From: Thiogranum sp.
Lineage (GTDB): Bacteria > Pseudomonadota > Gammaproteobacteria > DSM-19610
Assembly (NCBI GenBank): GCA_046757125.1
Contig: JBHHXO010000001.1
Location: forward strand, 1-46,112
DNA length: 46,112 nt
Reading direction: 5' to 3'
A program made the position numbers and the translations under genes. Under the pieces are notes generated by a model. It was not told the origin of the DNA. It was given only the letters and a program-made list of their open reading frames with translations, and did not search any database. Shown piece by piece: positions 1 to 46,112 of this stretch. How positions within the stretch are numbered: the stretch's first letter is position 1; every line of letters starts with the position of its first letter.

Positions 1-7
1 TCCGATA

Positions 8-150
8 TTATCCACAGTTGATACACAGATTCAGGGGTACTTTAACAGCACCCTGTTTTGTTTATAACTAATTGAATATATTATATATATATCCGGTTAT
101 CAACAAGCGTACCCGGCACTAATAACTATAACTGGGACTATATATATAAC
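8..150. promoter_or_regulatory. Probable oriC segment upstream of dnaN (DnaA boxes, AT-rich DUE, DnaA-trio-like tract)
   Basis: Perfect DnaA box TTATCCACA at 8-16, degenerate TGATACACA at 19-27 and TTATCAACA at 97-105. Very AT-rich 56-92. ACTAATAACTATAACT at 118-133 follows a GC-rich spacer. Lies directly upstream of dnaN. Confidence 0.7.
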
Positions 151-162
151 AAAGGATAATTG

Positions 163-1263
163 ATGAAATTCACGATTGACCGAGAGTCTTTGCTAAAACC
201 GTTGCAGCAAGTCATTGGTGTCGTAGAACGTCGTCAGACATTACCGGTGCTGGGTAATGTATTGATTGTTGCAAATGAAAAGGGATTGCAGATAACGGCA
301 ACCGACCTGGAAGTTGAAATCCAGGCAAGAACATCCGTGCAGATTGATGAAGGCGGGGAAATAACATTGCCGGCGCGCAAACTGGTGGATATCTGCAAGG
401 CCCTTCCCGAGAATGCAAAGATACAGTTCTCTTTCAACGACCAGAAGGCGCAGATAAAGTCCGGCAAGAGCCGTTTTACCCTGGCCACCTTACCGGCTGC
501 AGATTTTCCTGTTGTTGAAGAAATAAAAAGCGATTGCCGGTTTTCGGTTGCATAGAACAAACTGAAAGAGGCTATCGAACGCACCCAGTTTTCCATGGCT
601 CAGCAGGATGTGCGCTATTACCTCAACGGGTTGATGCTGGAAATCGACAATGGCCTGTTACGTACTGTGGCGACCGATGGGCACCGTCTCGCGCTATGTG
701 ACACCGAGGTGGATATAGCCATCAGTCAGCCGCGCCAGGTCATTGTGCCGCGCAAGGGTATTCAGGAATTGCAGCGACTGCTGGATGCCGGCGGAGAACC
801 GGTACAGGTCGAAGTGGGGGTTAACCATATCCGTTTACGTGGCACCGACGTGTGTTTTACCTCCAAGCTGGTTGACGGGCGTTTTCCTGACTATGAGCGC
901 GTGGTACCTAAAAACGGCGATAAAAAGGTACTGGCCGATCGGGAATTATTTCGCCAGGCGCTGTCGCGAGCATCGATACTTTCAAACGAGAAGTATCGGG
1001 GTATCAGACTCAATTTATACAATAATAACGTTAAAATTCAAGCACATAACCCAGAGCAGGAAGAGGCTGATGAAGAATTTGAAGTGCAGTACCAGGGCAG
1101 TGACCTGGAAATCGGCTTTAACGTAACCTACCTTCTGGATGTTTTGTCGTCGGTGCGCAGCGATAACGTGGAAATTACCTTGAGCGATTCCAACAGCAGT
1201 TGTCTGATCAGGCAACCGGGAACTGAACAATACCGCTATGTCGTTATGCCGATGCGTTTATAG
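163..1263 (+). CDS. dnaN: DNA polymerase III beta clamp, interrupted by an in-frame TAG at 553-555
   Basis: ORFs 160..555 (MKFTIDRESLLKPLQQV...) and 595..1263 (MAQQDVRYYLNG...VVMPMRL) are in the same frame. The intervening codons read *NKLKEAIERTQFS. Joined length is 366 aa, typical for DnaN. Confidence 0.95.
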
Positions 1264-1305
1264 CCGCGTGCTGTAGCAGCCCCGTTTTAGGGGCCGCCCA
1301 TTCCA

Positions 1306-4838
<3,533 letters not shown>

Positions 4839-4958
4839 TCTTTACCGGCGGGGCAACAAGTCTGATGTTGAATCACCAGGAATAATAATTCTTTCCTGGC
4901 GTTCTATGCGTCTTGGCGGTTCGACATTTAAAGGAATGCACATTCACTTGCTACGGAG

Positions 4959-5714
4959 TCACGCGCCGGTTTTCAGTGTAGTGATCCTGGCCATTTCCGA
5001 TTCTATCCAGTGTTCCGCCTCGGCCAGTATTTCCTGCGCCGATTTATTCTTCGTTTCGATCGGCGGCCCGATCCGGATTTTTATAACTCCGGGCCATTTT
5101 ATGAAACTGCGCCGCGGCCAGTATTCACCGGCATTGTGTGCGACAGGTGTAATCGAAGCGCCGGTACGTTCGGCCAGTATGGCGCCACCGATGCGATAAC
5201 GTGCTTTTGCGCCGGGTGCAGTGCGGGTCCCTTCGGGAAAGATGACAATCCAGTTCCCTTCCGCGAGCCGTTTCCGTCCCTGGTTTACCAGTTGGTCGAC
5301 AGCTTTTTTTCCGGCACCGCGATCAAGCGCTATCGGGTGCATCATGAACATTCCCCAGCCGAAGATCGGAACCCATAACAGTTCGCGTTTTACCACCCAG
5401 GATTGTTTTTCAAACCAGAAATTCAGTATCAGTGTTTCCCAGGTCGACTGATGCTTCGCGAATATAATGCCGGCCTTGTCCGGAATGTTTTCCGTGCCAC
5501 TGACTTCATAGTCCAGCTTACAGCTGATACGCAGCCACCAGATGGTGGCTGTTGACCATGCGCGGGTCAATGTGAAGCGCTTTTCCAGCGGGAAGGGAAA
5601 GCTCAACACCAGAAGAAAAGCGAATACCAGCGTGAATGTTGCAAAGCCCAGCCAGAACAGTACGGAACGCAGGTAAAGAACCGGGCCTGCAGATTGTTGG
5701 TCAGCCATACTCAA
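4959..5714 (-). CDS. plsC: 1-acyl-sn-glycerol-3-phosphate acyltransferase (start may be 5708)
   Basis: KHQSTWET (NHQSxxD-like) and FPEGTR motifs with an N-terminal hydrophobic segment. Confidence 0.85.
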   Translation of the reverse strand: MSMADQQSAGPVLYLRSVLFWLGFATFTLVFAFLLVLSFPFPLEKRFTLTRAWSTATIWWLRISCKLDYEVSGTENIPDKAGIIFAKHQSTWETLILNFWFEKQSWVVKRELLWVPIFGWGMFMMHPIALDRGAGKKAVDQLVNQGRKRLAEGNWIVIFPEGTRTAPGAKARYRIGGAILAERTGASITPVAHNAGEYWPRRSFIKWPGVIKIRIGPPIETKNKSAQEILAEAEHWIESEMARITTLKTGA

Positions 5715-6067
5715 GATTCGGGTGAGTCCTGTTTCATACCGCGGAATTCGGATACGCGGATGCGCCCGTTGACCATGCGCGATTCGCGCTGCATGAGTCG
5801 ATCCATTTTTTTCCAGAAGGCTGCACGCAAATCGAAGTCAGCTGCGATGGCTGTACCGATAACAAGAATAAAAAGGTCGGCAACTTCTTCGGACAGTTCA
5901 TCCCGGCTCTTGCCCTTGGTGACACAGGCGGAAATTTCACCCAGCTCCTCCGCCATCAGGGCCAGGCGGTAGGTCATTTCCTCGCCACCGGTGTTTTTGA
6001 AATCGTGCTTGTCGTGAAAAGCCTGTACTGCATCGAGCATGGCCTGGTAGGAATCCCGCTCCGTCAT
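5711..6067 (-). CDS. MazG-like NTP pyrophosphohydrolase
   Basis: EELGE...EEVAD motif pair in a 118-aa protein. Confidence 0.75.
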   Translation of the reverse strand: MTERDSYQAMLDAVQAFHDKHDFKNTGGEEMTYRLALMAEELGEISACVTKGKSRDELSEEVADLFILVIGTAIAADFDLRAAFWKKMDRLMQRESRMVNGRIRVSEFRGMKQDSPES

Positions 6068-6075
6068 GATGTGCC

Positions 6076-8151
6076 TCAGCCCTGTAAACGTGATAGATCG
6101 GCGACCCTGAGAAACAACATGCTCAGGCGTTGTAACAACGCAAGCCGGTTGGCGCGCAAGCTGTCGTCTTCCACCATGACCATGACCTGGTCGAAGAAAG
6201 CATCGACATTTTCACGCAGGCCGGCCAGCTGTTTGAGCGCGGGGGTATAATCGCCCGCCTCCATTAAAGGAAGCGCCGTTGTACTCAGCTGCTCCAGTTG
6301 TGCGGCCAGCTGCTTCTCGGCGTCGTCGACAAGGCAACTGCTGTCCACCCGGTCGGGAATGTGTTGATCGGTCTTTTTAAGTATGTTGGCGATACGCTTG
6401 TTGGCAGCGGCCAGGCTTTCTGCTTCCGGTAACTGACGGAATACCTGGCAGGCGCGCACACGCCGGTCAAAGTCGAGCAGCCGCACCGGGCGTGTTGCCA
6501 GCACGGCATCGATCAGGTCGGCCTGGATCCCGGAGTCCTGGTAGTAGGCGCGCAGGCGCTCCATGACATAATTGAACACCGGGTCGATGGCCGCTGAGGC
6601 ATGCAGCGATTTATCAAAGCCCGCGGCTGTGGCGTTCAGCAATGCTTCAAGGTCGATATCCAGTTCCTGTTCGATGCACAAGCGAACCAGGCCAAGTGCC
6701 GCGCGGCGCAGCGCAAAGGGGTCCTTGACGCCGCTCGGTTGTTGTCCGATAGCAAAGATGCCTACCAGGCTGTCGAGCCGGTCGGCTATTGCCAGTGCCA
6801 GTCCCTCGCGGCTGACCGGCAAATCATCGCCGGCAAAGCGTGGCCGGTAATGTTCTTCGATAGCGGTTGCAACCGGAGCGGGTTCCCCGTCGTGAGCGGC
6901 ATAGTAGCGACCCATGATGCCCTGCAACTCGGGGAACTCGTAGACCATGCTGGTAAGCAGGTCGCACTTGCACAGTCGTGCGGCGCGTTCGGCGTGCGCG
7001 GCGTTGCCACCGATTTGTCCGGCAATGGTCGCAGCCAGTTTCGCCACGCGTTCCTGCTTGTCATACAGGGAGCCGAGTTTTTTCTGGTAAACCATGCTGT
7101 GCAGACCATCGATGCGCTGTTCAAGCGTTTGCTTGCGGTCCTGGTTCCAGAAAAAAGCGGCGTCCGCCAGGCGCGGGCGTATGACGCGTTCATTGCCCGC
7201 GCGGATCTGTTGCGGATCCTTGCTGACAAGATTGGCGACGGTAATAAAATGCGCCATCAGTCTGCCGTCGTTGTCGACCACGGGAAAGTACTTCTGGTGA
7301 TCCTGCATGCTGGAGATAAGCGCTTCGGACGGTACTTCCAGGAACGCCTCATCGAAGCGGCCCGAGATGGCCACCGGCCATTCAACCAGCGCGCTGACTT
7401 CATCCAGCAGGTCGTCATCGATGAGGGCCTGTCCGCCAAGCTGCCTGGCCTGCTCCAGTACCTGTGCGCGGATAGCCTCGCGGCGGGTTGCATAATCGGC
7501 CAGTACGTAGCCTTCGGATTCCAGTATCGGCAGGTAGGCTTCGGGTTCGCCCAGGTAAACCGGTTGCGGGTGGTGGAAGCGATGACCGCGGGTATAGCGG
7601 TCGGCTTTTATACCGAGTATTTCAGCATCGATGACTTCGTCACCGAACAGCAGTACCACCCAGTGCACCGGGCGCACGAATTCTTCGCTGCGATCTCCCC
7701 AGCGCATGCGCCTGGGGATCGGCAGACCGGCCAGTGTCTTATTGACAATATCCGCTATCAACCCGGTCGTTGCCTGGCCCTTTACAACAGCCCGGTAGGA
7801 CAGCCAGCTGCCTTTTCTGGTTTCCTGCTGGTCCAGTTGCTCGACCGTAACGCCGCAGGATTTTGCAAAGCCGAGCGCAGCCTGTGTCGGGCAGCCGTCG
7901 TCGTCGAATGCGGCAGCGAGTGCCGGACCACGCCGAACGGTTTGTCGATCCGGCTGCGCGAGCGGCAGGTCTTTTACCAGCAACGCGAGCCGGCGCGGTG
8001 CCGCGTAGGCAATGATCCCGGGCGGATTGAGTGCCGCGTCCTCGAGTCCTTTCGCCACGCCGTCGGCAAAGGCATTGGACAAAACGCGCAGGGCCTTCGG
8101 CGGTAGTTCTTCGGTACCGATTTCGATCAGCAGGTCGCGTGTCTCGCTCAT
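6076..8151 (-). CDS. glyS: Glycine--tRNA ligase beta subunit
   Basis: [16 protein letters not shown]...FVRP, EFPELQG and DPFALRR motifs. Confidence 0.98.
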
Positions 8152-9068
8152 GATGGCGACCCCTTTTGCAGCATCGGGAAACCCAGCGATTCCCGTCGTT
8201 CGTAGTAGGCCCGGGCGACGGCTCGCGCCAGTGCGCGTACGCGCAGTATGAAACGCTGCCGTTCGGTCACGGAAATGGCGCTGCGGGCATCCAGGAGGTT
8301 AAAGGTATGCGAAGCTTTCAGCATCAGTTCATACGCGGGCAGGGGCAGGCCGGCTTCAATCAGTGCCTGGCTGTCGTTTTCACAGCTGTCGAACCAGTGG
8401 AACAGTTCTTTGGTGTTGGCGTGTTCAAAATTGAAGGCAGACATCTCCACTTCGTTCTGATGGAATACATCCCCGTACAGCACGCTGCCCTGCGGGCCTT
8501 CGGTCCAGACCAGGTCAAACACACTTTCCACACCCTGCAGGTACATGGCAATGCGTTCCAGCCCATAGGTGATTTCACCGCTGACCGGTTTGCAGTCCAG
8601 TCCGCCGACCTGCTGGAAGTAGGTGAACTGGGTGACCTCCATACCGTTCAGCCAGATTTCCCAGCCCAGTCCCCACGCACCCAGGGTAGGTGATTCCCAG
8701 TTGTCTTCAACAAAGCGGATATCGTGCACCAGGGGATCGATACCCAGCTCCTTGAGTGAATCCAGGTACAGCTCCTGGATGTTATCCGGGCTGGGTTTCA
8801 GCAAAACCTGGAACTGGTAATAATGCTGCAAGCGGTTCGGGTTCTCGCCATAGCGACCGTCGGTGGGACGCCGCGACGGTTGCACATAGGCGGTACGCCA
8901 GGGTTCGGGTCCGATTGAGCGCAGGAAAGTCGCCGGGTGGAAAGTGCCGGCGCCTACCTCCATGTCATAGGGTTGCAGGATGACGCAGCCCTGGCGTGAC
9001 CAGTATTCCTGCAGTGCGAGTATCAGGCCCTGAAAGGTGGCGGCTGGATGTGTATTTGAGGAGCTCAA
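8148..9068 (-). CDS. glyQ: Glycine--tRNA ligase alpha subunit (likely TTG start near 9068; open frame extends to 9125)
   Basis: [30 protein letters not shown] and [14 protein letters not shown] motifs. Confidence 0.97.
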
Positions 9069-9210
9069 AATAAATGATCGGCAATTTGAATTTACGGGAG
9101 CCGCGCAGTATAGCTTGAGCCGCACGCCGGATGTAGCTTGCGGCTGATAAATTCAGGGAATATAAGGGTCTAAGCTTTCAAGAAGAAGAATTTATCGGCC
9201 GATAAGCTGT

Positions 9211-9810
9211 ATGAGGGAACGAACACCGAGGTGCTGTATGAATTCGCTGGTTTTGCAACCGACCGAGGTTGCCCAATGGCACGCGCTGGTGTCTGAAGCG
9301 CAGGTCGCCAGTCATCGGAATCTTGAAGAAGGGCTTGAATCCTATCTGGTTTTTCTGCTGATGCGATTCGCGGGACGCCCCGAGCTGGCGCGTAAAATCA
9401 TGGCTCTGGAGTTCTTGCAGGCACAACGCGAGCAAAGCCAGAAAACGGACCGTTTGCGAGATGTTGGCGACCAATGCCTGTTGTTTTCCGGGCTTTTCCC
9501 GAAAATAGCCGAAAGTCGCCAGGTCAAGGTGAGCTACTTTGTGGCCCTGGGACGCAGTGCCTACGATCAGCTGGCTTCGATTGTGGACCGGCAAAGCGAT
9601 CAGCTCTATACCCGCCTGGCGCATACCTTTGTGGGCATTATGGATGTGCTGCACGCCATGCGCGGACTTTCCGGCCAGCCGGTAATGGATCCGCTCGCGG
9701 CCGTAGAGCTGTGGGCGGAGACCGGCAGTCAGGGTGCGTACCGTTCCCTCGCCCCGGAAAGCGGGGCCGTGCCGGTCGTACCCGACCGGTTTTCCAGGCG
9801 TTCACACTGA
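9211..9810 (+). CDS. Hypothetical protein (start may be 9238)
   Basis: Protein-like 199-aa ORF (LESYLVFLL...LRDVGDQCLLFSGLFP) divergent from glyQ. Confidence 0.7.
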   Translation: MRERTPRCCMNSLVLQPTEVAQWHALVSEAQVASHRNLEEGLESYLVFLLMRFAGRPELARKIMALEFLQAQREQSQKTDRLRDVGDQCLLFSGLFPKIAESRQVKVSYFVALGRSAYDQLASIVDRQSDQLYTRLAHTFVGIMDVLHAMRGLSGQPVMDPLAAVELWAETGSQGAYRSLAPESGAVPVVPDRFSRRSH

Positions 9811-9894
9811 ATTACCCTGCAAAGTTTCAAACAATGATGTTGCCTGCATGGGCTACAATGCGCGTTTGAATACAGGCGCGTTGCCGCAACGATC

Positions 9895-10938
9895 ATGAGC
9901 GAACCACGTAAAGCCTTGGCCCTGGTTTCCGGTGGCCTGGATTCCCTGCTGGCTGCAAAGGTCATCCAGGAACAGGGTATCCATGTAGAGGGGATTAACT
10001 TCTATACCGGCTTCTGTGTGGAAGGCCACACCCATGCTATCCGCAAAAAGGACAGGGCCAGACCCAAGCGCAACAATGCGCTGTGGGCTGCCGAGCAGCT
10101 GGGTATCAAACTGCACATCATCGACATCATCGAGGAGTACAAGGATGTCGTGATCAACCCGAAACACGGTTACGGTGCCAATCTGAACCCCTGTCTGGAC
10201 TGCAAGGTATTCATGGTACAGAAGGCCAGGCAGTGGATCGAAAAGAAAGGTTTTGACTTCATTATTACCGGTGAAGTGATCGGCCAGCGCCCGATGTCCC
10301 AGCGCAAGGATACCCTGCCGGTTATTTCGCGCGAATCCGGCGCCGATGAACTTCTGTTACGGCCGCTGTGTGCAAAAAACCTGGCGCCGACCCGTCCCGA
10401 ACTGGAGGGCTGGGTCGATCGCGACAGCCTGTACGGGTTTGAAGGTCGTACGCGTAAACCGCAAATGGCGCTGGCGGCGTCATTCGGTTTCGAGGACTAT
10501 GCCCAACCGGCCGGAGGCTGTTGCTTCCTGACCGACAGGCAGTATTCACACAAGCTGGCGGATTTATGGAAGGCGCGCGGCGAACGTCGTTACGAACTGG
10601 ATGACATCATGCTGCTGAAAGTAGGCCGGCATATTCGTCCACGGCGGAACTTCAAAATGATCATCGGCCGTGAGGAAGGCGAGAACCGGTTTCTGCAAGG
10701 TTACCGAAAACAGTACACACATATGCTCACAACCAGCCACCCCGGTCCGCTGGTTCTGATCGACGGTGATGCCAGCAAGGATGATCTCGACCTGGCGGCA
10801 CAGATTACCGCGCGTTTCAGCCAGGGCCGTAATGCCGACAGCGTCGACATAGAAATCCATACCCTGGATGGTGCAAGCCGGTCCCTGCAGGTACAGCCCA
10901 TGGCCGGTGAAGCCATCCCCCGGGACTGGTATCTGTGA
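9895..10938 (+). CDS. MnmA/ThiI-like N-type ATP pyrophosphatase, putative tRNA thiolase with a C-terminal DUF814/NFACT-R-like region
   Basis: PP-loop SGGLDS, NPCLDCK, TGEVIGQRPMSQ, PAGGCCFLTD and GRHIR...IIGR motifs. Confidence 0.8.
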   Translation: MSEPRKALALVSGGLDSLLAAKVIQEQGIHVEGINFYTGFCVEGHTHAIRKKDRARPKRNNALWAAEQLGIKLHIIDIIEEYKDVVINPKHGYGANLNPCLDCKVFMVQKARQWIEKKGFDFIITGEVIGQRPMSQRKDTLPVISRESGADELLLRPLCAKNLAPTRPELEGWVDRDSLYGFEGRTRKPQMALAASFGFEDYAQPAGGCCFLTDRQYSHKLADLWKARGERRYELDDIMLLKVGRHIRPRRNFKMIIGREEGENRFLQGYRKQYTHMLTTSHPGPLVLIDGDASKDDLDLAAQITARFSQGRNADSVDIEIHTLDGASRSLQVQPMAGEAIPRDWYL

Positions 10939-11165
10939 GTCTGCACGAACTGGACACACGCCGCATGCTGTGCCCGATGCCGGTGATCCGCACCCAGGAA
11001 AGAGTGGCGCAGTTACAGGTGGGGGACACCCTGGCAGTATTGTGCAGCGACCCCGGCGCTATACACGATATCCCGGCCTGGTGCCGGGTGAACGGGCACG
11101 AGGTGCTGGACATTCAGCAGAAAGACGAAGAAATTACTATCCGTCTGCGCGTGTGTGAAGAATAA
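10935..11165 (+). CDS. TusA/SirA-family sulfur carrier
   Basis: LDTRRMLCPMPV and DPGAIHDIPAWC motifs; overlaps the upstream stop (GTGA). Confidence 0.88.
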   Translation: MSLHELDTRRMLCPMPVIRTQERVAQLQVGDTLAVLCSDPGAIHDIPAWCRVNGHEVLDIQQKDEEITIRLRVCEE

Positions 11166-11173
11166 TCAGGGTT

Positions 11174-12331
11174 ATGAACGGTAAAGTGCAGGACGCCACA
11201 AGGAATACCCGCTACCGCGAGGTTCGTAAAGTAACCCTGGTCGGTTCGGTGGTGGATTTGCTGCTGGGCGTGGCAAAAATAGTAGTGGGCTGGCTGGCGC
11301 ATTCGCAGGCGTTGATCGCCGACGGCCTGCATTCACTGTCTGACCTGGCTACCGACTTCGTGGTGCTGTATGCCGCAAAGCATTCACACCGCGAAGCCGA
11401 CGAAGACCACCCCTACGGCCACGGGCGCATCGAGACGCTGGCGACCGTTGGACTTGGTATTACCCTGATCGGTGTTGCCTTTGGTATCGGCTATGATGCG
11501 ACGCGCCGCATGAACGAGCCGGATCTGCTGCTGGCGCCGGGCATGCTTGCACTGGGTGTCGCCTTCGTGTCGGTTATTGCCAAGGAGATTATTTACCAGT
11601 ACACCAGGAGCGCGGCCCTGAAGCTGCGCTCCAATATGTTGATGGCCAATGCCTGGCACAGTCGCAGTGATGCCATTTCGTCCGTGGTGGTGGTGATTGG
11701 TGTTGGTGGCGCCATGCTGGGTTATCCCTATCTCGATGCCGTTGCCGCGATAGTGGTTGCTGTGATGATTGCCAAGATCGGTTTCGATCTGGTGCGCGAC
11801 AGTACCAGGGAGCTGATCGATACGGCGCTGGAACCCGATGTGGTGGATTCGATCCGCAGGGAAATTGCGCAAGTGGATGGCGTGCGAGCCCTGCACATGC
11901 TGCGCACGCGGCGCAGTGGCGGTGATGCATTGATCGATCTGCACGTACAGGTTGACCCGTGTATCAGTGTATCCGAAGGCCACCAGATCGGTGACACGGT
12001 GCGCCGCCGTCTGATAGAACGCGTCGATGAGGTGACCGACGTAACGGTGCATATCGATCCGGAGGACGACGAGCGGGAATCACTCTCGGACAAGTTGCCG
12101 TTACGCGGCGACCTGATTCGGAAGCTGCAGCTCAAATGGGCGGATATCGAAGGGCTGGACGCCGGGAATATTACCCTGCACTACCTGTGCGGAAAACTGA
12201 GTATCGACCTGGAGCTGCCCCTGTCAGCGCTGGAAGCAGTTCCCGACAGTCGCGGCCTTATCGATAAAATCGAGCGGGCGGCAAAAGAATTGCCTGAAGT
12301 GGATTCGGTCAAGGTCTGTTTTCGCGCCTGA
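11174..12331 (+). CDS. Cation diffusion facilitator (CDF) metal transporter
   Basis: SQALIADGLHSLSD, HPYGHGRIE, AWHSRSD and VTVHIDP motifs plus an extra C-terminal domain. Confidence 0.9.
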   Translation: MNGKVQDATRNTRYREVRKVTLVGSVVDLLLGVAKIVVGWLAHSQALIADGLHSLSDLATDFVVLYAAKHSHREADEDHPYGHGRIETLATVGLGITLIGVAFGIGYDATRRMNEPDLLLAPGMLALGVAFVSVIAKEIIYQYTRSAALKLRSNMLMANAWHSRSDAISSVVVVIGVGGAMLGYPYLDAVAAIVVAVMIAKIGFDLVRDSTRELIDTALEPDVVDSIRREIAQVDGVRALHMLRTRRSGGDALIDLHVQVDPCISVSEGHQIGDTVRRRLIERVDEVTDVTVHIDPEDDERESLSDKLPLRGDLIRKLQLKWADIEGLDAGNITLHYLCGKLSIDLELPLSALEAVPDSRGLIDKIERAAKELPEVDSVKVCFRA

Positions 12332-12332
12332 G

Positions 12333-12380
12333 CGCACCAATTTTTACCAACCACCGCCCTGTTTGCCCCATATTGGTGCG
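12333..12380. promoter_or_regulatory. NtrC enhancer sites upstream of glnA
   Basis: TGCCCCATATTGGTGCG (12364-12380) is close to TGCACC-N5-GGTGCA. A weaker CGCACCAATTTTTACCA (12333-12349) lies 31 bp upstream. Confidence 0.7.
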
Positions 12381-12443
12381 ATATATCGGTGGTTGTGTAT
12401 TCCCGGATTCCTTAACCCGTCGACTTGCCACGGGTTTTTCCCG

Positions 12444-12459
12444 TGGCATAATTCGTGCT
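12444..12459 (+). promoter_or_regulatory. Sigma54 (-24/-12) promoter of glnA
   Basis: TGGCATAATTCGTGCT with exact GG-N10-GC spacing, ~100 nt before the ATG and downstream of the NtrC sites. Confidence 0.75.
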
Positions 12460-12555
12460 CTTTTCAGGAGCACTTTTTTGGAGTCGCCGGTACTTGGCCC
12501 AGCGCTCAGGTCGGAACCCGTTTTTTGAGACAAGTCCTATTTCGGAGGAAGCTAG

Positions 12556-13965
12556 ATGTCCGCAGCAAAGGTAAATAAATTAATGAAGGATAACGGGGTC
12601 AAGTTTGCTGACCTGCGTTTCACTGATACGCTTGGCAAGGAACAGCACGTAACGGTTCCCGCGAGTGAAATCACTGCCGGCTTTTTCAAGGACGGCAAGA
12701 TGTTCGACGGTTCGAGTATCTCGGGCTGGAAGGGCATCAATGAATCAGACATGGTGCTGATGCCCGATACCGGTACGGCGGTGTTCGACCCGTTCGCCGA
12801 CGAACCGACCATGAACCTGCGTTGCGACATTCTCGAGCCCGCCACCATGAAAGGCTACGAGCGTGATCCACGTTCGCTGGCCAAGCGCGCCGAAGCCTAT
12901 CTGAAGTCCACCGGTATAGCCGATACCGCCTACTTCGGTCCGGAAAACGAATTCTTCGTGCTGGATGATGTGCGTTGGGGTTCCGACATGAGCGGTGCTT
13001 TCTACAAGGTGGATTCCGAGGAAGCCTCCTGGAATGCCGAGCGCGTTTATGAAGACGGCAACATCGGCCACCGCCCCGGCATCAAGGGCGGTTATTTCCC
13101 GGTACCACCGGTCGACTCCCTGCACGACATGCGCTCCGCCATGTGTCTTGCGCTGGACGAGATGGGTTGCCCGACCGAAGTGCACCACCACGAGGTGGCA
13201 ACTGCTGGCCAGTGTGAGATCGGTACCATATTCAACACCCTGGTGCGCAAGTCCGACGAAGTGCAGATCCTGAAATACGTGGTGCAGAATGTTGCCCACA
13301 GTTATGGCAAGACAGCCACCTTCATGCCCAAGCCGCTGGTAGGTGACAACGGTAACGGCATGCACGTGCATATGTCGCTGGCGAAGAAAGGCAAGAACCT
13401 GTTCAGCGGCAAGAAGTACGGCGGCCTGTCCGATATCGCCCTGTACTATATCGGCGGTGTCATCAAGCATGCAAAGGCGCTGAACGCATTCGCGAATGCG
13501 TCGACCAACTCCTACAAGCGCCTGGTCCCGGGTTTCGAAGCTCCGGTTATGCTGGCTTACTCGGCGCGTAACCGCTCTGCCTCCATTCGTATACCCTACG
13601 TTGCCAACCCCAAGGGTCGTCGCATCGAAGTACGTTTCCCTGATTCGACAGCCAACCCTTACCTGGCGTTCTCCGCCATGCTGATGGCCGGCCTCGACGG
13701 TATCCAGAACAAGATCCATCCGGGTGATGCCATGGACAAGGATCTGTATGATTTGCCGCCGGAAGAAGAAGCCAGGATCCCGCAGGTCTGTTTCACTTTC
13801 GATCAGGCGCTGGAAGCGCTGGACAAGGATCGCAAGTTCCTGACCGCGGGTGGTGTGTTCACTGACGACATGATCGACGGCTACATCGATCTCAAGATGG
13901 AAGAAGTCACCCTGTTGCGCATGAGCACGCATCCGGTCGAGTTCGATATGTACTACAGCCTCTGA
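12556..13965 (+). CDS. glnA: Glutamine synthetase type I
   Basis: FDGSSI, HHHEVA, FMPKP...[17 protein letters not shown] and the DLYDLPPEE adenylylation motif. Confidence 0.99.
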
Positions 13966-13987
13966 CAGAGACCGACGAACGGTAGTA

Positions 13988-14013
13988 AAAACGCCCCCGT
14001 AAGGGGGCGTTTT
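13988..14013 (+). terminator. Intrinsic terminator after glnA
   Basis: AAAACGCCCCC-GTAA-GGGGGCGTTTT hairpin. Confidence 0.85.
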
Positions 14014-14075
14014 CTGTTGCGTTGCATGTAGCCAGTCAGTAAGGTGGATACAAGCCGTTTACAAGGAGATGGCCA

Positions 14076-14648
14076 ATGAACAAGGTTAAATTTACCGTTC
14101 TTGCTGCGATCCTGCTGACCTGGATGGCGAGCCTGCAGGCGGCCGTCTACAAGTCCGTGGATGCACAGGGCAACGTTGTTTATACCGACGAGCCCACAGG
14201 TAACGGCAAGCCGGTGGACCTGCCACCCCTGTCGACTATCCCGCCGCCAAAATACACTCTCAGCAAGCCCTCGGTGCAGTCCGATACCCCGGACGCCGGG
14301 TACAAGCAATTGAGCATAGCTTCCCCGACAGCGGATGAAACGCTGCGTGACAATACCGGTGCAGTGCCGGTCAGTGCCGCTATTGAACCTGCGCTCAACG
14401 TTACTGCCGGTCATCTTTTCCAGTTCTACCTCGACGGGCAGACCCAGGGTGAGCCGACCGCATCGGCCCGGATTGTTCTCGCCAACGTGGACCGCGGTAC
14501 ACATAATGTGTCGGTTGCCGTAATCGACGCCGAGGGGAAGGAAGTCATGCGCAGCGACCCGGTGCCCTTCCATCTGCACCGCCAGTCAATTAACTTTCCG
14601 CGCGGCCCCGGTGTTCCCTCCCCTGCACCCGCGCCACGCGCAAGATAG
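14076..14648 (+). CDS. Exported DUF4124-domain protein
   Basis: Signal peptide followed by VYKSVDAQGNVVYTDEP; the position between glnA and glnL is typical. Confidence 0.8.
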   Translation: MNKVKFTVLAAILLTWMASLQAAVYKSVDAQGNVVYTDEPTGNGKPVDLPPLSTIPPPKYTLSKPSVQSDTPDAGYKQLSIASPTADETLRDNTGAVPVSAAIEPALNVTAGHLFQFYLDGQTQGEPTASARIVLANVDRGTHNVSVAVIDAEGKEVMRSDPVPFHLHRQSINFPRGPGVPSPAPAPRAR

Positions 14649-14691
14649 GCGGCGCGTTTTCCGGTGCCCGGTTCCGGGCGTTTCGCTTTTT

Positions 14692-14722
14692 CATTACGCG
14701 CACTATAATAGTGCGCGTAATG
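14692..14722. promoter_or_regulatory. NtrC-type operator overlapping a TATAAT upstream of glnL, inside a 15-bp-arm palindrome
   Basis: CATTACGCGCACTAT-A-ATAGTGCGCGTAATG; core CGCACTATAATAGTGCG. Confidence 0.7.
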
Positions 14723-14900
14723 CTTTGAAGGGTGCAAAAACATCCAGCCGTTCTTTCCCGGGAATTCCGGCGGGCCGGGTGTTCAGGCCCGGTCAGTTTA
14801 TATCTTTTTGATAGTCCTTGTTATTTCTGGCCCTTGTCCGAGTGTTGCGCGAATCAGCTACAGGCACCGATACTGGTTTGATTTTTGCACACAGGGGTAC

Positions 14901-15962
14901 ATGCCATTGTCCGACAGGTATAAACCGGTTCCCGCCGAGCACTTGCTGGAGACCTTGAATACTGCCGTACTGGTACTGGACCACCGGTTGCTGATTGTCT
15001 ACCTGAACCCGGCTGCAGAGAACCTGTTTGAAATCAGCAGGCGACAGGTTAGCGGTCATTACTGGCCGGATATGGTCAGTGCCGGTGAAGCGTTGGTAAA
15101 GCGGCTCGAAGAGACGATGAAAACGCAGTCTCCGTTTACCGAGCGTGAACTGGCACTGCATAGCGCAACCGGTCACCGCATGACAGTCGACTGTGTTGTT
15201 ACGCCATCAGGAAAAGAGGATCTGTTGTTGGAGATAATGCAAATTGACCGGCATCTCCGCATTGCTCACGAAGAACACCTGCTCGTCCAGCAACAGGCTG
15301 CCCGTGAGTTGTTGCGCGGTATGGCCCATGAAATCAAGAACCCCCTCGGGGGGCTGCGTGGCGCGGCACAATTGCTGGAAAGTGAACTGCAAAACGACGG
15401 ATTGAAGGAATACACCGGGGTCATCATCGGTGAGGCGGACCGCCTGAGCCATCTGGTCGACCGTATGCTGGGGCCGAACAATGTGCTTGAAAACCGGATC
15501 ATCAATATTCACCAGGTACTCGAGCACGTGCGCAGTCTGGTGGATGCCGAAAGTTATCCGGGGCTGGAGCTGCGGCGCGAGTATGACCCGAGTATCCCGG
15601 ACTTCCTGGCAGATTCCGAACTGTTGATTCAGGCCGTACTCAATCTGGTGCGTAACGCTGCCCAGGCGGGTGCGCAGACAATCACACTTGTCAGCCGTAC
15701 ACAACGGCAATTCACCATCGGTCATACCCGCTATAAACTGGTGATAAGGGTTGATATTGTCGATGACGGACCGGGCATACCTGCTGAAATGCAGGAGAAA
15801 ATATTTTATCCGATGGTAACCGGGCGTGCCGACGGCACGGGCCTCGGTCTGTCCATTGCGCAGTCAATGATAAACCAGCACCACGGCATCGTGGAATTTA
15901 CCAGTGAACCCGGCCGGACGGTGTTCACCATTTATTTACCACTGGGGATAGAGAATGCATGA
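14901..15962 (+). CDS. glnL: Nitrogen regulation sensor kinase NtrB (likely start 14901; frame open from 14808)
   Basis: PAS domain, AHEIKNPLGGLRGAAQLL, YDPSIP and GTGLGL motifs. Confidence 0.95.
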   Translation: MPLSDRYKPVPAEHLLETLNTAVLVLDHRLLIVYLNPAAENLFEISRRQVSGHYWPDMVSAGEALVKRLEETMKTQSPFTERELALHSATGHRMTVDCVVTPSGKEDLLLEIMQIDRHLRIAHEEHLLVQQQAARELLRGMAHEIKNPLGGLRGAAQLLESELQNDGLKEYTGVIIGEADRLSHLVDRMLGPNNVLENRIINIHQVLEHVRSLVDAESYPGLELRREYDPSIPDFLADSELLIQAVLNLVRNAAQAGAQTITLVSRTQRQFTIGHTRYKLVIRVDIVDDGPGIPAEMQEKIFYPMVTGRADGTGLGLSIAQSMINQHHGIVEFTSEPGRTVFTIYLPLGIENA

Positions 15963-17358
15963 TCAGGGAAGTGTGTGGGTGATCGATGATGATCAGTCCA
16001 TTCGCTGGGTACTGGAGAAAGCGCTGGACAAGGCGGGCATGGACGTCAAAAGTTTTTCTTCGGCCAGCGGTATTCTGGAAACACTGGAGCGAGGCCAGCC
16101 CGAGGCACTGATTACGGACGTGCGCATGCCCGGCATGGACGGCTTTGATCTGCTCACAAAAATACAGGAACGGTATCCGGAACTACCCGTCATTATTATC
16201 ACTGCGCATTCCGATCTGGGCAGCGCGGTGACGGCTTATGAGGGCGGCGCTTTTGAATACCTGCCCAAGCCTTTCGATATTGAAGAGGCCGTGGAGCTCA
16301 CGCGCCGCGCTGTCGATCACGGTCGCAGCGCAAATGGTGAAGCGGCCCCCGTTGCCAGTGGTGCGGTTCCGGAAATCATAGGTGAAGCGCCCGCCATGCA
16401 GGAGGTGTTCAGGGCCATCGGCCGGCTGTCCCGTTCCAATATCACCGTGTTGATAAACGGCGAATCCGGAACCGGCAAGGAGCTGGTGGCGCGCGCGTTG
16501 CACAGGCACAGTCCACGCGCGGACAAGCCGTTTGTCGCGCTGAATATGGCGGCCATCCCGCGTGACTTGCTCGAGTCGGAATTATTCGGGCACGAACGGG
16601 GTGCTTTTACCGGTGCACAGACCCAGCGAGTCGGCCGCTTTGAACAATCTGACGGCGGTACCCTGTTCCTCGATGAAATCGGCGACATGCCGGCGGAAAT
16701 GCAGACCCGCCTGTTGCGCGTGCTTTCGGACGGTGAATTTTATCGTGTCGGTGGACGTGTCCCGGTCAAGGTCGATGTGCGTATCATTGCGGCGACACAC
16801 CAGGACCTGGAACAACGCGTAAAGGAAGGCAGTTTTCGGGAAGACCTGTTTCATCGCCTTAATGTCATTCGTGTTCACCTGCCCGCGCTGCGCGAACGGC
16901 GCGAAGATGTAGAGCCCTTGATGCAGCACTTTCTGCAACAGGCGGCGCGGGAGCTGAATGTCGACAGCAAACACCTGTTGCCGGAGACAGCGGCTTATCT
17001 CAAGCTGCGCGAATGGCCGGGCAATGTCCGGCAGCTGGAAAATCTCTGTCGCTGGTTGACGGTAATGGCGTCCGGACAGGATATCCGCATCGAAGACCTG
17101 CCTGCGGAACTGCGGCAATCCCAGGGCGGTGGCCCGGCTGGGCTGGGCTGGGAGGCGGCCCTGAAAACATGGGTTGACCAGAAGCTCGCTGACGGAGAGG
17201 AGGGATTGTTACAGGAAGCCCTGCCCGCTTTCGAGCGTATCATGATCGAAGCGGCGCTGGCGCGGACCGCGGGGCGCCGTCAGGACGCAGCGCGATTGCT
17301 GGGCTGGGGCAGAAACACCCTGACAAGGAAAATAAAGGACCTGGAAATACAAAAATAA
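15955..17358 (+). CDS. glnG: Nitrogen regulation response regulator NtrC
   Basis: Receiver domain, GESGTGKE, GAFTGA and HTH LGWGRNTLTRK. Confidence 0.97.
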   Translation: MHDQGSVWVIDDDQSIRWVLEKALDKAGMDVKSFSSASGILETLERGQPEALITDVRMPGMDGFDLLTKIQERYPELPVIIITAHSDLGSAVTAYEGGAFEYLPKPFDIEEAVELTRRAVDHGRSANGEAAPVASGAVPEIIGEAPAMQEVFRAIGRLSRSNITVLINGESGTGKELVARALHRHSPRADKPFVALNMAAIPRDLLESELFGHERGAFTGAQTQRVGRFEQSDGGTLFLDEIGDMPAEMQTRLLRVLSDGEFYRVGGRVPVKVDVRIIAATHQDLEQRVKEGSFREDLFHRLNVIRVHLPALRERREDVEPLMQHFLQQAARELNVDSKHLLPETAAYLKLREWPGNVRQLENLCRWLTVMASGQDIRIEDLPAELRQSQGGGPAGLGWEAALKTWVDQKLADGEEGLLQEALPAFERIMIEAALARTAGRRQDAARLLGWGRNTLTRKIKDLEIQK

Positions 17359-17390
17359 GCCAGGCCCTGGCAAAGAGGCCGGCACCCTTT

Positions 17391-18317
17391 TTACAGTTGT
17401 GCCGGCTCGCTGCGCAATGCGGCACCGATCGCCAGAAGACAATGCGCAAACGTTTCTGTACCGATGGAATCGTGTATCTCCACAATATCGTCTGCCTGGA
17501 GTCTGTGTACGGGGACACCTACCTGTTGCTCCAGTTGCTCTGCAAGCGGTTCCATGGGAGCCGGCATCGGACACAGTGTAATGGACGTAATGGGTGCTTG
17601 CTGGAAGTGACGGTCGTAATAGTCCATGGAACGCTGCAGTTCCAGCGCCAGCCGGTCGACCAGTCCGGGTGTCTCCTGAAGCTGCCGGTAACCGGTGTCC
17701 ATGCTGCGCGCGAGGTACAGGGTGGCATCGCGTGTCAGCGTAATCAAGCCCTGATCGGCATCGAAATACAGCATGGCCTGTCCATTGGCATCCTGTTCGA
17801 GCTGTGCAGCAATGTTACGTAACGCGAGTTCGGGGATGTCGATGGTTTGCAGCGTGACACCGGCGCGTTCCAGTACTTCGACCTGCTCCCTGACTGTCTC
17901 GGTGCGCGACACCACCACGTACAGGTGTTCCTGCAAGGCACGGGCGCCACTGGGCGGGACATCGAATACGTCCAGTACCGCGTCGTCGATGTGAAAATCG
18001 ATCAGGTCGCGAATACGCCAGCGGATTGCGGCCCTGAGTTCGGATGGAGGTACCTCGGGTGCTTCCACCATCAGTAGCTGGTATTTGCCTATCGCCAGAA
18101 GCGTCGAGCAGCCGGTCTTGCCCAGGCCATGTTCAGCTACGGCCTGTTTGAGGTTTGCTGATGGATCCTGTTCGGGAAGCGACGGATAAAATCCGCATTG
18201 TTCGAGCAGGGGGCGGCCGGATTTGTCCCGCCGTATGGCGGCCACGGCTGCTCCGGCAGCCGACAGGGTCAGCGCGCCCGATACATCCTGTTTGTTTTTG
18301 TTGTTGAACGAGAACAC
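17391..18317 (-). CDS. MshI (N-terminal part)/PilM-like pilus alignment protein
   Basis: YQLLMVEAPEVP...AIRWRIRDLI, IDIPELALRN and LELQRSMDYY resemble MSHA MshI. Confidence 0.75.
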   Translation of the reverse strand: MFSFNNKNKQDVSGALTLSAAGAAVAAIRRDKSGRPLLEQCGFYPSLPEQDPSANLKQAVAEHGLGKTGCSTLLAIGKYQLLMVEAPEVPPSELRAAIRWRIRDLIDFHIDDAVLDVFDVPPSGARALQEHLYVVVSRTETVREQVEVLERAGVTLQTIDIPELALRNIAAQLEQDANGQAMLYFDADQGLITLTRDATLYLARSMDTGYRQLQETPGLVDRLALELQRSMDYYDRHFQQAPITSITLCPMPAPMEPLAEQLEQQVGVPVHRLQADDIVEIHDSIGTETFAHCLLAIGAALRSEPAQL

Positions 18318-18371
18318 ACCTTGTCCTTTGTGTATGTGTTGGAGAAAGAGTCCGGCATTTACCCGGGCATG

Positions 18372-18818
18372 TCAATTGCCGATGACTTCCTGCCAGCGGA
18401 CCAGGGTGACAGTAGTGGCGCCACTCCCGGTGTCGGCGGCGGTCAGGCGCAGGTCGGCGTCCACGGTGCGTCGCGCCTGTGCAGTAGCGGTGGAGCCGAT
18501 GGTTCCCCGTACGCGGACCCGGCAATTGGTGCCTGCCGGAACTGCATCGGAGATGGTAAAGCTGCCGCGCCCTGCACGTGCGGACACGTTTCTCAGTCCG
18601 TGGCAGCCCGCTCCGCTGGCATACAGGAACGAGGCATATTCGATGCCGCTCTCCGCCACGAACAGGGCTTCTACGGAATCGTGCTGTAGCGCCGTGTCCA
18701 GTATGTCCGAGCCCGCCATGCGCTGCAGTGCCGCCAGCATAAGTGCCAGGGTGGTAATAATAAACAGTGCGCCAATGAGCGTGACGGCACCGCGTTGCGT
18801 GCGGAAGCGCTGCGTCAT
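18372..18818 (-). CDS. MshP/PilX-like minor pilin
   Basis: QRG|AVTLIGALFII prepilin-like N-terminus lacking E5; ALFVAESGIE. Confidence 0.65.
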   Translation of the reverse strand: MTQRFRTQRGAVTLIGALFIITTLALMLAALQRMAGSDILDTALQHDSVEALFVAESGIEYASFLYASGAGCHGLRNVSARAGRGSFTISDAVPAGTNCRVRVRGTIGSTATAQARRTVDADLRLTAADTGSGATTVTLVRWQEVIGN

Positions 18819-19336
18819 GGCCGGTTCCTCAGGGCAATGCGCGATCGCTGTGCATAACGGTTGCCGGCGTGATTCAACACCAGTTCGAATTCGATAAAAG
18901 CCACATCCAGGTTGCTGCTGGCAGGGGTGACACCATCACCCTGCCAGTAGTTGAAGGTAATACGGTCCAGTTCATCGCTCAGCGTGTAGGCGCTGCCGTC
19001 GTTGACAGAGGCGTAGGCCATCCGCAGCAGAGAGGCCTGCGCGTCGATGGTGACAGTTTCGGTATCAATTTTTCGGAAACTCAGGATGTCGTTGGGTGCG
19101 GAGACCGGAGTAAGGATTTCCCATCCCCCGCTATTCCCTGTTTCGCGTATTTCGCGCGCCAGGCGTTCACTGCTGCTGCGTAGTTTGCCCAGGGTGTGAA
19201 TAGCGGATGCTGTCGCATTATAGGCACGCACGCCGTTGCCCAGGTAGGGTCCGGCTACCATGCCCAGCAGCGCCAGCATGGTCAGGGTGGTGACCATTTC
19301 CAACAGGGTGAATCCGTCCTGTCGCGGGCGCATCAT
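18815..19336 (-). CDS. MshO-like minor pilin
   Basis: QDG|FTLLEM class III signal; ERLAREIR. Confidence 0.7.
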   Translation of the reverse strand: MMRPRQDGFTLLEMVTTLTMLALLGMVAGPYLGNGVRAYNATASAIHTLGKLRSSSERLAREIRETGNSGGWEILTPVSAPNDILSFRKIDTETVTIDAQASLLRMAYASVNDGSAYTLSDELDRITFNYWQGDGVTPASSNLDVAFIEFELVLNHAGNRYAQRSRIALRNRP

Positions 19337-19749
19337 CAGTAGTCGACCAGAAGAAAAGTAAGCTGCGCCAGGGGCGGGCCGCCGGCGTCCACGCTGACCG
19401 TCACCTGTTTGCAGGGAGTCCCGCCCGGACAGCCGGTGAATCGTGGCGCGGGTGGCCGGGTGATAACGGTCGTTCTGTTGAAGCGGATGAAGTTGCCGGT
19501 GAGAGTTTCCGTGGTGGTGTCTACAGCCAGTTCGGCTGCCGGGCCGTTAAATCCAAGTTCACGCTTGCGTGCCAGCACGAACTCGGCGCGCTCCCGGGCA
19601 AGCTGGGTTGCAGCCTGAATGGCTTCGTTATCGAGCAGGCTGGAAGTGGATTGTGAAAACAGGCCGAACAGGGGTAGTGACGCGACCGATATGATTATGA
19701 TGACCAGCACCATCTCAATGAGCGTGAATCCCCTTTGTGTGCTGCTCAT
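19336..19749 (-). CDS. MshD-like minor pilin
   Basis: QRG|FTLIEM class III signal. Confidence 0.7.
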   Translation of the reverse strand: MSSTQRGFTLIEMVLVIIIISVASLPLFGLFSQSTSSLLDNEAIQAATQLARERAEFVLARKRELGFNGPAAELAVDTTTETLTGNFIRFNRTTVITRPPAPRFTGCPGGTPCKQVTVSVDAGGPPLAQLTFLLVDY

Positions 19750-20234
19750 GGCGTCACCGTTACAAAGCCTGTGACCGGTTGTACGCGGACACTCGCCGTA
19801 TTGCCGCCCGTCCCGGTGAGGATCCAGCCCCGGACCGTGTCGGCGAGAGCGGCGCTGCCAAGCGGGCGCCCCAGGCTGTCGAATTCAACATGTGCGCTGT
19901 TCAGCGTTACCCCGTTGACCAGAAAATAGACCTGTTCTTCACCGGCGGCATTGCGCACGGGTGTCGTGGAGTCGCCATGGGTAATGGCGTAGCTGGTGGC
20001 AGATCGGGTAGCGATGGAAAATGATCGCCCCTGGCTCATTGCCATCGCCTGGGCATGCCGTATCGCCCGACCGAGCTGGTCCGCCTGGGCAGGAACGGTG
20101 GCATCGTTATGCGCAAAGCGTGGAATGGCCAGCGCGCCCAGAGTGGCAACAATGACCATAACAAAGACCAGCTCGATCAGCGTGAAGCCGTTGGGGTGTG
20201 TTACGGAACAGACAGGCCTGTTACAGACATCCAT
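19746..20234 (-). CDS. MshC/GspH-like minor pilin
   Basis: NG|FTLIEL, IRHAQAMAM and FDSLGRP. Start placed at ATG 20234 because the longer frame runs through a terminator. Confidence 0.75.
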   Translation of the reverse strand: MDVCNRPVCSVTHPNGFTLIELVFVMVIVATLGALAIPRFAHNDATVPAQADQLGRAIRHAQAMAMSQGRSFSIATRSATSYAITHGDSTTPVRNAAGEEQVYFLVNGVTLNSAHVEFDSLGRPLGSAALADTVRGWILTGTGGNTASVRVQPVTGFVTVTP

Positions 20235-20251
20235 GTTGTTATCCGCTGAGT

Positions 20252-20284
20252 AAAAAAGGGGCGGGCACGGGCCCACCCCTTTTT
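20252..20284 (-). terminator. Intrinsic terminator after the MshA-like pilin
   Basis: Minus strand AAAAAGGGGTGGGC-CCGT-GCCCGCCCCTTTTTT. Confidence 0.75.
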
Positions 20285-20306
20285 GGCGCCGGCAACCCTG
20301 TAGATA

Positions 20307-20696
20307 TCAGATGGGGGTTGGCGAAGCGCTGCCAACACAGGCGACGGTGGGACTGCCTGTGCTGGTTGGTGAAGTACAGGTGGAATCCGTAAAGGTCGGG
20401 ATGAGGTAATCAACGCCGTTGATGCTGACCTGAATCCCGTCATTGCCGGCGTGTACTGCAGCATTGGCGCTACCGCCGACATCCTGTACCAGTTCGCTGA
20501 CGGTCGGCAGGCGCTTGAGCCGCGCAATGGAAATGGAGTGGGCTGATTTTACTGCATTGCTGGAGCCATCCAGAGCGGCGTGCAGCGCATCATTCTGGAC
20601 ACTGGAAAAACGCGGTACCGCCATAGCGCCTAACAGAGCCAGTATTACCAGCACGGCGACTAATTCGATTAGGGTAAAACCTGTTTGCTTGTTCAT
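20307..20696 (-). CDS. MshA-like (probable major) pilin
   Basis: MNKQTG|FTLIELVAVLVILALLGAMAVPRF, C-terminal Cys pair, AGGAG RBS and a downstream terminator. Confidence 0.82.
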   Translation of the reverse strand: MNKQTGFTLIELVAVLVILALLGAMAVPRFSSVQNDALHAALDGSSNAVKSAHSISIARLKRLPTVSELVQDVGGSANAAVHAGNDGIQVSINGVDYLIPTFTDSTCTSPTSTGSPTVACVGSASPTPI

Positions 20697-20830
20697 CTTT
20701 ACTGATCTCCTGAAAATGGCTGATAGCCCGCACACCTCCACTTATCGTCAAATGTTCGCTATACCTTTAGCCACTCAGTATTTTTCCGGGGTTGCGCGCG
20801 ATTCGCGCCTGCGCGTTTGACGGACATCCA

Positions 20831-20940
20831 AGGGAACTCTGATTAATTCGTCATTCCGGCGTATGCCGGAATCCAACAGGCTGATTTTTATGGATTCCGG
20901 CATACGCCGGAATGACGGAAAATGAAGTGATCAGAATACC
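20831..20940. repeat. REP-doublet/MITE-like palindromic element
   Basis: Perfect 27-bp inverted repeat CGTCATTCCGGCGTATGCCGGAATCCA (20849-20875) / TGGATTCCGGCATACGCCGGAATGACG (20891-20917). Each arm is itself a hairpin. Degenerate outer IR TCTGATTA/TGATCAGA. Confidence 0.8.
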
Positions 20941-21029
20941 AAAAGTCGTTGATTAATCGAAGATTTCTCATTGTTTCGGTTTGCTCGGCAATGATCTGCA
21001 AATCGTCTTGAATAACCCGCTGCCACGGG

Positions 21030-22250
21030 CTAATGCAATGCTACCCTGGCCAGGTCCCACATGGGCAGAAAGATGCCGGTTGCCAGCAGAAAAACGATGG
21101 CTGCCAGCACCACGGTCAGAACCGGCTCGATCGCCGAGCTGAGTTTTGCGATCGAATATGCCACTTCACCGTCATAATAATCGGCAATTTCCTGCAGCAG
21201 CTCATCGCTCGTGCCCGAATCTTCGCCGACCTGCAGCATCTGCAGGACAAGGTGGTCGAAAACGCCGCTGCCGGCAGCGGTATTACTCAGCGAATTACCG
21301 CGTTCGATACCATCGCGCATGGCCAGCACGCGTTCCTCGATAAAGTCGTTATCCAGGGCGCGGGCAACCACGGTGAGTCCGGTGACGATGGGAATCCCGG
21401 AGCGCTGTACCAGCGCGAACAGGCGCGAGAAACGCGCCAGCGTAGCCTGATAGAGTACCTTGCCGACCACCGGAAGCCGCAACCGGAGTTTGTGCCATTT
21501 GTACCGACCGCTGTCACTCCGGAGGTACATGCGAATACCAACAACCAGTACCATGCCGCCTGCCAGCAGTTCCTGCCAGTGGTTAACGGTCAGGTCGGAC
21601 ATGGCGACCAGGATACGTGTCGGCAATGGCAGGTCGGCGCCGTACCGGGAGAACATGGCGGAGAACGCGGGTACCACGAATACATTGATGACCACTACCG
21701 CGATCAGGATGGCACCCATGACGACGCCGGGATAACGCATGGCAGACCTGATCTGGTCACGGGTCGTTTTCTCGCGGTCAAGGTATGCCGCGAGTTGCTG
21801 AAATACTTCTTCCAGCCGGCCACTGGTTTCGCCGACGCGAACCAGGCTGACATAGAAAACCGAAAATACATCCGGGTACTGGGACAGGGAGCTGGACAGG
21901 TCGCGCCCTGCTTTCAGGCTCTCGATAACGCCTGCCAGTGTTTTTGCCAGCGTCCGGTTGCGAATATTGGCAGCCAGACCGGTGAGGGCATTGAGAATCG
22001 GAACGCCGGCTTTCAGCAGGCTGTGCATCTGGCGACTGAACTGGACCATGTCTGTCAGGGTAACCCCGGCTGGAAAAATATCGGCGAGGTCGGTGCTCAT
22101 GCCGACTTTCTTTTCCACCGCCCGGATATCCACGGGCGTCAGGCCGCCCTCTATCAGGCGTGTGGCGGCGAGATCCGTACTGGCGGCTTCTATGACGCCT
22201 TCAATGGCGTCACCACGATGACCACGCGCCTTGTACTGAAATGCAGGCAT
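21030..22250 (-). CDS. mshG: MshG/PilC/GspF-family inner-membrane platform protein (module B)
   Basis: FSRQMHSLLKAGVP, GETSGRLE, AMRYP, IEP and FLPMWDL motifs. Confidence 0.85.
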   Translation of the reverse strand: MPAFQYKARGHRGDAIEGVIEAASTDLAATRLIEGGLTPVDIRAVEKKVGMSTDLADIFPAGVTLTDMVQFSRQMHSLLKAGVPILNALTGLAANIRNRTLAKTLAGVIESLKAGRDLSSSLSQYPDVFSVFYVSLVRVGETSGRLEEVFQQLAAYLDREKTTRDQIRSAMRYPGVVMGAILIAVVVINVFVVPAFSAMFSRYGADLPLPTRILVAMSDLTVNHWQELLAGGMVLVVGIRMYLRSDSGRYKWHKLRLRLPVVGKVLYQATLARFSRLFALVQRSGIPIVTGLTVVARALDNDFIEERVLAMRDGIERGNSLSNTAAGSGVFDHLVLQMLQVGEDSGTSDELLQEIADYYDGEVAYSIAKLSSAIEPVLTVVLAAIVFLLATGIFLPMWDLARVALH

Positions 22251-23959
22251 TAGTCAACCGTACCGCTGAGGCGCATGGCCTCCGACAGGCTGGTGACACC
22301 CTGCCTGGCATAGTCCAGCGCGTTTTCTATCAACGGACGATAACCGTCCTGGTTGCGCGCGGCGTGTTCAAAACCCGAGGGGTCATTGCGGCGCAGCGCA
22401 TCGGCAAGCGGATAATCTATTTCCAGCAATTCATATACACCGATACGACCGTGATAGCCGGTGTGGTTACACTGGTTACAACCACTACCTTCCTGGAAAC
22501 CGTCCAGCGAGGCATTTTCTCCCTCGATATTGCGCACCCACGCCTGCTCGCTGGGCTCGAGTGCGCGCGCGGTGCGACAGTTGGTGCAAAGCTTTCTTAT
22601 CAGGCGCTGTGCAAGTATGGCCTGGGTCGATGCTGCAACCAGGTACGGTTCAAGACCCATATCGACCAGGCGCATGGCGGTACCCACTGCATCGTTGGTA
22701 TGCAGGGTGGAAAGCACAAGGTGTCCGGTCAGCGCGGCGCGCAAGCCGATTTCGCCCGTTTCCCTGTCGCGCATTTCGCCGACCAGAATGATATCCGGAT
22801 CAAGGCGCAGCGCCGTCCGCAGCACGCGTGCGAAACCGAGATCTATCTTGTTGTTGACCTGCACCTGGGTAACGCGTGCAAGCTGGTATTCAACCGGGTC
22901 TTCAACGGTGATGATTTTCTTCTGTGGTTTGTTCAGTTCGGTGAGCGCCGCGTACAGGGTTGTCGTTTTACCGCTGCCCGTCGGGCCGGTCACCAGCACC
23001 AGTCCGTGCGGCCGGTGTACGATGCCGCGTATGCGTTGCAGGATATCGTCGGGCATGCCGAGCTGATCCAGATTGCGCACCGCCGAGCCATGATCCAGCA
23101 GGCGCATGACGACCGATTCACCGGTTTGTGTCGGTATGGTCGCCAGTCGTACATCGATGCTCTTGTCCAGCACGCGCAGGGAAAAACGTCCGTCCTGTGG
23201 CAGGCGCTTTTCTGAAATGTCCGCTTCGGCCATTAATTTCAGGCGTGATACCATCGCCGATGCAATACGCGTATCTTCCATGGTCGTTTCGTGCAGCACG
23301 CCGTCGATACGACGCCTTATCCGCAGCACGTCCTCGTCGGGTTCGATATGAATATCAGATGCATCCGCGCGTACTGCGTCTTCAAATACGGTTTGTATCA
23401 GACGCACCACCGGCGCGTCGTTGTGATTTCCGCCGGCGGACAGGCTGCGCAGGTCAAAGGCGTTTTCGGCCATGTCCTGGCCGACTTCGCTGGCCAGGTT
23501 GCGTAGCTGATCGGCGTGCTGGTAAAGCCGGTCGATGTTGTGCAACAGCTCGCTTTCCTTGACGCAGGCGATCTGCACCGGGTTTTTCAGGATGCGCACC
23601 AGCTCGTCGAAGGCGAAAATGTCGGTGGGATCACCCATGCCGACCAGCAGGCCGGTCGGTGTTTCCCGGAGTACCAGGGCGCGGTAGCGGCGTGCGTGCG
23701 TTTCCGGCAGGCGCCTGATCAGTTCGGGGTTCAGTTCGAAGCGCGACAGGTCGACGTAGGGAATGTCGAGTTGTTCGGAAAGCAGCACCAGCAGCCTGTC
23801 TTCATCCACGAAACCGCTTTCGATCAGCACGCGCCCGAGCTTGCGGCCACTCTTCTTCTGTTCCGCCAGCGCGTCCTGCAACTGTGCTTCGGAAATCATT
23901 TTGTGTTCGACCAGCAGGTCGCCGATGCGAACGCGTTTTCTGGGCATGGTAGCAGCCAT
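22250..23959 (-). CDS. mshE: MshE/PilB-family assembly ATPase with an N-terminal MshEN c-di-GMP motif (module B)
   Basis: RIGDLLVEHKMISEAQLQDALAEQ...KLGRVLIESGFV, ASDIHIEP, GPTGSGKTT and CxxC...CxxC. Confidence 0.9.
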   Translation of the reverse strand: MAATMPRKRVRIGDLLVEHKMISEAQLQDALAEQKKSGRKLGRVLIESGFVDEDRLLVLLSEQLDIPYVDLSRFELNPELIRRLPETHARRYRALVLRETPTGLLVGMGDPTDIFAFDELVRILKNPVQIACVKESELLHNIDRLYQHADQLRNLASEVGQDMAENAFDLRSLSAGGNHNDAPVVRLIQTVFEDAVRADASDIHIEPDEDVLRIRRRIDGVLHETTMEDTRIASAMVSRLKLMAEADISEKRLPQDGRFSLRVLDKSIDVRLATIPTQTGESVVMRLLDHGSAVRNLDQLGMPDDILQRIRGIVHRPHGLVLVTGPTGSGKTTTLYAALTELNKPQKKIITVEDPVEYQLARVTQVQVNNKIDLGFARVLRTALRLDPDIILVGEMRDRETGEIGLRAALTGHLVLSTLHTNDAVGTAMRLVDMGLEPYLVAASTQAILAQRLIRKLCTNCRTARALEPSEQAWVRNIEGENASLDGFQEGSGCNQCNHTGYHGRIGVYELLEIDYPLADALRRNDPSGFEHAARNQDGYRPLIENALDYARQGVTSLSEAMRLSGTVD

Positions 23960-24021
23960 GGTCTTGTCCGTCAGTCCGGTGTCAGCTTCCGGTTTATACA
24001 GCCGGTGCGTTGTTGAACACG

Positions 24022-24675
24022 CTATCCATGCCGCACTACAAGGGTATAGAGCTGCAGGCGCGTCTCCGCGCGGGGATAGTCTGTAGTCCGGAAATCCACT
24101 TCCTGCCAGAAGAATTTCCAGGGCATTGCCTCCAGCTCCTGCAGGTAACGCAGCAGGTCCGAATAACCGCCTTCGACAACTATTTCAATGTGGTAACGAC
24201 CCAGGCCGTTGCCGCTTTCCTGTTCCCCGGCATCCGGGTCTGTCAGCGGCTCGGTGCGGGCCTGCAGTGATTTCAGCTTCAGTCCGCCGTGGCCGGCAAG
24301 CACCTGCTCGAGCATGTCGGCAGCCTGTGCAGGTTCTACAAGCGCACCCAGCCGGGCAACGATCCTGTCATCGAGCGCATCCCGCTGCGCAACAAGCGCG
24401 TCACGCTTTTGCCGGCGTTCGGTCAGCGGGTCGCGCTCCGATTTGTAATTGAACAGCTCGGCCTGCTGGCGGGTGGCGCCCAGTTTTGTTTCGAGTTCGG
24501 ATATGCGCTGGCTGGAAGCCTGCTGTGCCTTGAGCATGGGCTGTAAAGCGAATGAATCCACCAGCAGATATACCACTATGATAGTCGCTGCCAGTAGCAG
24601 GATGCGTTCGCGCAATTCCAGGGCGTCGATTCGATCCACCCAGCGCTGGATCTGTGCTGTCGGAGCTAGCGCCAT
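24022..24675 (-). CDS. MshJ/GspM-like alignment protein
   Basis: LELRERILL followed by a TM segment and coiled coil; GGYSDLLRYLQELEAMPWKFFW and YP...LYTL. Confidence 0.78.
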   Translation of the reverse strand: MALAPTAQIQRWVDRIDALELRERILLLAATIIVVYLLVDSFALQPMLKAQQASSQRISELETKLGATRQQAELFNYKSERDPLTERRQKRDALVAQRDALDDRIVARLGALVEPAQAADMLEQVLAGHGGLKLKSLQARTEPLTDPDAGEQESGNGLGRYHIEIVVEGGYSDLLRYLQELEAMPWKFFWQEVDFRTTDYPRAETRLQLYTLVVRHG

Positions 24676-25271
24676 GCTACGGTTTCCCCGTGGTTACGCA
24701 GTTCGAAGCGGAGTTGAGGTTTGTCCGGGTCGATGCGGGTCATGGACAGGGTTTCAAACGGGGATGTGGACAGGTCCGGGCGTCTGGCGAGCTGCTGGAC
24801 ATAGGCGGGGACCAGTTTGGCGTCCAGCGTTACACCACGCAGCTCGATCTGTCCTGCGCCGTTGACCTTCACGCCTTCCAGCCACAGGCCGGGTATACGC
24901 TGTTCATCGAGTACACTGAACTGCCCGGCAAAACCCGAGCGATGCCGGGTCGCCAGTCGGTCAAATTGTGTCAGCAGATAGTTGCGCTGATCGATATCAG
25001 CCTGCAGCTGTTCTATTTCCTTATCCAGACCCTGCGTGTCGGGAGCCTGGTAGCCGGCTTCCAGTGAGGCCACCTGGCCCTGCAGGCTATCGAGCTGTTG
25101 CTGCAGGACCGTGGTGGTGCCTTTCATTCCGTCCAGCGTCCAGCGCGCGTGTGCGAGGATAACCAGCAGCAGGACCAGTACCGCAGCGGCGATCTGTGTC
25201 AGCGTGGTTGCGGAAAACACCTTGACCTGTTTTCTGAATACCGGTTGATAGAGATTGATCTGTTGGTGCAT
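24666..25271 (-). CDS. MshI (C-terminal part)/PilN-like protein
   Basis: MHQQINLY, TM segment, coiled coil and GLWL...VPAYVQQL. Confidence 0.75.
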   Translation of the reverse strand: MHQQINLYQPVFRKQVKVFSATTLTQIAAAVLVLLLVILAHARWTLDGMKGTTTVLQQQLDSLQGQVASLEAGYQAPDTQGLDKEIEQLQADIDQRNYLLTQFDRLATRHRSGFAGQFSVLDEQRIPGLWLEGVKVNGAGQIELRGVTLDAKLVPAYVQQLARRPDLSTSPFETLSMTRIDPDKPQLRFELRNHGETVAWR

Positions 25272-25276
25272 ACGGT

Positions 25277-26023
25277 TTATGCCACGCTTTCCAGTGGTGA
25301 AGATTCAGTAGCGATCGCTTTCAGGTAGGCGCGTTCCAGGTTGTCCGCCGCGAAAGTCCGGCAGCAGTCCTGCGGGCTGCCGATAAAGCGCACCTCGCCC
25401 TGGTGCAGAATGGCCAGCCGGTCGCACAGGGATTCGACGTCATTCAGCAGGTGCGTGGTGAAGAACAGGGTCTGTCCACCCTGTCTGGCTTCCAGCAGAT
25501 AGTCCTTGAACAACGCGCGTGCCTTGGGATCGAGTCCGCTCATGGGTTCGTCCAGTACCAGCAGATCGCGCCGGCTCAGGAAACAGGTCGCCAGCCCGAG
25601 TTTTTGTGCCATGCCCTTGGAATAGGTGCGTACCGGCCGTGACAGGGCGGCCAGGTCGAGGTCGAGGCAGTGAAAGATGCGTTCGACCTCGCTGCGTGCG
25701 TAGGAAGTGCCGTGCAGTTCCGCCATATAGCGCAGAAATTCACGACCGGTCAGGTAGTAGGGCGGGCTAAAGCGTTCCGGCAGAAAAGCCAGTCGTTTGC
25801 GCGCCTGCGTCTGGTGATGCGGCGTGTCAAAAATCCGGATTTCACCCTGGTCAATCTGACAAAAATCCAGCAGTGACTTGATCAGCGTGGTTTTTCCGGC
25901 GCCATTCATTCCCACCAGGCCGAAGTATTCGCCCGGTTTCACCCCTAGATTTACGCCTTTTAGTACGTTCTGGCCCTTAAAGCCCTTGTACAGGCGGTTG
26001 ATGCAAATAGCATTTTCCTGCAT
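25277..26023 (-). CDS. ABC transporter ATP-binding protein
   Basis: GMNGAGKTT, YSKGM, LDEPMSGLDP and TTH motifs. Confidence 0.92.
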   Translation of the reverse strand: MQENAICINRLYKGFKGQNVLKGVNLGVKPGEYFGLVGMNGAGKTTLIKSLLDFCQIDQGEIRIFDTPHHQTQARKRLAFLPERFSPPYYLTGREFLRYMAELHGTSYARSEVERIFHCLDLDLAALSRPVRTYSKGMAQKLGLATCFLSRRDLLVLDEPMSGLDPKARALFKDYLLEARQGGQTLFFTTHLLNDVESLCDRLAILHQGEVRFIGSPQDCCRTFAADNLERAYLKAIATESSPLESVA

Positions 26024-26119
26024 GGCACGGGATCAGAAGCAAGAAACAGGCCGGGTCGGGAATACGTAATGCCAGCGGCGGCAAGGTTCCGTTTGGAATT
26101 ACATGGTTCAGGGGGAATA

Positions 26120-26145
26120 AAAAAGCCCGCCGAAGCGGGCTTTTT
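26120..26145 (-). terminator. Strong (bidirectional-type) intrinsic terminator after the module A pilin
   Basis: Minus strand AAAAAGCCCGC-TTCG-GCGGGCTTTTT(T). Confidence 0.88.
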
Positions 26146-26196
26146 AAATAAATGTATCCAGAGGCTTTCCGGATAGATCACTCAGATGTGTAGGTG

Positions 26197-26868
26197 TTAC
26201 AGCTGCCGGTATACACCACCGCAGTTGCCCTGGGGGTTTGCAGCGGTAACCGCCCATACACCACCGGCTACGCAGGTGCCGGGGTTGGCATTGCCTGACC
26301 GGCCGTTCTGGAATATCCCGGTGCCGGGAACGCCGTCATCGATCTTGCGGTCCAGCTCTGCCATGGCCGCAACAGGGATATTGCGCCCGGTCCAGAGTTC
26401 GTGGCTCTGGCCGGAAGTGCCCGCTGCCTCACTGCCAAAGCTGAGGTTCATGTTTCCGCCAAAAGCGTTTGGAGGGCAACGCGTGGAAATACAGTTCCAG
26501 CCATTGTTATTGCCATTTACGCCACCACCATCATAATTACCGGTAATGAATCCTGCCGCAGCCAGGTGCAGCCAGACGCGGCCACGTTCGTTGTTAGTGC
26601 TGATCTGGCCGTTGCCATTGCCGTTCATGCCGGCCGGCACACCGGAAATATTGGCGTCCGCAACGCGGTAGTCCCCCGGCAGCGCCTTGTAGCGGTCCTG
26701 AAAGGCAAAAAATGCCGCCTTGATGCCGCTCGCCTGGTCTGCCAGGTTGCGTACCTTGGCGTTGGTAATCATTTCCTGACCCTTGAGCACACCACCCAGC
26801 AGTAAACCGATAATCACCAGTACGATGGCGATTTCGACCAGAGTGAAACCTCGCTGATTCCTGTCCAT
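26197..26868 (-). CDS. Type IV pilin-like protein, probable major subunit of module A
   Basis: QRG|FTLVEIAIVLVIIGLLLGGVLKGQEMI, DRYKALPGD and LDRKIDDG; 4 Cys; GGAG RBS; downstream terminator. Confidence 0.85.
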   Translation of the reverse strand: MDRNQRGFTLVEIAIVLVIIGLLLGGVLKGQEMITNAKVRNLADQASGIKAAFFAFQDRYKALPGDYRVADANISGVPAGMNGNGNGQISTNNERGRVWLHLAAAGFITGNYDGGGVNGNNNGWNCISTRCPPNAFGGNMNLSFGSEAAGTSGQSHELWTGRNIPVAAMAELDRKIDDGVPGTGIFQNGRSGNANPGTCVAGGVWAVTAANPQGNCGGVYRQL

Positions 26869-26889
26869 ACCTGTTCTCCGTCAATAAAT

Positions 26890-27636
26890 TTAATCACTGG
26901 CTGGCGTCTGTCCCTGGAGCCGCTCCAGCTGCCCGGACAGAAACCTTAATTCGTGGGGATCGGTAATCTGGCCGTTTGCCAGCAGTCCACCAATCACGAT
27001 CTGAGCGGCTTCTGTCTCGCCCATATCCTCGAGTACGAAGATATCCATTTGTTGCGCCCAATGAGGAACATGGGCTCCTGTCGCTTTATCGGCCAGGGCT
27101 TTTGCGTACTTGAGCGCCAGTGGCAAATCTTCCAGGCGGTGACGCGCGATCAACACCGAGTGGGCCAGCCAGCGCCACCGGGTATCGGGTGATTCAAGGA
27201 ATTTTTGATAAATAAAATCAAGCATTTGTCTTTGCCGAACCGGGTCCGGGACTTCGCCGTACAGGCGCGCGGCAGCCAGCAGCGGATACTGGCCCGCCGG
27301 GTCGAGATCCAGGCTGGCCCGCAGCCAGCCGCGCACTTTTCGGTAGTCCAGGTCCCTGAAAGGAATGCTGATACCGGGCTGGTTGTCGAACACCTGCAGC
27401 CACAGGTTGAGAAACTTCGACAGGGCTATGGGGTCGCCGAGGCTGGTGACCATCAACAGCTCTGCTGCCGGGGCGTTCGGGAGCGCGTCAGCCGCCGCCC
27501 GCGCCGGGGGTTGTGCGTGATGCCAGCCGATCTGCAGGCCGAGGCCCAGCAGCAGTACAGCCAGTACCAGTCCCGGAACCTGGTTCACCGGCCGTTCGCC
27601 GGGTCGGTTGATGGTATTGAATATGACCGCGGACAT
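26890..27636 (-). CDS. Hypothetical membrane-anchored helical protein
   Basis: Start placed at ATG 27636 just after the permease stop. One TM segment, then LWLQVFD...LDLDP...YP. Confidence 0.7.
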   Translation of the reverse strand: MSAVIFNTINRPGERPVNQVPGLVLAVLLLGLGLQIGWHHAQPPARAAADALPNAPAAELLMVTSLGDPIALSKFLNLWLQVFDNQPGISIPFRDLDYRKVRGWLRASLDLDPAGQYPLLAAARLYGEVPDPVRQRQMLDFIYQKFLESPDTRWRWLAHSVLIARHRLEDLPLALKYAKALADKATGAHVPHWAQQMDIFVLEDMGETEAAQIVIGGLLANGQITDPHELRFLSGQLERLQGQTPASD

Positions 27637-27644
27637 GGAGGTGG

Positions 27645-28412
27645 TCAGAAGTTCTTGCGGTACAGGTCGAACAATGCAACGCCGGACAACAGCAACGCGT
27701 AGATCAGGGTCTGTACTGCTACAGGTCCAAGTACGTCGATAGAGGCGGGGTACAGCAACCACTCGGTGCGTGTAAAGTGACCCAGGTCGGGTAACAGGTA
27801 GGCCAGGGCATCCACGACGCGGGTCAGGACGTACCGGGACGTTTCCGCCTGGTTGGACAAGGGGCCGTGTGCCATCAACTGAATGGACGCGATGCTGCGT
27901 GCCAGCAGGTAAAAAAGTATCGAGGCCGAAATGGACGCCGTGACCTGGCTGAAGGCGAAGGCAAACAGCAGGCTGAAGCCACATACCAGCAGCAGTTCCA
28001 GTACCAGCGATATGCCCCAGGAGATACTGGAGGCCCACGGTGACAGAAAGATAACCAGGGAGAACAGGGGGATGGCAGTGAACGCGGCAATCAGCGCGTA
28101 GCCGCCCAGTTTCCCGAGGTAATAGCCCGCGCGCGGTACCGGCAGGGACAGCATGAGTTCGACGGATTTATCGCTGAAGTCGCGGTTCACGCTGGTGGTT
28201 ACGAACAGGATGATCAGCAATGCCGCGGCCAGGCGCAGGATCGACGCGGTAATGGCGACCCGGGTCTGCACGGTTTCGGTGATAGCCAGATCGCCGGTAA
28301 AGGATGCGATACCAAAACCGGCCGCTACCAGAAACAGCACCAGCCAGACGAAGCGGGTACGGAAGGCCTCCAGCGCGGTATATCGGGTGATGGCGATGAC
28401 CGGTCCGATCAT
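27645..28412 (-). CDS. ABC-2 type permease
   Basis: About six hydrophobic segments; LSLPVPRAGYYLGKLGG; C-terminal DLYRKNF. Confidence 0.85.
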   Translation of the reverse strand: MIGPVIAITRYTALEAFRTRFVWLVLFLVAAGFGIASFTGDLAITETVQTRVAITASILRLAAALLIILFVTTSVNRDFSDKSVELMLSLPVPRAGYYLGKLGGYALIAAFTAIPLFSLVIFLSPWASSISWGISLVLELLLVCGFSLLFAFAFSQVTASISASILFYLLARSIASIQLMAHGPLSNQAETSRYVLTRVVDALAYLLPDLGHFTRTEWLLYPASIDVLGPVAVQTLIYALLLSGVALFDLYRKNF

Positions 28413-29104
28413 GGCAGCACCCCGGCGCTGACCATGCGGTTGAACAGGATGTTGGGCGATAACCAGATGACCTGGTCGTCGAATTCGTTGCCGGTAGTGG
28501 TGTTATAGGGCTTTTCGACGAAGCAGCGGTCACCATTGGTGTTTTCTGATTCGTCATTACTTCCGTAAGAGGTCTTGCCGCCTGACCACAATACCGCAGG
28601 GACGTTTTCCGCTACCGTGCCCAGTTCGCTATCGTCAGTGCAATCTGCCGGGCGTGTCAGCGATACCCGCAATATACCAGTGCTTGTCCCCTGTATCGCC
28701 AGGGGAAAGGGGGCATTGACCGACAACGCCGGATTTGCGAAGGCACCGTTCACGACGTAGCCGACTGGAAAACCCCAGGGGTCCAGGCCACTGTCCAGTC
28801 CCAGCGTTACCCATGGAAGCGTTCCTGAATTTGGATCGAAGGCGGTAACACCTGCTGCACAGCCGTTTTCCAGGCCATCAGTGGGCACATCAGTATCCGG
28901 GCAGGGCAGGCGGCCGTTTACAATGGCAAAACCGATCAGCGCTTCACGCGCCCGCTCCATGAGTACATCGTTTTCGGTACGTCTTTCCTGCTCCTTCTGG
29001 GTTGACAGTGGTGCCAACAGTCCGCCAATCAGCAGGGCGACAATGACCAGTACGATGGACATCTCGATCAGTGTAAAGCCGTTGTGAAAATGCCGGTGTA
29101 TCAT
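28409..29104 (-). CDS. Minor pilin/pseudopilin
   Basis: NG|FTLIEM, EALIGFA...GRLPCPD, GTLPW and DPWG. Confidence 0.8.
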   Translation of the reverse strand: MIHRHFHNGFTLIEMSIVLVIVALLIGGLLAPLSTQKEQERRTENDVLMERAREALIGFAIVNGRLPCPDTDVPTDGLENGCAAGVTAFDPNSGTLPWVTLGLDSGLDPWGFPVGYVVNGAFANPALSVNAPFPLAIQGTSTGILRVSLTRPADCTDDSELGTVAENVPAVLWSGGKTSYGSNDESENTNGDRCFVEKPYNTTTGNEFDDQVIWLSPNILFNRMVSAGVLP

Positions 29105-30255
29105 GGCGCTACCACCTGTAACTGGTCGTTGCTGCCTGCATCGACGGGCAGGACCTCAAAGAGAGTATCGTCATCCCTGTTTTCGCCGGAATCCAGCAGG
29201 TCATCGTCACTTGCTATAGGTGATCGATTGTTCTGTGAGAGCCCGGGCAATGGAGGGCCGCCTGCGATGAGTAATGCTCTGATGTCATTCGTATTCGGAG
29301 GGTCGCTAACTTTGAGCAGCGTAGTAGCAAGGCAGTTGCTTGCGCCTTCAACGCAGTCGGCTGACACGACATACCAGATAACCTGATCCCAGCTGTTGGG
29401 CTGGAACCAGGCAGGTAAAGCCGCTGTTTTCAGTGGAGCATTCCATCCGGTTTGCGTGCTGCAATTCGGGTTGCTTATAGTCGTTGGAACCATGCCGGCG
29501 AAAACTGTGTTGTCACAAGTACCGGTGCCTGCAGGTGCAGGATTCGGAAAGTAGCCATTTTCGCTGTAGTAGGTATTTAGTGAGCTTGATACTTCGTTCA
29601 GCACACGGCGCTCAATTGCCTGCATGAGTTCGTCACGGGTGATACCGATCAACTGATCATTGAAATCCCCGCCTGCGGCGGTAACAAAAAAGGCATCGTT
29701 ATTGGCGTTGTCTGCTTCCAGGTAACGCAGAATATTATTCTGCTGGCCACCCGTACGGGATTGACCCCGCAGGCTTTGCCCGGGCGCGATGATAATGGCG
29801 GCATAGCGGGTGGCCCCGCCGTCAATAGTCAGCGCGGGTACTGTCTCACTGTTTATTGCCGAGGTGCCTGCGAACAGGGGGTCAACGATATACCAGAGCC
29901 GCTCACCGCTGCTGTCCCTGAGGTCAGGCAGACCCAGCGTTTTCCACGGCAATCTGAATGTGGTGTTGCCTGTGCAGGGTGGCGGTGCGCTGTCGCCGCT
30001 ATTGTTGACATCAGGACAGGGCAGTTCTCCTGGCCGGTTTTGTGATTTCAGTGCGAACCCGATCAACGCGGCTTTTGCCTCACCCAGCGCCATGGCGGTA
30101 TCAGCCGCCCGGTCCAGTTCGGATGGTGTCTGGTTCAGGCGCTTCAACAGGGTATAACTCGCTGCCAGCAGCACCAGCGTCAGCATGACCAGCAAGGCAG
30201 CACCGCGTTGCTGGCGGAGTGAGGGGCGCATACGCTGGATTATCTGCGTTTTCAT
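29101..30255 (-). CDS. Large PilX/GspK-like minor pilin
   Basis: QRG|AALLVML (no E5), ALIGFA...GELPCPD, LPWKTLG and a Cys-containing C-terminal extension. Confidence 0.7.
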   Translation of the reverse strand: MKTQIIQRMRPSLRQQRGAALLVMLTLVLLAASYTLLKRLNQTPSELDRAADTAMALGEAKAALIGFALKSQNRPGELPCPDVNNSGDSAPPPCTGNTTFRLPWKTLGLPDLRDSSGERLWYIVDPLFAGTSAINSETVPALTIDGGATRYAAIIIAPGQSLRGQSRTGGQQNNILRYLEADNANNDAFFVTAAGGDFNDQLIGITRDELMQAIERRVLNEVSSSLNTYYSENGYFPNPAPAGTGTCDNTVFAGMVPTTISNPNCSTQTGWNAPLKTAALPAWFQPNSWDQVIWYVVSADCVEGASNCLATTLLKVSDPPNTNDIRALLIAGGPPLPGLSQNNRSPIASDDDLLDSGENRDDDTLFEVLPVDAGSNDQLQVVAP

Positions 30256-30693
30256 CTACTCTTCACTTTCAGTAGACAAAACCTGCTGATACGCCTCGCT
30301 GACTGTGCCGGTCTGCGGGTCGTATACCTGGCCGGGTTTCATCAGCCTGGGTGCGCCTGCTGCGGAAGGTTTGAAGTGCACGCTGCCATTCCTGACCAGA
30401 TTCACCCGCGGGTGCCTGCGGTTGCCGTTGTGGATTTCCGGCTTGCCGTTTATCCATACCTCCTTTTTGCCGGACTTGCCGATCAGCGTACCGTTCAGCC
30501 TGAAAGGCCGGGGCGCTTCCGTCACCTGTGCTGTGCTACCGGCGCCCGTCGCCGGTGTTATGTCACGGGTCCCGTTGTCGAGCTTTGCGCGCTGTTCAGC
30601 CGTTGTGAACAGGGTGCCGAAATCATCTGCCTGCAGGTTCGATGTCAGTATCGCGAGCAGCAGGCCGGTGGCGGGGTGTTTGAAAATACTCAC
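30256..30693 (-). CDS. Hypothetical exported protein (MshK/PilP-like position)
   Basis: Signal peptide, GTLFTTAEQRAKLD and LNG...VWING; translationally coupled to neighbours. Confidence 0.65.
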   Translation of the reverse strand: MSIFKHPATGLLLAILTSNLQADDFGTLFTTAEQRAKLDNGTRDITPATGAGSTAQVTEAPRPFRLNGTLIGKSGKKEVWINGKPEIHNGNRRHPRVNLVRNGSVHFKPSAAGAPRLMKPGQVYDPQTGTVSEAYQQVLSTESEE

Positions 30694-31316
30694 AATGAAC
30701 CCTCCTCTGAACCGTCTGGGCGCCGTTTCACGGTATACCAGGCTATTTCACAACTGGCGGATATATTGGCCTTGTCCGCGGCAATACCCTCCGCACCGAA
30801 CATCGGCTTGAGCGAGCAGCCGCGCAAGCGGTAGATTGCCGGCCTCTCGTGATTCAGTTCGGCAAAGAAACGAATCAGGTCCACTTCGTGCGCCAGTTCC
30901 AGCTGTACCGACATGGGGCTGGCGTACAACTGGTAATGTTCTGTGTAATCCTGGTCTGACAATGTCAGGGGGTGTTGCTGCTTCAGGCTGTACTGCAAAT
31001 TGTACAACCGGTTGGCGCGGCCGCTGTTGCGCATCGATTCGATCCAGATCAGGCGGGGCTCTTCGCCGATAAAACCGCGCTGCTGAAGTTCCCTGTAACG
31101 TTGCTGCGAGGTACGCAGTATGTTGTCGGCTTCGACTGCCAGGCGATAATCCGTGCGTACGGAGTCCAGGCTGGAACGCGCGCTATCCAGACGACGCTCC
31201 CGGGCGTCCCTGAATGTGTCGCTGGTCCAGACCAGGGCTGCTGACAGCAGCAGTACTCCCAGCAACGCCAGCGCGGGTCGGCGTAGTTCGGAAGGGTGAA
31301 CTTCAAACCGTTCCAT
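30690..31316 (-). CDS. PilO/GspM-like alignment protein (start uncertain, 31316-31364)
   Basis: TM segment, coiled coil and a C-terminal domain with LAHEVDL; follows the PilM-like gene. Confidence 0.6.
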   Translation of the reverse strand: MERFEVHPSELRRPALALLGVLLLSAALVWTSDTFRDARERRLDSARSSLDSVRTDYRLAVEADNILRTSQQRYRELQQRGFIGEEPRLIWIESMRNSGRANRLYNLQYSLKQQHPLTLSDQDYTEHYQLYASPMSVQLELAHEVDLIRFFAELNHERPAIYRLRGCSLKPMFGAEGIAADKANISASCEIAWYTVKRRPDGSEEGSL

Positions 31317-32856
31317 GATCGATCTCCATGGTGACGCGAAGCTCGAATTCAGCTTCGCTGTCACGGTCGTTGTTGCCTATCGCACCCTGTATGCTTGCAT
31401 CAGCCTGCGTATTGAGTGGCCGGCGGGTTATCGTTACCGCATGGACGCCGGGCCGTTCGGCTATCCACTTCACCAGCCTGTCGATCTGGCTGTGCGCTTC
31501 AACGTAACTGCCGTTGAAATGCCGCAGCTTTCCCTTGATGTGGCTGACCAGGTAGTTATCCATATTCTGGACCCGGTCTGCCTGCCGGGCGCTGTCCTGC
31601 GATGCTGTGGCGGCGTCCTTGTCCGGACTGGCAAACCAGTCGAAGCGTTTCAGCTGCAGGTTGGGCTGGCGTTCGAACGCATTTCCAACCAGGGAGAACA
31701 GGCTGGCCAGGTCGGTCCGGTGAGCCTCCAGTGTATTCGCAAGCTGAATAGCTTCCCGCATGGCACGGGCATCTTCGGCCGTAACCGGTAGCTGACGCGC
31801 CGCCTGTTGATAATTCGTGTTTACCTGTGCTGCTACACTGGCAACGTTGCGTGCTTCACTGGACATCGCCATCCCGTCCACCACATTTATGCCGCTGTAG
31901 GTGGCTGCTGTCACGGCGATCAGCCACATGGCGGCGCGTAAACCGGCCTGCGCGTGCCAGGTGTTCAGCCGCTTCAGGTGTCGTGGCGTGGCGTAGTGAT
32001 TAGGAACCCGGCGGGTATTCAGCAGGTAGGCAAACAGGGCATCACTGATCCGGGCGTCAGGGTGCTCACGAAAACCCGCGCGTTGCGCTATCTCCGACAG
32101 GTTTGCCGGGTGATAACTGATGCCGGTTTCATCCGCGCAGGCAGTGCGCATCGCGTCTGCTCGGGTCGAATCGGTGAGCGCATGGATTTCCAGTTCGGCG
32201 CCGTAGGGGATCAACCTGAGTGTAGTGAGGTAGCGATGCGTTTTGTGCGCCTCGTCCAGGATTATCCTGCAATAGTCTTCGGGCGAAGAGGCGCTGATGG
32301 GTGCAAGGCGGCTGAACAGCACCTTGTTGTCGCACACATACGTCTCGCGCAGACCTTCACCCGGTTGTTCTGTGATAACAAGGATATGGCCGTTGTCTGC
32401 AGCCAGATGCCTGACCAGGTGGTGCGTAATCAGGGGAAGTGAATAGATGCCTGCCAGAGGGATGCGCAACTCGTTCAACAGGTCGAGCAGCGGCTCGACG
32501 TTGTCGCGGTTGGTGAGTGCGCTGAAAAGAACGCGACTGTCGCGGCGTCCCTCTTTCATTCGACCTGTGATGCGGCTGTAACGAAACGGTGTGGTGCGAA
32601 ACAGTTTGTTTGCCTGCCGTTCCTGCAGTCTTGCCCGGTCCCCGCCATAGGCGTGAGGCAGCAGCTCTTCGCGGAATTCTTCTTCTATCAGGTCAACCAG
32701 CAGCGCGACGGGGCGTGCATCCGGGCTGCTCAGCGCCCTGCGCAGCTGCCCGTAGCCTTCCTCGTCGAGCGTGAAACGGCCGCCGGCACTGGCACCGTGT
32801 CGAGCGGCATGAAACAGGGTAATGCTTTTATCGGCGAGATACAGTATCCGGGACAT
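31303..32856 (-). CDS. PilM/PilN(GspL)-like alignment protein
   Basis: ~300-aa cytoplasmic domain, single TM segment and periplasmic domain; follows the platform gene. Confidence 0.6.
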   Translation of the reverse strand: MSRILYLADKSITLFHAARHGASAGGRFTLDEEGYGQLRRALSSPDARPVALLVDLIEEEFREELLPHAYGGDRARLQERQANKLFRTTPFRYSRITGRMKEGRRDSRVLFSALTNRDNVEPLLDLLNELRIPLAGIYSLPLITHHLVRHLAADNGHILVITEQPGEGLRETYVCDNKVLFSRLAPISASSPEDYCRIILDEAHKTHRYLTTLRLIPYGAELEIHALTDSTRADAMRTACADETGISYHPANLSEIAQRAGFREHPDARISDALFAYLLNTRRVPNHYATPRHLKRLNTWHAQAGLRAAMWLIAVTAATYSGINVVDGMAMSSEARNVASVAAQVNTNYQQAARQLPVTAEDARAMREAIQLANTLEAHRTDLASLFSLVGNAFERQPNLQLKRFDWFASPDKDAATASQDSARQADRVQNMDNYLVSHIKGKLRHFNGSYVEAHSQIDRLVKWIAERPGVHAVTITRRPLNTQADASIQGAIGNNDRDSEAEFELRVTMEIDHGTV

Positions 32857-32860
32857 GGCG

Positions 32861-34066
32861 CTACCTCGTTACCGTCCCGAGAATATCGTACACAGGGCCA
32901 AGCACTGACAGCATCACCCAGCCGAGCATGGCGCCCAGTATCAGGGTCAGGGTCGGTTCGATCATGGTTTGCACGCGCTCTATGGATTCGCGCACATCGC
33001 GGTTATAGAAGTAGCTGACGTTCTCCAGCGATGTGTCCAGCGCACCGCTGCTTTCACCTACTTTCATCATGCGCAACACCAGCGGCGGAAACAGCCCGGT
33101 ATTCTCGAAGCTTGCAGTGAGGCCCACGCCTTCGCCAATCTGTTTGCGCACTCTCTGCAGGGCCTCGGCGACCACTTTGTTGCCGACCAGCGATTCGCCC
33201 ATGCGAATACAGTCGAGCACGGTTACGCCGGCTTTATAGAGCAGCGCGAAGTTGCTGGTAAAGCGCGCCAGTATTATTTTCTGGTAGATCGGTCCTACCG
33301 GCAGCAGTCGCAGTTTCAGGCGGTCGACCTGGTAGCGGCCGTTTTCGCTGTAGCGTGCCCAGAAGCGCATACCGAAGAAGATGGCGAGCGGGGCTGCCAG
33401 CAGAATATACCAGTATTGAGTAATGAATTCGGATGCCAGAATCAGTGCCCGTGTATGAGCCGGAATCGATTCACCCATGTTCTGGATAAATCCGACCAGT
33501 TCGGGGACCAGGTATACCATCAGAAACACGATGACGCCTGTGACGATGATACCCACGAATGCCGGGTACATGATGATTTTCCTGGTGTGTGAAGCCAGCT
33601 CGTCCTGCCACTTCAGCGATTCCGTAAGCCGTTGCAGTACGTCAGCGAGCATGCCGCTCTCTTCGCCGGCGGCAATAAGGCTGACAAATATCGGTCCGAA
33701 TATGGCAGGGAAAGCAGCCAGCGCCTGGGAAAGCGTTTTGCCACCCTCTATGTCCTCTATAAGTGAGGAAATGATTTCCCGAAAACGCTGGTTGTCGATA
33801 CTGTCGCGCAGGTCGCGGAGTGAATCCAGGATGGGGACACCGGCCTTGGAAAGTTGCTCCAGGTGGAAACAGAAGGTAACCAGCTCGGGCCGGCCGACGC
33901 GGCTGCGGCGTAAACTGAAGCGGCTGTTGCGAGCCGGTTTGAAATCGATGAGGTCCAGCCCCATGCGGGTCAGGCGCAGCTCGAGGTCATCGTCGTTGCT
34001 GGCCTCGATGCGCCCCAGCACGGTCTTCCCGTAACCGTCTACCGCCTTGTATTCGAATGCTGCCAT
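32861..34066 (-). CDS. GspF/PilC-family platform protein (module A)
   Basis: FCFHLEQLSKAGVP, GEESGML, MYP, GESSGALD and IEP motifs. Confidence 0.9.
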   Translation of the reverse strand: MAAFEYKAVDGYGKTVLGRIEASNDDDLELRLTRMGLDLIDFKPARNSRFSLRRSRVGRPELVTFCFHLEQLSKAGVPILDSLRDLRDSIDNQRFREIISSLIEDIEGGKTLSQALAAFPAIFGPIFVSLIAAGEESGMLADVLQRLTESLKWQDELASHTRKIIMYPAFVGIIVTGVIVFLMVYLVPELVGFIQNMGESIPAHTRALILASEFITQYWYILLAAPLAIFFGMRFWARYSENGRYQVDRLKLRLLPVGPIYQKIILARFTSNFALLYKAGVTVLDCIRMGESLVGNKVVAEALQRVRKQIGEGVGLTASFENTGLFPPLVLRMMKVGESSGALDTSLENVSYFYNRDVRESIERVQTMIEPTLTLILGAMLGWVMLSVLGPVYDILGTVTR

Positions 34067-34090
34067 GTGTTTCTGTTTCTCTGACCCCGG

Positions 34091-35791
34091 TTACAGGCGA
34101 TCGGTGAGATCGACAACCCTTGCAACTTCTTCCAGTGTGGTGCTGCCATCCAGTACGCGCCGCAGGCCGTCTTCGGCAATGGGCCGGAATTCCTTGCTTA
34201 AGGCGAGGTCGTAAATCTCGCGCCGCGGGGCGCGCCGCGCAATGAGGTCGTCCATGTCGTGGTCCACTTTCAACAGTTCGGTAATTGCCATACGTCCCTT
34301 GTAACCGAAATTGTTGCAGTGATCGCAACCCCGGGCACGGTAGATGACCGTACTTTCACCCTTGTCCAGTCCCAGCAGCTCGGATTCGAGTTCGTTGGAA
34401 GCGTCTTCCTTGCGGCAATGCGGACACAGTTTGCGGATCAGGCGTTGCGCTACGATGCCGATAATATTGCCGGCGAGAATGTCCGGGACTATGCCGAGGT
34501 CGAGCAGGCGCGGTATGGCGCCGACCGCCGAGCTGGTATGCAGCGTCGAATAGACCTGGTGGCCGGTCATGGCGGCGCGCAGCGCCATGTCCGCGGTATC
34601 TTCGTCACGCACCTCACCAACCAGGATAATATCGGGATCCTGGCGCAGCATGGAACGGATGCCGCTGGCAAAATCCAGTTTTGCGGCGGTATTTACCGAC
34701 GTCTGGCGGATCATGGACATGGGGTATTCGACCGGGTCTTCCAGGGTCATGATGTTGACTGACTCGTTGTTCACGTAGTTCAGCATCGAATACAGCGTGG
34801 TGGTCTTGCCGCTGCCGGTGGGTCCTGTTACCAGCAGGATGCCTTCGGGGCGTGCCATCATCAGGCGCAGAGCCGCCAGAGCCGTATCACTCAGACCCAG
34901 TTGATCCAGTGGCACGATACCCTTGTTGCGATCCAGTATGCGCAGCACGATGTTTTCGCCATAGGTAGTCGGTTGTGCGGATACACGAAAATCGATCGGC
35001 CGGCCGAACAGCGTTAACGAGATATGACCGTCCTGCGGTGCACGGGTTTCCGCGATATTCATGCCGGATATGACTTTCAGTCGCACCGCGATTGCCGACC
35101 AGTAGTTCTGGTGCAGGCTGCGCACCTGTCTCAGTACGCCGTCGATACGGTAGCGGATACGCAGGAAGCCGTGCTCGGGCTCGAAATGAATATCGGATGA
35201 ACCTTTCTTGACCGCGTCCGACAGTATGGCGTCGACAAGGCGTACCAGAGGCTGACTGTACTCTTCGGATTCGCCATGCAGTGTGTTGTAATCGACCTGG
35301 CCGGTTTCGATTTCGCGCAGAATACCGTCCACGGACAGTTCAAAACCGTAAAACTGGTCTATTGCGTTTTCAATTTCGGATTCGCCGGCCAGTACCGGGT
35401 GTATATCAATCTGTCCGCCCAGCAGGGCGCGCAGCTGGTCGATGGCGACCACATTGAAAGTATCGGAGATCGCAACGGTCAGCAGGTTTTTCTGCCGGTC
35501 TATCGACAGCGGCATGATCTGGAAGCGGCGTGCGGTATCCTTGCCGACCAGTTGCAGGACTTCAGTATCGACCACGACCTTGCCCAGGTCGACACTTTCG
35601 TGACCCAGCGCTTCACCAAGGACATCGCGTACCACTGCCTCGGTGGCGAAACCCAGGCTGACAATAATTTTTCCCAGTTGCTCCTTGCACTTTTTCTGCT
35701 CGGTCAGGGCGATGTCCAGCTGGTCCTGGGTGAGGATGCCCTTCTCTATCAGCAGGTCACCGATGCGCTTCGGTTTGGCGACGGCGCTCAT
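34091..35791 (-). CDS. GspE/PilB-family assembly ATPase with MshEN motif (module A)
   Basis: RIGDLLIEKGILTQDQLDIALTEQ, SSDIHFEP, GPTGSGKTT, RQDPDIILVGE and CxxC...CxxC. Confidence 0.92.
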   Translation of the reverse strand: MSAVAKPKRIGDLLIEKGILTQDQLDIALTEQKKCKEQLGKIIVSLGFATEAVVRDVLGEALGHESVDLGKVVVDTEVLQLVGKDTARRFQIMPLSIDRQKNLLTVAISDTFNVVAIDQLRALLGGQIDIHPVLAGESEIENAIDQFYGFELSVDGILREIETGQVDYNTLHGESEEYSQPLVRLVDAILSDAVKKGSSDIHFEPEHGFLRIRYRIDGVLRQVRSLHQNYWSAIAVRLKVISGMNIAETRAPQDGHISLTLFGRPIDFRVSAQPTTYGENIVLRILDRNKGIVPLDQLGLSDTALAALRLMMARPEGILLVTGPTGSGKTTTLYSMLNYVNNESVNIMTLEDPVEYPMSMIRQTSVNTAAKLDFASGIRSMLRQDPDIILVGEVRDEDTADMALRAAMTGHQVYSTLHTSSAVGAIPRLLDLGIVPDILAGNIIGIVAQRLIRKLCPHCRKEDASNELESELLGLDKGESTVIYRARGCDHCNNFGYKGRMAITELLKVDHDMDDLIARRAPRREIYDLALSKEFRPIAEDGLRRVLDGSTTLEEVARVVDLTDRL

Positions 35792-36993
35792 GGTGTTTTC
35801 CCCGCTTCCAGTTCCCGGATCCGGTTGTCCAGTTGCCGGGTATTGAACAGCGCGCTGTGGTCGGCGGCCAGTCCCTGTGCCTTCAGGTAATATTCCAGGG
35901 CCTGTTTCTGCAGGCCGAGCTGATCGAGGCTGATTGCCAGGTTGAATGCGTAGTCAGGCTGGATCGGGTCGATGCGCTGTGCTTCAAAGTAGGCTTGCTG
36001 TGCTTCCTTCCACTGTCCCGCGGACGCGTAACGGTTACCCAGGGCAAAGTGAAGCTGGGCGTTATCGCGGTCGCTCTGCAGCCAGTGCTTGAGTTGACTG
36101 GTTTCCTGCAGGCTGTCGCGTGAGTTGCCCAGCGAACCCAGGGCAATCTGTGCGGTTTTGTCTGCCGGGTTGGCTTTCAGTACGCGTTCGTAATAGTAAC
36201 GTGCCACACGCAAGTCTCCCTGGTGCATGGCGATGCCCGCCAGTCCCAGCGCGGCATCACGGCTGTCCGGGTTACGCTTCAGGGCTTTCCGGTAGAGTTG
36301 CTCCGCTTCGACATAGTTTTGTTGCTGGTACGCCTGATAGGCGTTCTGAATCAATGGATGAACAGCCCGGATCCTGCGGCTCCTGTGGATCTCGATGCGT
36401 TGGGCGGGCTGAGCAACGGCTGCATCGGATATGTCGGCAGTTCCGGCCGCCTGTGCGTCTGGTTGCCGGGGTGAGGTCGGCACAGGTGTTGCGGGTACAA
36501 AAGCCGCCGCTGTGCGTTCAGTTACAGCCGGTGCCGGTAACGGCTCGGTGGCCGGCGGCGGGTTAGTCTCCGGAGCCGGGACATCGATCAGGGTTGCCGT
36601 GTGCGGGGTGGCCGGTATCACTACCCGATCACTGCGCCACAGGTAGTAGGCACCTACAATCACGATGATCGTGACAAAACCGGACAGAAAGTACAGGGCC
36701 TTCTTTTGCCAGGCGGTGGCGGGTGTGGCAACCAGCGCAGCAGCTGTTTTTGCCCGCTCCCGGGGTGGCTCCGCATCAGCAGCCTCGTCGGCTGCGGAAT
36801 TTTTATCGACAACGAATGCATCCGTCTCGGTTTGCAGCTCTTCCACCAGTTGCGTCGCTGCATTCAACGGTTCCAGTTGCATGTCAGGCTCATCCGCCGG
36901 CTGTGCCTGTTCTGTTGCGCTTTCGGCAGGGGCCGGCTTGTCCTGTTCCTGCTGCGTCTCTGCCCGGCGCAATGCGTCCATCAAAAGGCTCAA
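35788..36993 (-). CDS. TPR-repeat membrane protein (MshN/GspB-like)
   Basis: MSLLMDALRRAE N-terminus, TM segment, Pro/Ala-rich linker and TPRs (FALGN, YAFNLAISLD). Confidence 0.78.
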   Translation of the reverse strand: MSLLMDALRRAETQQEQDKPAPAESATEQAQPADEPDMQLEPLNAATQLVEELQTETDAFVVDKNSAADEAADAEPPRERAKTAAALVATPATAWQKKALYFLSGFVTIIVIVGAYYLWRSDRVVIPATPHTATLIDVPAPETNPPPATEPLPAPAVTERTAAAFVPATPVPTSPRQPDAQAAGTADISDAAVAQPAQRIEIHRSRRIRAVHPLIQNAYQAYQQQNYVEAEQLYRKALKRNPDSRDAALGLAGIAMHQGDLRVARYYYERVLKANPADKTAQIALGSLGNSRDSLQETSQLKHWLQSDRDNAQLHFALGNRYASAGQWKEAQQAYFEAQRIDPIQPDYAFNLAISLDQLGLQKQALEYYLKAQGLAADHSALFNTRQLDNRIRELEAGKTP

Positions 36994-38621
36994 TTGCGCT
37001 TCCTCTGTTCATTGGCGTAGCGTGGCCCCAGCGGCGCTGTCGGGTCGGGAAGGTAATCGGTATAGGTATCCATTTGTTGATCGATACTGGCGATAACACG
37101 CGGTCGCAGGAAAATAACCAGCTCGGATTTCTTTATCTTGTTGTTGCGGTAGGTGAATGCGTCACCCACGTAATCAAGTTCGGTCAGACCGGGAATACCC
37201 TGGTCATTGAGCTGGATGGAATCCTGGATGAGACCGCCGAGTACGGCGATCTGGCCACTGCGCACGCGCAGTACGGATTCCATCTCCCGTACCTGTATCT
37301 GCGGTATCTGGCTGACAATGTCATTTATCGCCAGCGCCGGGTTGGGGTCGTTCACGAATCCGGTGACACGTGAAATCGTGGGCCGTACGTTCAGGCTGAC
37401 GGCATCTTCGCGGCTGACCTGCGGCGTGACCGACATGACAAAACCGACGGGCACGGTATGCGGCGTACTGGTAAAGGTCGTTTGCGAATTGGTCTGGTTG
37501 GTTACAGTATCGGCTTCCAGCGTGAAGTAGACGACGTTTTCCACCACTTTCAGCAAGGCGGTCTGGTTGTTAATGGCCATGATCTTGGGGCTGGACAGCA
37601 CTTTCACATTGCCGAATTCCTGCAGCATCTTTACCGAACTGGCAATGCTGCCCCAGCTTTTGTTGGTGAGGTAGTCGACGGTAAATACCGGTGGAGAATT
37701 AAGGTTCGAACCCAGCAGCTCCTGCGAAACACTCAGGCCGGTTCCGTTGTCGGCCAGCACCGACCAGTCGACGCCGAACTGGTAGTTATCGTTCAGTTCC
37801 ACCTCTACAACGGTGGCCTCGATCAGGACCTGTCGCTGTGCACTGGTTACCAGGCGGTCCAGGTATTCCTGGATGAGCAGGTGCTGGGCCTGGGTGGCGC
37901 GCGCGGTCAGCATGCCGGTTTCGGCGTTGACAATGACCGAGATATCAACAGTGCTGTCTTCGCTGCCCAGGCCGAGAAAGCTGGCAATGTTGGTGCGCAG
38001 CTGTTTCCAGAACCGGTTTTCCGAGGTGGTCGTTACCGAGGTGCTGGAGCTGTTGGATCCGCTGCTCGATCCCCCGCTGCTGCTTCCGCCGCCGGAACCT
38101 TCCAGGGCAGACTGTCCGGTTGTGGCAATCTGGGTGGAAACGCCGTTGCTGCTGCTGCTGCGGCGGGTCAGGTTGACGTAATCAATATAGTAGCTGCGCA
38201 GGTACGGCTGGTCCGGCTCCACTACCAGCAGGTCGTCCTCGAAGTGATAACGGATCGGCACCTGGGCTGCAATCCGGTCGAGTATCTGCAGCAGTGTCTG
38301 ATCGATCGCGTTGAGGGTGACGGTACCGCTCAGGCCAGGGTGGACGTCGATATTCATTTTGGCGTCGCGCGCCAGCGTGAACAGCAGTTCTGCCAGCGGG
38401 ACCCCGGTAATGACCACGCTGTAGGTTTCCTGCGCAACAGGCGGCGTTGGTTCCGGGACTACCGGCGCACGTGTCACAGGGCTGGGAATTTGCCGGGAGA
38501 GGTGTGAACGGTCCGCTTTCGGAGTGTTTTCCAGGTGCCCGGGTGACGGGCGGTCCGGCGTCGGGACGCAGCCGTACCCCGCCAGTAAAAAGGCCAGCAG
38601 CAAAAATCTAGCTGTATTCAT
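36990..38621 (-). CDS. Outer-membrane secretin, MshL-like lipoprotein
   Basis: Lipobox-like LAGYGC, Ser/Gly-rich insert, RQVLIEATVVEVEL, VLSSPK...NNQ and KSELVIFLRP. Confidence 0.9.
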   Translation of the reverse strand: MNTARFLLLAFLLAGYGCVPTPDRPSPGHLENTPKADRSHLSRQIPSPVTRAPVVPEPTPPVAQETYSVVITGVPLAELLFTLARDAKMNIDVHPGLSGTVTLNAIDQTLLQILDRIAAQVPIRYHFEDDLLVVEPDQPYLRSYYIDYVNLTRRSSSSNGVSTQIATTGQSALEGSGGGSSSGGSSSGSNSSSTSVTTTSENRFWKQLRTNIASFLGLGSEDSTVDISVIVNAETGMLTARATQAQHLLIQEYLDRLVTSAQRQVLIEATVVEVELNDNYQFGVDWSVLADNGTGLSVSQELLGSNLNSPPVFTVDYLTNKSWGSIASSVKMLQEFGNVKVLSSPKIMAINNQTALLKVVENVVYFTLEADTVTNQTNSQTTFTSTPHTVPVGFVMSVTPQVSREDAVSLNVRPTISRVTGFVNDPNPALAINDIVSQIPQIQVREMESVLRVRSGQIAVLGGLIQDSIQLNDQGIPGLTELDYVGDAFTYRNNKIKKSELVIFLRPRVIASIDQQMDTYTDYLPDPTAPLGPRYANEQRKRN

Positions 38622-39985
38622 CCCTGTTCTTCCCTGTGCATGTCCGTGCCCATGGTTTGAAAGCGGGTTCGCAACGGGTCCAGCGAACGTAAATAGGGCT
38701 GGTGTCGTTGTATTCTCTCCGGTAAATCGGCCAGTGCGGCCAAAGCTTTTGTTTTGCTGTCGAATTCACCGAACAGAATATTCCAGCGCTGGCGTCCGGC
38801 TACCTCGCTCCGATACAGGTAAACATCGGGAAGGAGGCTGTTATATAGCGGTTTTTCAAGAAGTTTTTCCACGGTGCGCAAATCGTCGTTCTCGGTCAGC
38901 AATAACTGTATGGTCAGCTGCCTGCCGGCGGGCCGCTGCAGCCAGTCGTTCGAGGCCTGGAGGCGTTGCGATACCAGCGGCAGACCGCCGGAGGAGGGAC
39001 GGGTTTGCAGCGCAATCGCCCGCAATTCGTCAATATTTTGGCTAATTTGGGTGGCCGGGGTGATTGTGTCCGGGGGTGGTGGCGTGTAGTGGTTGAAGAC
39101 GGCGATACCGACAAGCGCAACTGCAGTGCCGGCACCCAGACCCGCAGCGAGACCTCCCGGGAGTAGTTGCGGGCGACCCGGGCTGGCGCCGTCGTAGCGG
39201 GCACGCCAGACATGTTTCCAGCACACGCGGCTGGATTGTGCAGCGAATGCGGCCAGCAGGGCCTTGTCGGCCAGAATATTCAGGCGCCGGATAAGACCGC
39301 GTGAAAATATCGCCAGTAGCCGATAGGCGGTTGCAGTAAAGAGATCATTGCCCCTGTAGCCGGCGCTGTGCAACCTGAAGCGAATGTAGTCCCTGATTTC
39401 CGCCATGCTCAGGGGCGACAGGTTGAAGCAGTGGCTTATGCGGTCGCGCAACTGACGAATTTCATGTTTTTCAATAAGATAGTTGAGTTCCGGCTGTCCG
39501 AACAGCACCAGTTGCAGGAGTTTGCTGTGGCGGGTTTCCAGGTTGGATAACAGCCGGATTTCTTCCAGCGTCTCGAGTGACATCTGCTGGGCTTCTTCAA
39601 CAAATACAACAACCTGTCGTTTGTTCCGGTGCGCTTCCAGCAGATAGTCCTGAAGCTGTTGTTGGAGCTGCAAATGCGGCGTGTCTACACCGGCCGGCAG
39701 GTTCAGTTCCAGTGCTATGGCGGCCAGGATTTCGTTGCGCGTAAGACCGGGATTGGTGAGGTACACCACATCGACAGAGTCGGGCAGCTGATCCTGCAAC
39801 ATATGGCATAGCATGGTTTTTCCGGTGCCGACTTCGCCGGTGACCTTGACCATGCCTTCACCGCGGGTAATGGCATAAAGCAGCGAGTTCAGAACCTCGG
39901 CACGCTGACCGCCACCGAAAAAATGCCGTGTATCGGGTGTGATGCGGAAAGGGGCGGCGGACAGTCCAAAGTGCCTGTTATACAT
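38618..39985 (-). CDS. ExeA/MshM-family AAA ATPase with a C-terminal SPOR-like domain
   Basis: MYNRHFGL..PF, GEVGTGKT, EEAQ, LFGQPEL, a TM segment and a TIQL...ILFGEF...PYLR tail. Confidence 0.88.
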   Translation of the reverse strand: MYNRHFGLSAAPFRITPDTRHFFGGGQRAEVLNSLLYAITRGEGMVKVTGEVGTGKTMLCHMLQDQLPDSVDVVYLTNPGLTRNEILAAIALELNLPAGVDTPHLQLQQQLQDYLLEAHRNKRQVVVFVEEAQQMSLETLEEIRLLSNLETRHSKLLQLVLFGQPELNYLIEKHEIRQLRDRISHCFNLSPLSMAEIRDYIRFRLHSAGYRGNDLFTATAYRLLAIFSRGLIRRLNILADKALLAAFAAQSSRVCWKHVWRARYDGASPGRPQLLPGGLAAGLGAGTAVALVGIAVFNHYTPPPPDTITPATQISQNIDELRAIALQTRPSSGGLPLVSQRLQASNDWLQRPAGRQLTIQLLLTENDDLRTVEKLLEKPLYNSLLPDVYLYRSEVAGRQRWNILFGEFDSKTKALAALADLPERIQRHQPYLRSLDPLRTRFQTMGTDMHREEQG

Positions 39986-40024
39986 ATCGAACTCCTGTGT
40001 TTTCCTGCTAGCTCGGGAGATACA

Positions 40025-40040
40025 AGCAAATTGTGCGCCA
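40025..40040 (-). promoter_or_regulatory. Sigma54 promoter at the head of the type IV filament block
   Basis: Minus strand TGGCGCACAATTTGCT with exact GG-N10-GC spacing, 40 nt before the ATG, which has an AGGAG RBS. Confidence 0.7.
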
Positions 40041-40132
40041 CAGGGGTTTTTGTGGCTGATCGGGGGGATGGAAGGCTGTCGGGCGGGCGTCCGTTGCTGT
40101 TTGCGGTGAACCGGTGATCCCGCGGCAAGGCT

Positions 40133-41074
40133 TTACCCGTTCAGCTGCAGGGTGCCGGTGAGTGCCTTCAGGTTCGGAATTTGATGTTGTTCGAGGTAAC
40201 TGCGAATGCCTTCGTTCAGTTTCGGACAGATCAGCGGGTCGTAGAACAGGGCGGTCCCCACCCCGACAGCCGAAGCGCCGGCGATCAGAAATTCGATGGC
40301 GTCCTGCGCACTGGTGATACCGCCTTGCCCGATGACAGGGATATCGTGAGCCTTGCAGACCTGGTAGACCTGGTGAACTTTCAATAGCGCCACCGGCTTG
40401 ATCGCCGCTCCCGACAGGCCGCCCTGGTTGTTGCCGATAACCGGCCTGCGACTGTCGATGTCGATAGACATACCCATCAGGGTATTGATAACGGCGAAGG
40501 CGTCACTCCCCGCCTCAATACAACGCCGGGCGTTCTCCGCGATGTCGGTCTGGTTGGGTGACAGTTTGGTGACCAGCGGCTTCCCGGTGGCCTTGCGGCA
40601 GGCCTCCACTACGCGCGCCGACATATCCGGATCGTTTCCGAACGCTACCCCACCTTCCCTGACGTTCGGGCAGGAGATATTGATCTCGATGGCATCGATC
40701 GGCGAGTCGTCGAAGCGGCGCGTGACTTCGTAGTACTCTTCCACCGTGGAACCCGATACGTTGGCGATGAAGCGGGTTTCCCCGAAGTCCAGGGCGGGAA
40801 GAATCGTATTCACGACATAGTCGACGCCGGGGTTCTGCAGACCGATGGCGTTCAGCATGCCTGCCGGTGTCTCGTCGATCCTGTGGGGCCGGTTCCCGGG
40901 GCGTGCTTCGAGCGTGGTGCCTTTAAGACAGATGGCGCCGGCATCGCGGTTGGAAAATCCCCTGACGCGTGTATATTCCTCACCGAAACCCACGCAACCG
41001 GACAGCAATACCAGCGGTGTGTCGAACCTGAGGCCGCAGAACTCTATGCTGAGGGGATTACTGGTCTGAGTCAT
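40133..41074 (-). CDS. pyrD: Dihydroorotate dehydrogenase, class 1 catalytic subunit
   Basis: MLNAIGLQNPG, EINISCPN, KLSPN, GGLSG and IGQGGI motifs; no membrane anchor. Confidence 0.9.
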   Translation of the reverse strand: MTQTSNPLSIEFCGLRFDTPLVLLSGCVGFGEEYTRVRGFSNRDAGAICLKGTTLEARPGNRPHRIDETPAGMLNAIGLQNPGVDYVVNTILPALDFGETRFIANVSGSTVEEYYEVTRRFDDSPIDAIEINISCPNVREGGVAFGNDPDMSARVVEACRKATGKPLVTKLSPNQTDIAENARRCIEAGSDAFAVINTLMGMSIDIDSRRPVIGNNQGGLSGAAIKPVALLKVHQVYQVCKAHDIPVIGQGGITSAQDAIEFLIAGASAVGVGTALFYDPLICPKLNEGIRSYLEQHQIPNLKALTGTLQLNG

Positions 41075-41166
41075 TGGTCGGCTATTTGACCTGATGTGTT
41101 TGCGAAAGTGAAGTAGCTTGCACCGATCAGTATGCGGAACACAACCCGGATTTTCACAGCCAGCCC

Positions 41167-41631
41167 ATGTTTCACGTCGTACTCTATCAGCCGGAAATCC
41201 CGCCCAACACCGGGAATATTATGCGCCTGTGTGCCAATACGGGCAGTCAGCTGCACCTTATAAAACCCCTGGGTTTCGAGCTGGAAGATAAAAAATTGCG
41301 CCGCGCGGGACTCGACTACCGGGAATGGGCCAGTGTTGTGGAGCACGAAACGTTTGAGGATTTTCGCGAGCGGATACAGCCGGGGCGGATCTGGGCAGTA
41401 TCGACGCGCGGCAAAAGGCGCTACAGCGAAGTCCGCTACCGGCCACATGATGCTTTTCTGTTCGGACCGGAAACCCGGGGCCTTCCGGGGGAGTTGCTTG
41501 CAGGCCTGGGACAGGAGAGCGTGATTCGTATCCCCATGGTGGCGGAGAGCAGAAGCCTGAATCTTTCCAACTCGGCGGCAGTTCTCGTATACGAGGCCTG
41601 GCGTCAGCAGGCGTTTCACGCGGGTGGCTAG
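41167..41631 (+). CDS. trmL: tRNA (cytidine/uridine-34-2'-O)-methyltransferase
   Basis: PEIPPNTGN, RRAGLDY, FGPETRGLP and RSLNLSN motifs. Confidence 0.95.
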   Translation: MFHVVLYQPEIPPNTGNIMRLCANTGSQLHLIKPLGFELEDKKLRRAGLDYREWASVVEHETFEDFRERIQPGRIWAVSTRGKRRYSEVRYRPHDAFLFGPETRGLPGELLAGLGQESVIRIPMVAESRSLNLSNSAAVLVYEAWRQQAFHAGG

Positions 41632-41686
41632 CCCGCCCTTCTCACCGCATGGCCCGCTGCGCTATCGATCGGGGCTTCCCGGTATA

Positions 41687-42703
41687 TCAGAGCGCCTCGG
41701 CTTTGGGCTCGCGCGCCAGCAAGGCATCGACTGCTGCTGAGGCGCTTTCGCCCTCATAGAGTACCCGCTTGACCTGTTGTGTGATCGGCATCTCCACCTG
41801 TTGTTTGTCCGCCAGCGCGGCAAGTTCTTTTGCGGTATGCAGGCCTTCAATTGCCTGGCCTATATCTGCGACCGCCTGTTCCAGCGGGGTGCCACGACCG
41901 ATTGCCAGCCCCAGGCGGCGATTGCGGGATTGATCATCGGTGCAGGTCAGCACCAGGTCGCCAACCCCGGCCAGGCCCATAAAGGTTTCCTGCCGGCCAC
42001 CCAGTTTAATGCCGAGGCGCATGATTTCGGCCAGCCCCCGGGTAATCAGCGCCGCACGTGCATTGGCGCCGTAGCCCAGTCCGTCCGATATGCCGGCGGC
42101 AATGGCGAGTACGTTCTTGATCGAGCCGCCGAGTTCCACGCCGGTCACGTCGTCGCTGGTATACGCCCGGAATCTGGGGCAGTGAAACAGCTTGACGACG
42201 CTGTGTGCATATTCGCTGTTTTCAGACGCTACTGTTACCGCAGTAGGCAAACCCAGGGCGACCTCCCTTGCGAAACTGGGGCCTGACAATACGGCTATAG
42301 CGCCATGCCCGGGCAGCTCCTCGTCCACCACCTGGTGAAGAAATTTTGCGCTGCCGGGTTCCAGCCCCTTGCTGGCCCATACCAGGTTGAACGAAGAACC
42401 GATCGCTGAACGGATTCTCTGCAGGACGGAGCGAAAGCCCGTGCTGGGTACGGCAACGAGAACCAAGTCGGAAGATTCAAGGGCGGGGTCAAGCTCGACA
42501 ACCGGGGACAGGCCTTCCGGAAAATCAATGCCTGGAAGATGGCGCTGGTTCGATTTGTCAGCCGCCAGCTTTTGTATGTGATCCCTGTCCCTGTCCCACA
42601 GCCGGACCTCGTTGCCGTTCCGGCCTAACAGCATCGCCAGTGCGGTACCCCAGGAACCGGCGCCCAGTACTGTGACAACCGGGCGTGATGTGTGCGGCGG
42701 CAT
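41687..42703 (-). CDS. gpsA: NAD(P)H-dependent glycerol-3-phosphate dehydrogenase
   Basis: GAGSWGTALA, SGPSFA, KNVLAIAAG and GDLVLTCTDDQSRN motifs; start at 42703 or 42724. Confidence 0.96.
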   Translation of the reverse strand: MPPHTSRPVVTVLGAGSWGTALAMLLGRNGNEVRLWDRDRDHIQKLAADKSNQRHLPGIDFPEGLSPVVELDPALESSDLVLVAVPSTGFRSVLQRIRSAIGSSFNLVWASKGLEPGSAKFLHQVVDEELPGHGAIAVLSGPSFAREVALGLPTAVTVASENSEYAHSVVKLFHCPRFRAYTSDDVTGVELGGSIKNVLAIAAGISDGLGYGANARAALITRGLAEIMRLGIKLGGRQETFMGLAGVGDLVLTCTDDQSRNRRLGLAIGRGTPLEQAVADIGQAIEGLHTAKELAALADKQQVEMPITQQVKRVLYEGESASAAVDALLAREPKAEAL

Positions 42704-42729
42704 AGAAGTCTGGTTTGTTTTCAATCGCT

Positions 42730-43203
42730 CTAATTGGCAGAAGCAGCCTGTTGTGCTCGCTCGGCAGCTTTCTCTGCGTACATGACATCAAAGTTGATTG
42801 GCGCCAGCAACAGTGGAGGGAATCCGCCTTTGGTGACCAGTCCGGAAATTTCTTCACGTGCATAGGGGAACAGGATGTTGGGGCAGTAGGCTCCAAGCAT
42901 GGTGCCTTTTTGTGCTTCGTCAAAGCCTTTGAGTGAAAATATACCCGCCTGCTGCACCTCGACCAGAAAACCGGTTTTCTCTCCCTGTTTGGCAGTCACT
43001 GTAATATTCAGGGCAACCTCGTGAAGATTGTCTTCTATCTTTTTGATGGCGGTATTCAACTGAAGACTTATTTCAGGCTTGAATTCTTCGGTAAAGACTT
43101 CGGGTGAATTGGGTGTTTCAAAGGAAACATCCTTGAGGTAAATTCGCAGAATCGCAAATTCTGCTTCTGTCTGGCTCGATGTTTGGTTGGTTTCTTCAGT
43201 CAT
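42730..43203 (-). CDS. secB: Protein export chaperone SecB
   Basis: RIYLKDVSFETP, QQAGIF, CPNILFPYARE and GGFPPLLLAPINF motifs. Confidence 0.97.
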   Translation of the reverse strand: MTEETNQTSSQTEAEFAILRIYLKDVSFETPNSPEVFTEEFKPEISLQLNTAIKKIEDNLHEVALNITVTAKQGEKTGFLVEVQQAGIFSLKGFDEAQKGTMLGAYCPNILFPYAREEISGLVTKGGFPPLLLAPINFDVMYAEKAAERAQQAASAN

Positions 43204-43230
43204 TATGAATATCCAGTAGTCGCTTTCAAT

Positions 43231-43662
43231 TTATCTTTTACTGACGGGAAGGTTGGCGCTTTGCCAGGCCGCGATTCCTCCGCCGAGATTGTACACGTTT
43301 TGGAAGCCGTGTTTTTTCAGAATACTGCCAACGCCGTTGGAACGGTTGCCGGAGCGGCAATAGGCTATAACCGGATGTTCCTTATACCTGTTTAGCTCTG
43401 CAACCCGCTCCGGTAACTGCTTGAGCGGTATATGGATGGCTTCCGGAATATGCCCGTCGTTGTATTCGCGATCCTCGCGCGTATCGAGAAATATGGCGTT
43501 TTCACGGTTACTCAGGCGGGTCGCCTGCGCGGGGCCTACGGATTTCATGCCATGCAGGCGCCGGGAGATCTCGCTGGCGAAGAGTGCGCCAAGTGTTCCG
43601 ACGAAAGCCAGGATCAGGATCGGGTGGTTACTGATGAATTCGGGAATACGGGCAAAATCCAC
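43231..43662 (-). CDS. Membrane-anchored rhodanese-domain protein (YibN-like)
   Basis: N-terminal TM segment, GHIPEA, active-site YCRSGNRS and LGGGIAAW. Confidence 0.9.
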   Translation of the reverse strand: MDFARIPEFISNHPILILAFVGTLGALFASEISRRLHGMKSVGPAQATRLSNRENAIFLDTREDREYNDGHIPEAIHIPLKQLPERVAELNRYKEHPVIAYCRSGNRSNGVGSILKKHGFQNVYNLGGGIAAWQSANLPVSKR

Positions 43663-43702
43663 GCTGGATTTCCTCCAGTTGCAGGTGTCGCGGCGTTGTT
43701 GC

Positions 43703-44053
43703 TCAGCTGTTGGAAGGCATGCTGCAGAATACTTCCCGCATCATGCCGATCAGGCGCAGGGTACGTGAATCGCTCACCCTGTAATAGACCCGGTTGGCAT
43801 CCTTGCGCGATGCAAGAATACCCTTGTCCCTCAGGATCGCAAGGTGCTGGGAGATGTTGCTCTGGGAGGTTCCGACGTGTTCCACGATATCCTGTACGCT
43901 GACTTCCTGGTCGCCTAGCGTGCACAGGATCTTGAGACGCAACGGGTGAGACATTGCCTTCAGGGAACGGGATGCGCGATCAATATCTTCGTCGCGCGTA
44001 ATGAGGGTTTCACTGGCCGGGGCCATCAGCATTTTCTCCACCTGCGGTGCCAT
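43703..44053 (-). CDS. ArsR/SmtB-family regulator, BigR/SqrR/YgaV-like (start may be 44026)
   Basis: LKAMSHPLRLKILC, SQSNISQHLAILR, VYYR and C-terminal VFC. Confidence 0.88.
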   Translation of the reverse strand: MAPQVEKMLMAPASETLITRDEDIDRASRSLKAMSHPLRLKILCTLGDQEVSVQDIVEHVGTSQSNISQHLAILRDKGILASRKDANRVYYRVSDSRTLRLIGMMREVFCSMPSNS

Positions 44054-44247
44054 CTACAACGTAATGAAAAAGCGCGCCTGGACCAATGTTTTAGCCCTGC
44101 CCTTTATAATCAAAACATTATACAATAATACGCCTGTGAAGAAAGTCGCAAATTGTTCCAGTGTAACCGATCGGCATAGCCAGCCTGCCGGTATCAGGTT
44201 AGACTTAGTCTAAGTCATTGTGAACCACCCTTGGTTTAATTGAGGTT

Positions 44248-45840
44248 ATGTCAAAATCACCACGCCCTGTAGCCCTTATCATCCTGGATGGTTGGGGGTA
44301 CAGCGAAGAACTTGCATCGAACGCGATAGCCGCCGCCAATACCCCGGTCTGGGACCGGATGTGGCGGGAGTACGCCCACAGTTTTATCCGCACCTCCGGT
44401 GCAGCGGTGGGGTTGCCGGGAGACCAGATGGGTAACTCCGAAGTCGGGCACCTGAATCTCGGCGCCGGCCGGGTTGTGTACCAGGAATTCACGCGCGTCA
44501 GCCGCTCGATCAAGACCGGTTCATTTTTCAATAATGCAACCCTGACGGACGCTGTCGATCTGGCGATCTCGTCTGACAAGGCCGTACACGTTATCGGCTT
44601 GCTGTCGCCTGGCGGCGTGCATAGTCACGAGGATCATATTCATGCCATGGTCCGCCTGGCGGTGGAACGTGGCGCCGGCAGTGTCTATCTGCACGCATTC
44701 CTCGATGGCCGCGATACCCCGCCGCGCAGCGCCGCGGCCTCCATCCAGGCGATGGATGACAAATTCCGGGAACTGGGGAACGGCCGGTTTGCCTCGATTA
44801 TCGGTCGCTACTATGCCATGGATCGTGACCATCGCTGGCCCCGTATCCAGGCGGCCTACGATCTTATTACCCGGGGCAAGGCGGATTTCGAAGCGCAGGA
44901 TGCCATCGGCGGGCTGGAGATGGCTTACGCGCGCGACGAGGGCGACGAGTTTGTAAAAGCCACGCGCATAGTGCCCGAGGGTGGGCAGCCCGTCAGGGTT
45001 GAAGACGGCGACGTCGTGGTTTTCATGAACTTTCGATCCGACCGGGCACGTCAGATCACGCGCCCCTTCATAGAGGATGACTTCGACGGTTTTGAGCGCG
45101 AGGCCGTTCCCCGACTGGGTCGTTTCGTCAGCCTTACCGAATACAACGCTGAATTTGAAGTGCCCGTAGCCTTCCCGCCGGAGCGTTTAAAAAACGTGTT
45201 TGGCGAATACGTAGCCAAACTGGGATTACGCCAGTTGCGGTTGGCGGAAACCGAGAAATATGCGCACGTCACCTTCTTTTTCAACGGCGGCAGGGAAGAG
45301 CCGTTTGAAGGCGAGGACCGTATCCTGGTGCCATCACCCCTGGTGGCGACCTATGACCTGAAACCGGAAATGAGCGCAGTGGAAGTTACCGACCACCTTG
45401 TTGAAGCCATCCGGGGTGACAGGTATGACGTTATTATCTGTAACTACGCCAACCCGGATATGGTCGGCCACACGGGTAATTTTGATGCGGCGGTCAAGGC
45501 GATAGAAACCATCGACCGGTGTCTGGGACGGGTGCTCGACGCATTGCAGGCGGCAGGTGCTGAGGCGCTGATTACCGCTGATCACGGCAACGCCGAACAG
45601 ATGCGCGGCAAGGAAACCGGGCAGGCGCATACCGCCCATACCTCCAATCCGGTACCGCTGTTATATGTTGGCAGAAAAGCGCAGATGGTGGATGGCGCGC
45701 TGGCCGATGTCGCTCCCAGCATCCTGTACCTGATGGGGCTCGAAGCGCCGCGGGAAATGACGGGGCGCTCGCTGCTGGAACTGTTGCCCGAGCAGTCCGG
45801 CGCAAACCCGGTGACAGCGCAGCAGGAGGCGGAGGCCTGA
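44248..45840 (+). CDS. gpmI: 2,3-bisphosphoglycerate-independent phosphoglycerate mutase
   Basis: [29 protein letters not shown] and TADHGNAE motifs. Confidence 0.98.
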
Positions 45841-45843
45841 TCC

Positions 45844-46112
45844 TTGTTGTCAGGCGATTACAAGAGCTCCCCAACCGGCAGTTTCTGGTCTGTTTGCCTG
45901 CTGTGCTGTCTGTTGCTGTTGCCTGTATACGGCAGCGCCGATGATGATCCTGCTGCGAAGGCGGCGGAGCTGGCGACGCTGCGCTCACGGATACAGGCGC
46001 TGCAGCAGGAACTGGAGCGCAACCAGAGCAAAAAGAGCCGTGCGGAGCAGAAACTGCGCGCTGTCGAAAGGAAAATCAGTCAAACCAGTCGTGAATTGAG
46101 GCGCGTCGAGCG
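45844..46112 (+). CDS. envC: Partial murein hydrolase activator EnvC (runs off the window end)
   Basis: Open frame from TTG 45844 with a GGAGG RBS: signal-like segment, then a coiled coil (ELATLRSRIQALQQELE...). gpmI-envC synteny supports the call. Confidence 0.7.
   Translation, partial: MLSGDYKSSPTGSFWSVCLLCCLLLLPVYGSADDDPAAKAAELATLRSRIQALQQELERNQSKKSRAEQKLRAVERKISQTSRELRRVE

Follow-up and report, generated by a model that had tools for sequence, protein, structure and literature searches.

The window (the whole stretch of 46,112 nucleotides analysed here) contains a block of 24 genes running from 39985 down to 17391, all on the minus strand and arranged in two adjoining modules, B (25277-39985) and A (17391-25271). 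Domain and profile searches confirmed the gene content proposed by a sequence-only reading of this DNA, namely two filament machines in one block with one secretin. Two T2SSE ATPases with MshEN domains (22250-23959 and 34091-35791, mutual identity 39%) and two T2SSF platforms (21030-22250 and 32861-34066, mutual identity 31%) are accompanied by five pilin-like genes in module A and three in module B, by one ABC ATPase and one ABC-2 permease and, in the whole block, by one ExeA-like ATPase, one TPR protein and a single secretin (36990-38621), which scored 252.3 bits against the TIGR02519 cut-off of 250.2. Neither PilT nor PilD was found inside the window, both being encoded on other contigs of the genome. 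From 39985 downwards, the features are as follows.

38618..39985, minus strand: ExeA/MshM-like AAA ATPase, 455 aa (AAA_22, TIGR03015; first B gene in congeners)
36990..38621, minus strand: MshL-family secretin of module B, 543 aa (TIGR02519 over cut-off; B clade)
35788..36993, minus strand: TPR protein, MshN paralogue (TPR Pfams; MshN profile match, probability 99.9)
34091..35791, minus strand: assembly ATPase with MshEN domain (intact Walker A/B, His box and two CxxC; clade apart from MshE)
32861..34066, minus strand: platform protein (two T2SSF domains; 80 related loci)
31303..32856, minus strand: fused MshI1+MshI2 (PilM+PilN)-like scaffold, 517 aa (profile match of the N-terminal part to MshI1, probability 87; of the C-terminal part to MshI2 weak, 22)
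30690..31364, minus strand: membrane protein in the PilO/MshJ position (one TM helix and position only; MshJ profile match not significant)
30256..30693, minus strand: small periplasmic protein, 145 aa, probable MshK counterpart (MshK profile match, probability 61, P 8e-5)
29101..30255, minus strand: large PilX-like pilin, 384 aa (pilin-like N-terminus; paralogous to 28409-29104)
28409..29104, minus strand: minor pilin (N_methyl)
27645..28412, minus strand: ABC-2 permease (PF12679)
26890..27639, minus strand: conserved membrane-anchored protein, TPR-like as a lead only (Atlas: unnamed clusters 0.98, TPR clusters 0.89)
26197..26868, minus strand: probable major pilin (N_methyl; followed by a hairpin with a U-run)
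26110..26200, minus strand: terminator-like hairpin after the B pilin (z -4.9; 0/200 shuffles as stable)
25277..26023, minus strand: ABC ATPase, 5 bp upstream of mshI2 (PF00005)
24666..25271, minus strand: mshI2, PilN-like (PilN Pfam; orthologues in congeners)
24022..24675, minus strand: mshJ, PilO/GspM-like (domain and congener comparison)
23960..24021, minus strand: deletion scar, 62 bp, an eroded mshN 3' end where mshKLMN (about 4.3 kb) stood (aligned to L195)
22250..23959, minus strand: MshE ATPase with tandem c-di-GMP motif (NF053729, 73.7 bits, cut-off 38; motifs intact; MshE clade)
21030..22250, minus strand: MshG platform (Pfam T2SSF; congener orthologues)
20307..20741, minus strand: major pilin in the MshA position (N_methyl; position in congeners)
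19746..20276, minus strand: minor pilin in the MshC position (Pfam match; position in congeners)
19336..19749, minus strand: minor pilin in the MshD position (Pfam match; position in congeners)
18815..19336, minus strand: minor pilin in the MshO position (Pfam match; position in congeners)
18372..18818, minus strand: MshP tip pilin, 148 aa, inserted domain deleted in frame (congener lengths, structure model)
17391..18317, minus strand: mshI1, PilM-like (PilM_2 and TIGR01175)

Module B is a complete, widespread and uncharacterised MSHA paralogue. It carries the MshL-family secretin, ExeA-like ATPase and TPR protein that count as criteria of the MSH class, and its ATPase and secretin fell outside the canonical MshE and MshL clades, in clades of their own with support of 100 in both trees, the placement of the ATPase relative to PilB/GspE being unsure owing to long branches. 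The 145-aa protein gave no match against MshK by BLASTP and a weak one by profiles only, MshK being the best of four profile pairings tried. The module recurs widely among Beta- and Gammaproteobacteria, in many cases together with an ABC ATPase, a permease and a third protein, and the product of 26890..27639 co-occurs with the ABC-2 permease across related loci; Myxococcus PilGHI provides a comparison for this ABC trio, with putative homology only. A promoter scan yielded 4 sites, against 8.8 expected by chance. In form, module B is a rearranged MSH-like cluster, like those that the accessible part of PMC3770913 describes in the Betaproteobacteria Sideroxydans and Gallionella, which are candidate module B clusters.

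The secretin of the window showed 66-92% identity to B copies versus about 30-35% to true MshL, and was placed in the secretin tree within the B clade, apart from A-type MshL. Judged by these sequence comparisons, it is module B's own. Every B locus with at least 5.2 kb upstream carries a secretin (57/57), which disposes of the earlier suggestion that module B is a periplasmic machine. Because the single secretin belongs to module B, it is B that is complete, likely making its own filament via this secretin, and module A that becomes the candidate periplasmic machine.

Module A is an MSHA locus of canonical type from which mshKLMN was removed by a real deletion. Its ATPase grouped with those of canonical I-J-K-L-M-N-E-G loci with support of 100 (FastTree; tree built without a V. 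cholerae sequence), and an MshG platform and an MshA-type pilin set lie within the one locus. The cognate MshL is missing, the sole TIGR02519-passing secretin of the genome being the B-clade one. With V. cholerae MSHA (MSH class, Denise et al. 2019, PMC6668835), module A shares MshI1/I2, MshJ, MshE with its c-di-GMP motif, MshG and five pilins in MSHA order and, like MSHA loci, it has neither a peptidase nor PilT in the locus. Unlike V. cholerae MSHA, it has no mshK, mshL, mshM or mshN in the genome and no MshQ-like gene, the MshP tip domain is deleted, and mshI1 lies after the pilins. MshL is listed as mandatory for the MSH class (PMC6668835). Both ATPases of the window scored below the TIGR02538 (PilB) cut-off, the T4aP genes of the genome being located on contigs C5, C62, C123 and C150.

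The scar differs from the mshN end of L195 by 7 substitutions and 2 one-base compensating indels in 64 columns. Breakpoints spare mshJ and mshE, leaving a 62 bp gap in this genome (G000), 4 bp in congener G047 and an in-frame joint in congener G005. The lost block is one functional unit comprising the secretin, a GspB-domain MshK, an ExeA-like ATPase and a TPR protein; MshK was considered as simply PilP-like, and Pfam assigns it instead the GspB domain T2SSB (PF16537 over cut-off). In this genome, 99.45% complete, tblastn with congener MshK (86 queries), MshL, MshM and MshN found no orthologues, the closest matches for MshM and MshN queries being to ExeA paralogues at 43%; the single T2SSB match, a candidate MshK, proved to be the 3' half of exeB. 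Apart from the one secretin in the window, four other PF00263 matches were counted: PilQ (C5), GspD (C24), a TPR-secretin (C159) and a 286-aa protein (C78). Profile and tblastn searches thus ruled out the separate mshKLMN locus elsewhere in the genome for which the sequence-only reading had allowed. That reading had also considered misassembly at 23960-24021 or near 25275, of which there was no sign among the Logan contigs listed for run X1: these cover 23755-24836 and 24832-26235, spanning both junctions with 0 differences, at a depth of 5-10 over both modules except for two peaks (a repeat and an ATPase core). X1 may be the source sample, and counts as an independent assembly, not as an independent organism.

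Synteny was compared across relatives. In most congeners and in Duganella, A and B stand in tandem with two secretins, Duganella and Pseudoduganella strains having both modules with both secretins, and congeners with mshL show the full I2-J-K-L-M-N-E-G run. As two secretins are the rule in the tandem, the presence of only one here is a derived state that arose by loss, rather than the purpose-built composite that had been envisaged. Within the genus, mshKLMN was lost at least three times (AU tests of a single clade, p 3e-5 and 2e-98), and these tests also rejected a single deletion followed by transfer. At this locus G000 groups with G047 as its sister (support 100/98), and both have lost conserved mshJ residues (G213V, Q108R); together with G005, they all retain the module B secretin. 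mshKLMN is likewise lost in L212, whose clade lacks module B at the locus. The ATPase tree revealed one further, ancient loss in the Berkiella-like family f123 (17 loci, four genera). No MshL-like secretin was found in 24 genomes of these four secretin-less genera, nor any module-B secretin, and PilQ is the only secretin in the near-complete genomes G313, G433, G439 and G456. PilQ and the full pilMNOPQ operon are kept in all lineages that could be checked; G005, 87% complete, gave no PilQ match.

MshP was 143-148 aa long in the secretin-less congeners (3/3) versus 316-467 aa in the full-length genes of mshL-bearing congeners (14/14). The best structural match of the 148-aa model (pLDDT 88) was GspK (Z 10.0, rmsd 2.4, 95 aligned); Foldseek with the short MshP returned no match at E 0.001, and pilins in a wider search. 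The 450-aa form has a predicted beta-propeller inside, and from fold and position the lost tip domain may have been an adhesin. In f123, none of 12 secretin-less loci inspected had an MshQ-like gene after mshP, and the one mshL-bearing member read far enough had a DUF6701 gene there. DUF6701 had no match in this genome, nor in the control genomes. The tip domain or the MshQ-like gene is missing in every secretin-less locus with readable tip genes, an association that amounts to three independent events, mshP of L212 being off-contig and the f123 contrast having one mshL-bearing member. A short MshP also occurs in ordinary loci with a separate MshQ (G032, G465).

The dN/dS estimates (GY94-type code, F3x4; dS saturated in f123 and distant pairs) indicate that motor, platform, scaffold and pilins of the secretin-less loci are under purifying selection. 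Omega was 0.09-0.34 for module A genes between G000 and G047, 0.10 for mshE plus mshG of L212 (0 stops in 4.3 kb, the mshN remnant having an omega of about 0.9 and 3 stops), and below 0.1, at saturated dS, in six f123 pairs. G047 and the lineage of G005 showed raised omega, compatible with partial relaxation, and the own branch of G000 background omega; this and the little-diverged scar suggest that the deletion in this genome may be young. Convergent substitutions marking a new partner surface were sought and dismissed as uninformative (0-3 shared sites per gene versus up to 1 in housekeeping genes).

Starting from the observed gene content, deletions, repeated origin and low dN/dS of the kept genes, the best explanation, held with middling confidence, is that module A is a secretin-less, adhesin-less MSHA core likely building a c-di-GMP-gated periplasmic endopilus. 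The deletions took out mshKLMN and the inserted domain of MshP; motor, platform, scaffold and five pilins stayed intact. By analogy with the family, MshE would bind c-di-GMP and polymerise MshA at MshG on a tip complex of MshC/D/O/P, the PilD of the genome would process the pilins, and PilT/PilU could possibly retract them. The short filament would act in the periplasm like the endopilus of type II secretion, and is predicted not to appear on the cell surface as an adhesive pilus; the odds are about even between docking on the secretin of another machine (B's or PilQ), through which cargo would be pushed out, and working without any channel. Available portions of PMC4624765 and PMC10191384 describe, respectively, a V. 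cholerae delta-mshL strain with no surface pili and pilQ pilT mutants whose filaments are assembled but trapped in the periplasm. Module A resembles the T2SS endopilus (Gsp/Xcp/Pul) in that its filament would be periplasmic, its MshP model is closest to GspK and its locus has no retraction ATPase. Unlike a T2SS, it lacks GspD and GspC at the locus, has an MshE-clade ATPase and falls below the cut-offs of the GspE/F/G models (TIGR02533, 543.8 <630.25; TIGR02120, 315 <424; TIGR01710, 29.2 <88.85); a separate T2SS is encoded on C24 and C55 of this genome. Monoderm type IVa pili, e.g. of Streptococcus sanguinis, also assemble without a secretin and TPR partner, according to the accessible text of PMC10191384, whereas module A hosts have an outer membrane and an intact PilQ machine.

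More tentatively, the endopilus reading can be extended to a possible new class, an MSHA core minus secretin module and tip adhesin, arisen by at least four independent losses and working as a c-di-GMP-switched periplasmic piston, which would replay the pilus-to-endopilus transition behind type II secretion. Berkiella-like bacteria are reportedly without type II secretion, and such a core may stand in for it there.

Among the alternatives, it is somewhat unlikely that the filament of module A still reaches the cell surface as a pilus by way of another system's secretin, be it B's pore with the MshK-like adaptor in this genome, or PilQ/PilP here and in f123. Each lost gene has a B counterpart (ExeA, secretin, TPR protein and, as a weak match, MshK), A and B adjoin in this genus and Duganella, and the B secretin and pilMNOPQ are retained as described. 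Precedents come from the consulted parts of PMC13039148, in which two Thermus pili are made by one machinery, and of PMC6567927 (citing Michel et al. 2007), in which the orphan GspC-D pair XphA/XqhA of Pseudomonas aeruginosa forms a hybrid with the Xcp system, a core machine served by an adaptor-secretin pair encoded elsewhere; there, however, the native pair is kept, whereas here it is deleted, and the machine here derives from a pilus. Against borrowing from B, the loss also occurs in L212, in a clade without B at the locus, and is fixed in f123, where neither an MshL nor a module-B secretin was found; the loss can therefore be explained without a shared B channel, although sharing may still take place in this genome. 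Nor does a borrowed secretin predict loss of the tip domain, the B secretin did not evolve at a significantly different rate on the branches with the deletion (p 0.1, 0.41), conserved residues of MshI2 and MshJ were lost in the deleted lineages, and in V. cholerae the remaining secretins fail to rescue MSHA, as far as the available text of PMC4624765 goes.

It is improbable that module A is dead in this genome, its secretin block deleted recently and its remaining genes not yet decayed. The locus is deletion-prone, module B being lost or broken in congeners G007, G009 and G048 and all of A in G021; the few differences in the scar and the background omega on the G000 branch fit a very recent loss, and scar length and MshP linker differ between G000 and G047, so that their deletions could be separate. 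However, the sister position of these two and their shared mshJ changes favour one older event, ten module A genes are unbroken in each of three genomes, in each of which about 9 stops would be expected under neutrality at 0.05 substitutions per site, decay is unlikely to have produced a second deletion, in mshP, that keeps both frame and fold, and a dead remnant cannot explain f123 or L212. That mshKLMN is present in the organism and missing from the assembly or bin is highly improbable, for although the genome is metagenome-derived (382 contigs) and only X1 holds the stretch (X2 and X5 contain too little for use), the gap is internal to a contig and still shows an identifiable remnant of mshN, an independently made assembly runs straight across it, and such a gap turns up in other genomes as well.

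To our knowledge, all type IV filament systems of two-membrane bacteria are regarded as having a secretin among their core parts. A core persisting without one, repeatedly and, in one family, anciently, implies that the filament has a task in the periplasm or that systems regularly borrow each other's secretins, and either outcome would be new for pili; the repeated losses are natural experiments on the passage from surface pilus to endopilus. The sequence-only reading had pointed to an undescribed state, and indeed no MSHA locus without a secretin was found in the openly accessible literature, supplements such as the S6 Table of Denise et al. being outside that scope. Annotation tools would probably class the variant as an ordinary MSHA or as a fragment: mshA, mshE, mshG and accessory genes might reach the MacSyFinder quorum for MSH (3 mandatory, 4 in all), hiding it.

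Pfam and NCBIfam scans of 33 ORFs delineated 24 co-oriented genes between pyrD and ntrC, bearing out the sequence-only reading of a co-oriented block with two filament modules and one secretin:

17391-25271, minus strand: module A, an MSHA-type locus (mshI2, mshJ, a 62-bp gap, mshE, mshG, five pilins, mshI1)
23960-24021, minus strand: the 62-bp gap between mshJ and mshE
25277-39985, minus strand: module B (ExeA, secretin, TPR protein, ATPase, platform protein, 517-aa scaffold, PilO-position protein, 145-aa protein, two pilins, ABC-2 permease, unknown protein, pilin, ABC ATPase)

A separate mshKLMN locus and misassembly had been named as possible refutations. No A-type MshK, MshL, MshM or MshN was found anywhere in the 99.45%-complete host genome (G000), and Logan contigs of run X1, labelled hydrothermal vent metagenome and possibly the source sample, crossed both module junctions with zero differences. 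Secretins outside the window were PilQ, GspD, a TPR-secretin (627 aa, lipoprotein-like with N-terminal TPR repeats, outside any visible filament locus; contig C159, L004:349-2229) and a 286-aa short secretin-like protein (contig C78, L005:1423-2280), to which several congeners had similar matches.

The single secretin of the block belongs to module B. Among 34 genomes of the genus it showed 66-92% identity to one set of congener copies and 30-35% to another, and several congeners carry both types, 6-15 kb apart. In FastTree trees of the secretins and of the ATPases, A and B sequences fall into separate clades. Module B is widespread: the B ATPase occurred in all of the 80 loci retained from a GTDB scan, and the B secretin in 57/57 with sufficient upstream DNA; 24 of the 80 had the permease and 16 an A gene within 10 kb. 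In Duganella/Pseudoduganella the two modules are arranged head to head with a secretin each (mapped in three genomes), and 5/5 genomes had two MshL matches. Profile comparisons identify module B as an uncharacterised MSHA paralogue. The closest titled relatives of its platform protein (71-85% identity) were labelled Thiogranum, Thiohalobacter or unnamed Gammaproteobacteria. In congener loci L053, L058, L014-L015 and L049, module B lacks the ABC trio and its major pilin is divergent (about 40% identity). L295 (G049, contig C16) is one more filament-like locus, in which a PilM-like gene and three small genes precede an additional secretin of 467 aa.

The mshKLMN block has been lost from module A. 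Of the 34 genus members, 26 had mshJ; the locus was read in 25, and in 22 of these mshK and/or mshL came after mshJ. mshE directly follows mshJ in G000, G047 and G005, where the joints are, respectively, 62 bp, 4 bp and in frame from the old mshK start to mshE; the 62-bp spacer of G000 is the 3' end of mshN. Among 80 metagenome mshJ loci (10 without downstream DNA, one duplicating a locus included earlier), mshK came next in 69, including L212, which keeps mshL and mshN only as broken remnants; L221, which is sister to G005, ends at the joint seen in G005. Grouping G000+G047, G005 and L212 as one clade was rejected by test. The locus may have recombined, since its own trees group G000 with G047, whereas those of gyrB and housekeeping genes group G000 with G042, a genome that retains mshKLMN. 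What was deleted is the secretin together with the proteins dedicated to it, MshK having a GspB domain, a partner of GspA/ExeA when secretins are assembled; the genes that remain are those that build a filament. Elsewhere, L032, L227, L238, L254 and L259 read K-L then mshE, with mshM and mshN absent and the secretin kept, and the rearrangements among the re-ordered loci L289, L290 and L270 are K-L-M-N moved to a place upstream of mshI1, displacement of N-E-G, and an inversion splitting mshJ from I1-I2.

The tip pilin MshP is 143-148 aa long where the secretin block is missing (three genomes), whereas in 14 mshL-bearing congeners it has 316-467 aa; in a fifteenth, G048, mshP is split by a frameshift. 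The short form is predicted to be a complete pilin fold that retains the last strand (pLDDT 88), and its nearest matches are GspK and ComZ. The insert of a 450-aa MshP is a predicted beta-propeller and a putative adhesin, flanked only by short GC-rich microhomologies. Within the genus, even among close relatives, MshP has one or the other of two unrelated, swappable inserts (L035:744-2093, L039:11846-12793): the beta-propeller, in proteins of 442-467 aa, or a shorter and wholly different domain, in proteins of 316-320 aa.

A secretin-less core also occurs, without module B, in the Berkiella-like family f123. Among the matches listed for 400 genomes of the class (150 of 233 in one search), mshJ occurred in 134 and an MshL-like secretin in 193. 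Thirty mshJ loci left unclear were fetched and read: G313 and G433, both of f123, read I1-I2-J-E-G-pilins, and the rest had a canonical or re-ordered layout or were truncated at contig ends. Within f123, mshJ was present in 23/36 genomes; of 22 loci read, 17 from four genera had mshJ, split in one of them, immediately followed by mshE; four had mshKLMN and one ended at a contig edge. Only the four mshKLMN-bearing genomes yielded MshL, and none of the 24 genomes of the four secretin-less genera did. PilQ was the sole secretin in G313, G433, G439 and G456, with more in G449 and G463; a complete pilMNOPQ was present in all six genomes examined for it, and a complete pilBCD in three. The ATPases of the secretin-less loci group in a single clade, with motifs kept (one Walker A variant unmatched) and low omega. 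An MshQ-like gene after mshP, present as a DUF6701 gene in the mshL-bearing G465, was missing from 12/12 secretin-less loci inspected; in most secretin-less loci (L304-L323) the gene in that place is conserved, encodes 470-640 aa and has no evident signal peptide. Homologues of a G313 pilin (52-58% identity) carry the name Candidatus Berkiella. The available text of PMC9803151 lists Berkiella pil genes and contains no word beginning 'msh', and that of PMC6617341 gives T2SS apparatus genes as absent from Berkiella except pilD. No description of a secretin-less MSHA core was found in the literature searched. The MSH class of PMC6668835 has mshL and mshM as mandatory genes, yet only three mandatory genes are required, so secretin-less loci may sit unnoticed among its MSH or generic calls.

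Module A would have exchanged surface adhesion for a role in the periplasm, its filament being an endopilus that c-di-GMP gates via MshE. This is the reading we favour, with about as much confidence as doubt, since pore and tip domain were lost together and the rest conserved, as such a switch predicts. According to the available text of PMC10191384, filaments can form without a secretin, staying confined to the periplasm, and monoderms assemble T4aP in the absence of PilQ and PilW. Surface pili of V. cholerae need MshL, and not MshM or MshN (PMC4624765). That module A makes a surface pilus through a borrowed secretin has precedents, but it does not predict the tip loss, and reliance on B is impossible in f123; we consider it unlikely. 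The outer-membrane channel shared by A and B that was proposed from sequence belongs to this rival.

The retained genes of module A are constrained. Pairwise omega between G000 and G047 was 0.09-0.34 for ten A genes. On the G000+G047 branches omega was raised for I2+J (0.28 versus 0.13), E+G (0.10 versus 0.06) and pilins (0.20 versus 0.13), and not for mshI1, the B core or housekeeping genes; denser sampling placed the rise on G047 and the stem, with G000's own branch at background (0.061). The rise in G005 was partly genome-wide (housekeeping p 3e-4). None of the A genes was broken in the three secretin-less genomes, versus about 9 stops expected in each under neutrality at 0.05 substitutions/site. 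L212 holds an internal clock, its mshN remnant (omega about 0.9, 3 stops in 483 bp, about 0.15 substitutions per site); its mshK is relaxed (omega 0.77), and its retained genes had no stop in 4.3 kb versus about 17 expected, with E+G at 0.10. A dead remnant is unlikely, and conceivable for G000 alone, where the scar differs from the L195 mshN end by 7 substitutions and two compensating indels, a closeness that counts against an old deletion.

Further features were noted around the modules. Within 25277-26200, the ABC ATPase of module B lies 5 bp from mshI2, and a terminator-like hairpin sets it apart from the B pilin; congeners G001, G009 and G046 have lost the rest of B but still have vestiges of the ABC ATPase upstream of mshI2, where the msh promoter may perhaps be located. 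Upstream of mshA, 20846-20915 is a perfect inverted repeat with 27-bp arms (z -10.4), and related, REP-like pieces occur in 12 places on 10 contigs.

Follow-up and report, generated by a model that had tools for sequence, protein, structure and literature searches.

The window (the whole stretch of DNA that was analyzed, 46,112 nucleotides) carries at 25277..39985 a type IV filament cluster of 14 open reading frames, all on the minus strand and in the gene order given by the first-pass annotation. A second filament cluster, here called module B, lies beside it. The features are as follows:

38618..39985, minus: MshM/ExeA-like AAA ATPase with one TM helix (AAA_22, E 1e-27; 43% to congener MshM over 271 aa)
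36990..38621, minus: secretin of the MshL family, A-type paralog (TIGR02519, 252.3 bits against a cut-off of 250.2)
35788..36993, minus: MshN-like TPR protein (Pfam TPRs; HHalign against the MshN family 99.5%, 201 columns)
34091..35791, minus: assembly ATPase (T2SSE) with MshEN domain and c-di-GMP motif, in a clade of its own (family scans; tree 100/100)
32861..34066, minus: inner-membrane platform protein (T2SSF; PF00482, E 7e-51)
31303..32856, minus: likely PilM-PilN fusion, used as marker of the machine (Atlas neighbors)
30690..31364, minus: bitopic protein in the PilO/MshJ position (one TM helix; position, topology and conserved order)
30256..30693, minus: small exported protein in the MshK/PilP position (conserved order)
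29101..30255, minus: minor pilin 1, without Glu+5 (sequence; paralog of minor pilin 2)
28409..29104, minus: minor pilin 2 (N_methyl, E 1e-6)
27645..28412, minus: ABC-2-type permease, PilI homolog (full-length profile match to Myxococcus PilI)
26890..27636, minus: PilG homolog with N-terminal TM anchor and TPR-like solenoid, predicted to bind pilin (profile-profile comparison, fold, complex model)
26197..26868, minus: 223-aa type IV pilin with a 7-residue leader, in a family of its own; probable major subunit
26118..26145, minus: intrinsic terminator-like hairpin in the gap between the pilin and ABC ATPase genes (z -4.9)
25277..26023, minus: PilH-like ABC ATPase, Walker A/B and signature intact, without C-terminal extension
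17391..25271, minus: module B, a canonical-type MSHA cluster (mshI, J, E, G, pilins, PilM-like) without a secretin of its own
23960..24021, minus: deletion junction in module B, where mshK-L-M-N (~4 kb in congeners) are missing

Family scans recognized two class III prepilins among the 14 frames, and the two minor pilins first described as related are indeed paralogs (27%, E 1e-12; HHalign 99.5% over 204 columns); we take the start of minor pilin 1 to be PilX/GspK-like. For the PilG-like membrane protein, the start codon is the ATG at 27636. The terminator that had been placed after the pilin gene is likewise supported by the hairpin (26120-26145), which none of 200 shuffled sequences equaled, and which is absent from the output of a consensus terminator scan. 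A promoter scan returned 4 sites against 7.0 expected, and a plasmid search gave no match.

Several other labels of the first-pass annotation held in part. The protein it called ExeA-SPOR is an ExeA/MshM-like AAA ATPase, but its C-terminal SPOR match is weak (E 0.007, below cut-off); similarly, the lipoprotein secretin is a secretin, but its lipobox is atypical in the window and clearer in 10 of 16 homologous frames by a simple pattern screen. The PilM/N label finds no Pfam match and derives from Atlas neighbors at 0.93-0.95, which have PilM_2 on 32-79% of their members, or PilN; the corresponding profile matched no sequence in the PDB. For the PilO-like and small exported proteins, whose family matches were uninformative, the names reflect position and order. 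No Pfam or NCBIfam family was found for these three proteins, the PilG-like protein or minor pilin 1, and the ABC-2 match of the permease lies below the Pfam cut-off (E 1.5e-5).

The pilin is large, with a variable head, and is not of the MshA type: its profile matches module-B-type pilins over 26 N-terminal columns only, and the match to MshA in the PDB is confined to residues 3-24. Its predicted fold is nearest to T4b and Clostridioides pilins. Foldseek matched the ETEC longus-type structure 9iuf (E 1.6e-4), and VIA gave 6t8s (Z 8.3, rmsd 3.0, 118 aligned) and 9iuf (Z 7.7, rmsd 4.0, 147 aligned); type IVb major pilins (ETEC longus-type 9IUF, TcpA 8UHF, CofA) and Clostridioides difficile PilA1 are the best matches for the head, tied within 1 Z. 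Unlike these, the window pilin has a short leader and Phe+1, and identity to them is 12-16%.

Affinities of the filament machine

The gene set was originally described as fitting neither canonical T2SS, nor T4aP, nor Vibrio MSHA. As judged from sequence, the machine differs from T2SS and T4aP, as well as from canonical MSHA, in the clade of its ATPase, the family of its pilin and the order of its genes, but because the hallmark genes mshL, mshM and mshN are common to it and MSH, it is better called a second, divergent MSH-like lineage than an unrelated subtype. With MSHA/MSH (the T4eP of Pelicic 2023, PMC10191384) it also shares an MshEN/c-di-GMP ATPase, a single locus and the lack of PilT in that locus. 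The secretin passes the MshL cut-off by 2 bits and matches the canonical MshL of congeners at 28-29%, and the likeness of the TPR protein to MshN is partly generic. The gene order M-L-N-E-G-(PilMN)-(O)-(K)-pilins differs from the I-J-K-L-M-N-E-G-pilins of MSHA, the pilins are alike in the N-terminal helix only, and the alignment proteins, although in the expected positions, are barely detectable as MshI, MshJ or MshK (HHalign 23%, 0.6% and 9.5%).

The ATPase clade lies apart from MshE, PilB and GspE. It and MshE form separate clades, each with support of 100/100, and the branch joining them has 73/49; grouping with PilB is not rejected (p-AU 0.195). In a first tree, which used two or three outgroups, the clade grouped with PilB; a fuller tree, with 18 of 48 rows left out, does not settle its placement. 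Models for T4aP score well below their cut-offs (PilB 507 vs 675 bits, PilQ 98 vs 284 bits) and the ATPase falls outside the PilB clade; for T4bP, the leader has 7 residues instead of being long, and the secretin model TIGR02520 gives 100.9 bits against a cut-off of 287.65.

Whatever the ABC proteins do, the machine could build a short periplasmic secretion filament in the manner of a T2SS and not a surface pilus. The locus has no retraction ATPase, its first gene is ExeA-like, and the ATPase, scored with the GspE and PilB models, gets about the same value from each and reaches neither cut-off. This explanation is nevertheless unlikely, given the MshL-family secretin, the MshN-like TPR protein and the size and variable head of the pilin; the GspD, GspE and GspF models all stay below cut-off, the ATPase lies outside the GspE clade, and a separate T2SS is encoded on contig C24.

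The MSH model of MacSyFinder requires 3 of 5 mandatory genes and 4 in all (Denise et al., 10.1101/576694). The window cluster may well pass this model, and Denise et al. may class such loci as MSH. The literature searched, outside which most subscription papers lie, contained no paper on this cluster type. The machine and canonical MSHA coexist in many genomes; MshL-annotated loci conceal two distinct filament systems, often both in one genome.

Homology and distribution of the ABC trio

Profile comparisons, as proposed by the first-pass annotation, revealed homology: the three ABC-module genes are distant homologs of Myxococcus pilG, pilI and pilH. The comparison drew on Myxococcus sp. 1LA and further Myxococcota loci, which were identified through the gene order pilA-G-H-I-D. 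Since the PilG-like family profile used directly scored PilG proteins weakly (best E 4e-4), the PilG link required profile-profile and reverse searches. HHalign joined the two families at 97.9% (E 5e-13, 198 columns), and at 95.7% with seven Myxococcota rows alone; the reversed control gave 0.7%, and the best of 30 column shuffles scored 25 vs 93. In the reverse search, the PilG profile placed the PilG-like family at ranks 1-33 among 5,773 ORFs. A walk outward from a Magnetococcia homolog yielded 10 matches and no named PilG, Foldseek returned nothing for the PilG-like model at E<=0.001, and the fold search found generic TPR solenoids only (best Z 11, in a range common for helical repeats).

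For the permease, the profile matched PilI of a Myxococcus locus (L182) over its full length (E 1.8e-14), as it did in 21 of 80 pilin loci from other taxa; the nearest solved sequences are PmtD (E 1.2e-6) and NosY (E 0.002). The corresponding systems, PmtCD and NosDFY, are distant, have other partners and substrates, and offer a mechanistic analogy only. PilH-type ATPases score highest with the ABC ATPase profile, at 140-201 bits where three others reach 68-112, and share its signature variant; the ATPase tree does not resolve the two as sister groups.

The system in Myxococcus xanthus (PilG/PilH/PilI, MXAN_5782-5780, TC 3.A.1.144.5; PMC3924187) likewise places a membrane-anchored helical subunit, a permease and an ABC ATPase beside a pilin gene. 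However, the window trio serves an MSH-like machine instead of T4aP, its order is I-G-pilin-terminator-H instead of pilA-pilG-pilH-pilI, its ATPase has 248 aa against 325 aa, its PilG-like protein lacks the C-terminal extension, and the module is dispensable in about a third of machines. A homologous permease, a PilG-like gene and a short, 247-aa ATPase also occur in two Geobacteraceae pilin loci (L154 and L134); the likeness to Geobacter Xap (xapD = GSU1501) is known from these loci and not from G. sulfurreducens XapA-D (GSU1498-1501) themselves. There the context is T4aP, and L134 has an additional 472-aa membrane gene that the window lacks.

A survey of 401 genomes of the class, as the first-pass annotation had suggested, found the machine (by its PilM/N-like marker) in 83 and the PilG-like gene in 57, of which 56 also carry the machine; the gene thus occurs in 1 of 318 machine-negative genomes. 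Of 40 other genomes, 39 have the permease directly before the PilG-like gene and the remaining one breaks off at the end of a contig, and a pilin gene follows the PilG-like gene within 4.5 kb in 31 of 40 other loci, in 7 of which the cassette sits apart from the machine genes with the pilin still beside it. This order is far beyond chance, and the expected conservation of the ABC genes beside the pilin is borne out. Conversely, the notion that the ABC module defines the subtype fails, because 27 of the 83 machine genomes have no PilG-like gene; the same module also accompanies T4aP in other phyla. A divergent, undetected PilG was ruled out in 20 of these 27 loci (4-5 end at a contig edge), and in 11 genomes by a whole-genome search with the permease profile, two of these genomes giving weak partial matches only. 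In the closed congeneric genome G019, all three ABC genes are jointly absent and the pilin is of a different type, clustering with other ABC-less pilins and not with those of congeners; the trio therefore behaves as one dispensable unit. Natural ABC-plus and ABC-minus versions of the machine are thus available for comparison.

A predicted pilin/PilG-like complex and its possible role

Structure prediction yielded a complex, new here, in which the second half-helix of the pilin lies in the TPR groove of the PilG-like protein (ipSAE 0.84; best of 3 controls 0.00, the controls being unrelated proteins other than the cluster's own pilins). The score mark is reached by 116 of 157 solved pairs and 2 of 215 mismatched pairs, a calibration that holds only roughly here because the complex was modeled with custom-made alignments. 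Runs share at least 98% of contacts, with a partner pLDDT of at least 82, and the solenoid is predicted to contact one face of pilin residues 32-60, the part of the helix just outside the membrane. Across the PilG-like family, conservation of the interface residues does not clearly exceed that of other residues in the domain (p 0.17). In the pilin helix, genomes with the ABC module show higher conservation at the interface (0.62 vs 0.45) and equally on the other face (0.61 vs 0.47), and the co-variation comparison comprised 3 independent pairs only, which is insufficient to establish co-evolution. No paper on a PilG-pilin complex was found in the literature searched, most subscription papers being outside it.

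PilGHI has reportedly been recognized since 1998 as a requirement for Myxococcus pili. Two papers list it as necessary for assembling the pilus and exporting PilA (PMC3924187; PMC3724824), a third did not detect PilA in a Geobacter xapD mutant (10.1101/114900), and a fourth proposes PmtCD as an exporter of peptides from the membrane (PMC9974410). No mechanism for PilGHI is given in the literature searched.

On the observed gene content, homology, linkage and joint loss, together with the complex model, we favor, at a probability of roughly 55%, a second MSH-like machine with a PilG/PilI/PilH-homologous trio whose PilG-like subunit is predicted to bind unassembled pilin, and whose ABC core likely loads, releases or clears pilin in the inner membrane with ATP. 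The membrane-anchored solenoid would grip pilin residues 32-60 on one face; from the usual architecture of type IV pilins, this face is expected to be buried in the filament, so the PilG-like protein would bind monomers only. By analogy with PmtD and NosY, the permease/ATPase may act on the membrane-embedded helix, or move its partner, instead of pumping a soluble cargo. Such handling of monomers would keep the pilin pool stable and assembly-ready, and machines with other pilin alleles would manage without the module. The pilin-handling role put forward by the first-pass annotation gains a predicted complex; on this view the transporter would serve to handle pilin and not to export some other cargo. 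Membrane entry of type IV pilins generally needs no ABC system, which counts against this reading, as do the 27 of 83 machines without the module and the 8 of 40 PilG-like loci with no pilin nearby.

A bolder version, to which we give somewhat less than even odds, sees a further bacterial filament subtype that stands apart from MSHA, has a T4b-like pilin and occurs in about one-fifth of the class sample, and takes PilG as a general pilin receptor through which the ABC ATPase chaperones or extracts pilin monomers, with a secretin that may also serve the adjacent MSHA here. If true, the PilG receptor would be a step of pilus biogenesis for which the literature searched describes no mechanism.

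The predicted binding is also compatible with pilin modification, in which the ABC pair would move a donor such as a lipid-linked glycan, while pilin would be presented to a transferase by the PilG-like protein. Several pilGHI loci of other phyla have a membrane glycosyltransferase-like neighbor (of 5 such genes scanned, 2 have Wzy_C and 1 has YfhO), but the window cluster has no such gene, the recurrent extra genes among its relatives are a kinase and a cyclase, and the nearest solved relatives of the permease are PmtD and NosY instead of Wzm-type exporters, all of which makes modification improbable. Those extra genes would fit a sensor that reads the membrane pilin pool, with a kinase or cyclase as its signaling partner: in 21 of the relatives' loci listed, the permease is immediately preceded by an antisense gene for a membrane protein of ~560-630 aa (HATPase_c in 9 of 9 scanned), and 10 have a cyclase-like gene separating the PilG-like gene from the pilin (5 of 5 scanned). 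This is more doubtful still, as the window cluster and genome G003 lack both genes, nothing ties the kinase or cyclase physically to the module, and the published mutants indicate effects on pilin level and piliation. Least probable is export of a separate cargo, a polysaccharide or filament-associated protein, with pilin proximity reflecting co-regulation only, as first proposed for Geobacter Xap: although xapD is described as a sugar ABC transporter required for electrode growth (PMC5585712) and for about half of exopolysaccharide (10.1101/114900), the xapD mutant also lacks PilA (10.1101/114900), the cargo export suggested by the first-pass annotation finds no support at the locus, the loci examined have no linked gene for a cargo or a polysaccharide, and the trio stays with the pilin when loci split and disappears when the pilin is swapped.

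Pilin handling by the ABC trio, the reading preferred here, names an interface (pilin residues 32-60 and the PilG groove) that makes the role of PilGHI testable, Myxococcus included. It also bears on the xapD mutant, which is disputed in the nanowire field.

The neighboring MSHA cluster

As a separate observation, the canonical MSHA cluster next door has lost its own secretin genes, and a run contig bridges the deletion junction without differences. General decay of module B was considered and set aside, as amino-acid changes are not in excess there (23/215 vs 24/185, p 0.54). The secretin of the machine described above may also serve the adjacent MSHA pilus.

Module A as an MSH-like machine

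Module A comprises 14 intact genes, all on the minus strand and in the order proposed by the first-pass annotation, and its base composition resembles that of the remainder of the window. The features discussed here are as follows:

17391..25271, module B, the neighbouring canonical-type MSHA cluster
23960-24021, mshK-L-M-N gap in module B, ~60 bases where congeners have four genes
25277..39985, minus strand, module A, type IV filament cluster
25277..26023, minus strand, ABC ATPase (PilH-like)
26197..26868, minus strand, 223-aa type IV pilin, inferred major subunit
26890..27636, minus strand, membrane helical protein (PilG-like)
27645..28412, minus strand, permease (PilI-like)
31303..32856, minus strand, PilM/N-like protein, used as machine marker

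Family scans named the AAA protein, MshL-family secretin, TPR protein, MshEN-bearing ATPase and platform, as well as two prepilins, the permease and the ABC ATPase; the 517-aa PilM/N-like protein is likely a PilM-PilN fusion, according to the sole lead, from the Atlas. On the 3' side of the pilin gene lies a strong, U-tailed hairpin that matches the terminator previously placed between pilin and ABC ATPase, and the latter gene ends 5 bases from the first gene of module B (25271-25277). With the terminator separating it from its partners and module B so near its end, the ABC ATPase gene may be co-transcribed with module B. Elsewhere, the genome carries T2SS-like (contig C24) and T4aP-like (contig C62) ATPase/platform loci, plus PilT-like genes.

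Homologues of MshL, MshM and MshN are common to module A and MSHA, and gain of MshN is said to mark MSHA (PMC10191384). MshL scored above the cut-off in 154/400 genomes, often in two copies; second copies sit in canonical I-J-K-L-M-N-E-G clusters, around which the stretches read contained no ABC genes. In the assembly ATPase tree, the module A and canonical MSHA types form separate clades (100/100 each), both apart from PilB and GspE; the union of the two received only 73/49, and joining with PilB was not rejected. The ATPase of locus L298 (G410:C1:682394-687031) groups as sister to the module A clade with support of 98/96. Likeness of the module A pilin to MshA-type pilins is limited to the first helix, and its model (pLDDT 81.8) best matched T4b pilins and C. 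difficile PilA1.

Module A is real, conserved and undescribed in the literature searched; it represents a second MSH-like lineage, whose PilGHI-type module is optional. Denise et al. found that no additional protein families go with any system type (10.1101/576694), and the main text of Pelicic lacks the term "ABC" (PMC10191384). The distinct filament subtype suggested earlier is supported in part: module A stands apart by ATPase clade, pilin family and gene order, but it shares MshL, MshM and MshN with MSHA, and the optional ABC module does not define it. New here are the clade of its own for the assembly ATPase, the modelled fold of the pilin, the predicted pilin-PilG interface, and the joint loss of the trio (permease, PilG-like gene and ABC ATPase) with a pilin swap.

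Homology and linkage of the ABC trio

The trio was compared with 80 pilin loci of other taxa, obtained by a motif scan of genome contigs and including Myxococcus sp. 1LA (pilT-C-S-R-A-G-H-I-D, names assigned by order). The comparison with PilGHI suggested by the first-pass annotation showed a resemblance for all three components. The permease profile matched 21 proteins in these loci, most over nearly full length, reaching PilI at E 1.8e-14 among 3,765 ORFs, and the ABC ATPase profile scored PilH-type proteins highest. Profile-profile alignment joined 18 PilG-position genes to the PilG-like family at 97.9% (E 5e-13, 198 columns), and restriction to the 7 Myxococcota rows still gave 95.7%. None of the controls matched: the TPR family of module A itself, five further families, an alignment with its columns reversed, and 30 shuffled ones. 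In the reverse search, with a PilG profile, PilG-like family members occupied ranks 1-33 of 5,773 ORFs. The same three genes occur in Geobacteraceae loci. ABC ATPases of the module A type form their own clade (100/98), for which the tree gives no supported sister group. Sharma et al. (PMC6060248) mention PilGHI-like matches across many bacteria but do not resolve them. The trio also adjoins a T4aP pilin at L143:4713-7269 (uncultured Pseudomonas sp. according to the record title), which places the module with T4aP within Gammaproteobacteria as well.

Among 401 genomes of the class, a tally that counts both unpublished G063 and the genome of the window, with relatives not independent of each other, the PilG-like profile matched 57 and the PilM/N-like marker 83; both occurred in 56, the marker alone in 27, and the PilG-like gene without the marker in one genome in 1,400 contigs. 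Forty other loci, picked for contig room (38 from PilG-like matches, two from congeners), bore out the predicted conservation of ABC genes beside the pilin. The permease immediately precedes the PilG-like gene in 39/40, the remaining locus being cut by a contig end, and a same-family pilin follows within 4.5 kb in 31 (none in 8, 1 cut). An orthologous ABC ATPase is nearby in 28, after the pilin in 25 of those, and machine genes lie upstream in 28/40. In split loci, the permease-PilG-like-pilin cassette is mostly intact, with machine and ABC ATPase elsewhere. Two loci (L093 in G038, L098 in G371) carry two pilin copies. In three genomes of 1.5-2.0 Mb (L104, L105 and L106; G085, G384 and G257), permease and PilG-like genes are kept with no pilin nearby and the machine marker elsewhere; two of these also retain the ABC ATPase, around an ORF labelled by eye as seryl-tRNA-synthetase-like.

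The trio is one unit, optional for the machine. In the closed genome of congener G019, the machine is complete and a same-family pilin is present, but the permease, PilG-like gene and orthologous ABC ATPase are all absent. Neither permease nor PilG-like gene was present in any of 20 machine-only loci read, nor was an orthologous permease found in 10 further machine-only genomes. In the pilin tree, 24/29 ABC-positive pilins form one group (SH-aLRT 90); the G019 pilin falls among other ABC-less pilins, which suggests cassette exchange.

A predicted pilin/PilG-like complex

The PilG-like protein is modelled as one TM anchor plus a TPR-like solenoid (pLDDT 88.6). With the mature pilin it scored ipSAE 0.84 (0.83-0.84, three runs), versus 0.00 for three unrelated controls; the ipSAE mark was reached by 116/157 solved pairs and 2/215 mismatched pairs. 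At least 98% of contacts agreed between runs and partner pLDDT was at least 82. The search for solved relatives of the PilG-like protein found none, making recall of a like complex less likely. In the prediction, the solenoid groove contacts one helical face of the pilin (residues 32-60), which includes D58 and R59, both near-invariant. From general pilin architecture, this face should be exposed in monomers only; the groove would thus hold a pilin monomer. Pilin handling by the ABC complex, as proposed earlier, gains this predicted complex, but neither conservation of the PilG-like interface residues (p 0.17) nor pilin co-variation gave independent support.

The nearest solved relatives of the permease are PmtD and NosY; NosDFY is a mechanical driver. 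Published sources propose that PmtCD extracts amphipathic helices from the membrane (PMC9974410, PMC7527219), list PilGHI among requirements for pilus assembly and PilA export (PMC3924187, PMC3724824), link a motility defect to PilGHI (PMC5544727) and report PilA undetectable in a xapD mutant (10.1101/114900). These mutant data fit pilin handling.

The module might instead serve pilin modification: O-antigen-ligase-like or YfhO-like membrane genes adjoin it in pilGHI loci of other phyla (L153:2810-4774, L169:6882-8594, L144:1033-3357). Pilin sensing, through kinase and cyclase genes recurrent in relatives, would accord with an antisense membrane protein (~560-630 aa, C-terminal HATPase_c) immediately preceding the permease at 21 related loci (e.g. 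L057:15066-16742, L053:15046-16722) and an antisense adenylate/guanylate cyclase gene between PilG-like gene and pilin in 10 (e.g. L045:18279-19574, L053:18286-19587); however, the HATPase_c gene is missing from the window's cluster. Nine of the HATPase_c proteins were scanned, and none had a HisKA match at E 0.001. Export of a cargo is a further alternative to pilin handling.

Module B and dnaN

Congeners G003 and G015 carry mshK-L-M-N between mshJ and mshE, where module B has its gap. A contig from run X1, which may be the source sample, spans this junction without differences, and a second MshL was not found in the window's genome (99% complete, 382 contigs). The remaining module B genes are intact, with no visible relaxed selection; hence either mshK-L-M-N were lost recently, or the secretin of module A also serves module B. 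At the window's start, the essential gene dnaN (160-1263) contains an in-frame TAG (553-555), with the same letters in a low-depth X1 contig; it may reflect readthrough or an assembly error due to thin coverage.
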